Positions 1 to 64,000 of a stretch of DNA of 64,000 bases are shown here, piece after piece. Every line of letters begins with the position of its first letter. Position 1 is the first letter of the stretch. The notes under the pieces were generated by a model. The model made no database searches, was not told the DNA's origin, and worked only from the letters and a program-made list of their open reading frames with translations. The translations under genes were made by a program, and so were the position numbers. Origin of the DNA: Octopus sinensis (Eukaryota); the NCBI RefSeq assembly GCF_006345805.1, contig NC_043020.1, positions 5,332,001 to 5,396,000 of the forward strand. Reading direction: 5' to 3'.

Positions 1-264
1 GCATGTACACAACTTGTATAGATGACAAAAAAGCAGGAGTGGCTGTGTGGTAAGTAGCTTGCTTGCCAACCACATGTTTCCGGGCTCAGTCCCACTGCGT
101 GGCACCTTGGGCAAGTGTCTTCTATTATAGCCTAGGGCCGACCAAAGCCTTGTGAGTGGATTTGGTTGACGGAAACTGAAAGAAGCCTGTCGTATATATG
201 TATATATATGTGTGTTTGTGTGTCTGTGCTTGAACCTCCAACATCACTTGACAAACGATATTGG

Positions 265-323
<59 letters not shown>

Positions 324-937
324 CACATATACATATATACGATGGGCTTCTTTCAGTTTCCGTCTACCAAATCCACTCACAAGGCTTTGTTCGGCCTGAG
401 GCTATAGTAGAAGACAATTGCCCAAGGTGCCACACAGTGGGACTGAACCCAGAAGCATGCGGTTGGGAAGCAAGCACCTTACCATACAGTCATGCCTGCA
501 CCTATGTATGTATGTATGTATGTATGTATATATGTATGTGTATATATATATATATATATATCTCATCATCATCATCATTTAGCGTCCGTTTTCCATGCTA
601 GCATGGGTTGGACGGTTTAACTGGGGTCTGTGAAGCTGGAAGGCTTCATCAGGCCCAGTCAGATTTGGCAGTGTTTCTACGGCTGGATGCCCTTCCTAAC
701 GCCAACCACTCCGTGAGTGTAGTGGGTGCTTTTAAGCAGTGCCCCAGCATGGCTGCAGTTTAATGACTGAAACAAGCAAGACAAGACAAAAAAAAAATAG
801 CTCCATCTCTTTCTACCAGAGACAAATCAGATGCTGGTGACAGAGATGTTTCATTAAAAAAAAAACATTCCACAGAACTCATTGCAAGCATTCAAAGAAT
901 GAGAGGCAAGAAAAAGGATTTGAGAAGAAGCCGAGAC

Positions 938-1040
938 CTGTTTCGTTGCTGACGTAGATCTGTTCAAAGTCCTTCTCCATGAGCTTCTGTTTATTCTGTA
1001 AGTTCTCTTGGCGCTTGTAGGGAGGAAGGAACACCTGCTT
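938..1040 (-). CDS. CEP295: CEP295 exon KQVFLPPYKRQENLQNKQKLMEKDFEQIYVSNET
   Basis: Acceptor atttccag, phase 0; resembles LPYKR...ELEFAFEDMY; donor gtctcg is weak, so the end is uncertain. Confidence 0.75.
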
Positions 1041-4000
1041 CTGGAAATGCAATTCGAAATACGGAAAGGGAAAGATATTAAATTAAGTTATAAAATAACG
1101 CAGAGAAATGTTAGTTTCAAAATTTGGGATGCGGCGGTGGGGGGGGGGGCATAGGAGTGAATTACATCAACCTCCCCCCGACCCAGTATTAGACTGGTAC
1201 TTCATTTATTTACCCACCAAAAAAAAAAAAAAAAATCTTTTTTTCTGTAGAAGTTTCTCGACCTCAACGAAATTTGAACTCAGAATGTAAGGATGGATGG
1301 AATGTTGCTAAGCATTTCGTCCGGCATGCCAATAATTCTGCCAGATCACTGCCTTAAATTTTGGCACAAGGTCAGCAATTTTGAGGGGAGAGGGTAAGTT
1401 GATTACATCTACCCCCAGTGATCAACTGCTACCTATTTATATCAAATCCGACAAGGTGTAAAGAGGACCCTGGTGGAATAAGATTTTGAATGCAAAGATG
1501 GGCAAGAAAAATATTGATTTCTTCATTGCCCACAGGGTGGGGGCTAAACAAGGACAGGCAAAGGGATTAAGTCGATTACATCAACTGCAGTGCGTAACTG
1601 GTACTTATTTAATCGACTCCAAAAGGATGAAAGGCAAAGTCGACCTCTGCAGAATTTAAACTCAGAACGTAAAGACAGACAAAATGCCGTTAAGCATTTT
1701 GCCTGGCATGCTAATGTTTCTGCCAGCTCTCTGCCTTAATGTGGAAAAATATTAAAAATCAAAAATATTGATGGAAAATGTGTACGACAATTAACAGAAA
1801 GGATGAAACACAAACAGAATTTGAACTCATTTTAACAGCCAATATTATTTTTCCTATGCAGAGTCATTATGATTTCGGTGCATAGGAAAAATTGGTATCA
1901 GTTGCCTGAAAGAGTATCCACCAGACAAAGCGAAAACAAAGACAAGTCTTATGATTAAAAACACAAAGAAAGTTACCGAAAACGGGAAGGTGGGGTGGGT
2001 GAGAGAGAAAAGGGTCAAGTCTTAAATAACAGGATGGAGACATTAGAGGTGACACACCGACACAACAACAACAAACATACAGGATATAAAATGAAAGAGA
2101 GGAGGTGGGGTTTCAACTGGTGACAGAGACAAAAGATACTGCACCTCACGAAATGGTCAGACAACTCAGCTGATTCATGCGTTCATGAGTATGATGATGA
2201 TGATGATGGTGATGATGATGTAAATTATAGAATTGACCAATACCTTGTGAATGAAATCCGTTACACAAGAATTACATACAAACTCATTGTGGCCATAATA
2301 AAGCCTTGCTTTTTTTCGCTTCTTTCTTTTTCTATATTGCTGTAGTGTAATAGTGAGGGGAAGGAGAGGCAGAGGAAATGAGAGAGTTGGCCAGAGAGAA
2401 GAGGATGGAGAGGGTGAAAGACAAAGTGATGCTAGGAGAGGTGGAGTAGGCATGACAGAGAGAGAGAGAGAGAGAGAGGGAGGGAGGGATGAGAAGAGAA
2501 GAGTAAATTTCACTCACACACACACAAACACACAAATTATGTCATAGGTTAATTATGATGTAACAATGAATTTTGGACATTTCTTTTTTTTTTACCTTCA
2601 ATTCTGGTATTTTTGAGGAAAATCTATTTTCAATCAAAAACACACGCAAACACACGTCACACATACATACACACCAAACACTGAATTATATCATCGTTTA
2701 ATGTCCGCTTTCCATGCTGGCATGGGTTGGACGATTTTGACTGAGGACTGGCGAACCAGATGGCTGCACCAGGCTCCAATCTTGATCTGGCAGAGTTTCT
2801 ACAGCTGGATGCCCTTCCTAACGCCAACCACTCCAGTGTCATGTGAAAAGCACTTGTGCTGGTGCCACATAAACCCCCCCCCAAAAAAAACCCAAATCAA
2901 ACAGCTGTGCTGGTGCCAGGTAAAAAGTACCCGGTACACTCTGTAAAGTGGTTGGCATTAGGAAGGGCATCCAGCTGCAGAAACTAAGCTAGAACAGGTA
3001 AGTAGAGTCTGGCGCAGTTCTTTGGCTTGCCTTCTCTAGTTAAAACCATCCAACCCATGCCAGCATTGAAAACAGAAATATGATGATGATGATGAGGAAG
3101 AGTGTGTAATCTCTCTATATATAAACAGCAAAATGTCTGTCTGTGTGTCCTTTATATAAATCCACAATTTTTCAGTTAGAGGGCTCGCACTTTCTATGGT
3201 CATTCAAAACCGTCCAAGGGTGGTCGTGCACATCTTTACATTTCCCCAGTCACCCCACAAATCTCTATATATATAAATGGCAAAATGTCTGTCTGTGTGT
3301 GTGTCCTTTATACAAATCCACAATTTTTCAGTTAGAGGGCTCGCACTTTCTATGGTCATTCAAAACCGTCCAAGGGTGGTCGTGCACATCTTTACATTTC
3401 CCCTGTCACCCCGCAAAGCTATTACAAAAAATCAATAGAAGTGACTTTTTTGCGAATTTTCTATCCAAAACCCAATCAAAATGCCCGAAACTTGATACGC
3501 CAATTGAATGCCAGCTAGCTGTATGTGACTGGTCGTAGATTTGGACAGTACTCGCGTGTATGTGTGCACGCACGCAGCTGTACACGCATGCACTAGCACT
3601 ATGACCTGGTGTTGCCGGGTCATAGTGCTAGTACTCTTTTACTCTTTTACTTGTTTCAGTCATTTGACTGCAGCCATGCTGGAGCACCGCTTTTAGTCGA
3701 GCAAATCGACCCTGGGACTTATTCTTTGTAAGCCCAGTACTTATTCTATCGGTGTCTTTTGCCGAACCGCTAAGTGACGGGGACGTAAACACACCAGCAT
3801 CGGTTGTCAGGCAATGCTAGGGGGACAAACACAACAACAAAAACATATACACACACACTTATATATATATACATATATACGACAGGCTTCTTTTCAGTTT
3901 CCGTCTACCAAATCCACTCACAAGGCATTGGTCGGCCCGGGGCTATAGCAGGAGACACTTGCCCAAGGTTCCACGCAGTGGGACTGAACCCGGAACCATG

Positions 4001-5433
4001 TGGTTGGTTAGCAAGCTACTTACCACACAGCCACTCCTGCACCTATGTAGATGATAAAATACCAATAATGTAAATGAAAAAATTGAAACTTACAGGAATT
4101 TTCGCCAAATTCTTCTGTCTCTGCCTGGTCTGCTTCTTCTGAATGAAGCTGATCTCCTTCATCATCATTTTACTATCCTGGAATGGAAAAAGGAAGAGAC
4201 AACAAGTCAAAGTTGGCTTTACACAACTGTAGCAGTTTGGTACAATTACGCAGATATTCAAGAATAATAAACCTTTCAAACCCACACAGTAAAAGACAGC
4301 ACAGCAAGTTTACAGATAAAGGTTCATCTACTCAATTAGGGAGCTGAGTGATGAGGTAGATTTTCATTAAGAGGGACCAATAACGGAGTATCTATGTAAC
4401 TGCATGACCAGAAAATTAGGGGTTATTGAATACCCTATATTATGATAGGGTATTCTATAAAAACTCTGTTGTATTCAGGGTACTGCATAAAAACTATTGC
4501 ATAAAGGCTCTATAAGAGCCTTTTACGGTTAATTCACCTACTAGAAATAACAACCAAATCTCCATAAAGCACACACTTTAAATCTTAACCCTTTCGTTAC
4601 CAACCCGGCTGAAACCGGCTCTGTGGTACAAATGTCTTGTTTGCAAAAGTTCTAAATTAAAATCTTCCACCAAACCTTAGTCACAATTTATGTTCCTAAC
4701 ACTAGCTTAATGATAACGAAGTTATTTTACTAAATTCTTTGTTGTAATTCAAAGTAATTGAAAGAAACACAGAACATCTCAACAGAAATACAGTAATGAA
4801 AGGGTTAAGAGAGGAAGATCAAATCGAATAATGTAGTCCTTGATACATAAGGTTCACCACATGGTCCAGTCCTTGTTGTGGTGTGAAGGCTTGTATGGAT
4901 TAATGACCCTAAGAGCTATGCTAGCAGAGTGTAAGCACTTGATAGGCTCTCCTATGCTGGACAGGTCAAAGGATGGAGGTTAGACTAAAATGGATCACCT
5001 CTTCTCAGTGTAGAACCAACAACACTACTTGGAAAAATGTCAAGTTATAGAAGCATCGATGATAACTGAAAACCAACAAGACCTGGGAGAGGATGACCTT
5101 CACTCGGGGAATCTTGACATGGGACAGTAAACTCCGAAAGGAAGTTACAAGGCCAACTCCCCATCTGATGATGAGAAGAAATGCCAAAGTTGCCATACAG
5201 AGGACCTGTAGCAGAATGGATTGAGGTCAGATGCCAATGGAAGAACAGATCCTGAAGCACAAGTGGGATGGGATGGGCCACACCTCAAGGAAACCAAGAT
5301 CCTGCATTACACATAAGGTCTGGACTTGGAACCCACAAGCGAGGCAGAAGAGAGGATAACTGAAGAGATGGCGGTGTGGTTTTCCACCTCGGCGTTTTAT
5401 CATGGCTACCGAATAATTGTCACAGATAAATTC

Positions 5434-5469
<36 letters not shown>

Positions 5470-8400
5470 CAGTGGAGTGCTGAAACATTCCTGGCTTTGA
5501 GTAAAAGCAAATACAGGAGGATCGGTTAATTATGGTTTTATTCAACATATTCCCCTTTCAGGTTCATACATTCTCACTGCAGTAGTCCTTCAGTTTTTCT
5601 AAGCCCTGTAGAAGAACTTGGAATGTTGGGCCTCCAACCAGGCCTTTCGTGACACTCTTAAAGCCAGGAACTTTCCAGCAAGCTCTCATAAATATATACA
5701 CACACACACGCTGGGCTTCTTTCAGTTTCCATCATCCAAACTTACTCATAATGCTATTGGAGAAAACACTTTCAATTTTAACTACCAGTCAATATGCGTA
5801 GGAGTGGCAGTGTGGTAAGTAGCTTGCTTACCAGCCATATGGTTCCAGGTTCAGTCCCACTGCGTGGCACCTTGGGCAGGTGTCTTCTACTATAGCCTCA
5901 GGCCGACCAAAGCCTTGAGTGGATTTGGTAGACGGAAACTGAAAGAAGCCTGTCGTATATGTATATGTGTGTGTGTGTGTGTTTGTGTTTGTCCCCACCA
6001 ACATCGGTTATCAACCGATGGTGGTGTGTTTACGTCCCCGTAACTTAGTGGTTCGGCAAAAGAGACCGATAGAATAAGTACTAGGCTTACAAAGAATAAG
6101 TCCTGGGGTCGATTTGCTCGGCTAAAGGCGGTGCTCCAGCATGGCCACAGTCAAAATGACTGAAACAAGTACAAGAGTAAAAGAGTCTATCTTTTGTTGA
6201 GAAATGTCATATTAGAAACCAAATTCTTTGTTTCAAGATATTCCACGTTTATCGAGGCAATTCCAGTTTTTGGTAGATATTTAACATCATTACAGGAATA
6301 ACCAACACTAGGCATCCTCTAAGATACGAACCCGTATGCTGCGACATTCTGTCTGCTCTTTTCACCTGATATAAAAAGTTTTGAACTTTCTATTCCAAGG
6401 GAGACAACTTCAACCCCTTTCAGATTTCAAATCTAAGGGAGACGACTTAATCCTTTGCTATTCCTGTAGTTTTTGTAACCTTCGTTACTAAATTTGGTGA
6501 TCTGTTTTTTTCTGGAGTTTTCTTTTTTTGTCAACACCTTGAAAAATGGCCGCTAATCATTCTTTGAGGACAAGAGTATTTTAAGGGCCCCAGAAAAAAT
6601 TTTTGCGTTAGGATCTGTGTATTGGTATGTATTGCAAGAAACATCTAAGTTTCTTTCTTTAACATTCTACCTACATAGACCAACCTATACACAATTTGAT
6701 GTGTGAAAACATTATACATCGAAGAGGCCATGGAACAGAAGAAAAAAGACATGCACCCAACACCAGAGCTGAAGACACCACCGAAAGGGTGGGGGCCCCG
6801 CCACGTCAAAACGGTAGAGGAGTAGGGGCCGAAACTGGATGTGTTTCCTCCTGATGATGTCTTGAGCTAACTGGATCCTATAAAGGAACTGTTGTGGTAG
6901 CAGACCACGAAACATGGTTGTAATTCCTCCATTCTATAAAACTAGTTTTTAAACAATGAATGGCTAACGGTTGAAAACGCCTGATTTGGTCAATGAATTA
7001 ATGGTAGATAAAAGTTTGGAGATGATAACCAGAGTGGTATTTGAGGGGCAGTCCCGAAGTTTTGAAACTTTTTTAAGAGAAGTAGTTATAACTGTCTTAG
7101 ATTATTGTAATTTTAGTATGTCAGTGTGGAGGCGCAATGGCCCAGTGGTTAGGGCAGTGGACTCACGGTCGTATGATTGCAGTTTCGATTCTCACACCAG
7201 GCGTTGTGTTTATTGAGTGAAAACGCCCAAAGTCCCAGGAGATATGGTGAACCCTGCTGTACTCTTTTACCACAACTTTCTCTCACTCTTTCTGTTTCTG
7301 TTGTACCTGTATTTCAAAGGGACCAGCCTTGTCACACTCTGTGTCACGCTGAATCTTCCCGAGAACTACGTCAAGGGTACGCGTGTCTGTGGAGTGCTCA
7401 GCCACTTGTATGTTAATTTTACGAGCAGGCTGCTCCATTGATCGGATCAACTGGAACCCCCACCATCGTAACCGATGGAGTGCCACGAGTATATCACTAC
7501 TGTGCTTCTAATAAGCTGACCTGCCACCTTTTGTTATTCTAGTAAACGACTGTAACAGCACTTTGAACACATCCTACTAAACACTGTTTGTGGCATCTGA
7601 CTAGTTTTGCAGAATGCTGTCCGGACATGAAGACAATATGGAAGATCACTCTGCAATAAAGTTTCCATTGTTAAACTGGGCAAAAATACGATACAAAAAC
7701 TTATGAAATATTCCAGACTACGGATCTTTTCGGTTTGACCGGCAGCTTTTAAAAATAATTTCCACGTAACTAAACACTTTTAAACTTCGTATACTGGTAG
7801 AATGTGTTTATAAAACATCTTTTTCTCTTGGCTTTATTGAGAAGATTCTATAGTTTGTAAAATATTCGTTGTTTTTTTTTCTTCAATTTCTGCAATTTCA
7901 ACCAATCACTGACGACAATTGGTGTTGGTTTGTTTATGTCCCCATGACATAGTTGCCTGGCAAAAGTGACTGATAGAGAACACGTACCAGATTTTACAAA
8001 AAAAAAAAAAAGTCCTGGGGTCAATTTGTTCGACTAAACCCTTCAAGGTAGTGCCCCATGATGGTCGCAGTCCAATGACTAAAACAAGAACAGGAAATTT
8101 TGAACTAAGAATCACCAACTTACCCTATTGAGCAATTCTATTTGTAAGGCTTTTTGGTAACGTTCCTTCTGAATATGTTCCTGTTTCTCTGAGGTCTGCT
8201 TTATTTGTCGTTGTTGTTCTTGGAGAAGTAAATCTTGAGCTTGGGCCGCAAGGTAACCGTCTTTCACCTGAAATGAAGAGAGTTGGGGTTTCATTGACTT
8301 TTCGCAGGTGCTACAATTTCTATGGAGGGTTAAGCCGGCAAGCTGGTAGAATCGTTAGCACGCCGAGTGAAATGCTTAGCGGTATTTCATCTGCCGTTAC

Positions 8401-11400
8401 GTTCTGAGTTCAAATTCCGCCATGGAAAATGGATGTTAAATGATGATGACGTGCTGTCAACACAAGGAGACACATGCATTCACATAATCTTATTAAAAGG
8501 GGAAGAGCATGGGTGAATGATAATGATTTCCTTACCGATTTCTTGTCATGTTTTTCCACGACCGGAGGAGATGGATAAGAAATTCGGGAATGCGGGGCAG
8601 TGGTCTTGTTCTTTTTTGCAGGAACCGCTGAAGCGAAGCAGAACATGAAGAAATTATGCCAATCAATATCAAACAAAGGAAAATTAAAAGTGCACAAACA
8701 GCTCAAAACATTCACACACACATACATACATACAGGCCTAGACACATGCATACATACCAAGGCACACACAGCCATAGACACACACAAACACACACCCATA
8801 CAAAGACACACACACAAAGTTGTAAACTGTTTGTTATTGCAATTAAAAGCTCGAATTAAAAGCTCTGCATACCCGAGGCACCAGTAGGTTTCAGGGGTTA
8901 TCAAAAGAGAATGTGCAGTATTTGAGGGCCTTTCTCTTGGACAGCTTTACTGCACACCAGCTCCTCCCTTACCGATTTAAGGCATTGCTTACGGGATCAA
9001 CTGACTACTATCCAGTTTTAAGTCTTTCCCCTTAGGGGTCATCAGCACTGTTCAAATCATGGGGTCGTGCTGGTTTGACTTGCCACACACACCACCAGGC
9101 AACTGCTTCACACTCACACAGGTATTAATAATTGTTTCATTAGGCATGGCCGTGTGGTATGAAACTTGCTTCCCAACCACATTGTTCCAGGTTCAGTCCC
9201 ACTGCATTGCACCTTGGACAAAAGTCTTCTAGTATAGCCTCGGGTCAACCAAAGCCTTGCGAGTGGATTTGGTAGGTGGAAACTGAAAGAAGCCTGTTGT
9301 GTGTGTGTGGCTACTTGTGTCTATGTTTGTCTCCCACCACTGCCTGACAACTGGTATTGGTATGGCAGAAACGTTAGCACACCGGGCGAAATGCTTAGCC
9401 GTATTTCGTCTGCCGCTACGTTCTGAGTTCAAATTCCGCCGAGGTCAACTTTGCCTTTCATCCTTTCAGGGTCGATTAAATAAGTACCGGTTACGCACTG
9501 GGATCGATGTAATCGACTTAATTCATTTGTCTGTCCTTGTTCGTCCCCTCTGTGTTTAGCCCCTTGTGGGTAGTAAAGAAATAGGTATTGGTGTGTTTAA
9601 CCCCCTGTAACTTAGCAGTTTGGCAAAAAAGACAAACAGAATAAGTACCAGGCTTTAGAAAGAGGGAAAAAAATAAGTCCTGGTGTTGATTTATTCAACT
9701 AAAATAATTCTTCAAGGCAGCACTCCAGCATGGCCACAGTCTAATGATTGAACCAAGCCAAAGATAAAAGACCCAAGGTTATCAGTCTTTCATTGTTACC
9801 ATTTCGCAGCATCCCCCCCTGCACTTGTTTTCCTGGTCTTTTAATCATTCAGGGGATTCTACTTGTGCAACAAAAAAAACGTCTAAGAAATTGCAAACAA
9901 GTTCTGCAAACGTTAAAACCCAGAAATGTCACAGAGAAGAAATTCTTTACTTACTCAATTGCTTGACTTCTTCAAAAATGTTTTTCTCTGGCTGAGGCAA
10001 TGATGCTATCTTCATTGCTCGCGCCTTCTCCGTTTCCAAAGCTGCTTTCCTGAGGAGAAGAAAAAAACATTGGTTGTGAAAACGGAATGGTAATTGCAAA
10101 ACAAGAATTATTCACTTGGGTTTCCTAAAAAGTGGCAAGCTGCCAGAATTCTTAGGACGTGGAACTATCTCAAGTGGACTGTCTCTCCTCTCTTGGATAA
10201 CTATAAAAAAAAAGAAAAGACACACACACACAAAAAGCAGTGAATTCATCTATCATCATTTAACTTCTCTTTTTCCATGCTGGCATGGGTTGGATGAGTT
10301 GAAGAGACAAGCGAGAGGGCTCAGGTAAGTTCTTTGTTTGAATTAAGAAAACAGGTACGTGGTTTCCTTTATGTCAACATAGTATCGTATCATTACCAGC
10401 GTTGCCTTACTGGCACTTGTGCCAGTGACATGTGAAAAACATTTGATCAAGGTCGTTGCCAGTACCACTAGATGAACTCCTGTGTAGGTGGCATGTAAAA
10501 AACACCACTTGAGCGTGGCCGTTGCTAGTACTGCCTGACTGGCTCTTGTGCCGGTGGCACGTAAAAAGCACCCACTACACTCTCAGAATGGTTGGCGTTA
10601 GGAAGGGCATCCAGCTGTAGAAACTCTGCCAGATCAGATTGGAGCTTGGTGCAGCCATCTGGTTCACCAGCACCCAGTCAAATCGGCCAACCCATGCTAG
10701 CATGGAAAGCGGACGTTAAACGATGATGATGATTATTGCCTTCCATATAAACAAGAACCCCCCAACCGGTATGCTGTGGCACACTGGTGTGCCACAAGAG
10801 GAATACTATGTGTGACGCAGTGTAACCCGAATATAAAATTTTCCACTATACTTTTAGTTATATTTTTAGTTCAGGTGTGCTACCAAATTTTGGAAAGAAT
10901 GTAAGTGTACTGCATGTAAGAAAAAAAAAAAGAAGGTTGCCGAACACCGATGAGCTGGCAGAAACGTTAGCACGCTGGGCGAAGTGCGTAGCTGTATTTC
11001 ATCTGCCGTTACGTTCTGAGTTCAAATTTCACCGAGGTTGACTTTGCCTTCTATCCTTTCGGGGTCATTTAAATAAGTACCAATTACGCACTGGGATCAA
11101 TATAATCGACTTAATCCGTTTGTCTGTCCTTGTTTGACCCTTCTGTGTTTAGCCCCTTGTGGGCAATAAAAAAATAGGTATAAACTAGCAAGCGGTCAAT
11201 AGGATTGAAGGGAAATAATTCATGCCGAAAAGACTGTCAACACATCGCAATTTTGTCTATCTATCTATCTGCAATTATTCAAGCACGCAGTAAACAAAAG
11301 ATAGACAGTAGAGACACTTGAGTCAGTGATTAAAATCTATTTACCCGCCAACCTGCATCACCACCGGATAAGTTACCTCTACAACAAACGAAATTGATGA

Positions 11401-12223
11401 GACAACACTCGTAACATCAAAACAAAATGTTACGAGCACAATGGTGCAGTCGTCAGTCAAACCGTCCAACCCATGCTAGCATGGAAAGCGGATGTTAAAC
11501 AATGATGATGATGATGATTATCGCCTTCCATATAAACCAGAACCCAGCAACCGGTATGCTGTGGCACACTGCTGTGCCACGAGACGATGCTATGTGTGGC
11601 GCAGTGTAACCTGAATATAAATTTTTTCCGCTATACTTTTAGTTATATTTTTAGTTCAGGTGTGCCACCAAATTTTGAAAAGAATGTAAGTGTACTCCAG
11701 GTAAAAAAAAAAAAAAGAAAAAAAAAAGGTAAAAGCACCATCCGTTCGTGGCCGTTTGCCAGCTCCATCTGGCACCTGTGCGGGTGGCACGTAAAAAGCA
11801 CCCACTACACTCACGGAGTGGTTGGCGTTAGGATGGGCATCCAGCCGTAGAAACACTGCCAGATCAGACTGGGCCTGATGCAGCCTTCTGGCTTCACAGA
11901 CCACAGTTGAACCGTCCAACCCATGCTAGCATGGAAAGCGGACGCTAAATGGTGATGATGATGATGATGATGACAATAGTTATTCAGACAGTGAAGCCGT
12001 TTACCTAGAAATGATGTGTTTGTTTTCTCGCACGTATTTTGTGACCTTGTCTTCGTGCAGCTTCGACAGAGCCACATTGTGGCGGAGTTTAACATCCTTC
12101 TTGTAACGCTTCATCATGCGCCGTTTTGCAATATCAGGATCGTCCTAGAAGAGATCGTCAAGAAAAATATTTAATGATGTACAGAAATACAGATGTTTGG
12201 GTGTGTTAGTATATTTGTATACA

Positions 12224-12266
<43 letters not shown>

Positions 12267-15200
12267 TGATCATAATTTAATACCCACTTTCCTGAACTTG
12301 CCTGGGCCAGACAATTTTGTCGGGGAATATTTTCTATGGCCAGGTGCCCTTTCTATTGTTTATGTGTGTGTATGTATATAGATGTATGTATGTGTGTGTA
12401 TATTCTTTTACTCTTTTACTTGTTTCAGTCATTTGACTGCGGCCATGCTGGAGCACCACCTTTAGTCAAGCAAATCGACCCCAGGACTTATTCTTTGTAA
12501 GCCTAGTACTTATTCTATCGGTCTCTTTTGCAGAACTGCTAAGTTACGGGGACGTAAACACACCAGCATCGGTTGTCAAGTGATGTTAATGGGGGACAAA
12601 CACAGACACACAAACATATACACACATATATATATACACGACGGGCTTCTTTCAGTTTCTGTCTACTAAATCCACACACAAGGATTTGGTTGGCTCGAGG
12701 CTATAGTAGAAGACACTTGCCCAAGGTGCCATGCAGTGGGAATGAACCTGGAACCATATGGTTGGTAAGCAAGCTACTTACCACACAGCCACATGTATGC
12801 ATGTGTGTATATATATGTATGTATATTTTACAGCAAAGTCAGTTCTCTGGGAGTGTATGAAACCCAGATAATAGACACACACAAACACATACATACAAGC
12901 TGTATAGTTTATTTGCAATCTTCCAGGGAAACATGTCAGGCCATTGTGCTGTGTGTGTTTGAAAGACAAGGGGGAAAAATATCCCCATGCTTGAAAACAA
13001 ACGAGGATTGGCAACAGGAAGAGTAATTGGCCACAGGAAATCTCCCTCTATGAATCTTCTTGGATCTCTGACCCACCCAAGCACTGGAAAATGGATAAAA
13101 GAAAACTGGGTCACCATGGGAGGTTATTGAGATTCGTGAAGTGAAGATTTGCCACGGGTTTTGATGGATTTTAAGAGAATGTTTCGTCAACAGGGAAGAG
13201 GTGGGGGTTTAATAATAAAAAAAATAATAAAAGAAGGAACCAAATTAAATGGGGAAAAAAATGAACTTACTTTCTGCGCCGCCAACCGTTGGGCATGACC
13301 AATGTTGCTAATGCTTTGCCTGTAACATTCCGTTAGTTCTGCGATCTTCTCAGACTTTTCCTTGTTTAAATCCTCCTTGGAAACACAATAATAAAAAGAG
13401 ATGAGCAGGTTGTGGAAGACGCAATGAAAATTTTAGGGAAATAAAAATAAGAAAAAAGTGGAAATTTTACCGGTGAGTGTGTTACATTATAAGGCACAAA
13501 AAGAAAATGACTCTCCCCAGACACAACAGAATATGCTTCAACACACGAACTCGTATAAGGAATCTTGCAAACCAAATCCAAAATAAAAGGTTGTAGAAAA
13601 TTAATCTTTAAGCATTTAAACTGGCCATATCCAGTTTTATTCTACTTGTTTTATGTCTGAGCCAGCCAGATCAGGCTTCTCACACCTACCCTACAATGTC
13701 ATTCTCAAACTAAAATGCAGCAACAAAATCTTGAAGCTATGGGATAAACTCGAATTAATTTCAAACAATCATCATCAACATTTAACATCCATTTTCCATG
13801 CTAGCATGGGTTGGACGGTTCGACCGGGGTCTGGGAAGCCAGGAGGCTGCAGCAGGCACCAGTCTGATCTGGCAATGTTTCTACAGCTGGATGCCCTTCC
13901 TAATGCCAACCACTCCGTGAGTGTAGTGGGTGTATTTTACATGCCACCAGCACAGGTGCCAGGAGAGGCTGGTAATGGCCACAATCGGTTAGTGCTTTTT
14001 ACATGGCACGGAAGGCAGTCAAGGCGGTGCTGGCATCGGCCATGTTCGGATGGTGCTTTTTACGTGCCACCGGCACAGGTATCACAACTACAATTTCCAT
14101 TTGATTTTGATGTACTTGACTCAATGGTTCTCCTCAAGCACAGTGTGTATATATATATATCATCATCAACCTTTAACATCTGCTTTCCATGCTAGCTTGA
14201 GTTGAACGATTTAACTGAGGACTGGCGAACGAGATGGCTGCGCCAGGCTCCAATCTGATCTGATGTGGATGAATAAACATTATATTTAACTATTATATGC
14301 TTAATTTTAGTAATTGGTGCCAGTGCTGGTGGCACATAAAAAGCACCATTCGAGCGTGGCTGATGCCAGTACCGCCTGACTGGCTCTCATGTCGGTGGCA
14401 CGTAAAAAACACCCACTACACTCTCGGAGTGGTTGGCGTTAGGAATGGCATCCAGCTGTAGAAACTCTGCCAGATCAGACTGGAGACTGGTGTAGCCTCC
14501 TGGCTTGCCAGACCCCAGTCAAACCATCCAACCCATGCCAGCATGGGAAGCGGATGTTAAAGTACCATGATGATGATGATGAGTTCCTAATATTTTAATT
14601 ATAAAAATTCTAATAGGATTTTTTAAGACATCAAATGGCTTTGGGGATCCGGTAAAATAAAATATGATGAAAGGTATCCATGGGTAAAAAAAAAAAATGG
14701 TTTAGAATCGCTGATGAAGATGAAAAAAGGTAACTTACATTAATGGTATTGAATAATTTATTCAGTTCTTTGACTTTAGTTTTGGTTACAGCTTTTCTCA
14801 CTTTTGCTGCGTTGGTTTTGGAAATTTCCCGAACCTAAAATTCAACAATGCACATCCATTCCGTTTTAAAATTTCAAAAAAATAAGAAAAACAAAAAATG
14901 AATTGAAATCAAAAATGGAGTAAACCAACAATTCAAAAATGTTGATTTAGTCCCAAAGTTTTTCTGGGTAAATTTGAAGTTTAAACCTTTCATTACTGTA
15001 TTTATGTTGAGATGCTCTGTGTTTCATTCAATTATTTTAAAATATAACAAAGAATTTTGTAAAATAACTTAGTTATCATTAAACTAGTGTTAGGAACATA
15101 AATTGTGAACAAGGTTTGGTGGAAGATTTTAATTCAGAACTTATGAAAACAAGGCATTTGTACTGCAGAGCCAGAGGCGGTTTCAGCCAGGTTGGTATTA

Positions 15201-18158
15201 AAAGGGTTAAGAGAAGCTATTTAAGAAAGGAAGAATGATTTTATTGCTGTTGAGGTCATCTTCACCTTTCATATCTTCAACATCAATACTAATGGGACAT
15301 GTGGAAATTCTACAGAGTGAAAAAGATTAACCCTTTTGTTACCATATTTCTGTTGAGATGCTCTGTCTTTCTTTCAATTAATTTTAAATATAACAAAGAA
15401 TTTTGTAAAATAACTCAGTTATCATTCAGCTAATGTTAGGAATGTAAATTGTGAACAAGGTTTGGTGGAAGATTCTAATTCAGAACTTATGAAAACTAGA
15501 CATCTGTACTACAGAGCCAGAGGCGGTTTCAGCCAGGTTGGTATTAAAAGGGTTAAGAGAAGCTATTTAAGAAAGGAAGAATGATTTTATTGCTGTTGAG
15601 GTCATCTTCACCTTTCATATCTTCAACATCAATACTAATGGGACATGTGGAAATTCCACAGAGCAAAAAAGATTAACCCTTTTGTTACAATATTTCTGTT
15701 GAGATGCTCTGTGTTTCTTTCAATTAATTTTAAATAAAACAAAGAATTTAGTAAAATAACTCAGTTATCATTAAGCTAGTGTTAAGAACATAAATTGCGA
15801 CTAAGGTTTGGTGGAAGATTTTAATTCAAAACTTATGAAAACAAGACTTTTGTACTACAGAGACAGAGCCGGTTTCACCACACAATGAATGGAGTAAAGA
15901 TTGTTTGCCAACATAACATGGCAGTCCTGGTTTAGGACGAATGTTGCTGTAATTTAGCCCCAGGAGACATCGTCTCCAGCTGGCTATACGACATAATCTG
16001 TGTCCTTATATTTTCAAACAAGGGAATCTAGCACCCCCACTCGGCTCAAAACAATATCTGTGAAGACAGGGTGACAGTAACATTCGTCCTAAACCAGGAC
16101 TGCCATGTTATGTTGGCAAATAATCTCTACTCCAAAGTACTGTAGCTGAATATCTCACGTTGTGAGATTTACCACACAATGAAATGTCTGAATGTTTTCC
16201 TTACCTGCTGGAATCGAATCTTTCTTCGTCTCTCTCGTTCTTCTCTGGTAATTTTTTCTGTCTCATCAACAGTCAGTTGATAAGAAATGTCCAATTTAAT
16301 CACTGGAAATATAAAATTATATAACTTTAGCTGTCATCATTAACCCTTTTGTTACCATATTTATTTTGAGATGCTCTGTTTCTTTCAATTAATTTTAAAT
16401 ATAACACAAAAATTAGTAAAATAACTTAGTTATCATTCAGCTGGTGTTAGGAACATAAATTGTGACTAAAGTTTGGTGGAAGATTTTAATTCAAAACTTA
16501 TGAAAACAAGACATCTGTACTACAGAGCCAGAAGTGGTTTCAGCCAGGTTGGTAACGAAAGGGTTAAGAGAAGCTATTTAAGAAAGGAAGAATGATTTTA
16601 TTGCTGTTGAGGTCATCTTCACCTTTCATATCTTCAACATCAATACTAATGGGACATGTGGAAATTCCACAAAGCGAAAAAGATTAACCCTTTTGTTACC
16701 ATATTTCTGTTGAGATGCTCTGTCTTTCTTTCAATTAATTTTAAATATAACAAAGAATTTAGTAAAATAGCTTAGTTATCATTAAAACTAGTGTTAGGAA
16801 CATAAAAAGTGACTAAGCTTTGGTGGAAAATTTTAATTCAAAACTTGTGAAAACAAGACATTTGTACTCAGAGTCAGGACTGGTTTCAGCCGGGTTGGTA
16901 TCAAAAGGGTTAAGGCATTCTATCCATGACCCTCAAATTTATTTATTTTGTTTTCAGGCATAGTGTATTTACATTAGTATATCTAAATCACATGTAGGGA
17001 CATGGTATTTCATTAGGCAATCGTAATAAACTACAAAGTATAATAAACACCTTTGTAAGTGAATACCATGATCTACTGTGTTAGCAGTGCTACTACATCA
17101 CTTGTAAAGGTAGTCTCTCCAGTTTTCTATAGAAATTACGGTCAGCACAAATTTTGTTATAATTGTTTTGTATCCAAGACACTAGTCAATACCGGTCAAT
17201 TGTATAGGCAGTACTAGTACATCATTCGTTAAGCTTATCTCTACACGATCAGCGTTGGAAATTGTATACGTTCCCATCACCATTTGATGTGGTTAGTCAG
17301 ATCTGGATTGTATCAGAATGCTAAAAAAGTACCTGTTCAGATTCCAAATCCCTATTCCTTTATGTTTGATATATACATATACATATTTCTTTATTAACCA
17401 TAAGGGGCTAAACACAGAGGGGACAAACAAGGACAGACAAACGGATTAAGTCGATTACATTGACCCCAGTGCGTAACTGGTACTCAATTTATCGACCCCG
17501 AAAGGATGAAAGGCAAAGTCGACCTCGGTGGAATTTGAACTCGGAACGTAACGACAGACGAAATACGGCTATGCATTTCGCCTGGCGTGCTAACGTTTCT
17601 GCCAGCTCGCCGGCTTAATTATATATGTTATATATATACATATATAATTAGATAAAGATAGTTATGACTGGAGTTACAGCATCTTTTCAGATCTTGATGC
17701 CTGGTGGTTGTTAACTTCTCTATTGCTGGCGATAATTTCTGTACAAAATCCGGAGAGAAATTAGCATACACAATACATTACACAATACATGTATTTTTTC
17801 TGTTTTACGTACAGTGGGGTGAGATCTGATAGAGATTTGGCTGCTATTTCTAGCACATCGAATGAATGTAAACTTCCTATGTTAGGCACTACGCAAAATA
17901 ATGTTTTAGGGGTACTACACACTTAAAAACTATGGGAGATAGTCCAGGGCATTTCCAGGGACACCGTGGGAAAAAATCTGAAAAATCCCCGCAGGAGTGG
18001 CTGTGTGGTAAGTAGCTTGCTAACCAACCACATGGTTCCGGGTTCAGTCCCACTGCGTGGCATCTTGGGCAAGTGTCTTCTGCTATAGCCCTGGGCCGAC
18101 CAATGCCTTGTGAGTGGATTTGGTAGACGGAAACTGAAAGAAGCCTGTCGTATATATG

Positions 18159-18189
<31 letters not shown>

Positions 18190-19807
18190 TTGTGTGTCGG
18201 TGTTTGTCCCCCTAGCATTGCTTGACAACCGATGCTGGTGTGTTTACGTCCCCGTCACTTAGCGGTTCGGCAAAAGAGACCGATAAAATAAGTACTGGGC
18301 TTACAAAAGAATAAGTCCCGGGGTCGATTTGCTCGACTAAAGGCGGTGCTCCAGCATGGCCGCAGTCAAATGACTGAAACAAGTAAAAGAGTAAAACGGA
18401 GAAATTTCAACTTGTTGGTGTTTCCTAAGTCCGACGTCCGCCCATATTGCAAGAATTATCGATGGAAAATTTAACTCTTTTGTTACAAAAATTTCTGTGG
18501 AAATATGTTATTATTTTGTTTCTGTCAATTTAGAAAATAATGAAGAATTCAGTAAAATAGCTTAATTACCATTATTAAAACTGGCGTTTTAATTAATGAT
18601 GATAAATTAATATGGAATTTTGGTGGAAAGTTTTCGGTTAATATCTATCTTGATCCCTTCAAGACAAGAAAGTTTGTAGCAAAGAACCAGGAATCCGTTA
18701 GCTGATTAAATCGATTCCCGATACTTTATTTTATCGACCCTGAAAGGGCGAAAGACAAAACTGACCTCGGCGGGATTTGAACACCTATACGGAGCCAAAT
18801 ATTCATAACAACAACAACAACAATAATAATGGTTTCAAATTTTAGTACCAGGCCAGCAATTTTAGGGATGGAAATAAACCCATCAATTACATCGATCCCA
18901 GTGTTAAAATGATATTTTATCGACCTCGGCAATATTCGAACTCAGAACGTACAGACAGACAAAAATACCTATTTCTTTACTACCCACAAGGGGCTAAACA
19001 CAGAGAGGACAAACAAGGACAGACAAATGGATTAAGTCAATTATTTCGACCCCAGTGCATCACTGGTACTTATTTAATCGACTCCGAAAGGATGAAAGGC
19101 AAAGTCAACCTCGGCGGAATTTGAACTCGGAACGTAAAGACAGACGAAATACCTATTTCTTTACTACCCATAAGGGGCTAAACATAGAGGGGACAAACTG
19201 CGATGTTTCGTTTAGATCCTCTCTGTAAGACGATAAGGTGTGGTTTAAAGGATATTTATCTGCTATTTTTAGCAGGTTTAGTGACATTGTAAAAGTCCTT
19301 TGACGAACGATCTTTGATACTACTTAAATACAGAGGTCCCGATTGTGTGGACGTGTAATGACACCCTAATACCCCCCAAACTAACCCTAACTCTAAAAGT
19401 AACCCTAATCCGTCGACCTCGGCGGAATTTGAACTCAGAACGTAGCGGCCGACGAAATACCTATTTCTTTACTACCCACAAGGGGCTAAACACAGAGAGG
19501 ACAAACAAGGACAGACAAACGGATTAAGTCGATTGCATCGACTCCAGTGCGTAACTGGTACTTAATTTATCGACTCCGAAAGGACGAAAGGCAAAGTCGA
19601 CCTCGGCGGAATTTGAACCCAGAACGTAGCGGCCGACGAAATACCGTTAAGTATTTTGTCCAGCAATATAACAACAATTACAATAATTATAAATTAGAAG
19701 AATGAAACAACTTAACTGTCCGACCCGTCCAAGCTACAATGTCCCACACACGGAAATAACACGGAAATAGTAAAAGAAATACCAAAAGACGAATGGCTAT
19801 ACTTACT
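938..19807 (-). CDS. CEP295: Centrosomal protein 295 (KIAA1731/Ana1 family), N-terminal part; gene continues beyond left edge
   Basis: Phase-consistent GT-AG exons 16205-16302, 14739-14834, 13271-13375, 12005-12144, 9955-10049, 8536-8627, 8124-8267, 4094-4177, 938-1040 (first A of ATG probably at 19807). They give MIKLDISYQLTVDETEKITREERERRRKIRFQQVREI...KAALETEKARAMKIASLPQP..., matching the recalled CEP295/DDC8 N-terminal motifs ERRRKLRLLQVRE and EALLVEKERSAKITSLP. Confidence 0.88.
3110..3631 (+). mobile_element. Non-autonomous Helitron with duplicated 5' end
   Basis: a|TCTC..TATATATAAA start, subterminal hairpin gcactatgacc..ggtcatagtgc, CTAG|t end; first ~150 bp repeated at 3262. Confidence 0.8.
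3632..4043 (-). mobile_element. tRNA-derived SINE family A (CORE-like, internal microsatellite, AAAAGAGT tail)
   Basis: A box gtggctgtgtgg, B box ggttcagtccc; more than 20 copies or fragments in the window (e.g. 33-262, 338-500, 9141-9360, 21404-21860, 22975-23250, 24585-24870, 27598-27885, 29690-30160, 34619-34880, 36755-37005, 55580-55720, 59595-59932). Confidence 0.9.
4094..4177 (-). CDS. CEP295: CEP295 exon DSKMMMKEISFIQKKQTRQRQKNLAKIP
   Basis: ttccag / gtaagt, 84 nt, phase 0-0. Confidence 0.85.
4585..4808. mobile_element. piggyBac-type MITE family 1
   Basis: TTAA|CCCTTTCGTTAC...GTAATGAAAGGG|TTAA; other copies at 14981-16913, about 18470-18690, 35665-35756, 58995-59031. Confidence 0.8.
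5195..5350 (+). mobile_element. RTE LINE 3' fragment
   Basis: Degenerate W.W.GH.LR...WNP.G.R..G motif (aagtgggatgggatgggccacacctcaaggaaa...acttggaacccaca). Confidence 0.55.
5796..6186 (+). mobile_element. SINE family A, full length
   Basis: Collinear with other copies. Confidence 0.9.
7126..7487 (+). mobile_element. tRNA-derived SINE family D
   Basis: gtggaggcgcaatggcccagtggttagggcag...ggtttcgattc head; related copies at 20615-20790, 52865-53090, 29270-29490 (-), 59045-59225 (-). Confidence 0.75.
8124..8267 (-). CDS. CEP295: CEP295 exon VKDGYLAAQAQD...IELLNR
   Basis: tttcag / gtaagt, 144 nt, phase 0-0. Confidence 0.85.
8536..8627 (-). CDS. CEP295: CEP295 exon (T)VPAKKNKT...HDKKS
   Basis: cttcag / gtaagg, 92 nt, phase 1-0, bridges neighbouring exons. 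Confidence 0.8.
9955..10049 (-). CDS. CEP295: CEP295 exon KAALETEKARAMKIASLPQPEKNIFEEVKQL
   Basis: cctcag / gtaagt, 95 nt, phase 2-1; conserved motif. Confidence 0.9.
12005..12144 (-). CDS. CEP295: CEP295 exon DDPDIAKRR...KHIIS(R)
   Basis: ttctag / gtaaac, 140 nt, phase 0-2. Confidence 0.87.
12405..12792 (-). mobile_element. SINE family A
   Basis: Collinear with other copies. Confidence 0.9.
13271..13375 (-). CDS. CEP295: CEP295 exon EDLNKEKSEKIAELTECYRQSISNIGHAQRLAAQK
   Basis: tccaag / gtaagt, 105 nt, phase 0-0. Confidence 0.88.
14739..14834 (-). CDS. CEP295: CEP295 exon VREISKTNAAKVRKAVTKTKVKELNKLFNTIN
   Basis: ttttag / gtaagt, 96 nt, phase 0-0. Confidence 0.88.
14981..15877. mobile_element. 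Array of three piggyBac-type MITEs with identical ~116 bp spacers
   Basis: TTAA-bounded copies 14981-15210, 15327-15556, 15673-15877 (truncated). Confidence 0.85.
15890..16134. mobile_element. MITE with ~70 bp TIRs
   Basis: tggagtaaagattgtttgccaacataacatggcagtcctggtttaggacgaatgtt and its reverse complement at the right end. Confidence 0.85.
16205..16302 (-). CDS. CEP295: CEP295 first conserved coding exon (M)IKLDISYQLTVDETEKITREERERRRKIRFQQ
   Basis: ttccag / gtaagg, 98 nt, phase 1-0; ERRRK.R..Q signature. Confidence 0.9.
16340..16913. mobile_element. MITE-spacer-MITE composite (same spacer as 15210-15327)
   Basis: TTAA-bounded copies 16340-16567 and 16684-16913. Confidence 0.85.
17385..17617 (-). 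mobile_element. SINE family B (central domain gcctttcatcctttcggggtcgataaattaagtacc, Nin/Deu-like)
   Basis: Head ggcgagctggcagaaacgttagc, B box gagttcaaattcc; other copies at 1515-1738, 9362-9590, 10952-11180, 33818-34050, 49643-49810, 51738-51967, 55998-56150. Confidence 0.85.
17678..17738 (-). other. Possible alternative CEP295 5' exon
   Basis: Good branch point and acceptor (gctaat-ttctctccggattttgtacag); weak donor gtaact; roughly 60 nt, end uncertain. Confidence 0.35.
17990..18395 (+). mobile_element. SINE family A, full length
   Basis: Collinear with other copies. Confidence 0.9.
18920..19665 (-). mobile_element. Two tandem concatemers of SINE family B
   Basis: 18920-19197 and 19412-19665 with gaaatac|ctatttc junctions. 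Confidence 0.82.
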
Positions 19808-19859
19808 TTTTTGTTTCTGGTTTATGTCCTTAACTTCAGACAAGGACGAACATTTGTAT
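19807..19859 (-). other. CEP295: CEP295 5' UTR exon contributing the A of the ATG
   Basis: ttttctttag / gtaagt; ends CAAAAAA; contains a short uORF ATGTTCGTCCTTGTCTGA. Confidence 0.65.
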
Positions 19860-20329
19860 CTAAAGAAAACCCCACAAAATAACAAACTTTGCGCTTCTTT
19901 TTAAATTCCCAAAAGTTTCTTTTCATAATTAAAACAACAAAACCGTTTCAGTGTTATTAAAACCCACAACAGCAGGGTTTAATCATAGGTTTAATTACTG
20001 TGTCCTCTACGACTAGATAATAAAACCGTGTTAATTTCACTTGGAAACATCAACAAATGGCTTAGAGACCTCCAAGGACTGGTCCAGACACGACGTCGTT
20101 AAGACAAACCTACTCCTGTGTCTGACATCGCAATTAAAGACACCGACGTCATAATTACCCGGACCCGATGTCTTAGTTAAGACGTCCTAGCCCTGGTCCT
20201 AGTCCTAGTCCTAAATTCCTCGGTTTACAATCTATCCTGTTTAAAGACCGAACAATATTCGTTTCGTCATTGTGAATAAAAGTGTTTATATCGTTCACGA
20301 CATTTTTAAATGGTTTGAATTTCGTAACT

Positions 20330-20400
20330 ATAGAGTGCTGCGCATGCGTCAGTAACTGCCGGATGTCCGCTCGCTTAGATCGTTGCTTAGATCAAAGCGT
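20330..20400 (-). promoter_or_regulatory. Putative CEP295 promoter
   Basis: CpG-retaining, repeat-free island 20.0-20.45 kb with NRF1-like TGCGCATGCG (20339-20348) and ETS-like CCGGATGT (20359-20366). Confidence 0.5.
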
Positions 20401-22223
20401 CATTAGAAACCAACGTTTGGTGAAAATTTGAGTGAAGACGCTCTTGTCCGTGCCTATCTTCTATCGTTTGTCTTTTGTATAAATTATCGGACTGTGGCCA
20501 TGCTGGGGCACCACCTTGAGCGATTTTAATCGAACAAATCGACCTCAGGACTTTCTTTTTATTTTATTTTATTTTATTTTGAAATCTGGTACTTACTCAA
20601 AATCGGTCTCAGCAGTGGAGGCGTAATAGCCCAGTGGTTAGGGCAGCGGACTCGCGGTTTCGATTCCCAGACCGGGCTTTGTGTGTGTTTATTGAACGAT
20701 AACACCTAAAAGTTCCACGCGGCTCTGGCAGCGGGGTGGGTGGCGACCCCTGTTGTACTCTTTCGCTCAAACTTTCTCTCAGTCTTTCTTCCTGTTTCTT
20801 GTGCCCGACTTCCTACGCAGCCGCTGAGCCTGGATGCGCATCCATCCATCCGTCGATGCTCTCGGTGTCGGGGGTTGACCTGCTTTCTCTTCTGCGGGTC
20901 TTACGAATAGCAAAGGACCACATTTCAGACTTCTCCCACTACAAGGACGAAGACCGCTACGCTCAACAACAACACTCAACAGCAGCAGCAGTAATGGCAA
21001 CAGAGTAAACAAACGAAGCTCATTGCTCTAAAATGTGCATCTTTGGTCAACTAAGCACAACTCTGATCGAATATTCTTCCGTCTAAAACTGCATCCAATG
21101 CTATGATTCCACCCAAAAATACAAACCCTTACAGCTTTCTTTCAACTTCATCCAGTTAATCTCTGACTCAATATTTCTCTATTATTTCAGAACAGTCACC
21201 CCACCCCCCAATAAACATACCATTTTATATTCGTTCTTCCCTCGTTCATTACTGTTCTTATTTAAACCGATATCCATTGTTCGGAAATCTTTCGTGACAC
21301 CTCTGTGACCTCTTCGGCGACACTTTCCGTCCTCGTGTGAGGGCATGAGTTCAAATAAGAACAGTAATAAACGAGTGAAGAACGAACATATAATGTGTGT
21401 TCATTTACTCTTTTACTTGTTTCAGTCATTTGACTGCGCCCATGCTGGAGCACCGCCTTTAGTCGAGCAAATCGACCCGAGGACTTATTCATTGTAAGCC
21501 TAGTACTTATTTTATCGGTCTCTCTTTTGCCGAACCGGTAAGTTACGGGGACTAGACACACCAGCATCGGTTGTCAACAAGCGATGTTGGGAGGACAAAC
21601 ACACACACATTATATAAATATATATATATATAATGTGTGTTCATTTAAATGGCGGTGCCCCAGCATGGCCACAGCTCATTAGCTGAAACTGGAAAAATCA
21701 AAATCAAAATCATATACATATATATACGACGAGCTTCTTTCAGTTTCCATCTACCAAATCCACTCACAAGGCTTTGGTCGGCCCATATAGTACAAGAGAC
21801 CTGCCCAAGGTGCCACGCAATGGGACTGAACCCGGAACCATGTGGTTGGTAAGCAAGCTAGTACAATAGGATTTTTTAAACATGGAATGGTTATAAGGGT
21901 CCATTCGAGTAAACTAGGAATGAAGGAGATCCATAGGTAAATACCTGGCTGACAATCACTGTGGTAAATCGTTGATTAGATTATTTGCTGGTGCATTTGC
22001 CCCGTGGAGTTCAAAAGCCGCTGGTATAGTCAAGTTACTTCAATGAGGATCGCATATTTTGACCGATCGGACAGTCACAAATATTTTGCTTCGAAATGTT
22101 TGATGAATATCCTTGCTTTATCTTTGAGAACTTTATAGTCTTGTAAAACGTTGCTTTGTACAGATGGCTTAATACGTTCGAAGAACTGCAGCTATTACAA
22201 GTGGTAATTGATTCATAAGAGAG

Positions 22224-22735
22224 TACTGTAAATCTTCGAGTATAGTCCGCCCTTGAGTATAATGGGCAGGGGATTTTTAGGGAGCTGTACCTCTGAAAAA
22301 CCTAAACCTTGTGTGGCACCCCTTCTCTCACTTGAGTTAAGGAGGTCTATATAACGTCCTTGGTTTGTAAAAATGTATTCAGTAACGTCCTTTATTATTA
22401 TTGTATATATAACATAATGCAAACGTGTAGCTTTTTTGTGCATTTTGTTTGCAGAAAATAAAGAAATAACAGTAATAACGTTTAATAAATGTTGCTTGCT
22501 GCAAGTTATGGATGATTCTTTTATGACTTCATTGCTTTCAGGCTTAGCTTAAGGTATTTTCGCGCCCGACATCACAAAATGCGTCTGAATAAAAATATTG
22601 CCGGACAGAAAATAGAGACTCGGACATTGCTTAGAAAATATTTTAAATTTTTAACCTCGTATATAGTACGCACTAAGGATTTTGACCTTTAAATTTTGGG
22701 GAAAAAATGCGGATTATACTCGAGGATTGACGGTA
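22224..22735. mobile_element. Tc1/mariner-pogo (Tigger-like) non-autonomous element
   Basis: TA|ctgtaaatcttcgagtatagtccgc ... gcggattatactcgaggattgacgg|TA. Confidence 0.75.
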
Positions 22736-23289
22736 AGCTATTTTCAATTGAAAGAAACGAGTTATTCCCCTTGGACGAGATAGTACAACGTAGCTCTTAA
22801 CTTTATATGTCGACGCCTGGGAGTTCATATAAGATTGTGGCGGGGTCACACAAGCAAAATGGTAAATTGGGGTCCCACAGTTGTATATTAAAGGTCTATG
22901 AATGAATTATGCTTTATATGTATTTATTGCAACAAACAGCTTGGTTTCTTTCCTTACCGTTTTTATCGAATAAATCGATCCAAACATCTTTTCTAAAAGC
23001 CTAGTACTTATTCTATCGGCCTCGTTTGCCGAATCGCTAAGTTACAGGGACGTAAACACACCAACACCGATTGTCAAGCGGTGGTGGTGGTACAAACACG
23101 AACACATACGACAGGTTTCTTTCAGTTTCCGTCAACCAAATCCACTCACAGGGCTTTGGTCGGCCCGAAGCTATAGTAGAAGACACTTGACCAAGGTGCA
23201 ACGCAGTGGGACTGAACCCGGAACCATGTGAATGGGAAGCAAACTTCTTACCAAACAACAATTAAAAATTTTTTTTTTCTATATCTTTC

Positions 23290-23704
23290 GGATCTTTTCG
23301 GTTTGAACAGCAGTTTTTTAAAAATAATTTCCACGTAACTAAACACTTTTAAACTTCGTATACTGGTAGAATGTGTTTATAAAACATCTTTTTCTCTTGG
23401 CTTTATTGAGAAAATTCTATAGTTTGTAAGATATTTGTTGTTTTTCTTTTCTTCAATTTCTGCAATTTCAACCAATCAATGACGTCCATTGAGGTAAGAA
23501 ACATTCCGTACCGTATGAATATGTCCCTCGTTTAAGAAACAGATTGGGTTTATTTACATTTGTGAAGAAAAAAAGATACCCTTCCCCCCACCCCTAACCC
23601 TAAAACAAATTGAAATGCAATAGATCGATACTAGGGTCATAATTATGGGTGACAATTTCATATGACACCGCTAGAAAAAACTGCCGTTCAAACCGAAAGG
23701 ATCC
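23290..23704. mobile_element. Non-autonomous DNA transposon with ~28 bp TIRs and internal CCCTAA motif
   Basis: ggatcttttcggtttgaacagcagtttt...aaaactgccgttcaaaccgaaaggatcc; partial copy 7722-7915. Confidence 0.8.
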
Positions 23705-25732
23705 TTTTTTTCTCCAATTATCTGTTCTATTGACAGTGGAAGAACTGACAGACCCCTAACCTGTACCCTTTCTTCGCTTCCTTTTCAATTGCACCAACTA
23801 TTGTTGGTTTATTTGTACAAAAGCAGCGCCATACAAAGACAACCCTTTCCGCCAAACCTAGTGGCTTTTAACATTTGTTCTTTATCCTCCTTCGGAATCG
23901 ATAAATTAAGTACCAGTTGTGTACTGAGGTTGATCTAATCGACTGGTTCCCCCAAATTTCGGGCCTTGTGTCTAGAGTAGAAAAGATTTGCACACGCGCA
24001 CGCACGCCTGAGACCAAGGGAAATAACTCGTCTGTCAGGTGAAAATAGGTCACAATTATAAGCTGCCATCGCCTCGACCAATTCCAGAACTCCTCACGTG
24101 CCCAGAACACAGGTATTAAATTTGGATGCGTTACCTCCTGAGTTCAACTTTGTCTTTCATCCTTTCAGGGTCAATAAATTAAGTACCAGTTACGTACTGT
24201 GGTTGATTTAATCAACTGGCCCCCTCCCCAAAAATTTCAGGCCTTGTGCCTAGAGTAGAAAAGAATATTTCTACAGATTGGATCATTTTTTTTCTTCCTT
24301 TTTTTCTCTTATCTTTCACTCCTATTCACAGACCTTCATGAACAGTATCAATGCCTACCTGAAAATGGTTAGACCAATCAGCTGATTTATTTATGGTTGA
24401 GGCAGCAACTTCAGAGGAAGTGTGCAAGTCTTCCTGCAAAATAGATTCTAGAATCTTCCAGGTTGACCGTAATTTAAAGGTGAGAAAATCCAGCATTGAG
24501 CAGAGCTGAATTTGTATAGATTGGGTCTTCCTCCACCCATCGTCCAGTAATCTCTCTTCTCTCCTATTCACTGTACCATTACTCTCATACTTGTTTCAAT
24601 CATTTGACTGTGGCCATGATGGAGCACTGCCTTTAGTCGAAAAAAATCGACCCCAGGAGTTATTCGACTGCTAAATTACGGGGACGTAAACACACCGGCA
24701 TCGGTTGTCAAGCGATGTTGGAGGGGACAAACACAGACACACATATATATATATACATATATATGACAGGCTTCTTTCAGTTTCCGTCTACCAAATCCAC
24801 TCACAAGGCTATAGTAGAAGACACTTGCCCAAGGTGCCACACAGTGGGACTGAACCCAGAACCATGTGGGTGGTAGGTGTGGTTATTTTTAAAACATATA
24901 GTTACCAGATACGCAGAACAACCAAACAAGAAGATAGGACCACAAACCACACTAAAAATTGTGATGAGAAGGGTGCCTAGAGCACCATCCGAGCGGCTAA
25001 CTGGCTTCTGTGCCGGTGGCAAGTAAAAGGCACCATTTGAGCATGATCGTTACCAGCTTCGCCTTACTGGCACCTGTGCCGGTGGCATGTGTAAGAAGAT
25101 TTGAGCGAGGTCATTGCCAGTACTGCCTGACTGGCCCCCGTGCTGGTGGCATGTAAAAAGCACCCACTACACTCTCAGAGTGGTTGGTGTTAGGAAGGGC
25201 ATCCAGATGTAGAAACTCTGCCAGATCAGATTGGAGCCTGGTGCAGCCATCTGGTTTTTTTCGCCAGCCCTCAGTCAAAATCGTCCAACCCATGCTAGCA
25301 TGGAAAGCAGACGTTAAACGATGATGATGATGATGATGATGATGAATGTGAATAAATTAGCATTACATTAGACAGGCTCATTTGAATGCAGAAGAGTTAA
25401 AGGTGGGTTGCATTGATTCGTATAATATATCTTATTTTCCTCCATATGTGAGTCAGTTGCCTTTCCCTTGGACAACATTGGCGGCGTGGAGGGAGGAGGC
25501 TGGCATGCATGGGTGACTGCTGGTCTTCCATAATACAACCTTGCCTGGACTCGTGCCTTGGAGGGGAACATTCTAGGTTCAATCCCAGCGTCATTCATGA
25601 CCGAAGGGGGCCCCTTTGTGTTTTTATATAAATGACATCAACTCATATATTATGTACAATACAGATATACTTATATTAGCAAAAATATATATTCTGGCAT
25701 GAAAGAAAAAGGCACAAAGTATCCAAGTCAAT

Positions 25733-25764
25733 ATATATACACACATAAGCGGTGTGTGTGTGTG

Positions 25765-25800
<36 letters not shown>

Positions 25801-25851
25801 GTGTGTATATATATATGTGTATATATATATGTGTATATATATATATATATA

Positions 25852-25884
<33 letters not shown>

Positions 25885-25966
25885 CGTATATATATATATA
25901 TATACATATGTATATGTATATATGTATATGTATATATGTATATGTATATATATGTATATATATATG

Positions 25967-26019
<53 letters not shown>

Positions 26020-26190
26020 GTGTGTATATATATATATGTGTGTATATATATATGTGTGTATATATATATATATGTGTATATATATATATGTATATATATA
26101 TAGTATATATATATATATGTGTATATATATATGTGTATATATATATATGTATAAATATATATATATATATATATAATATATATATATAAT
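25733..26190. repeat. Long (TA)n/(TATG)n microsatellite
   Basis: Direct inspection; similar tract at 26590-26910. Confidence 0.95.
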
Positions 26191-26598
26191 CATTTAATGT
26201 TCATCTTCCATGCTGGCATGGGTTGGACAGTTTGTCAGCAGCTAGGGTAGTAAGCCGTTTGAAGTGGACAAAATGTTTGGTTGGCACGGTGGTCAAGATG
26301 AAAAGCAAAATTAAGCCACAGACAGGACGGCAGACAAACACACACACACACACACACAGGAAGTGATACAAACTTGACCAGTTGTCCACTAAAGGTCAAG
26401 GTGGTTTCATAATGACCTTGACCATCAGTCGACAACTGACTTGTTTGGTTTCTTTACTTTTTGTATCTTGTTCTGGGTGCTTTACCTGTTGTCCATACTT
26501 GATTGATGTCTGTGTGTGTGTGTCTATATATATATATAATTTATACACATGCACATAAATACACACGTACATATGATTCATATAAGTCTTAGATATAA

Positions 26599-26650
<52 letters not shown>

Positions 26651-27077
26651 ATGTATATAAATATATATGTATATTTTATTTTATATATATATATAAATTA
26701 TAAACTTTATATATATATATATGATTTATATATATTGTGTGTGTATATATAATTTATATCTGTGTATATATATATTTTATATCTGTGTGTATATATATAT
26801 ATGTACAATATAATATTTTATATTTATATATACAGAACTATATATGTACAATATATATTTCATTATATATTTATACACACACACACACATTATATATATA
26901 TATATATGACAGACAGGTCACAGGTATATATACAAACATACAGTTACAGGCACACACACACACACACAATCCCCCCACCCCACTCCCCACACATGCAAAT
27001 AAATAATGATTCATTTCCTCTCTCTCTCGTTTGCAATCAACATAAATAACAGCGTTCGGTGTTGTCATGGTTATTAT

Positions 27078-27224
27078 TTACAGGCTGTTGATGTATCGTT
27101 GTATGACGCCTTCCGTGTTGTGCCAAATTCGGTGGAGTTCTTTGGAGAAGTTGTCCTCCCAGTCTTTGCGATATATCTGCTCCTTGTGTAGGAATTCCTT
27201 GATCTGGCTCTGGGAGACGCAGAA
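27078..27224 (-). CDS. CEP63: CEP63 terminal exon FCVSQSQIKEFLHKEQ...YINSL*
   Basis: tttcag acceptor; TAA at 27078-27080. Confidence 0.85.
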   Translation of the reverse strand, partial: FCVSQSQIKEFLHKEQIYRKDWEDNFSKELHRIWHNTEGVIQRYINSL

Positions 27225-30200
27225 CTGAAATGGAGAAGGGTTTTTTTTGAAGAATTAGATGCGGGGAGAGAGAGAGAGACTGAGTGTTTGTATGAGGGAG
27301 GTGGACAGAGGGAGGGAGTGAGTGAAGTGGGGAAACAAGTGTGTTTCTATGAGACAGAGAGAGATACTGTGTTTATGTGAATGTATGTCTGTGTGTGTGT
27401 GTGAGAGAGAGAGAAGGAGAGAGAGAGGGAAGGAGAGATGTGATGGCTGACGGTCAGTAAGGAGAGACACAAATAAGAAAGAAGAAAGCAAAGGACCACT
27501 GATGAGGTCACAGGAGTGTGACGAAAGAACTCTGGCCGAAATAAGATTAAGATTAATGTAAAAAAATAAATAACACTGAAGCAAAATAACACCAAGACCC
27601 CAGGATTTATTCATTGTAAGCCTAGTACTAATTCTGTCGGCCTCTTCGCTGAACCACTACATTACGGGGGACATAAACACACCAACACCGGTTGTGAGGT
27701 GATGGTATGGGATCAAACACGGACACAAAGACGCACACACACACATAGATACATACATATTTAAATCTCCGTCTAGCAAATCCACTCACAAGGATTTGGT
27801 CAGCTCAAGGTGCCACGCCGTGGGACTGAACCCGCAACCATGAGGTTGGGAAACAAACATCTTACCACACAGCCATGCCTGCACCAATCTATCTATGTAT
27901 ATATAATTTTATTGGTTGAGTCAGTGGAGAGAATAAAATCAATTCTAAGAAACATTATCATCATCATCATTGTTTGGCGTCTGCTTTCCATGCTGGGAGG
28001 CGGCACCAGACTCCAGTCTGATTTGGTAAGGTTTCTACAGCTGGGTGCCCTTCCTAATGTCAACCACCCCAAGAGTGTAGTGGGTGCTTTTTACGTGCCA
28101 CCAACATGGGGGCCAGTCAGGTGGCATTGGCATCATCCACACTCAAATGGTGCTTTTTATGTGCCACTGGCACAGGAGCCAGTCAGGCGGCACTGGCATC
28201 GAGCCAAAATTTTATTTAAAAAAAAAAGAAAAAAGAAAAAGGTTAAAATTCATGAGTGATGACTTACCACACTATCATTCGGTTTAGGCTCAATGCCTAT
28301 CGCATCAATCACATGTTGAAGGTTTGTTTGACTAGTTGAGTTTAGGGCACCGTTTAGGGCTGATAGTGATTGGTGGACTCTGTCCCCAACTTCTTTACTT
28401 AACCGAAGGTCGACATCATCTCTTTTGTTCTCCTTCTCCATCTCTTCTTCTAATTCTTTGTCATGTTCTTTTTCTTTCTCTTCTTCCACTTCTTCAACTT
28501 CCAATTCTTCTTCTTCTTCATCATCATCACCATCTTGTTCTTCTTTGTCTTCCGTTTCTGGGAAAAGTAGAGAGATTAAAAGCAAATTAAGATAAATATA
28601 TAAACATGAGCACTCAGAGAGTGCAAACTTCCGCCAAGGCAACACCAACGACCTATCAACGATTAACTGGAGATGATTTTTAAAATGAGAATATCTGAAA
28701 TAAACTCAACTGCTCTCTCAAACGAGAATACTAAAAATGAACCCGATCGCTCTAAAAAATTGAGTAAAAAAAACGGAAAAATAATCCAGAATCCTTATCC
28801 GGTACCTGATCAATTCCCATGGTAGTCATGGAATATGAGTGTGGCTGTAGAAAATTTAGTAACATTCATGTGTGTGTGTGTGTGTATGTGTGTGATGCAA
28901 AAATAAAAAAAGTACATGAAGACAATGTAAAAAACCAAAACAAACAAACAAGGTATATAAGGATGATGCTCAAAAGAATTGGAAGAACTCGATGTTTTGA
29001 GCCAATTCTCTTCTTCAGGAATGAAAGGATAGATGAAGAGAGAATCTTACCTTGATAAAATTCTTCCCTTGCTTGTCTGTTCTGTTGTTGATTTCCCAGT
29101 TGTAATTCTACTTTTGCTGTTTCCTCGTCAACGTCCCTGTAATTAATGCGGTGGAGCAAGAAAACAGAACTTTGCAAAATAGCTCAGCTAAACAAAAACA
29201 CAAAATATGATAAAAAAACAAAACAAACAAAATACCTTATTCAGATAATAAAATAAAAATAAATGCGCCCTTTTAAAGCCTAGCCAGGCTCATGGGCCCG
29301 GTTTCCTGGTTTCTATGGCCTACGTGTTCCCCAGCTGGACGGGACGCCAGTCCATCGCAGCGTTACTCATTTATGCCAGCTGAGTGGACTGGAGCAACGT
29401 GAAATGAAGTGTTTTGCTCAAGAACACAACGCGTCGCCCGGTCCAGGAATCGAAACCACAATCTTACGATCATGATGCTGACACCCTAACAGAAAACACT
29501 GATTACTGTACCGTAAGTAACCAGAATAGATCTGGTACATACTTAACTGGCATTCTGCCGGTTAGGACAACAAGGGTTCCAGTTGATTTGATCAACAGAA
29601 TAGCCTGCTCATGAAATTAATGTGAAAGTAGCTGAGAACTTAGTGTAAATCATGCAGGTGAAAGCATCAAAATTTACCAAAAGAAGTGATTCCAGTGCTT
29701 TTTTGTTTTTAAAGCCTAATACTTATTCCATTGGTCTGTTTTCCCAATCCACTAAGCTACAGGGACAAAAACAAACCAACACTGATTGTCAAGCGGTGGC
29801 AGGGAACAAACACAGACATGAAGGACTTCTTTCAGATTTTGGTCGACCTGAGGTTATAGTAGAAGATACTTGCCCAAGGTGCCACACAGAGATTGAACTT
29901 AGAACCATGTGGTTGGGAAGCAAACCTCTTATTAACCAGCCACACCTGTGCTTGCCTACCTACATACATACATACACACTGACACACACATACACATATA
30001 TGATGGGCTTTTGTCAGTTTCTGTTTACCAAATCCACTCACAAGGCTTTGGTTGGTCCGAAGCTATAGTAGATGACACTTGCCAAAGGTGCCATGCAGTG
30101 GAATTGAACCAGGAACCATGTGGTTGGTAAGCAAGCTACTTACCACACAGCCACTCCTGAGCCTATTGCTTACCATTTTACATTCTGTTAAATATTTCAA

Positions 30201-33200
30201 AAGTCAAAGAATTTGTCTATGCAGCCCTTTCAAAATCATAACCCATCCCTTAGGTTGGGACCCACCGTGCTAAAGGGATCAAAATATAAATGATTCTGCT
30301 TTCGTTACTTAACCCTTTAGTGTTCGCATTATTCTGCCAAAATCAATGCTTCTTCATCCACATTGTTTTGAACTAATCAGGCATTATCTTGTAGCTATGA
30401 GATTTTGATGAGGTAACTGTTAATTTTTAAAACGACATTGTAGGGTTGGTGTGAGAGACCAGATCTGGCCAGTTTGAACATAAAACAGGTAGAATATTTT
30501 TGGCCGGATATGGACGGTTTAAATGCTAAAGGGTTAAAGGAAAAAGCAGTAATGTTACCCACCTGGCCTGTGCCATCCAAACCTCATCAAAATTCTCTTC
30601 CACTTCATCAATCTCCAACTGCATTTTGGTTTTGTGGTTCTTCAGTTTTTCGGTTTGATCCGAGATTATTTTCCCCAAAACAACTTTCTCGGCCTAACAA
30701 GAAACAAAAATAAAAGAATAGATGCATACAACATATCAACATTCCCTTTTAACATCCAATTTTTAAAAAATGGCCCTGGGTGGAGACAATTGGGTTGAAA
30801 GGGCCCAAGTGGTGGAAGTATAAGACCAGCCAGCCAGCTCTGAGGAGCAGGGGCCATTTATCATCATCATCATCATCGTTTAATGACCGTTCTCCATGCT
30901 AGCATGGGTTGGACAGTTCGACCAGGGATCTGGGAAGCCAGAAGGCTGCACCAGGCCCCAGTCTGATCTGGCAGAGTTTCTACAGCTGGATTCCCTTTCT
31001 AATGCCAGTATCATCTCTTGGGAAAGGTAGGAGAGTCCAGTTTGCTGGACATTGTTGTAGAACTGAAAACGAGGTAATTTCTACTCTTCTCCTCTGGAAG
31101 CCATCTGCTCGCGATACCAGAGGGCGCACACTCTCCTACCCTGATGTAATCTCCAGGGATACAGGCATCCAGCAACAGGACCTCCGTAATGCTATGATGG
31201 ACCGTAAAGTCTGGCGTAGCATGGTAAATTCCATTGTCTCGACCACAGTCGAACAATGATGATGATGATGGGTACTTTTTACATACCACTGGCAGAAGAG
31301 CCAGTCAAGCGGGCCTGGCATTGATCGCATTCAGATAGTGCTTTTTATGCGCCACCGGCACAAAAGGCCAGTCAGGGGGCAGGGTTATGGTCTACAACAG
31401 AGACCGAGATTTTAGGAAGTTTTTACCCACCTTTAATAACTCTAACTGTTCTTTCAGACTAGAATACTCTTTCATATATTCTTTATGCTTGACCAGATCT
31501 TGATGAAGTTGCTGGTTCTCATTCTGTAGAGTTTCCAGCATCTCGTAGTCGTTCTGCAATTAAGAAACAAGAAATATATGAAACCAACCCGGATTTAGAA
31601 ATTATTTTTATCTGGAAAGAAAAAAAAAAAAATTTTGTGCTTAGAATCTCGGACATTGTTTGGTGTCCGTGTCGGTGACATGTAAAAGCACCAAGCGATT
31701 GTGGCCGTTTGTCAGCCTGCTCTGGCCCCTGTGCCGGTGGCACGTAAAAAGCACCCACTACACTCACGGAGTGGTTGGCGTTAGGAAGGGCATCCAGCCG
31801 TAGAAACACTGCCAGATAAGACTAGAGCCTAGAGCAGCCTCCATGGCTTCCCAGATCCCCGGTCGAACCGTCCAACCCATGCTAGCATGGAAAACAGATG
31901 TTAAATGATGATGATGATGATGATGGTGATGATGATGTTTATGTAAACTACCCAGGTACTAACTAGGTGCAGGAGTGGCTGTGTGGTAAGTAGTTTGCTT
32001 ACCAACCACATGGTTCCGGGTTCAGTCCCACTGCGTGGCATCTTGGGCAAGTGTCTTCAGCTATAGCCTCGGGCCGACCAATGCCTTGTGAGTGGAATTG
32101 GCAGACGGAAACTGAAAGAATCCTGTCGTATATATGTATATATATATATATATATGTGTGTATATATGTTTGTGTGTCTGTGTTTGTCTCCCCACCATCG
32201 CTTGACAACCGATGCTGGTGTGTTTACGTCCCCGTCACTTAGCGGTTCGGCAAAAAGAGACCGATAGAATAAGTACTGGGCTTACAAAGAATAAGTCCCG
32301 GGGTCGATTTGCTCGATTAAAGGCGGTGCTCCAGCATGGCCACAGTCAAATGACTGAAACAAGTAAAAGAGTAAGAGGTACATTTGCCACTAACCTTCAT
32401 TTGATGTGCTTGGTCTTCTTGGTACTGTTCGAGTTCGGACTGCAGGTTGGTGATGGTGGCCAGTTTCGTTTGCAGATCGGTCCTCAACGTAATTACGGCT
32501 CTCTTGAGGAGGTCATCGGATTTACCATAGTCACTGAAACGAAACCGCAATTCGCAGACGATTGAATGCAATCGTTTTAAAATCCAAGGAGATTAGTTGT
32601 GGTATTAACGACAGGGAGGAGATGACAAGGGTCTGGCAGTTTGGATTTGGTGATGCTGGAGATGATCATTTGGCATGGCTGGGTATTGAACCTCTCTTTT
32701 GGCACTGGAGGCAAACACACATACACCCACACACACATGAAGTGAAACATATATAGTGGGAGAGAGAGAGGACATTCTATTAATTGAACACAATTGACAG
32801 AAATGCTTTTCCTCTCTTCATATTTTCTTATTGCTCTATAAATTAATGGAAAATAACTCTACCTTCACCCATTGAGTACACTTGGTAATGTAATTGCCAT
32901 GCAATGAAAAAACACCTGTGTATTAATAATTGGGTATTCTACCGGCAGTATATTGGATAAATATTATCCCTTAGTTGGTTGGATTCAAAACCTCTAACTT
33001 TCTTGGAATATATATATATATAAATATATATATATATGGTAAGCTTCTTTCAATTACTGTCAACGAAATAAATTACAAAGCTTTAGTACAAAGACTTTCC
33101 CAAGGTGCTGTGCAGTGAGATTGAACCTGAGACCACTTGGTTTGGCAGCAAATCTCTTAACCACACAGCCATGCCAGCAACCTAAACGCAATTCCATATC

Positions 33201-36200
33201 AATCCCAATAATATTAGGCGCAGGAGTGGCTGTGTGGTAAGTAGCTTGTTTACCAACCACATGGTTCCGGGTTCAGTCCCACTGCGTGGCACCTTGGGCA
33301 AGTGTCTTCTACTATAGCCTCGGGCCGACCAAAGCCTTGTGAGTGGATTTGGTAGACGGAAACTGAAAGAAGCCCGTCGTATAAATGTGTATGTGTGTGT
33401 GTGTTTGTCCCCCTAGCATTGCTTGACAACCGATGCTGGTGTGTTAATGTCCCTGTAACTTAGCGGTTCGGCAAAAGAGACCGATAGAATAAGTACTGGG
33501 CTTACAAAAGAATAAGTCCTGGGGTCGAGTTGCTTGATTAAAGGCATGGCCGCAGTCAAATGACTGAAACAAGTAAAAGAGTACTTACATCAGATCATCA
33601 TTCTGCTGCTTAATCAAAAGCCGAAATTTATAAATTTCGTGTTCGCCTTCCTGCCGCTGTTTCTCGGATTCTTCAAGATTCATTGTGAGGCTCTCGTTTG
33701 CAGCTTCCAAATTCTGAAATCCAAACGGTAATATCTAGAATATTATCAGAAATATTAAATTTCTAAATATCTCATAGAGATATGTGTGGTGGTGGAGCGA
33801 TAGAGTGGTTGTATACTTATTTCTTTATTGCCCACAAGGGGCTAAACATAGAGGGGACAAACAAGGACAGACAAAGGGATTAAGTCGAATACATCGACCC
33901 CAGTGCGAAACTGGTACTTGATTTATCGACCCCGAAAGGATGAAAGGCAAAGTCGACCTCGGCGGAATTTGAACTCAGAATGTAACGGCTGACGGAATAC
34001 CTCTCAGCATTTCGCCCGGCGTGCTAACGTTTCTGCCAGCTCGCCGCCTTATATACTGTCAACTTAACGTGACAGTCCCATCTTCAGCTAGCAGGCCTTG
34101 CTACTCTAGACTGATGATGGGCAAGACCCAGAAACATGCATGTCTCTAGATGCAGGCCTAGCTGTTGGGGGTGTTTGTCTCCCCTTCGTAAATATATAAG
34201 GACACAGGAAATGTGTCAAGGCCGACAGGAAGCGTCGATGTTTCCTAGGGCTAAATAGCGGTGGTGTAATTCCCTTTATGGGGACTGTCACGTTAAGTTG
34301 ACAGTATACAACCACTCTATAATATTATCCTTTCTACTAAAAGCACAAAGCCTGAAATTTTTGGGGAAGGGACCAGTTGGTTACATCGACCCCCAGTGTT
34401 TCACTGGTACTTAATTTATTGACCCCCGAAAGGATGAAAGGCAAAGTTGACCTCACCAGAATATGAACTCGGAATATAATACATCTGATATAATAAATAT
34501 GGGCATATGGCATAGTGGTTAAGAGCACGGGCTACTAACCCCAAGATTCCGAGTTCAATTCCAGGCAGTGACCTGAATAATAATGATCTCGAAAAATACC
34601 TTAGGAATGAGAACCCAATGGTAAGTAGCTTGCTTACCAACCACATGGTTCCAGGTTCATTCCCACTGCGCAGCACCTTGGGCATGTGTCTTCTATTATA
34701 GCCTCGGGCCAACCAAAGCCTTGTGAGTGGATTTGGTAGACGGAAACTGAAAGAAGCCCGTCGTATATATGTATATATGAGTGTATATGGTTGTGTGTGC
34801 ATGTGTTTGTGTTTGTCCACCCCACCCTCCAAACATCACTTGACAACCGATAGAATAAGTACCAGGCGAACAAAGAATAAGTTAGTTAGTTAGTTAGTTA
34901 TTTTTTGGCTCAAAAAGCAAAAAGCAAGGCCATGTAGGGGGACATGGAGTTATGTACAGGGTGGTGTTCATGTAAAGAGTTCAGGCCACTCGAGGTCAAG
35001 GGAGACTTTGAACCGAGCGGCCGTCGGCATCTTCACCATCTCGTCTGGCAGCTTATTCCACGGATCCGCAACCCGGACAGAGAAAGCCCCCTCTCCTTCG
35101 ATTGAGATGAAATCGTCACAGATAGAGCTTTTCGGAATGACCCCGCAGCCGACGCTCTGGAGCAGGAGTGAAGAACAGCTCTTTGGGGTCGATTTGCTTG
35201 ACTAAAGGCGGTGCTCCAGCATGGCCACAGTCAAATGACTGAAACAAGTAAAAGAGTATATGTGTGTGTGTGTCCCCGTCCAATACTGTCATCGCATGAT
35301 GGTTGTAAAGGAGCGTTATTCGTCTCCAATATTCCGTGGAAAGCATGTCCGGTCATGTGGAAAATATTACCTTGTTTGGAAACAGGTGGGGGTTGGGTGA
35401 CAGGAGCGGCATCCTGTTGTTATCAAAGTAAGTTTAAAGGAAGATCTACCATTATGAAGGAGGAGGAGGAGGTGGTGGTGGTCATTATAGGAAGCAAAGT
35501 GATTTTTACCTCTCGTTTCCTTTGTAGAACTTTGCATTCAGATTCCATGGATTCAAATTGTCCCTGGAGGATGTCTTTTTCCTCTTGGACAGCTTTCAAT
35601 TGCTTCTCACATTCCTGTGGAAAATAATAATATCAAAATAACAATAATTATAGTAAGAATGGTTTCAAAGTTATTTTACTAAATTTTTGGTTAAATCTAA
35701 ATTAATTGAAAGAAACACAGAACATCTGAAAATAAATACGGTAACGAAAGGGTTAATCAATTTCATTGACCCTAGTACTTGACTTGTACTCTAATTTATT
35801 ACTGACCCTGGAAAGATAAAAGGGAGGACGTTACCTTTAGCCTTTCTGTAAGCTGCTGGATTCGCTGGTTCTTCTCGTCGTCCTGTCCATCTGCAGATTT
35901 GCTGCGTTTCTCCATGCTGTGCATCTTGCGCAAGAATGTTTTATGCAGCCGCTCATGTTCGGTTCTTAGAAGAGCTGCCTGGAATGGTAAAAAGCAAAGC
36001 AAAAACTCACTGAATAAATCAAAGAATGGTGAAGAACTGAATAATTTATCATCATCATCCTCATCATCGTTTAACGTCTGCTTTCCATGCTAGAAACCAG
36101 ACCAAATCAGACTGGAGACTGGTGCAGACCCTCAGCTTATCAGCTCTGGTCAAACTGTCTAACCAATGGAAAATGGACACTGATGATGACAGTGATGATT

Positions 36201-37001
36201 GGCTGGAGTTTGAGGAAACGGAATATTATTTATTCCGTTTGCAAAACAATGGGGACCAAACATCATCTTCATCATCGCTTTATATGCTGGCATAGGTTGG
36301 ACGGTGCAACTGGGGTCTGGGAAGCCAGAAGGCTGCACCAGGCCCAGTCTAATCTGGTAGTGTTTCTACGGCTGTATGCCCTTCTTAACGCCAACCACTC
36401 CATGAGTGTAGTGGGTGCTTTTTACGTGCCACCGGCACAGGTACCAGACGAGGCTGGCAAACGGCCATGATCGGATGGTGCTAATGATAAAAAAACAGAA
36501 AATTAAATCCAAAGAATTCGACCAAATTGGTTTACCTTTGACTTGAGATTTGTCACTTGCGTCTCATGTATCTCTTCTGCTTTCTGTTTCTCTGCTGTGA
36601 GCCATTCAACCTGGGACTGCAGTGCCAGGATCTGTCAAAGAGAATTTAACCCTTTAGCATTCAGATTATTCTGTGAAATGTATTGCTTATTTATTCGCAT
36701 TGTTTTGAATCGATCAGGTATTATCTTGTAGCTTCGAGATTTTGGTGATGTACTCTCTCTTTACTCTTTCACTTGTTTCAGTCATTTGACTGTGGCCATG
36801 CTGGAGCACCGCCTTTAGTCGAGCAAATCAACCCCGGGACTTATTCTTTGTAAGCCTAGTACTTATTCTATCGGTCTCTTTTGCCGAACTGCTAAGCTAC
36901 GGGGACATAAACACACCAGCATCGGTTATCAAGTGATGTTGGGAGGACATCCAGCGGTGCTCCAGCATGGCCACAGTCAAATGACTAAAACAAGTAAAAG
37001 A

Positions 37002-37039
<38 letters not shown>

Positions 37040-37238
37040 AATCCAAACATGAAAACACGATAACGTGAGGACGTGGAACAAATATAGTATTATTGAATGC
37101 TCAGGAAGGAAGGGAAGAAGGAGGGTTTAACGTTTCGAGCACAGCTCTTTGTCAGAAACATAGGAAAAGGAAAAATCTAAAGAAGAGAAGACAGACGAAA
37201 AAAATTTCGCCAACAGTACACATGCAGTCACATTTTGA

Positions 37239-37275
<37 letters not shown>

Positions 37276-39260
37276 AACATATAATGGGCTTCTTTCAGTT
37301 TCCACCTACAAAATCCAGTCTCAAGACAGGTCAGTCTGTGGCTAAGTATGCATAAGGTGCCATGCAATGTAATTGAACCTGAACTCACAGGATTCGTAAG
37401 TAAACTTAAAGAATAAGGCTTTGAAAGTCTGCGACTGACCTTTTTGGAATTCTCTTCAAGAGTTATTTTCTGTTGCTGACATTCCTTTGTCTTCTTCTCA
37501 AAATGTTTATAAACTTTCTTGACTTGCTGTTTCAAGTCGGTCTCGCGGTTCTTAACAAGAATATCGATATGTTGAACCAATTCTTGTAATTCTTGCTCAC
37601 AGGATCTCATCAAAACGCCATCAACTGGGAGTCTGAAGAGGAACAGAGGTGAAAGGGAGAAACATAAAAAATTGAGTTTACCATATGAAACCCAAATGTA
37701 GAAACCTTATTAATCATGTTTATAATAGTTTATACTAGTTGGAGACATCATCATCATCGTTTAATGTCTGTTTTCCATGCTAGCATGGGTTGGACAATTT
37801 TGACTGAGGACTGGTGAACCAGATGGCTGCACCAGGTTCCAATCTTGATCTGGTAGAGTTTCTACAGTTGGATGCCCTTCCTAATGCCAAACACTCTGAG
37901 AGTATAGTGGGTGCTTTTTATGTGCCACCGGCTCGGGGGCCAGTCAGGCGGTACTGGCACATTCCTAATATTTAATATTTTGCATATTGCGGAAGAATAA
38001 CCAATTTATTTAGGTGGGATGGGGGGCTCTGGAGAGGGTTTCAGAGAGTAGCATCCCTGGCGGTGAGCTGGCAGAATCGATAGCACACCAGGCGAAATGC
38101 TTAATGGTATTTCGTCTGCCGCTACATTCTGAGTTCAAATTCTGCCAAGGTCGACTTTGCCTTTCATCCTTTCAGGCTCGATAAATTAAGTACCAGTTAC
38201 GCACTGGGGTCAATGTAATTGACATAATCCATTTGTCTGTCTTTGTTTGTCCCCTCTGTGTTTAGCCCCTTGTGGGCAGTAAAGAGATAGGTATTTCATC
38301 AATCGTTACGTTCTGAGTTCAATTTCTGCCGAGGTCGACTTTGCCTTTCATCCTTCCGGGGTTGATTAAACAAGTACCAATTATGCAGTGGGGTCGATGT
38401 AATTGACTTAATCTGTTTGTCTGTCCTTGTTTGTCCGCTCTGTGTATAGGCCTTTGTGGGCAGCAAAGAAATGGGAGTAGCATCCCTGCCCTCCTGAGCT
38501 AGTTTTCTACCACATTTCTTAAAAATTGTGGTAGAGGCCTTGGTCTTAGGACCACTCATGTCTAGAAACTGAGGTTGGGAGTAAACAAGGGCATGCTCCC
38601 TGTAGAAAACCCAGCTCCAAAAAAGCCTCATGATAACAAAGGAGAATGGGCCCCAACCAGCCCAACGGTTGGGGTGGGCTGCACCTACTTACCTCAGTTG
38701 CTATGGCATTGAGGTAGATCCAGCCACCCCCATTAACGGAGACAAAACCCAGATTTAAGACACTCGTCTAAAGCACAGTTTTTTCATGAAAAAAGCACCC
38801 ACTACACTCACGGAGTGGTTGGCGTTAGGAAGGGCATTCAGCCGTAGAAACACTGCCAGATCTGACTGGACCTGATGAAGCCTTCCGGCTTCCCAGACCC
38901 CAGTTGAACCGTCCAACCCATGCTAGCATGGAAAACGGACGCTAAATGATGATGATTCCCCAATTTACTATATTGCATCCGTGGAGCCCCAGATTCTATA
39001 TGGACCCTGGTTGAGAACCCCTGATTTAGATGATCTATCATGTGAAGTCTGGCTGCTGACCGGCCAATAACAAACATGTCATGGTTTTAACTTTGTAATT
39101 CGACAGTGCAGGTTCAAGTCTCAGTACGTCTTGGTCTCTTATTATTTATTCAATAAAGTTGTGCAGTTTAAAACAATACAAATGTCCACTAAATGACTTA
39201 CATGTTTTGATTTTCCAAATCTTTCCACAGATTTTGCGGGGATGCATCGTTATCGGTCAT
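27078..39260 (-). CDS. CEP63: CEP63/DEUP1 (CCDC67) family centriolar coiled-coil protein, 545 aa, complete
   Basis: Exons 39202-39260, 37440-37632, 36536-36631, 35835-35978, 35510-35614, 33589-33713, 32395-32533, 31431-31553, 30563-30693, 29051-29136, 28268-28557, 27078-27224 sum to 1638 nt in one frame. N-terminal SCEQELQELVQHIDILV matches the family motif SCEAELQELMKQIDIMV; C-terminal EFLHKEQ...NTEGVIQRY matches the family end. Confidence 0.88.
28268..28557 (-). CDS. CEP63: CEP63 acidic exon ETEDKEEQDGDDDEEEEE...NDSV
   Basis: tcccag / gtaagt, 290 nt, phase 1-0. Confidence 0.85.
29051..29136 (-). CDS. CEP63: CEP63 exon DVDEETAKVEL...EEFYQ
   Basis: ttacag / gtaaga, 86 nt, phase 2-1. Confidence 0.82.
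30309..30537. mobile_element. piggyBac-type MITE family 2
   Basis: TTAA|CCCTTTAG...CTAAAGGG|TTAA; partial copies at 36646-36750 and 13603-13765. Confidence 0.78.
30563..30693 (-). CDS. CEP63: CEP63 exon AEKVVLGKII...WMAQA
   Basis: tgttag / gtgggt, 131 nt, phase 0-2. Confidence 0.82.
31010..31270 (+). mobile_element. RTE LINE 3' fragment nested in family C element
   Basis: RRVQFAGHCCR...LLLWKP...RGRTLSYPD...AMMDRKVWR then (GAT)n. Confidence 0.8.
31431..31553 (-). CDS. CEP63: CEP63 exon NDYEMLETLQNEN...LELLK
   Basis: ttgcag / gtgggt, 123 nt, phase 0-0. Confidence 0.82.
31967..32374 (+). mobile_element. SINE family A, full length
   Basis: Collinear with other copies. Confidence 0.9.
32395..32533 (-). 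CDS. CEP63: CEP63 exon DYGKSDDLLKRA...HQMK
   Basis: tttcag / gttagt, 139 nt, phase 2-0. Confidence 0.85.
33216..33583 (+). mobile_element. SINE family A abutting a CEP63 splice donor
   Basis: Collinear; tail aagtaaaagagta runs into cttac. Confidence 0.9.
33589..33713 (-). CDS. CEP63: CEP63 exon NLEAANESL...QNDDL
   Basis: tttcag / gtaagt, 125 nt, phase 0-2. Confidence 0.85.
33800..34320. mobile_element. MITE with ~41 bp TIRs; left TIR split by a SINE
   Basis: atagagtggttgtatac[SINE]tgtcaacttaacgtgacagtccca ... tgggactgtcacgttaagttgacagtatacaaccactctat; partial copy 57677-57832. Confidence 0.8.
34882..35180 (-). mobile_element. CR1-type LINE 3' end
   Basis: RLRGHSEKL...WNKLP; (ctaa)n tail; same family as 54085-54395. 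Confidence 0.8.
35510..35614 (-). CDS. CEP63: CEP63 exon ECEKQLKAVQ...RKRE
   Basis: ccacag / gtaaaa, 105 nt, phase 0-0. Confidence 0.85.
35835..35978 (-). CDS. CEP63: CEP63 exon AALLRTEHERL...ERLK
   Basis: ttccag / gtaacg, 144 nt, phase 0-0. Confidence 0.87.
36536..36631 (-). CDS. CEP63: CEP63 exon ILALQSQVEWL...LKSK
   Basis: tgacag / gtaaac, 96 nt, phase 0-0. Confidence 0.87.
37125..37159 (-). ncRNA. Degenerate minimal hammerhead motif in pLTR-like fragment (37037-37240)
   Basis: gttt-CTGACAA-a gagc tgt gctc-GAAACGTT-aaac; G8 mutated. Confidence 0.55.
37440..37632 (-). CDS. CEP63: CEP63 exon LPVDGVLMRSCEQELQELVQHIDILV...NSKK
   Basis: cttcag / gtcagt, 193 nt, phase 2-0; family signature motif. 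Confidence 0.92.
38059..38475 (+). mobile_element. Tandem dimer of SINE family B
   Basis: Unit repeats after aaagagataggtatttc (about 38290). Confidence 0.85.
39202..39260 (-). CDS. CEP63: CEP63 first coding exon MTDNDASPQNLWKDLENQN(I)
   Basis: AAACATG start, gtaagt donor, phase 2 fits next exon; acceptor at about 39318. Confidence 0.75.
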
Positions 39261-39679
39261 GTTTGTTGCTTGGCAATCATCGGAGTTCAACTAAAAAATT
39301 CTTCAACTGTTCCAGATCTGATTTTTTTTTTTTTATACATATAGAAAAAAAAAAAAAAAAAAGAAAAAGAAAATTCAAGATATTATTAAGATTCTCAAAG
39401 AAAGAATTTAAAGTAAAGAAAAATAAATGAAGAAAATTTCTGATATTTAACTCAAAAGCAGAAAGACATAAATCTCACAGATAGTTCTTACGTTAACTCT
39501 TTAGGATTATCCCATATATAGGAAATATAGCCAGCACCAATTTTGTTGCGATGTTTTGTATCTGAGACGTCTGATGTAAACAACAATGTTATCGAAGATG
39601 AAAAACAAATCTCGTTGTTTGGCAGAAACTGAAAGAAATTCTTCATTGTGTGTGTGTGTGTGTGTGTTTGTTGTATATA

Positions 39680-39891
39680 CTCTTTACTCTTTTACTTGTT
39701 TCAGTCATTTGACTGCGGCCATGCTGGAGCACCGCCTTTAGTCGAGCAAATCGACCCCGGGACTTATTCTTTTTAAGCCCAGTACTTATTCTATCGGTCT
39801 CTTTTGCCGAACCGCTAAGTGACGGGGACGTAAACACACCAGCATCGGTTGTCAAGCAATGCTAGGGGGACAAACACAGACACACAAACAT

Positions 39892-39934
<43 letters not shown>

Positions 39935-40097
39935 TACGACAGGCTTCTTTCAGTTTCCGTCTACCAAATCCACTCACAAGGCATTGGTCGGCCCGGGGCT
40001 ATAGCAGAAGACACTTGCCCAAGGTGCCACGCAGTGGGACTGAACCCGGAACCATGTGGTTGGTTAGCAAGCTACTTACCACACAGCCACTCCTGCG
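39680..40097 (-). mobile_element. SINE family A, full length
   Basis: Collinear with other copies. Confidence 0.9.
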
Positions 40098-40341
40098 TAT
40101 ATGTGCATGTTCTTTTACAGTTGTCGGTTTGTTTATGTTCCTGCAATTTAGCAATCTGGTGATATCTATCTATCTATCTATCAATCATCATCATTGGTTA
40201 ATGTCTGTTATTCACACTGGCATGGGTTGGGCAGTTTGACCAGAGCTTGTAAACTGAGGGGCTGCATGAACCCTGGTCAAGCCATCCAACCTATACCAGC
40301 ATGGACAACGGACATTAAATGATGTTCATGATGATGATGAT

Positions 40342-41792
40342 ATGTGTGTGTGTGTGTGTACATGTCTCTGTTTGTCCCCTGCTACTGCTTGATAACCGGT
40401 GTTGGTGTGTTTACATCTCCATAGCAGTTCAACAAAAAACAAACAGAATAGTACCATGCTAAAATAACAAAAAAAAAAAACCCAGAAAACAAAACAAAAG
40501 TACTGGGGTTGACTGAATCGACTAAAAACTCTTCAAGGTGTGGTGCCCCAGCATGGGCGCAGTGTAATATTTGAGACAAGTAAGAGAAAAAAACACAAGT
40601 AAAAGAAACAACAAAATAACATGAAAACAAAGGAAAAAAAATGCCACGAGAGATACCTTCGGTAATATTACTCAAAGAAGACAGAGATGTCCAAAGATTG
40701 GTAAGAATTAATTAAGAATCCATCGTTGCAACCATGTTTAATCCATTCCACAGGTAAAAAAAAAATTAATAAAAAGGGGAAAAAAGACAGACACTTAAAA
40801 AGCCCCAGAAATCCTGAATATGATTATTAAAAGCTATTTCTCAACAAACGGCGGTGATAACAGTATCACCTGTGTGTTTTAATTAATACAGTATCATATC
40901 ACCATGGATACAGACTCCACCGCTGTCGCCAGCTCCCTCCCCCCACCTCCAACCACTTCTTCTTCTTCTTCTTCAATTACAACAAGAATGCATTCCCTAA
41001 TTTATTATTAGAGTAAATTTCTGTGTGTGTGTGTGGTTCTTCTGCTTGCTTGTCTGTCTCTGGAAAAACGTGTTCTAACTTGACAAACGACCCGACCCAC
41101 GTCTCGTCTCGTGGAGTGAGTGTGTGCACGGGGGGGGGTGGATGAAGTGGGGATTGTGAATGTGGGTCAGGTGGGTATTGCTTGGTGGTGGGTGGGTGGT
41201 GGTGGAGGTGGAGGAGGAGAAGAATTTAAAGATGTGAGTCTTTTGTTTTATGTTGTCCTATTCTTTCATGATCATTTTTACTTATATATATATGTATATA
41301 TATATATATCGGCGTAGGAGTGGCTGGTGGTAAGTAGCTTGATTACTAACCACGTGGTTCTGGGTTCAGTCCACTGCGTGGCACCTTGGGCAAGTGTTTC
41401 CTATAGTCTCAGGCCGACCAAAGCCTTGTGAGTGGATTTTGTAGATGGAAACTGTTATTCTTTGTAAGCCTATACTTATTCTATTGGTCTCTTTTGCCGA
41501 ACCGCTAAGTAACGGGGACGTAAACACACCAGCATCGGTTGTCAAGCAATGCTAGGGGGACAAACACAGACACACAACATATACACGCACACTTATATAT
41601 ATATATATATTATATAATACATATATACGACAGGCTTCTTTCAGTTTCCGTCTACCATATCCACTCACAAAGCATTGGTTGGCCCGGGGCTATAGCAGAA
41701 GACACTTGCCCAAGATGCCACGCAGTGGTAGTGAACCCGGAACCATGTGGTTGGCTAGCAAGCTACTTACCACACAGCCACTCCTGCGCTTA

Positions 41793-41841
<49 letters not shown>

Positions 41842-43500
41842 AGAGAGAGGAGAGAGAGAGAGAGGTGTAGGAGTGGGTGTGTGGCAAGTAGCTTGCTTAC
41901 CAACCACATGATTCCGGGTTCAGTCCCACTGCGTGGCACCTTGGGCAGTGTCTTCTACTATAGCCTTGGGCCGACCAAAGCCTTGTGAGTGGATTTGGTA
42001 GACAGAAACTGAAAGAAGCCCATCGTATATATGTATGTATATATATATACATATGTGTGTGTGTGTGTACATGTCTCTGTTTGTCCCCTGCTACTGCTTG
42101 ATAACCGGTGTTGGTGTGTTTACATCTCCATAGCAGTTCAACAAAAACAAACAGAATAGTACCATGCTAAAATAACAAAAAAAAAAACCCCCCAGAAAAC
42201 AAAACAAAAGTACTGGGGTTGACTGAATCGACTAAAAACTCTTCAAGGTGTGGTGCCCCAGCATGGGCACAGTGTAATATTTGAGACAAGTAAGAGAAAA
42301 AAACACAAGTAAAAGAAACAACAAAATAACATGAAAACAAAGGAAAAAAAATGCCACGAGAGATACCTTCGGTAATATTACTCAAAGAAGACAGAGATGT
42401 CCAAAGATTGGTAAGAATTAATTAAGAATCCATCGTTGCAACCATGTTTAATCCATTCCACAGGTAAAAAAAAAATTAATAAAAAGGGGAAAAAAGACAG
42501 ACACTTAAAAAGCCCCAGAAATCCTGAATATGATTATTAAAAGCTATTTCTCAACAAACGGCGGTGATAACAGTATCACCTGTGTGTTTTAATTAATACA
42601 GTATCATATCACCATGGATACAGACTCCACCGCTGTCGCCAGCTCCCTCCCCCCACCTCCAACCACTTCTTCTTCAATTACAACAAGAATGCATTCCCTA
42701 ATTTATTATTAGAGTAAATTTCTGTGTGTGTGTGTGTGTGTGTGGTTCTTCTGCTTGCTTGTCTGTCTCTGGAAAAACGTGTTCTAACTTGACAAACGAC
42801 CCGACCCACGTCTCGTCTCGTGGAGCGAGTGTGTGCACGGGGGGGTGGGGTGGATGAAGTGGGGATTGTGAATGTGGGTCAGGTGGGTATTGCTCGGTGG
42901 TGGGTGGGTGGTGGTGGAGGTGGAGGAGGAGAAGAATTTAAAGATGTGAGTCTTTTGTTTTATGTTGTCCTATTCTTTCATGATCATTTTTACTTATATA
43001 TATATGTATATATATATATATCGGCGTAGGAGTGGCTGTGTGGTAAGTAGCTTGATTACTAACCATGTGGTTCTGGGTTCAGTCCCACTGCGTGGCACCT
43101 TGGGCAAGTGTTTCCTATAGTCTCAGGCCGACCAAAGCCTTGTGAGTGGATTTTGTAGATGGAAACTGTTATTCTTTGTAAGCCTAGTACTTATTCTATT
43201 GGTCTCTTTTGCCGAACCGCTAAGTAACGGGGACATAAACACACCAGCATCGGTTGTCAAGCAATGCTAGGGGGACAAACACAGACACACAAACATATAC
43301 ACGAACACTTATATATATATATATATATATACATATATACGACAGGCTTCTTTCAGTTTCCGTCTACCATATCCACTCACAAAGCATTGGTTGGCCCGGG
43401 GCTATAGCAGAAGACACTTGCCCAAGATGCCACGCAGTGGTAGTGAACCCGGAACCATGTGGTTGGCTAGCAAGCTACTTACCACACAGCCACTCCTGCG

Positions 43501-43559
<59 letters not shown>

Positions 43560-43755
43560 GTGTAGGAGTGGGTGTGTGGCAAGTAGCTTGCTTACCAACC
43601 ACATGATTCCGGGTTCAGTCCCACTGCGTGGCACCTTGGGCAGGTGTCTTCTACTATAGCCTTGGGCCGACCAAAGCCTTGTGAGTGGATTTGGTAGACA
43701 GAAACTGAAAGAAGCCCATCGTATATATGTATGTATATATATATACATATGTATG
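40342..43755. repeat. Tandem duplication, ~1.7 kb unit
   Basis: 40342-42052 near-identical to 42053-43755. Confidence 0.92.
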
Positions 43756-43968
43756 TGTGTGTGTATATGTTTGTGTTTGTCCCCCCAACATCGCTTGACA
43801 ACCGATGCTGGTGTGTTTATGCCCCCTGTAACTTAGCAGTTCGGTAAAAGAGATTGATAGAGTAAGTTCTAGGGTTACAAAGAATAAGTCCTGGGGTCGA
43901 TTTGATTCGACTAAAGGCGGAGCTCCAGCATGGCCACAGTCAAATGACTGAAACAAGTAAAAGAGATA
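43558..43968 (+). mobile_element. SINE family A, full length
   Basis: Collinear; head-to-head with minus copy 43168-43500. Confidence 0.9.
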
Positions 43969-44594
43969 TAGAGTCTTTTGCTTAAATCCCAGCAATATTA
44001 AATGTGTTTACCAGAAGAAAGATATCGAAGGATATCAAATTCATCAGAGTGAAAACGAAACGAGGAGGGTATGAGGTGGTTGTGAGAAGTGCTAAAAATA
44101 ACAGCTAAATAGCCCTTGAATCACACAAAAACTTTTCTTCCGGATTTTGCCTAATCGTATGAATTCCCGTGTGTAGAACACAAATTCGCAAAAGTTTTCT
44201 GAAAATTCAAAATTAAAAGAAAAAAAGAAAGAAAATGAATTACGCGGGGTTTAAATACGGTGCTTAAACCAGAATTCTACCACAGGGTGATCCTTCGGTA
44301 TACGTCCTTGAATATGAATTTTTGAAAAAATTTCACCAAAACCTACACATCGTAAAATTACGGAAGAAACGAAGCAAAGAGGCGCCAAAATTTGTAAATT
44401 GACATATACATACACATCTTTCGTCTATTACCTTTTAGCCTGTTGCAGTCATTGGACTGCGGCCAGGCTGGGGCACCGCCTCAAAGGGTGTTTAGTCGAA
44501 CAAATCGCTGCCAGCACTTATTTCCTTTTTTTAAAAGTCTGGCATTTATTTTAATTGGTCTTTTTCGCGGAACTGCTAAGTTACAAGGCAATCC

Positions 44595-44682
44595 TTCGGT
44601 ATAAGTACCGTGAGTGGCTTTCTTTACATTTCCGAAGATAACAGAAACCCTTTTCTCCCACCCCCTAACCCTACCCCCCCCC

Positions 44683-44714
<32 letters not shown>

Positions 44715-44757
44715 TATATAAACACTTTCTTCAAATTATCCGGTACTTATACCGAAG
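44595..44757. mobile_element. Small MITE with 17 bp TIRs
   Basis: cttcggtataagtaccg ... cggtacttataccgaag; internal ccctaaccct and (TA)n. Confidence 0.6.
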
Positions 44758-44816
44758 TTACGCCCAAGAACGTAAACAAACCAACAACGGTAATAGAACA
44801 CACACGTGTGTATATG

Positions 44817-44848
<32 letters not shown>

Positions 44849-45010
44849 ACGAAGGATTTCTTTCGGTTTCTGTTTACCAAATCTACTCCCAAAGCCTTGG
44901 TTGACCCAGGGTTATATAGCAGGAGACCCTTGCCCAAGATGCCACGTAGAGGGAACCGATTCCGAAAGCACAGAAGAAATTTATTATATAAAAAAAAAGA
45001 CAATACTTAC

Positions 45011-45250
45011 AGACAAAGTTCTGTTTTCATTCTTTAATTAAATATATATATATATATATATATATATTAATTAATTAATTAATTAATATTTTCGTGGCTT
45101 CTTCATCAATTCACAGGAATTCGTCTGATTTTTTTTTTTACCAAGAAACAAAACAAAACAAAACTAAACAAAAAATATATTTTGAAGAAAGAAATATTTT
45201 TTTGGAACCAAAATATTTGAAAAAAAATGAAAACAACCAGCTGCCTATAG
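45011..45250 (-). other. Candidate non-coding first exon of CEP63
   Basis: Minus-strand donor gtaagt at 45005-45010, just downstream of the shared ETS promoter. Confidence 0.35.
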
Positions 45251-45300
45251 CGACTTCCGGTTACTAAACGGAAGTTGACTCGTTGCTAAACGGAAGTCCG
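45250..45300. promoter_or_regulatory. Putative bidirectional promoter (ETS/GABP-type motifs) for COMMD2 and CEP63
   Basis: ACTTCCGG 45253-45260 and CTAAACGGAAGT twice (45264-45275, 45286-45297), 130 nt upstream of the COMMD2 ATG. Confidence 0.65.
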
Positions 45301-45429
45301 TGCGTTATTGTCACTATCATCATCATTTGTAGTGGGAGTGACCACTTGCCTTCTACACACCTTTTATACATACATACACGTTTATATATATACATATCTA
45401 TATATATATATATCTATTTATATGAGATA

Positions 45430-57434
<12,005 letters not shown>

Positions 57435-57867
57435 ACATTCTGCTTAATTTATCAACACCTCTGTTTGTCTTGTTGTGTGTATATATGTGTATATATTTAT
57501 GTGTATATATATATACTTTATTTAAAGCAGCAGAAACGGGAAACTCAGAGTAACAGGTTTTTTCTCTTTGAATTTTCTGCTGCTTTAAATAAAGCATATT
57601 ACTCTACCACTGGTATTTGAGTACTCTTTTTTCCACCTTGTTTCACATTTATGTGTTTACTCCGGTATATATATATATAGAATGGTTGTATACAGTCAAT
57701 CTAACGTGAACGTGACAGTAGGGCGGTACACCACTGCTGTTTAGCCCTAGGAAGCATCGACGCCTCCTGATGGCTTTGACACATTTTTCTTGTGACCTTA
57801 TATACATTTACGAAGGGGAGATAAATATCCCCAGGTAAAATAATATGTGACAATTATTCGGTGGCCA

Positions 57868-57930
57868 AGATAAAACTCTGAGTTTCTGATGCCGAGGTGG
57901 AAATCCACAACACCCTCTCTTCGGTTATCT
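57868..57930 (-). ncRNA. Hammerhead-like motif in fold-back element 57835-58035
   Basis: agataa-CCGAAGA-long stem II-GAAACtcagaGTT-ttatct; U4>C. Confidence 0.55.
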
Positions 57931-58108
57931 GGCCATCTGAAAAATGCAAATTCGTGAAGCGTTCCATATTTTTTAAGATCCGAAACTCAGAGTTTTATCT
58001 TCGCTACCGAATAATTGTCACACATTATTTTACAGATAAATTTCCTCTATTTACATAATATTGAGGTCTCTTTCTTTCTTTTGTTATCTTACCGTTTTTA
58101 CCAATATA

Positions 58109-58159
<51 letters not shown>

Positions 58160-58392
58160 ACACACACATGGATCTGTTTCTTCCGATGTTTTTTTTTTTT
58201 GTATCTTGACCAAACACCATTTCATGAAAATTCTTGGAGATGGATATTTAATTCCACAACTGGAACAAAAACAATGAACCATTTTTGCAAAAATTTTTTT
58301 ACAAAGAATATTACAAAACAAAACAAAAAAAACCCCAATAATTCCAAAGCTGTTGCCAAAACATACCATACACCTTCACACAGGTAAGTGTG

Positions 58393-58423
<31 letters not shown>

Positions 58424-58631
58424 ATATGTACATACTTTATGTGTGTTGGTTAAAACAAAATGTAAATTGAAGAATATATATTTAAAAAGAAAAAAATCGT
58501 TTGAGTTTTGTTGTCTGTGCGTCCTAACTTGAGTTTTATTGTTGCTTAAATAATTTAAGATTTTGGGTCTTTTGTTACCAATTTCCTGACATTTCGTGCA
58601 TGTGCTCATCATACTCTCTCTCTCTCTCTCT

Positions 58632-58942
58632 CACTTGTTTCAGTCATTTGCGGCCATGCTGGAGCACCACCTTTAGTTGAGGAAATCGACCTCAGGACTT
58701 ATTCTTTGTAAGCCTAGTACTTATTCTATCGGTCTCTTTTGCTGAACCGCTAAGTGACGTAAACACACCAGCATCGGTTGTCAAGCGATGTTGGGGGTGG
58801 GGGACAAACATAAATATATATATATACGACGGGCTGCTTTTAATTTCTGTCTACCAAATCCACTTACAATGCTTTAGTCGGCCCGAGTCTATAGTAGAAG
58901 ACACTTCCCCAAGGTGCCATGCAGTGGGACTGAACCTGGAAC
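58632..58942 (-). mobile_element. SINE family A, 5'-truncated
   Basis: Collinear with other copies. Confidence 0.85.
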
Positions 58943-60459
58943 TCTTTGAAGTAGGATCCTCTGACTTCAGTGCACTTACTTTAGTGCTCCTCCAGAACTG
59001 GTTTCAGCCGGGTTGGTAGCGAAAGGGGTAATGTATTTCTCAGGGAGATTCAGTGTGACACAGAGTGTGACAAGGCTGGCCCTTTGAATTACTGTTACAA
59101 CTTGTTTTCGCCGACTGAGTGGACTGGAGCAAAGTGAAATAAAGGGTCTTGCTCAAAGCCATAACGGACCACCAGAAATCATAACCTTACGTTCATCAGC
59201 TGAATACCCCAACGGCTAAGCCACTTGACTTCACCTGCACTTAACGAGAAATAAAAACAAGATTTTTTTGATATTGGAAAATATATTCTTTATTGAGGTG
59301 AAATATTTTTTGTTCTTTTTGTTGACATTATACAAGTCTTGATGAAACAAAACATTAAAATATGAAACACATTGGATAACGAGGAGGGTTTTCTCAAATA
59401 GGTATAAGGGCCATGAATTTTTCGATGGATAAATATTCATATTCCTTATTTGGCCCACAATAATTGAAAGTATAAAGTGAACTTTGGTGGTATTTGAACT
59501 CAGAATATAAAGGGATGTATATTGTAAGCTAACTAAAATACTGTAAAGCACTTTGCCCGTTGCTCCACCGATTCTGTGCTACAAAGATATATTTTATTTG
59601 TTTCACTCTTTGGACTGTGGCCATGCTGGGGCACCATCTTGAAATTATTCCTTTTTAAGGCTTGGTACTTATTCTAGTGGTTTTTTTTTGGTGAACGGCT
59701 AAGTTACATGGACATAAACAAACCAACACTAGTTGTCAGGTGGTGGTGGACAAACACAAAGACCTATATGCATACACATATGACAGGCTTCTTTCAGTTT
59801 CCATCTACCAAACTGACTTACAATGCTTTGGTTGGCCTGAGGCCACAGTGGAAGACACTTGCCCAAGCTACCACACAGAGAGATAGAACCCAAAACCCTG
59901 TGGCCAAGAAGCAAACTTCTTACCACACAGCCAAAACACAAAGCTTTGGTTTTATAAGGAATCAAACATGGAAGTCTACGAGGCTGAATGGCAGAAACAA
60001 TAAAAATATTGGATAAATGCATTTAATATTGTCATGTTCTGAGTTCAAATCTCACCAAAGTTGAATTTATCTTTCATCCTTCTGGGGTTCTTTGGTAGAT
60101 TACACCCCATTTACATACTAGTGTCAAGCTAACTGACTTTGCCGTTTTTCTCCAAAACTTGTGGCCAGGAACCAATAACAGAAAGTAGAGAGCAAAGAAA
60201 AGGAAAAAGGTTCTTTGGATTTTATTGTCTCTTTAAAAGATTTGTTTTTTTTTTTGGTGGAGTCTGTTACGTCAGTAGCAGCTGGAAATGTAATTCTTGG
60301 CAAAATTGAGCGAATTCTATGTAGATTATATTTTCAAAATTCAGGGTTTATTGTAATAGAGTAAGGGGGCCAATTTGTTGGTTTGATGAGGAAGCAGGTC
60401 ATCGGAAGGTGATTTAAAAAAAAAAAAAGAAATAAAGCTTCTGTTTCATGTGTGTGAGA

Positions 60460-60499
<40 letters not shown>

Positions 60500-60820
60500 A
60501 GAATTAAAAAAACAAACAAAAAAAAACAACAAAAGACGAAGACAGGTGGTGTAGACAACAAATAAATGCATTAGTATAATGCTCGGGAAGTGAAAAAGTC
60601 TTTAATATTTCGAGCCTAAGCTCTTCCACAGAAAGAAACAAGGGGAGAAAATAAAGAATGTGTAGTGGCTAGCAATCTATATATACATATATATATGCAC
60701 ACACATACATAGAGACATAGATAGATAAACATTTCTTATAGATGTGTGTGTATGTATATTTATATGTATATAATATGCAATTGTGTATGTGTATGTATAT
60801 ATATATGTGTGTGTGTATAT

Positions 60821-61086
60821 ATATAATAGAAAAAATAAGGTATTCAGAGATCTGGATGGTTGTACATATACAAATATTTATTAACGTGACACATGTTTTT
60901 ACAAATCACGTATCAGCGCTTTCATCTACTCTAATAGATTCTTCAGATTTTCTTCAAAATCTGAAGAATCTATTAGAGTAGATGAAAGCGCTTATACATG
61001 ATTTGTAAAAACATGTGATGTTTATAAATATTTGTATATGTACAACCATCCAGATATCTGAATACCTTATTTTTTTCTAATATATA
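60821..61086. repeat. Fold-back (palindromic) element with hammerhead core in each arm
   Basis: About 130 bp arms, 4-nt loop at 60952-60955; CTGAAGA atcta ttagag tagat GAAAGCGCT. Confidence 0.85.
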
Positions 61087-61127
61087 ATATCTGTACATCA
61101 CTTCCAAACCTTCTAATATATATATAT

Positions 61128-61162
<35 letters not shown>

Positions 61163-61748
61163 GACACAGACTAAATCACAGTATGTTGTATACTATATGT
61201 GCTCCAAATCTCATTGGTGAGTGGTGTGTCTTTTTTCTATCACAATCAGGTATCATATATATATATATATGATGTAAATAATAAACCATTATTGATTAAG
61301 ATTTAAATATTACATTATGCAATAAACATCAGATCTATACATGCATATATATATATATATACACACACACACAAGTCCATTTATAAAACTTTAAATTATG
61401 CTTTTTGTTTCAACATACATTTCTCTTTTCATGCTAGGAATATATATATATATGAGATATTGTGATTCGGGGTCAAGTAGTTTTACAGTTCGAAGTCCCA
61501 GTCCTATGTCATTAATTAAGGGAGCTGAGAGAAGTTGAATGTCTGGTTTGTATCTGAGCAGCATAACAACATTACTGTAATAGAAAGGTCGAACTCCTGA
61601 GCATATTACTGGTATCTCCAAGGTGGTAACTTTACTGTGGCTGGTATTGGTACCTTCTTAAATGATGGTATTTCATGACTATCACATATTCCGAACTCAG
61701 GAGAACAACATGTGTGTTTGAGTATATACACACATATACACACACATT

Positions 61749-61931
61749 TTATAAGCTTAAAGCTTGTAAGCAATCCCCGTGTAATGACTAAAGAAAATAG
61801 CCTAATAATGAAATATATAAACCCTTGATGGCAAAAATACTTTTTCTGTCAAGGGCTTATATGCCCCAATATTAGGGGCTATTTTCTTTAATCCTTACAC
61901 AGTGATTGCTCATAAACTTTAAGCTTATAAA
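61749..61931. repeat. Fold-back element
   Basis: Imperfect ~90 bp arms ttataagcttaaag...ctttaagcttataa. Confidence 0.8.
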
Positions 61932-61995
61932 ATATTATTATTAATTACAGAATTGCAAAAAAATTGACACTGCTTACCAAAAAACCACAGCATAT

Positions 61996-62238
61996 ATATA
62001 TATGAAATACAAAATGGGACAAGAATGCAAAACATCCGGACAACTAGGTGATACAAAAAGGGACAACAAAACATCCAGATAGACGATACAAAGAAAGTAA
62101 GGATGGGTCATTCTGAGTTTTCTACCCGTCCTTGTTTTTTTGTATCATCTATCTGGATGTTTTGTTGTCCCTTTTTTGTTTCACCTAGTTGTCCAGATGT
62201 TTTACGTTCTTGTCCCATTTTGTATTTCATATATATAT
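61996..62238. repeat. Fold-back element in (TA)n
   Basis: About 110 bp arms atgaaatacaaaatgggacaagaa / ttcttgtcccattttgtatttcat. Confidence 0.88.
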
Positions 62239-62329
62239 ATAGCGGCATACGTACACTTTGTTCTCTTTTATATATATATATAGGTTTGTTGGTGCAAACA
62301 GGAAAAATAGAACGCAAAGTATGAGCATA

Positions 62330-62480
62330 TGTATATATTTAATTAATATTTAGCAGAATTAACAGAGTAACTCGTGGGTCGAGAGTTTTGTGAATTGGCA
62401 CTCTGATGAGTGCCAATGCATGAAACCTTCAGACCTTGAGTCACTCTGTTGCATCTGGTAAATATTAACAAACATATATA
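62330..62480. repeat. Fold-back element centred on CTGATGA hammerhead core
   Basis: ttggcactc-tgat-gagtgccaa axis; aacagagt / actctgtt and aatattt / aaatatt outer arms. Confidence 0.75.
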
Positions 62481-62494
62481 TATATATATATATA

Positions 62495-63075
62495 TATGAA
62501 AATTAGAAAAAAAACACCTTTAATCAATTCAAAATGAACAATTAAATTACACCATCTAAAAAATTACATATAATAGAAATATTAAAATTAAAATATTATT
62601 GTTATTTTAATATTTCTATTATACTCTTTACTCTTTTACTCGTTTCAGTCATTTGACTGCGGCCATGCTGGTGCACCGCCTTTAGTCGAGCAAATCGACC
62701 CCGGGACTTATTCTTTTGTAAGCCCAGTACTTATTCTATCAGTCTCTTTTGCCGAACCGCTAAGTGACGGGGACGTAAACACACCAGCATCGGTTGTCAA
62801 GCAATGTTAGGGGGACAAACACAGACACACAAACACACACATACATACATATATATATATACATATATACAACAGGCTTCTTTCAGTTTCCGTCTACCAA
62901 ATCCACTCACAAGGCATTGGTGGGCCCAAGGCTATAGCAGAAGACACTTGACCAAGATGCCACGCAGTGGGACTGAACCCAGAACCATGTGGTTGGTAGG
63001 CAAGCTACTTACCACATGGTTTAATTTAATTGTTCATTTTGAATTGATAAAAGGTGGGTTTTTTTCTAATTTATA
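62495..63075. repeat. AT-rich fold-back element interrupted by a SINE
   Basis: aattagaaaaaaa...atcaattcaaaatgaacaattaaatta is inverted at 63020-63072; inner hairpin 62570-62622. Confidence 0.75.
62622..63016 (-). mobile_element. SINE family A
   Basis: Collinear with other copies. Confidence 0.9.
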
Positions 63076-63291
63076 TGTATATATATTATATTGTGTGAAA
63101 TTTGCTTTAGTATTTCTAAATTGAATTTTTCCCTGTAAGTTAGGATTAATATTCCCTCAAATAATAATTATTATATATATATATATTTATTTATTCATCA
63201 TCATTGTTTAAAGTCCGTCTTCCATGCAGGCATGGGTTGGACGATTCAACAGGAGCAGGCCAGGCAGAAGAATACCCCAGGCTGCTGTGTC

Positions 63292-63333
<42 letters not shown>

Positions 63334-63369
63334 GTTCTTTCCAGCAGCAGTTTTTGAGAGAAGGTGGAA

Positions 63370-63905
63370 GAGCAAGTTGATTACATTGACCCCAGTGCGT
63401 GACTGGTACTTGTTTTATCAAACCCTGAAAGGATGAAGGGCAAAGTCGACCTTGGTGGAAGAAATTTGAACTTAGAGCGTAGTGAGTCGGAAGAAATACT
63501 CATTTCTTTACTACCCACAAGGGGCTAAACACAGAGAGGACAAACAAGGACAGACAAAGGGATTAAGTCGATTACATCGACCCAGTGCGTAACTGGTACT
63601 TAATTTATCGATCCCGAAAGGATGAAAGGCAAAGTCGACCTCAGTGGAATTTGAACTCGGAACGTAACGGCAGATGAAATACCTATTTCTTTACTACCCA
63701 CAAGGGGCTAAACACAGAGGGGACAACGAAGGACAGACAAACGGATTAAGTCGATTACATCGACCCCAGTGCGTAACTGGTACTTAATTTATCGACCCCG
63801 AAAGGATGAAAGGCAAAGTCGACCTCGGCGGAATTTGAACTCAGAACGTAACAGCAGACGAAATGCTGTCGGAAGAAATACTGCCAAGCAATTTTTCCGA
63901 CGCTG
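63370..63905 (-). mobile_element. Tandem multimer of SINE family B
   Basis: About 183 bp units at 63501-63683 and 63684-63865. Confidence 0.85.
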
Positions 63906-64000
63906 TAGCGACTCTGTCAGATGAACGCCTTGGGATACCATGCATACACACAAACACACACATATTTCTATGTGTGTGTGTGTATTTGTATGTGTTAAAG

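What the first reader, a model, noticed from the sequence alone, without database searches (positions are those of the whole stretch)
938..39260. CEP63/DEUP1 to CEP295 tandem pair mirrors human 11q21: possible ancient centriole-gene microsynteny
Seen: two centriole genes adjacent on the same strand, CEP63-like upstream of CEP295, ~7 kb apart. Known: human DEUP1 (CCDC67, the CEP63 paralogue) lies upstream of CEP295 at 11q21 with SMCO4 between. CEP63/DEUP1 bind CEP152, and CEP295/Ana1 acts in centriole-to-centrosome conversion upstream of CEP152/Asterless and CEP192. Inference: the linkage predates the protostome-deuterostome split and survived the heavy coleoid genome reshuffling. DEUP1 rather than CEP63 may occupy the ancestral locus.
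Basis: partly seen in the sequence, partly recalled or inferred. Interest (0 to 1): 0.7.

Follow-up and report, generated by a model that had tools for sequence, protein, structure and literature searches.

The report
Ancient four-gene centriole neighbourhood
Two centriole genes sit side by side in this octopus with two small neighbours (COMMD2 and SMCO4), and parts of this cluster recur in a brachiopod, bivalves, squid and human, so it likely dates to the ancestor of bilaterian animals and suggests that the vertebrate multicilia gene DEUP1 is an old duplicate rather than a late offshoot.

Summary
Observation confirmed. A 12-exon, 545-aa CEP63/DEUP1-family gene lies 6.8 kb upstream of a CEP295-like gene on the same strand. 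SMCO4 lies between DEUP1 and CEP295 in human.

The linkage is old and partly in print. A supplementary table of Robert et al. 2022 lists it, unremarked, as block 1624 ('Bilateria novel'). Both centriole genes are in that block in 4 of its 6 species; amphioxus and sea urchin each keep only one. A metagenome contig found with SMCO4 alone (L083) carries all four genes in 20 kb.

The likely ancestral order is CEP295-SMCO4-COMMD2-CEP63. The octopus order follows by one inversion, so the same-strand 'mirror' of human is probably convergent while the linkage is inherited. DEUP1 kept CEP295 and SMCO4, and a shark DEUP1 record exists, against the published lobe-fin origin. Centriole co-regulation as the reason for the linkage is unsupported.

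The parts
27078..39260 (-). CEP63/DEUP1-family gene, 12 coding exons (39260-39202, 37632-37440, 36631-36536, 35978-35835, 35614-35510, 33713-33589, 32533-32395, 31553-31431, 30693-30563, 29136-29051, 28557-28268, 27224-27078), 545 aa
   Evidence: Open frame and GT-AG sites; PF17045; 9i7q; tree. The exon joins are predicted, not seen in RNA.
938..20282 (-). 5' part of a CEP295/Ana1-like gene: exon 1 at 20282-19807, then 16302-16205, 14834-14739, 13375-13271, 12144-12005, 10049-9955, 8627-8536, 8267-8124, 4177-4094, 1040-938. It continues about 18 kb beyond the left edge.
   Evidence: 319 aa open; two joins bridged by contigs; 33% identity over 313 aa and same intron phases as the L083 gene; squid gene in the same neighbourhood is annotated KIAA1731
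20283..27077 (.). 6.8-kb gap between the two genes, mostly dispersed and simple repeats
   Evidence: Sequence; the frame at 20779-21027 is a multi-copy repeat
45430..57434 (+). COMMD2 gene, head-to-head with the CEP63-like gene (start codons 6.2 kb apart)
   Evidence: COMM domain; best PDB match COMMD2, E 9e-30, against COMMD3 at E 0.003; exons
45253..45298 (.). Candidate shared (two-way) promoter of COMMD2 and the CEP63-like gene: three ETS-type sites and two X-box-like half sites in 46 bases (motif names recalled)
   Evidence: 3 of the 4 such 7-mers in the window lie here; 0 of 1000 base shuffles of the intergenic region gave 2 within 45 bases. Function untested.
64000..64000 (-). Marker only, at the window's last base: SMCO4 (59 aa, single coding exon) lies 105-284 bases beyond the right edge, at G000:C24:5396105-5396284, tail-to-tail with COMMD2
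   Evidence: PF15012, E 2e-20, best in the genome; frame; 95% identical to Octopus 'SMCO4 homolog'

Best explanation
The two centriole genes are neighbours in this octopus because they likely descend from one compact cluster of the bilaterian ancestor, with the inferred order CEP295<- SMCO4-> <-COMMD2 CEP63->. That is two head-to-head pairs, each a centriole gene with a small housekeeping gene. One inferred inversion of SMCO4-COMMD2-CEP63 gives the octopus order CEP295<- <-CEP63 COMMD2-> <-SMCO4. A separate inferred flip plus loss of COMMD2 from that copy gives human CEP295-SMCO4-DEUP1. The vertebrate genome duplications probably split the cluster: DEUP1 stayed with SMCO4 and CEP295, and CEP63 stayed on the same chromosome arm as COMMD2. 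The linkage most likely lasted because the cluster is tight and the head-to-head pairs share promoters, not because the two centriole genes must be co-expressed. Shown: gene identities, order and strand in octopus and L083, and published co-occurrence. Inferred: ancestral order, inversions, ohnology, promoter sharing.
For: Octopus order and strands. L083, found with SMCO4 only, has CEP295(-) 8860-6563, SMCO4(+) 10001, COMMD2(-) start 13090 and CEP63(+) from about 16640. L048 has SMCO4 -> <- COMMD2. Block 1624: Lingula g22743/4/5 and scallop T20697/8/9 read CEP295-COMMD2-CEP63; oyster EKC38108/38110 has the two with one unnamed gene between; urchin SPU_004663/004662 has CEP295-COMMD2; amphioxus has CEP63, COMMD2 and BRCC3; Euprymna has BRCC3, COMMD2, CEP63 and KIAA1731. 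BRCC36 is also the next gene found on the left in octopus. Human order CCDC67, SMCO4, CEP295 (PMC6454239 Table 1). A squid-like CEP63 fragment (P0007) and an SMCO4 (P0031) are each on one ENA contig of 867,865 bases, probably the same contig. In the trees, vertebrate CEP63 and shark DEUP1 form one clade (SH-aLRT 100) with amphioxus as sister, and the octopus gene lies outside. Motif cluster between COMMD2 and CEP63-like.
Against: Only 6 of 49 species have rows in block 1624 in the part of the table held. Capitella, Saccoglossus and Acanthaster appear to be in that study (sheet names) but have no row. SMCO4 is not named in that table, and the oyster's middle gene could not be identified. Strand is known only for octopus, L083 and L048; human strands are recalled, so the inversion story rests on few genomes. 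L083 has a TALE homeobox frame between COMMD2 and CEP63 and none of the promoter motifs there. Octopus separated CEP295 from SMCO4. Only 2 of 39 SMCO4 loci showed any partner; 31 are under 5 kb, but L066, L070 and L071 have 6-9 kb on one side and no match. The trees are quick trees with one DEUP1-labelled sequence. Ohnology of 3q and 11q is recalled, not tested. No ALMS motif was found at the CEP295-like locus.
Confidence: 0.75

Rival explanations
1. The CEP63-CEP295 pair itself is kept together by selection for joint expression in cells that build centrioles or cilia.
For: Both act with CEP152 (PMC4926731 and PMC5007451 passages). Both are in the block in 4 of 6 species and are close in human. 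DZIP1, a cilium gene, is in the urchin block. X-box-like half sites lie at the candidate promoter. Robert et al. report higher co-expression in dense blocks in general.
Against: Amphioxus and urchin blocks each lack one of the two. COMMD2 is in the block in 5 of 6 species, as often as either centriole gene. Order and strand between the two genes vary. Vertebrate CEP63, the copy used at mother centrioles, is not beside CEP295 (recalled). Octopus DZIP1 is on another contig. No expression data were obtained.
Confidence: 0.15
2. DEUP1 alone holds the ancestral locus, and vertebrate CEP63 is a copy that moved away by a small-scale duplication rather than by genome duplication.
For: DEUP1 has two ancestral neighbours, while CEP63 has none next to it and COMMD2 is many Mb away on 3q (recalled).
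Against: Vertebrate CEP63 and shark DEUP1 are about equally similar to 10 invertebrate proteins, overall and in the C-terminal helix (0.41 against 0.37-0.45). 3q, 11q, 13q and Xq are a known paralogy set (recalled). BRCC3, another cluster member, sits with Xq28-type genes in coelacanth.
Confidence: 0.15
3. The closeness in octopus and human is chance reshuffling of genes that only share an ancestral chromosome.
For: Shuffled genomes gave 45-56 'bilaterian' blocks against 256 real ones, so some listed blocks are false. The direct adjacency in octopus does look derived.
Against: Three human neighbours lie within 45 kb in octopus; all four genes lie in 20 kb of L083, which was found without using the centriole genes; consecutive gene ids in three other lophotrochozoans.
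Confidence: 0.03

Closest known systems
Microsyntenic block 1624 ('Bilateria novel'), Robert et al. 2022, BMC Genomics, PMC8851819, supplementary file 4
   Same: Same genes: CEP63 orthogroup, KIAA1731/CEP295, COMMD2, BRCC3; includes the squid Euprymna.
   Different: It has no octopus row, no vertebrate row, no named SMCO4 and no strands, and the main text has no word beginning 'centri'. The link to human 11q21, the fourth member and the inversion are added here.
Human 11q21 segment DEUP1(CCDC67)-SMCO4-CEP295
   Same: Three of the four genes, in one neighbourhood.
   Different: SMCO4 lies between the two in human but beyond COMMD2 in octopus; COMMD2 is absent from the human segment; the human distances are larger (recalled).
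MCIDAS-CCNO-CDC20B 'multiciliation locus' of vertebrates (PMC8470418, section 3.2.1)
   Same: A conserved cluster of genes for centriole and cilium formation.
   Different: It is vertebrate-only and co-regulated (recalled). The present cluster is older, mixes centriole and housekeeping genes, and has no shown co-regulation.
CEP63/DEUP1 family (PF17045, PF25771) and CEP295/Ana1 family
   Same: N-terminal CEP63 domain; N-terminal coiled-coil region and giant middle exons of CEP295 type.
   Different: The octopus CEP63-like protein is short (545 aa), on a long branch, with an acidic insert and a diverged C-terminal helix; no ALMS motif was found for the CEP295-like gene.

Membership tests
CEP63/DEUP1 | N-terminal CEP63/Deup1 domain (PF17045) | tested here: met
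   Exon 2: E 7e-7, 29.8 bits (cut-off 33 is for whole proteins); the Argonauta orthologue passes at 40.7 bits; only PDB match is CEP63 9i7q
CEP63/DEUP1 | C-terminal CEP152-binding coiled coil (PF25771) | tested here: inconclusive
   No Pfam match for the last exon and no match to a profile of 15 relatives. It is 43% identical over 47 aa to the end of squid-like P0002, which does match that profile at E 3e-6.
CEP63/DEUP1 | Groups with the family in a tree; orthologue of CEP63 or of DEUP1 specifically | tested here: met
   Coleoid clade, outside the vertebrate clade that holds both CEP63 and shark DEUP1, so co-orthologous to both (quick trees, no outgroup from another family)
CEP63/DEUP1 | Binds CEP152 and localises to the proximal centriole or deuterosome | not testable with these tools
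   Needs cells or purified proteins; no complex prediction was run
CEP295/Ana1 | N-terminal DDC8-like region (PMC2965680, PMC5007451) | tested here: inconclusive
   No vertebrate or fly CEP295 sequence could be fetched; single exons gave no informative Pfam match and no Atlas hit. The likeness to the human N-terminus is recalled. Indirect support: 33% identity over 313 aa and 8 of 8 intron phases shared with L083 (score 450, best of 500 shuffles 111), and the squid gene among the same neighbours is annotated KIAA1731.
CEP295/Ana1 | C-terminal ALMS motif (PF15309; in human CEP295, dispensable for centrosome rescue) | tested here: not met
   3 matches in the genome, none on C24; none seen in the 10 kb before BRCC36. 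The 3' end of the gene was not fully modelled.
CEP295/Ana1 | PICA motif | not tested
   No profile or reference sequence was available
Conserved microsyntenic block (Robert et al. definition) | Three or more orthologues, each within five intervening genes, shared across clades | tested here: met
   Octopus BRCC36, CEP295-like, CEP63-like, COMMD2 and SMCO4 lie in a row; shared with block 1624, L083 and human
Co-regulated functional gene cluster | Shared regulation or co-expression of the members | not testable with these tools
   Only contigs were available, whose depth cannot rank genes; motif cluster only

The most novel reading that the evidence does not exclude
The cluster is a regulatory unit for centriole and cilium genes more than 550 million years old, held by two-way promoters. 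DEUP1 is a genome-duplication twin of CEP63 that was lost in ray-finned fish, not a lobe-fin invention. Octopods, with at least three further CEP63-like copies on the same chromosome, repeated the CEP63-to-DEUP1 type of duplication on their own, possibly for centriole amplification in multiciliated cells.
Probability: 0.15. Interest if true: 0.65.

Novelty: new member of a known kind. Interest (0 to 1): 0.42.

Why it matters
Reviews state that Deup1 arose from Cep63 in the ancestor of lobe-finned fish and tetrapods (PMC4926731, PMC4862167). A DEUP1 that keeps the ancestral neighbours, plus a shark DEUP1 record, points to an older duplication and a loss in ray-finned fish. That changes how the origin of deuterosomes is told and makes the single invertebrate gene the natural candidate for centriole amplification in invertebrate multiciliated cells. 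The cluster is also a practical marker: SMCO4 and COMMD2 are easy to find and lead to two fast-evolving centriole genes that sequence searches miss. As a synteny fact it is one of about 256 bilaterian blocks and is already tabulated, so the surprise is moderate.

Tried and rejected
1. A third gene in the gap (signal-peptide-like frame 20779-21027): rejected, dispersed repeat.
2. Shark DEUP1 keeps a more ancestral CEP152-binding helix than CEP63: rejected, identities equal.
3. Oyster EKC38109 is SMCO4: unresolved; its orthogroup's only other row is an unnamed zebrafish gene in an NGEF/KCNJ13 block.
4. Lineage of L083: both trees place it among lophotrochozoans, but a non-bilaterian place is not rejected (p-AU 0.114). 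The cluster look-up gave no name and the Atlas gave only generic homeobox clusters. I do not claim a pre-bilaterian age.
5. Shark DEUP1 neighbours: no rows found.
6. RNA: no RNA holder is listed on record; uncovered parts say nothing.
7. Gene-name searches in supplements of PMC9023564, PMC8809688, PMC10719294 and PMC8040251 found nothing. These may use gene ids only, one file was a scan, and the last lists only trios and quartets. Supplements of Irimia et al. 2012 could not be read and may list the pair.
8. SMCO4 protein search returned 18 hits, none named from the species for which I had CEP63 accessions except Octopus, so accession adjacency could not be tested. CEP295 homologues could not be fetched.
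9. MED17 search rang nowhere.
10. Two errors corrected: the last CEP63-like exon was scanned in the wrong frame (redone), and one CEP295-like exon end was wrong (fixed).
11. Earlier scan notes: nothing relevant.
Full report
Setting. The window is G000:C24:5332001-5396000 of a 2.72-Gb genome. Its closest named relatives are octopod records.

The two genes. Twelve exons with GT-AG ends give one 545-aa frame from 39260 to 27078 on the minus strand. Exon 2 is the only PF17045 match in the genome at E <= 0.001. It matches PF17045 at E 7e-7, the solved CEP63 N-terminus 9i7q and Argonauta 'CEP63-like' at 74%. The last exon has no Pfam match but is 43% identical to the end of a squid-like protein that matches a profile of the CEP152-binding helix. 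The downstream gene has nine coding exons from 16302 to 938, giving 319 aa without a stop. Contigs from 2 of the 4 runs laid, guessed to be RNA, bridge exon 1 to exon 2 and exon 2 to exon 3. Large open frames of 573 and 1140 aa follow outside the window. Its CEP295 identity is indirect: recalled likeness to the human N-terminus, shared exon structure with L083 (33% identity over 313 aa, 8 of 8 intron phases, 5 of 8 positions exactly aligned), and the KIAA1731 annotation of the squid gene among the same neighbours. No ALMS motif was found at the locus. The gap is 6.8 kb, and the one gene-like frame I noticed in it is a repeat.

COMMD2 starts at 45430 on the plus strand, head-to-head with the CEP63-like gene. 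SMCO4 lies on the minus strand just beyond the right edge, the best of 3 genome matches. BRCC36, a kinase and a CAF1-family nuclease follow on the left. The order is BRCC36(+), CEP295-like(-), CEP63-like(-), COMMD2(+), SMCO4(-). The human order is SLC36A4, CCDC67, SMCO4, CEP295, TAF1D, C11orf54, MED17 (PMC6454239, one table passage seen). Of the other human neighbours tested, C11orf54 and ANAPC13 are on other contigs and MED17 was not detected.

Other animals, published table. Supplementary file 4 of Robert et al. 2022 (PMC8851819; main-text passages and table rows seen; the file is cut at 30,623 rows) has 24 rows for block 1624, 'Bilateria novel', in 6 of the 49 species. Both centriole genes are in the block in 4 of 6: Euprymna, Lingula, Crassostrea and Mizuhopecten. 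Lingula and scallop ids run CEP295, COMMD2, CEP63; the oyster has one unnamed gene between the two. Amphioxus has CEP63, COMMD2 and BRCC3. The sea urchin has CEP295, COMMD2 and DZIP1. No vertebrate row exists and SMCO4 is not named. Shuffled genomes gave 45-56 such blocks against 256.

Other animals, new data. A scan of metagenome contigs with an SMCO4 alignment gave 39 loci. Eight are 5 kb or longer, and 2 of 39 show a partner. L083 has CEP295(-), SMCO4(+), COMMD2(-), a TALE homeobox frame(-) and CEP63(+) within 20 kb. L048 has SMCO4 and COMMD2 tail-to-tail. L066, L070 and L071 have 6-9 kb on one side and no match. L083 groups with lophotrochozoans, but a non-bilaterian place is not rejected. 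A squid-like CEP63 fragment and an SMCO4 share an ENA contig length of 867,865 bases, probably one contig.

Reconstruction (inference). Take L083's order as ancestral, as the Lingula, scallop and urchin ids suggest. Reversing SMCO4-COMMD2-CEP63 as one piece gives exactly the octopus order and strands. Human CEP295-SMCO4 head-to-head (strands recalled) keeps the ancestral left half, while DEUP1 points the other way and COMMD2 is gone. The same-strand state of the two centriole genes in octopus and human therefore probably arose twice; the linkage did not.

DEUP1 or CEP63. I built trees from 29 and 24 rows chosen by hand from the hits (120 of 1193 hits were listed, with only one vertebrate DEUP1 among them). 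Both are quick trees; the careful search did not finish. The window protein sits in a long-branched coleoid clade. Vertebrate CEP63 and shark DEUP1 form one clade with amphioxus as sister, so the octopus gene is co-orthologous to both. Shark DEUP1 is no closer to invertebrates than CEP63 is. Two reviews (passages seen) say that Deup1 arose from cep63, or in the lobe-fin ancestor; Zhao et al. 2013 itself was not read. A Callorhinchus protein named DEUP1, outside the CEP63 clade of gar, coelacanth and reptiles, and the ancestral neighbours of human DEUP1 argue for an older duplication. With one shark sequence I cannot exclude that it is a mislabelled CEP63. That 3q (CEP63, COMMD2), 11q, 13q and Xq (BRCC3) are paralogous is recalled; one search shows coelacanth BRCC3's block holding Xq28-type genes.

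Why it lasted. COMMD2 is in the block in 5 of 6 species, as often as either centriole gene, and is head-to-head with CEP63 in octopus and L083. A tight motif cluster lies 130-180 bases before the octopus COMMD2 start, though not in L083. I favour compactness and shared promoters over centriole co-regulation; neither was tested by expression.

In print? Full-text searches found no paper with DEUP1, SMCO4 and CEP295 together and none with 'ohnolog' and CEP63. One unrelated paper held the old names. One paper held DEUP1, CEP63 and synteny, and it concerns a different locus. The listing showed no paper on linkage; I read passages from only one of the three papers. The library lacks most subscription papers, and the supplements of Irimia et al. 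2012 could not be seen.

Verdict. A real, old microsynteny, already tabulated in part. The additions are SMCO4 as a fourth member, the tie to human 11q21, a one-inversion account of the octopus order, and a testable challenge to the stated origin of DEUP1. Interest 0.42.

Noticed in passing
G000:C24 at 18.55 Mb, 19.45-19.49 Mb and 19.50-19.51 Mb: At least three further CEP63-like genes on the same contig, matching unnamed Octopus and Argonauta proteins; the one tested groups inside the coleoid clade. An octopod expansion of a family that is usually single-copy in invertebrates (recalled).
   Followed up: partly
window 40342-42088 and 42051-43784: Tandem duplication of about 1.77 kb at 96.5% identity between the CEP63-like gene and COMMD2; a recent duplication or an assembly artefact.
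   Followed up: no
window 28268-28557: Exon 11 of the CEP63-like gene encodes a long acidic run also seen in Argonauta but not in the squid-like protein.
   Followed up: no
L083:13700-14839: Single-frame TALE-class homeobox gene (380 aa) between COMMD2 and CEP63; possibly a lineage-specific TALE gene.
   Followed up: partly
L045, L047 (G000:C8594, C8597): ALMS-motif frames on two small unplaced contigs, one a duplicate of the other's end; a third match is on C5. Origin unclear.
   Followed up: no
L009:6855-8456; L016-L017; L044: A 534-aa single-frame protein kinase and a CAF1-family nuclease to the left, and phosphoglucomutase about 190 kb to the right.
   Followed up: no
window 19807 and 16302: The start codon of the CEP295-like gene appears split by intron 1 (A|TG), with an almost wholly untranslated first exon.
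   Followed up: partly

Follow-up and report, generated by a model that had tools for sequence, protein, structure and literature searches.

Penelope-like elements (PLEs) and the hammerhead repeats tied to them are the closest described systems to the locus reported here. For Penelope elements, a head-to-head polarity is described as the most frequent arrangement, and self-priming is given as the explanation (Arkhipova 2013, PMC3846280). The paper on Naiad elements describes an inverted, 5'-truncated copy, a one-ended tail of 30-40 bp, and insertion into (TA)n or (CA)n, which masks target duplications (Craig 2021, 10.1101/2021.04.23.441226). A curation guide likewise counts inverted pLTRs and 3' extensions as PLE traits. 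Minimal hammerheads of metazoans occur as opposite-strand pairs 100-700 bp apart, which have been read as truncated PLEs (Cervera and de la Pena 2014, PMC4209133). An insertion mechanism has been described from in vitro work on Poseidon of Anolis carolinensis, in which the reading frame starts at stem II of the hammerhead and reverse transcription starts 111-118 bases into the frame (Frangieh 2024, PMC11167929). The Poseidon tail lies between two such start sites; insertion involves cutting and extension of both strands of the target and does not require the ribozyme to cleave (PMC11167929). Finally, a recent preprint on retrozymes links hammerhead repeats without coding capacity to pLTRs (Li, Clavereau, Pollet 2026, 10.64898/2026.07.22.740005).

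Here, we analyzed a hairpin-shaped insertion of 290 bases in a 64-kb window (the whole stretch of Octopus sinensis DNA under study). In it, the end of a common repeat is present twice, in mirror orientation, and both copies contain a hammerhead core. The reading that we favor, with a probability of roughly 0.7, is that one truncated PLE insertion left a head-to-head pair of the last ~125 bases of a hammerhead repeat, together with a 35-base tail, in (TA)n. SINE-like repeats and microsatellites are abundant in the window. COMM-domain exons at 56934-57434 (+ strand), identified with Pfam, lie about 3.4 kb upstream of the element, and a CEP63-like exon at 37155-37706 (- strand) scores just below the Pfam cut-off.

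Structure of the hairpin element

The inverted arm (about 60826-60951, - strand) is a tail-less copy of the 3' end of the repeat and points away from the axis, as delimited by the arm alignment and by family depth along the whole arm in four sequencing runs. The direct arm (60956-61079, + strand, with the mirror match reaching about 61082) contains the same 3' end, 5'-truncated just upstream of the hammerhead core; it is supported by the arm alignment and by loose ends of related contigs at 60950/60957, which continue into non-palindromic parent sequence. Between the arms lies the 4-base loop CTTC (60952-60955). This loop falls in a 6-base insert, TCTTCA (60951-60956), that repeats 60940-60945 and, judging by the junction letters, breaks an otherwise perfect ATTTAAAT junction. 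Of 127 aligned columns, 121 are identical between the arms, and the alignment contains two gaps (2 bases and 1 base); the hairpin RNA has a folding energy of -172 kcal/mol (z -28.6), with equally good folds in 0 of 200 shuffles. The palindrome with a 4-nt loop that an initial annotation had reported is therefore confirmed, far beyond chance. A read artefact was rejected on account of the 6 differing sites and 2 gaps between the arms and of the occurrence of the family in other runs. The earlier view of an old element is supported. No second copy of the hairpin element is present within the 64-kb window.

The right arm passes into a one-sided tail of 35 bases (61080-61114, + strand) without a mirror on the left side. 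It is defined by family depth, and its ends, uncertain by a few bases, merge with TA runs. The tail had been overlooked initially, and the element reaches about 61114, past the 60821..61086 given then. The likely target is, by its sequence, a (TG)n/(TA)n microsatellite on the left flank (60780-60825) and a (TA)n microsatellite on the right (61115-61162). These TA-rich flanks on both sides agree with the insertion in (TA)n proposed before. No target-site duplication is readable at the element; microsatellite lies on both sides, with only a chance 4-mer repeat.

Hammerhead cores beside the axis

The motif CTGAAGA starts at 60961 on the + strand and at 60946 on the - strand, each time 5 bases off the loop, and the two cores are 15 bases apart. 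The right-arm core (60961-60993, + strand) matches a strict hammerhead descriptor and is composed of CTGAAGA, stem II, GAAA, a palindromic GCGC insert and T-T (in order after CTGAAGA: stem II with five Watson-Crick pairs and one G-U, GAAA, GCGC and T). The left-arm core (60914-60946, - strand) has a G at position 17 and matches only when G is allowed there. Strict-descriptor matches in the window are limited to the right-arm core at 60961 and one other motif (34111), compared to 0.02 matches by chance per shuffled 64-kb window (400 shuffles); among shuffled arms, 3 of 20,000 matched. Measured against these shuffles, the outward-reading cores on both strands noted initially are far beyond chance, and the axis indeed adjoins the core, as it does in an unrelated hairpin at 62343-62468.

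The full motif had been claimed for either strand, which holds for the right arm only, where AAGCGCTT is complete; on the left arm, G17 breaks the cleavage rule. Similarly, the 5' strand of stem I had been described as missing. This applies to its distal part, which is cut off, while two proximal pairs remain. The 3' strand of distal stem I, GATTTGT, is retained at 61000-61006 (+ strand), and its partner ACAAATC, which lies upstream of the axis in parent copies, is missing here. The core and stem II are in place, but with a stem I of only 2 bp, G17 on the left arm and a transcript predicted to form one duplex, the hairpin copy would fall short of an active type I hammerhead. From the sequence, the left-arm core is predicted to be unable to cleave owing to G17. 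For the copy as a whole, the loss of distal stem I and the long duplex into which any transcript would fold predict a dead ribozyme.

Measured from the axis, the cut site (after 60993) lies ~40 bases further out, and on both arms the sequence on either side of it has been retained. Cleavage therefore did not set the axis, and a cleavage-defined axis was ruled out; the earlier idea of a snap-back at the ribozyme stands as a matter of position only. A search against Rfam gave no gathering-level match in the window; around the element it listed 35 weak matches, none of them to a hammerhead family. The best of these, microRNA hairpin models, are generic hairpin matches far below thresholds.

Non-palindromic parent copies in public sequencing runs

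A run-index search with 21 words of 60821-61120 returned 20 runs from 14 studies and six organisms, none of which contained half of the words. Four of 24 listed runs (X1, X4, X9, and X24) were compared with the element at 80% likeness, yielding 266 contigs in X1, 628 in X4 and 14 in X9, as well as 146 RNA reads in X24. Of these, X1 and X4 are DNA-like runs, and the status of X9 as an RNA run is a guess.

At the axis, the loose ends of 8 X1, 9 X4 and 1 X9 contigs share one non-palindromic upstream consensus (agreement 0.78, 0.71), and in 4 of 8 X1 pieces among the matches listed, 52-274 unlike letters follow past the axis. The upstream consensus contains ACAAATC (one change in X9); its pairing with GATTTGT at 61000-61006 gives the parent a distal stem I of 7 bp. 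In addition, the consensus ends in ATTT and forms, with AAAT before the core, the 8-base palindrome ATTTAAAT in the parent. Since many copies run through the axis into non-palindromic sequence that completes stem I, the hairpin represents part of a longer repeat, truncated at its 5' end and inverted. Position 17 of the right-arm core is A in 89% of X4 depth.

The runs also bear on how the two arms arose. A mirrored letter at 60910/60997 is present on both arms and missing from 93-100% of family depth in X1 and X4, and four further mirrored sites common to both arms are rare in X4. As both arms have the same rare letters, they would stem from one template or have been made alike later by conversion; two independent insertions as the origin of the arms are ruled out by these letters. 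Regarding the tail, family depth over 61091-61110, which is not equal to copy number, amounts to 8,500-13,000 in X1 and 40,000-97,000 in X4. A single variant letter at 61102 is common to 50 X1 contigs, 53 X4 contigs and 70 X24 reads. Tail-less copies exist as well, with 6 and 8 X4 contigs exiting the arm at 61076 and 61086, respectively, into TA runs. The segment 61080-61114 is thus an optional one-sided extension of the family and, by analogy, would correspond to the one-sided tail of PLEs.

Fold-back copies can be traced in the same data. In one X4 contig, precisely the 6 letters at 60951 are missing, which gives a perfect fold-back at ATTTAAAT. A joint from 60883 to 61025 in X4 represents another fold-back of the family that is shorter, lacks the ribozyme and has a mid-arm axis. 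Depth at 60951 equals 2% (X1) and 4% (X4) of that in neighboring bins, figures that understate the fold-back share, given that assembly graphs collapse perfect palindromes. The axis is crossed by a depth of 98 in X1 and 497 in X4, 126 of the latter without the 6-base insert, and by 3 of 8 X9 pieces among the matches listed. These X9 pieces may be the same locus: they share the rare letters of the copy, and one loose end resembles the left flank.

Search for a coding partner

Non-palindromic copies with a full stem I, which the initial annotation had suggested looking for beside PLE reading frames, were recovered. No reverse transcriptase or GIY-YIG frame is linked to the family across the 30 letters of upstream parent sequence examined. 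Patterns of the core and of the outer arm had 0 matches each among metagenome, prokaryote and viral sequences, which is unsurprising for DNA from an animal. Pfam detected no PLE domain in 150 window frames, comprising 148 of the 265 filter-passing frames and 2 short frames near the element. A weak match to RVT_1 (reverse transcriptase fragment) at 54885-55166 (- strand) is below the cut-off and without a link to the family. The arms and tail contain no open frames, with stops in all three frames of both arms and no frame start; decay or a non-coding parent may explain this.

Other hairpins and hammerheads in the window

Among seven local non-SINE hairpins, a core lies within 15 bases of the axis in two, namely, the element itself and an older hairpin at 62343-62468. 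The latter has arms that are 73% alike and a 4-base loop that falls within CTGATGA (62403); a 4-bp stem II and GAAA come next. It matches the loose descriptor and not the strict one. This hairpin is unrelated to the 60826-61114 element, and a core at its axis is expected 0.0002 times by shuffling. The five remaining hairpins (62004-62228, 48230-48474, 61746-61933, 15890-16134, and 26379-26438) have no core near the axis, and several adjoin TA runs. These 2 of 7 hairpins, a small sample, support the initial idea of a preference of axes for the ribozyme. The 8-base palindrome at the axis of the parent is a possible snap-back hot spot.

The second strict-descriptor match is a complete type I hammerhead (core 34111) with a 6-bp stem I and a palindromic stem III. 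It is contained within a 257-base unit (34052-34308) that has perfect 28-base inverted ends and TA flanks. The unit could be a further end of PLE type whose inverted arm is very short, or else a miniature inverted-repeat transposable element (MITE) with a ribozyme. A one-ended copy is found at 57687-57833 (80%), with ~10 bases shared past the repeat on one side, and the hairpin at 15890-16134 is 70% like part of the unit. At 27499, CTGATGA with a stem and GAAA matches the loose descriptor only.

Comparison with PLEs and proposed origin

Insertions of endonuclease-bearing (EN+) PLEs (PMC3846280, 10.1101/2021.04.23.441226) share with the element the head-to-head inversion, a palindromic junction, a one-sided tail, a microsatellite target, an unreadable duplication and a hammerhead near the 3' end. 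They differ in that the arms of the hairpin are both cut at the same point, with nothing else left, and in that no coding frame is seen here. The likeness extends to details. The core lies 122 and 154 bases from the two ends, within the range of about 100-200 bases from the 3' end for a hammerhead in a PLE terminal repeat, and distal stem I is complete in parents. One end bears a tail of the 30-40 bp size class (61080-61114) that is optional, with tail-less copies present too, and the 5' truncation is combined with a head-to-head inverted copy, 3' ends outward, for which a second axis occurs mid-arm.

As for the ribozyme, the description of PLE minimal hammerheads in PMC4209133 agrees with the locus in the type I fold, the longer stem II, the short proximal stem I, the small palindromic stem III for dimer action and the opposite-strand pair. 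On the other hand, the cores of the hairpin are only 15 bases apart instead of 100-700 bp, there is no extra base before stem II, position 10.1-11.1 is A-U instead of the highly conserved G10.1-C11.1, and the parent of the hairpin has a 7-bp distal stem I (PMC4209133). Poseidon (PMC11167929) also has ends ~115-150 bases downstream of the hammerhead, two ends differing by a tail, and an AT-rich target. Stem II and the ends are separated by comparable distances, 115 (tail-less end) and 147 (tail end) bases here and 111-118 bases in the anole. In contrast to Poseidon, whose frame starts at stem II, all frames are closed at this locus.

Based on these parallels, the truncated PLE insertion could have proceeded as follows. 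A PLE endonuclease would nick AT-rich (TA)n DNA, as extrapolated from the anole PLE in vitro, and reverse transcription would begin inside the RNA at one of two sites, 115 or 147 bases downstream of the start of stem II. The two internal start sites would yield the tail-less and the tailed end. Copying would then halt just 5' of the core, presumably at the 8-base palindrome of the parent, and the inverted arm would be made from the same template, either by cDNA snap-back or by two-strand target priming followed by a head-to-head join. The junction would gain a 6-base templated insert, and the ribozyme would be a passenger.

Several observations count against this origin. No PLE reading frame is linked to the family in the sequence covered, no target-site duplication is readable, and position 10.1-11.1 departs from the conserved G-C. 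There is no frame start within the pLTR or tail, a point on which anole and rotifer elements differ, and the presence of a core at the axis in 2 of 7 local hairpins is not accounted for by random truncation. Formal membership of the PLEs awaits a link to a PLE reading frame; by analogy, the element likely behaves like a truncated, inverted PLE insertion. The initial annotation had proposed a new, undescribed class. This is not supported because head-to-head inverted ends, the tail, (TA)n targets and opposite-strand hammerhead pairs are already described for PLEs, and the family has non-palindromic parents with a full stem I and an optional tail. The literature consulted, largely open main texts, yielded nothing on an ORF-less class of PLE hairpins, on hammerhead-enriched axes or on the family of the hairpin, which may already stand in repeat databases.

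Several other origins were weighed against the truncated PLE insertion. The parent might be a non-autonomous hammerhead repeat (a non-LTR retrozyme or a non-coding PLE derivative) moved by PLE proteins, the hairpin being its truncated, inverted insertion by the same mechanism. The arm and tail have no reading frame, copy number is high in several organisms, and the literature describes retrozymes as non-autonomous, often monomeric derivatives of PLE pLTRs; they are likewise non-coding, with a type I hammerhead and kinship to PLE pLTRs (10.64898/2026.07.22.740005). However, retrozymes form head-to-tail tandems or monomers, whereas the window contains no tandem and a single head-to-head unit with a truncated ribozyme, and the preprint has no passage on inverted or palindromic copies, the word 'inverted' appearing only in a reference title (10.64898/2026.07.22.740005). 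The optional tail and the inversion, moreover, are described for PLE insertions, and we consider such a parent unlikely. It is quite unlikely that fold-back of PLE cDNA is focused on the 5' edge of the hammerhead, where the mini-palindrome or the ribozyme fold stops and turns the reverse transcriptase, with some ORF-less hairpins re-copied as units.

The initial annotation had gone further and seen in the fold-back unit a miniature retroelement without ORFs, which would be propagated in its entirety and have a fixed axis at the hammerhead. Asymmetric parent copies are common at the axis, another fold-back uses a different axis (the X4 joint of 60883 to 61025), and the transcript, being one long duplex, would be a poor template. 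Some depth does cross the axis (X1 98, X4 497), as do 3 of 8 listed X9 pieces, but the latter may be the same locus, as judged from the rare letters of the copy and the flank; a second family also has CTGATGA in its axis loop (62403). On balance, copying as a unit is very unlikely. A palindromic MITE, i.e., a derivative of a DNA transposon, with a chance hammerhead-like motif would fit the size, the AT richness and the TA-rich flanks, and frogs have palindromic DNA repeats of ~200 bp. The ends are asymmetric, however, with a tail on one side only, and the hammerhead motif is far beyond chance. Structure varies among copies by truncation, no target duplication of superfamily type is readable, and family copies truncated towards the axis continue into non-palindromic sequence with a completed ribozyme. 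The family copies in public runs largely refute a MITE, which we regard as extremely improbable, and the one-sided tail and non-palindromic parents make the retro-derived nature asserted initially likely.

Possible RNA editing and significance

In X9, compared to 60821-61120, A>G or T>C accounts for 21 of 26 transition sites, versus 22 of 47 in the DNA-like X1 and X4 (Fisher p 0.006; the sites are not independent); in X24, the count is 28 of 42 (p 0.09). T>C changes at 60920, 60921 and 60932 are present in X9 and absent from X1 and X4. The T>C excess in X9, which is only guessed to be RNA, hints at A-to-I editing of the hairpin transcribed from the minus strand. Octopus and frog are reported to have the most long double-stranded loci and hyper-editing (PMC5625713). 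In these animals, edited double-stranded RNA may derive in large part from such hairpins, for which the present locus offers a hint only.

The hairpin provides an example of a known insertion pattern and a caution for repeat annotation, as it looks like a MITE and is likely of retro origin. If axes were enriched at hammerhead cores genome-wide, this would bear on the head-to-head inversion of PLEs and on the role of their ribozyme, both of them open questions (PMC3846280, PMC11167929). If focused fold-back and re-copying were true, the result would be a MITE-mimicking retro-family that seeds the genome with perfect double-stranded RNA for A-to-I editing. Within the window, a common SINE-like repeat also forms head-to-head pairs, separated by a TA/GA run or a short spacer (43281-43780 and 33080-33318), which are further double-stranded RNA substrates.

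Follow-up and report, generated by a model that had tools for sequence, protein, structure and literature searches.

Penelope-like insertions and their hammerheads

Insertions of Penelope-like elements (PLEs) show a characteristic architecture. An inverted, 5'-truncated copy lies at the 5' end of such an insertion and a tail of 30–40 bp is present at one end (PMC8557442), and insertion features of this kind are likewise described in PMC8969392. PLEs are biased toward microsatellites, which conceals target duplications, and the supplement of the same source includes four Octopus PLE families that prefer (TA)n (PMC8557442). The junctions of inverted copies are characterized by palindromes and a head-to-head order (PMC3846280). 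In AT-rich DNA, a PLE protein nicks and extends both strands, and reverse transcription begins at two sites that bound the tail, while the later steps of insertion have been left unvalidated (PMC11167929). For the inverted junctions, self-priming has been proposed (PMC3846280).

The pseudo-LTRs (pLTRs) of PLEs contain hammerhead motifs, which have been reviewed (PMC6765202). These motifs mostly occur as single remnants and sometimes as opposite-strand pairs 100–700 bp apart, and in Schistosoma PLE hammerheads the C3-G8 pair is replaced by U3-A8 (PMC4209133). Swapping the 3-8 pair of a hammerhead gives partial rescue (PMC11167929).

The insert described here lies in an AT microsatellite near the end of the window, i.e., the whole 64-kb stretch of DNA that was analysed. 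It is an ordinary dead retroelement stub and a routine case of the known insertion pattern. It consists of two head-to-head, 5'-shortened copies of a family end placed in (TA)n with a one-sided tail, and very probably represents a dead Penelope-like insertion whose hammerhead is predicted to be unfoldable. The features of the insert and its flanks are the following:

62270–62282, no strand: (AT)n microsatellite forming the left flank, the likely target (from the sequence; other family copies abut (TA)n too)
62283–62342, minus strand: one-sided 3' extension ("tail", ~45–60 bases) of the inverted copy (from depth and loose ends of aligned contigs)
62343–62403, minus strand: left arm, a decayed, inverted, 5'-truncated copy beginning at core position 8 or 9
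62402–62409, plus strand: junction TC-TGAT-GA, a mini inverted repeat in which 62403 mirrors 62408 and 62402 mirrors 62409
62403–62409, plus strand: hammerhead box 1, CTGATGA in this copy (from the sequence; family majority TTGATAA)
62408–62468, plus strand: right arm, a direct, 5'-truncated copy without tail (from arm comparison and contig alignment)
62410–62421, plus strand: stem II region of 4 pairs and a 4-base loop, with a closing G-T (from pattern scan and fold)
62422–62442, plus strand: GAAA box, decayed stem III and GTC (from the sequence and pattern scan)
62443–62452, plus strand: stem I 3' strand, its 5' partner absent here and present upstream of the core in other copies
62474–62497, no strand: (AT)12 microsatellite, right flank (from the sequence)

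Architecture of the insert

The fold-back at 62343–62468 is formed by two arms of 61 bases each (62343–62403 and 62408–62468) separated by a 4-base spacer, with its axis, ttggcactc-tgat-gagtgccaa, at 62395–62416. Complementarity between the arms extends to 46 of 61 positions, transitions accounting for 9 of the 15 differences, which agrees with the original prediction that the left arm is a diverged reverse complement of the right. They are detected by self-BLAST of the sequence (E = 3e-19), and the RNA fold of the palindrome reaches −66.4 kcal/mol (z = −11.7), a value equalled by none of 200 shuffles. The palindrome and the hammerhead letters of its right arm are real and above chance, and the letters quoted for the axis and for the CTGATGA, GAAAC and GTC boxes are correct when checked in the sequence. 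In the left arm, the GAAA box has decayed to AAAA and the cut triplet to GTT.

With a size of ~190 bases and a leftmost position of ~62283, the whole insert is larger than the palindrome originally noted. Family sequence reaches left to this point, and a tail of ~55 bases had been overlooked. A target-site duplication would be indistinguishable from the (AT)n repeat at the flanks. The axis is crossed by contigs from the runs of organisms B and C (run X3, record 8, with 0 differences; run X7, record 30, with 6 differences), and since contigs of two other organism labels thus span it, the junction is genuine DNA and not an assembly artefact. Record 9 of run X4 contains the whole stretch and may be the source DNA itself. 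The pairs that close the junction correspond to core positions 2.1/9 and 3/8, and the TGAT spacer reads in the sense of the tail-less right copy.

The assignment to PLEs rests on this architecture. The inverted, 5'-truncated copy adjoins the 5' end of the direct copy, yielding the head-to-head arrangement, and the tail is found only at the left end, being continuous with the arm in other copies. Furthermore, both flanks consist of AT or microsatellite target sequence, and loose-end consensuses show the ends of the family next to (TA)n. The 5' truncation is variable while the 3' end is retained, as seen from the varied joints, the upstream loose ends and a depth gradient that is partly confounded by the likeness cut-off. 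In the 30 letters given for each loose end, no frame for a telomerase-like reverse transcriptase or a GIY-YIG endonuclease was recognized, and the likeness therefore holds at the level of PLEs, above the clades Neptune, Hydra, Penelope/Poseidon and Nematis.

With endonuclease-bearing PLE insertions, the locus has in common the head-to-head truncated copies, the junction palindrome, a tail at one end and a microsatellite target without readable target duplication (PMC8557442; PMC3846280; PMC8969392). It differs from the published insertions in that both copies are only ~60–120 bases long and in that the tail comprises 45–60 bases compared to 30–40 bp (PMC8557442). The kind of insertion has already been described. 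Among the papers listed, no title or opening of an abstract deals with this family or with an axis fixed on the core, a scope outside which Repbase, Dfam and subscription journals lie. The papers listed on RNA editing of hairpins of this sort contain nothing specific to it. Five short family motifs gave 0 matches in the supplement of PMC8557442, whose sequences may not be searchable text. The exact motif patterns had 0 matches in viral contigs, metagenome contigs and prokaryote genomes, as expected for an animal repeat.

The hammerhead motif of this copy

In the right arm, GAAAC occupies 62422–62426 and GTC 62440–62442, followed by actctgtt; by standard hammerhead numbering, the cut site is presumably located after 62442. 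A strict hammerhead pattern, composed after the motif had been seen, has 2 matches in the window (here and at 34111) against 0 in each of 150 block-wise dinucleotide shuffles, while a relaxed pattern has 5 matches against a shuffle mean of 0.5 and a maximum of 4 (60 shuffles). The proposed derivation of the motif from a hammerhead is borne out by this excess over shuffles, and by the complementarity of positions 3/8 and the stem I partner observed at the family level. Calling the core full is accurate for the two boxes and the GTC but not for the stems, since in cis stem I is reduced to 1 pair and stem III to 2 pairs.

Stem II pair probabilities stay at ≤0.001, whether the right arm is folded by itself or as part of the whole insert. 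When stems II and III are forced with an open core, the energy is −30.5 compared to −65.9 kcal/mol, a penalty of ~35 kcal/mol. Having no 5' stem I strand, this copy is predicted to lock as a long hairpin in which the hammerhead is dead. A cleavage assay with aacagagt as stem I partner in trans had been suggested. This octamer turns out to be the mirror arm, the natural stem I strand being located upstream of the core in other copies, and its use in trans would, we assume, leave a break between core positions 2.1 and 3. Rfam searches of the window stay empty at gathering scores, and even at E up to 10 no hammerhead model appears near the element; as Rfam also passes over the complete type I motif at 34111, this blank carries no information.

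Both boxes are shared with the type I hammerheads found in PLE pseudo-LTRs, including that of Schistosoma Cercyon with U3-A8 (PMC4209133). The Cercyon-type U3-A8 pair is present in most family copies, whereas this copy has C3-G8; a G-C pair closes stem II in type I PLE hammerheads, as in the left-arm type here, and like this copy most PLE hammerheads are lone remnants of truncated elements (PMC4209133). In contrast to the minimal PLE motif, stem II has 4 pairs here without an extra base after A9, and stem III is longer, with 13 bases between the conserved pairs (PMC4209133). This copy also departs from type I PLE hammerheads in its loss of the stem I 5' strand.

The repeat family in public contigs

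Contigs of 4 of the 24 public runs (those listed for 61440–62700) were aligned to 62283–62474 at 80% likeness, yielding 1096, 1038 and 807 aligned contigs in three large runs and 15 in a small run. The family is very abundant. In run X5, single contigs have a depth of ~25–60 and sums reach 83,000, although summed depth does not equal copy number. Within the 64-kb window, BLAST found no second copy of the family. No run labelled as RNA is among those listed; several small runs, guessed to be RNA, share 43–55% of the words of 61440–62700, and X4 shares the whole stretch.

The summed depth in X5 is ~83,000 close to the 3' end and drops to ~2,000 by the core, a gradient that is partly an artefact of the mid-insert decay of this copy and the 80% cut-off, and it reaches ~46,000 within 62283–62342. 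Among the features listed (15 of 29 joints, 24 of 385 loose-end rows and 32 of 3108 pieces), the loose ends behind 62472 (55, 49 and 40 contigs) are the reverse complement of 62283–62342, which shows that the arm of other copies continues directly into the tail, and those behind 62341 continue into the arm. The loose ends before 62287 and 62293 show (TA)n, with 22–25 contigs per row. Before 62404 and 62409, the median loose end is 74–156 letters long, and the family hence extends upstream of the core.

The majority letter at 62408 is A in X5 (2377 of 2798 in summed depth), X3 (2047 of 2316) and X7 (312 of 374), and the loose ends before 62404 finish in T. From these two observations, the family-majority box 1 reads TTGATAA (U3-A8). 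A consensus without CTGATGA had been put forward as grounds for rejecting the motif. This outcome has come about by half: the majority box is indeed different, but as U3-A8 is a known compensated variant of the core, the consensus is altered and the hammerhead kept. The loose ends before 62404 (38, 28 and 24 contigs) read GTAAC-T-AGT-T in X5 and X7 and TAAC-A-AGT-T in X3, at a low consensus agreement of 0.46–0.53 over 30 letters. By eye, this upstream strand pairs with the stretch that follows the cut site, ACT-CT-GTT(A/G)C, through 3 pairs, a small internal loop and 4–5 pairs, so that in three runs a closing strand of stem I is present 5' of box 1 at the family level. A box 1 with complementary positions 3/8, the GAAA box and a UH cut site are found at the family level as well. 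The motif of the family is, or once was, probably a ribozyme.

The closing pair of stem II is G-T in this copy, while the left arm, like most contigs aligned to it, has C (row 62389, T>C, 1585 of 2122 in summed depth in X5). Across copies this is a one-sided G-C/G-T change, and among the 40 variant rows listed, which end at 62435, no compensatory change in stem II was found.

The five readable joints of other copies among those listed (62340/62417, 62365/62439, 62370/62412, 62373/62436 and 62388/62433) are all asymmetric and off the core. In addition, one X4 contig turns symmetrically within stem II, and a 110-base contig shared by three runs has its joint upstream of the core by a few bases. 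Contig breakage at near-perfect palindromes may under-count young, exact fold-backs in such comparisons. The original prediction held that this palindrome and the one at 60.8 kb, although unrelated in sequence, fold exactly on their cores by a recurring mechanism. The two are indeed unrelated (no BLAST match at E 0.05), and a common process behind both palindromes is supported, having been published for Penelope-like insertions. A fold fixed on the core finds no support as the recurring feature: the five other readable joints and the X4 loose end turn elsewhere, and in the 60.8-kb element the axis lies ~8 bases upstream of the core.

Other elements of the window

Cores of other, similar stubs are found in the window at 27499, 34111, 60946/60961 and 21315, with one-sided extensions at 61.1 and 61.95 kb; some of their axes fall upstream of the core, others downstream or at a long distance from it. 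The hammerhead at 34111 (plus strand, within 34052–34308) is a complete type I motif with a 6-pair stem I, a 4-pair stem II and a palindromic stem III, and it sits in an element with identical 28-bp inverted ends that has relatives at ~15950–16040 and 57690–57830. At 27499 (plus strand) lies a minimal hammerhead whose stem I is short and whose A9 is followed by an extra G; a decayed relative occurs at 21315 (minus strand) inside an asymmetric fold-back (21210–21405). The palindrome at 60830–61115 is younger, with an arm match of 93%, the core on both arms, a palindromic stem III and an extension of ~30 bases at its right end only. In two copies of another family (5355–5427 and 57835–58033), a box-1-like heptamer precedes a long hairpin; the latter copy lies within an asymmetric fold-back. 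The 60-base hairpin at 26379–26438 contains a near-box-1 heptamer and GAAAC on its minus strand.

Unrelated fold-backs next to (TA)n, in which the pattern finds no core, occur at 61746–61991, 61992–62240, 48227–48477 and 57511–57599, the first having an extension of ~55 bases at one end. Four fold-backs are packed in 1.7 kb at 60.8–62.5 kb. A unit of 184 bases resembling a SINE is repeated 2.6 times head-to-tail at 63374–63864, and the SINEs flanking the insert presumably resemble octopus SINEs. The segment 40342–43819 is a tandem duplication of ~1.75 kb with 96% identity, each unit of which consists of an inverted SINE pair around a microsatellite; the duplication may be real or may reflect two haplotypes assembled in series. 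Three related copies of a 550–580-base unit (90–92% identity) are present at 14977–16914. The window is DNA of an animal, and its coding sequence is represented by a COMM-domain protein exon pair at 56934–57434 (plus strand, Pfam E 1.9e-11) and a CEP63-like protein exon at 37152–37706 (minus strand, E 3.8e-07, just under the cut-off score).

Proposed assembly of the insert

The insert may have formed in the following manner. The endonuclease of the element would nick both strands of the AT tract, after which reverse transcription would be primed at two sites close to the RNA's 3' end, yielding one cDNA with the tail and one without. These cDNAs would be primed from opposite sides of the cut and both halt after ~65–120 bases, inside the hammerhead. 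Their 3' ends would then anneal via the 2-base overlap TC/GA and be filled in, and the arms would have diverged by ~25% after insertion. The overlap comes from the complementarity of hammerhead positions 3 and 8, joined in this copy by that of 2.1 and 9; with these core bases supplying it, the axis would be likely to land on the core. The orientation of the spacer is of particular value here. The loop reads TGAT on the plus strand, which starts with the complement of the tail, whereas a single tail-bearing template folding back would leave ATCA, and this favours two separately primed cDNAs. The argument concerns one locus, and a flip of the spacer after insertion would undo it.

The nearest competitor to such joining shares the Penelope-type origin but derives the mirror arm from one self-priming template, with the core as its preferred turning point. 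The symmetric junction, in which two core pairs close a 4-base loop, would fit this, as would the likewise 4-base loop near the core of the 60.8-kb element, the other symmetric turn seen in stem II of the X4 contig and the interpretation of junction palindromes as self-priming (PMC3846280). However, the spacer goes with the tail-less arm, and the tail on the opposite arm could not have been copied from a template that lacks it, which supports two templates; the five readable joints among those listed are asymmetric and located elsewhere, and the depth in X5 is 146 at 62403 compared to 2798 at 62408. We consider a single self-primed template unlikely. A related proposal, that Penelope reverse transcription preferentially stops and joins at the hammerhead core, with the 3-8 pair giving the overlap for two cDNAs, is tentative and in our view quite unlikely. 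A 2-base overlap with a 4-base loop is available at 3 of 60 arm positions, and being that common, it makes this copy alone no demonstration of a preference for the core.

Joining of two PLE cDNAs must also be weighed against origins of other kinds. Non-LTR retrozymes, i.e., tandem, hammerhead-bearing, circular-RNA elements, are known from molluscs (PMC7229834), and the family resembles them in being short, non-coding and high-copy with a canonical-sized type I hammerhead (PMC7229834; bioRxiv 10.64898/2026.07.22.740005). The 4-pair stem II and two-part stem I are nearer to the canonical metazoan type I than to the minimal motif with its long stem II (PMC4209133). A locally inverted retrozyme remnant is nevertheless highly improbable: head-to-tail monomers of 150–450 bp with hammerheads were sought at the locus and no tandem unit was found, and the one-sided PLE-type tail, the head-to-head order with an inverted partner and the 3'-anchored depth suit a PLE insertion. 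The two readings moreover overlap, as a 2026 preprint argues that animal retrozymes are PLE derivatives (bioRxiv 10.64898/2026.07.22.740005). Insertion at TA of a MITE-like DNA element bounded by long terminal inverted repeats, its hammerhead letters being incidental, would account for a short, palindromic, high-copy and TA-flanked sequence, but it is barely credible given that the ends are asymmetric and the centres vary between copies, which largely refutes it; furthermore, copies extend upstream of the core, and the motif exceeds chance in a family with a compensated 3-8 core and a stem I partner. Finally, the locus might yield a working or trans-activatable ribozyme or a hairpin RNA used by the host, as this copy retains a canonical C3-G8 box, GAAA and GTC and lies 4.85 kb past the end of a same-strand COMM-domain frame, where read-through is possible. 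This is extremely improbable as well, since there is no stem I in cis, stem III is decayed, the long hairpin is predicted to dominate the fold, and the arms, with 15 differences over 61 positions, give no signal of constraint.

Implications for the family

The favoured reading remains a dead Penelope-like stub joined from two cDNAs, and the family to which it belongs seems to carry both U3-A8 and C3-G8 cores; searches for CTGANGA only would miss most of its copies. High-copy stub families of this kind permit counts of spacer owners and junctions that separate fold-back of one template from the joining of two cDNAs. If the core were indeed a stop-and-join site, the side to which the spacer belongs across thousands of stubs would settle how inverted insertions are assembled.
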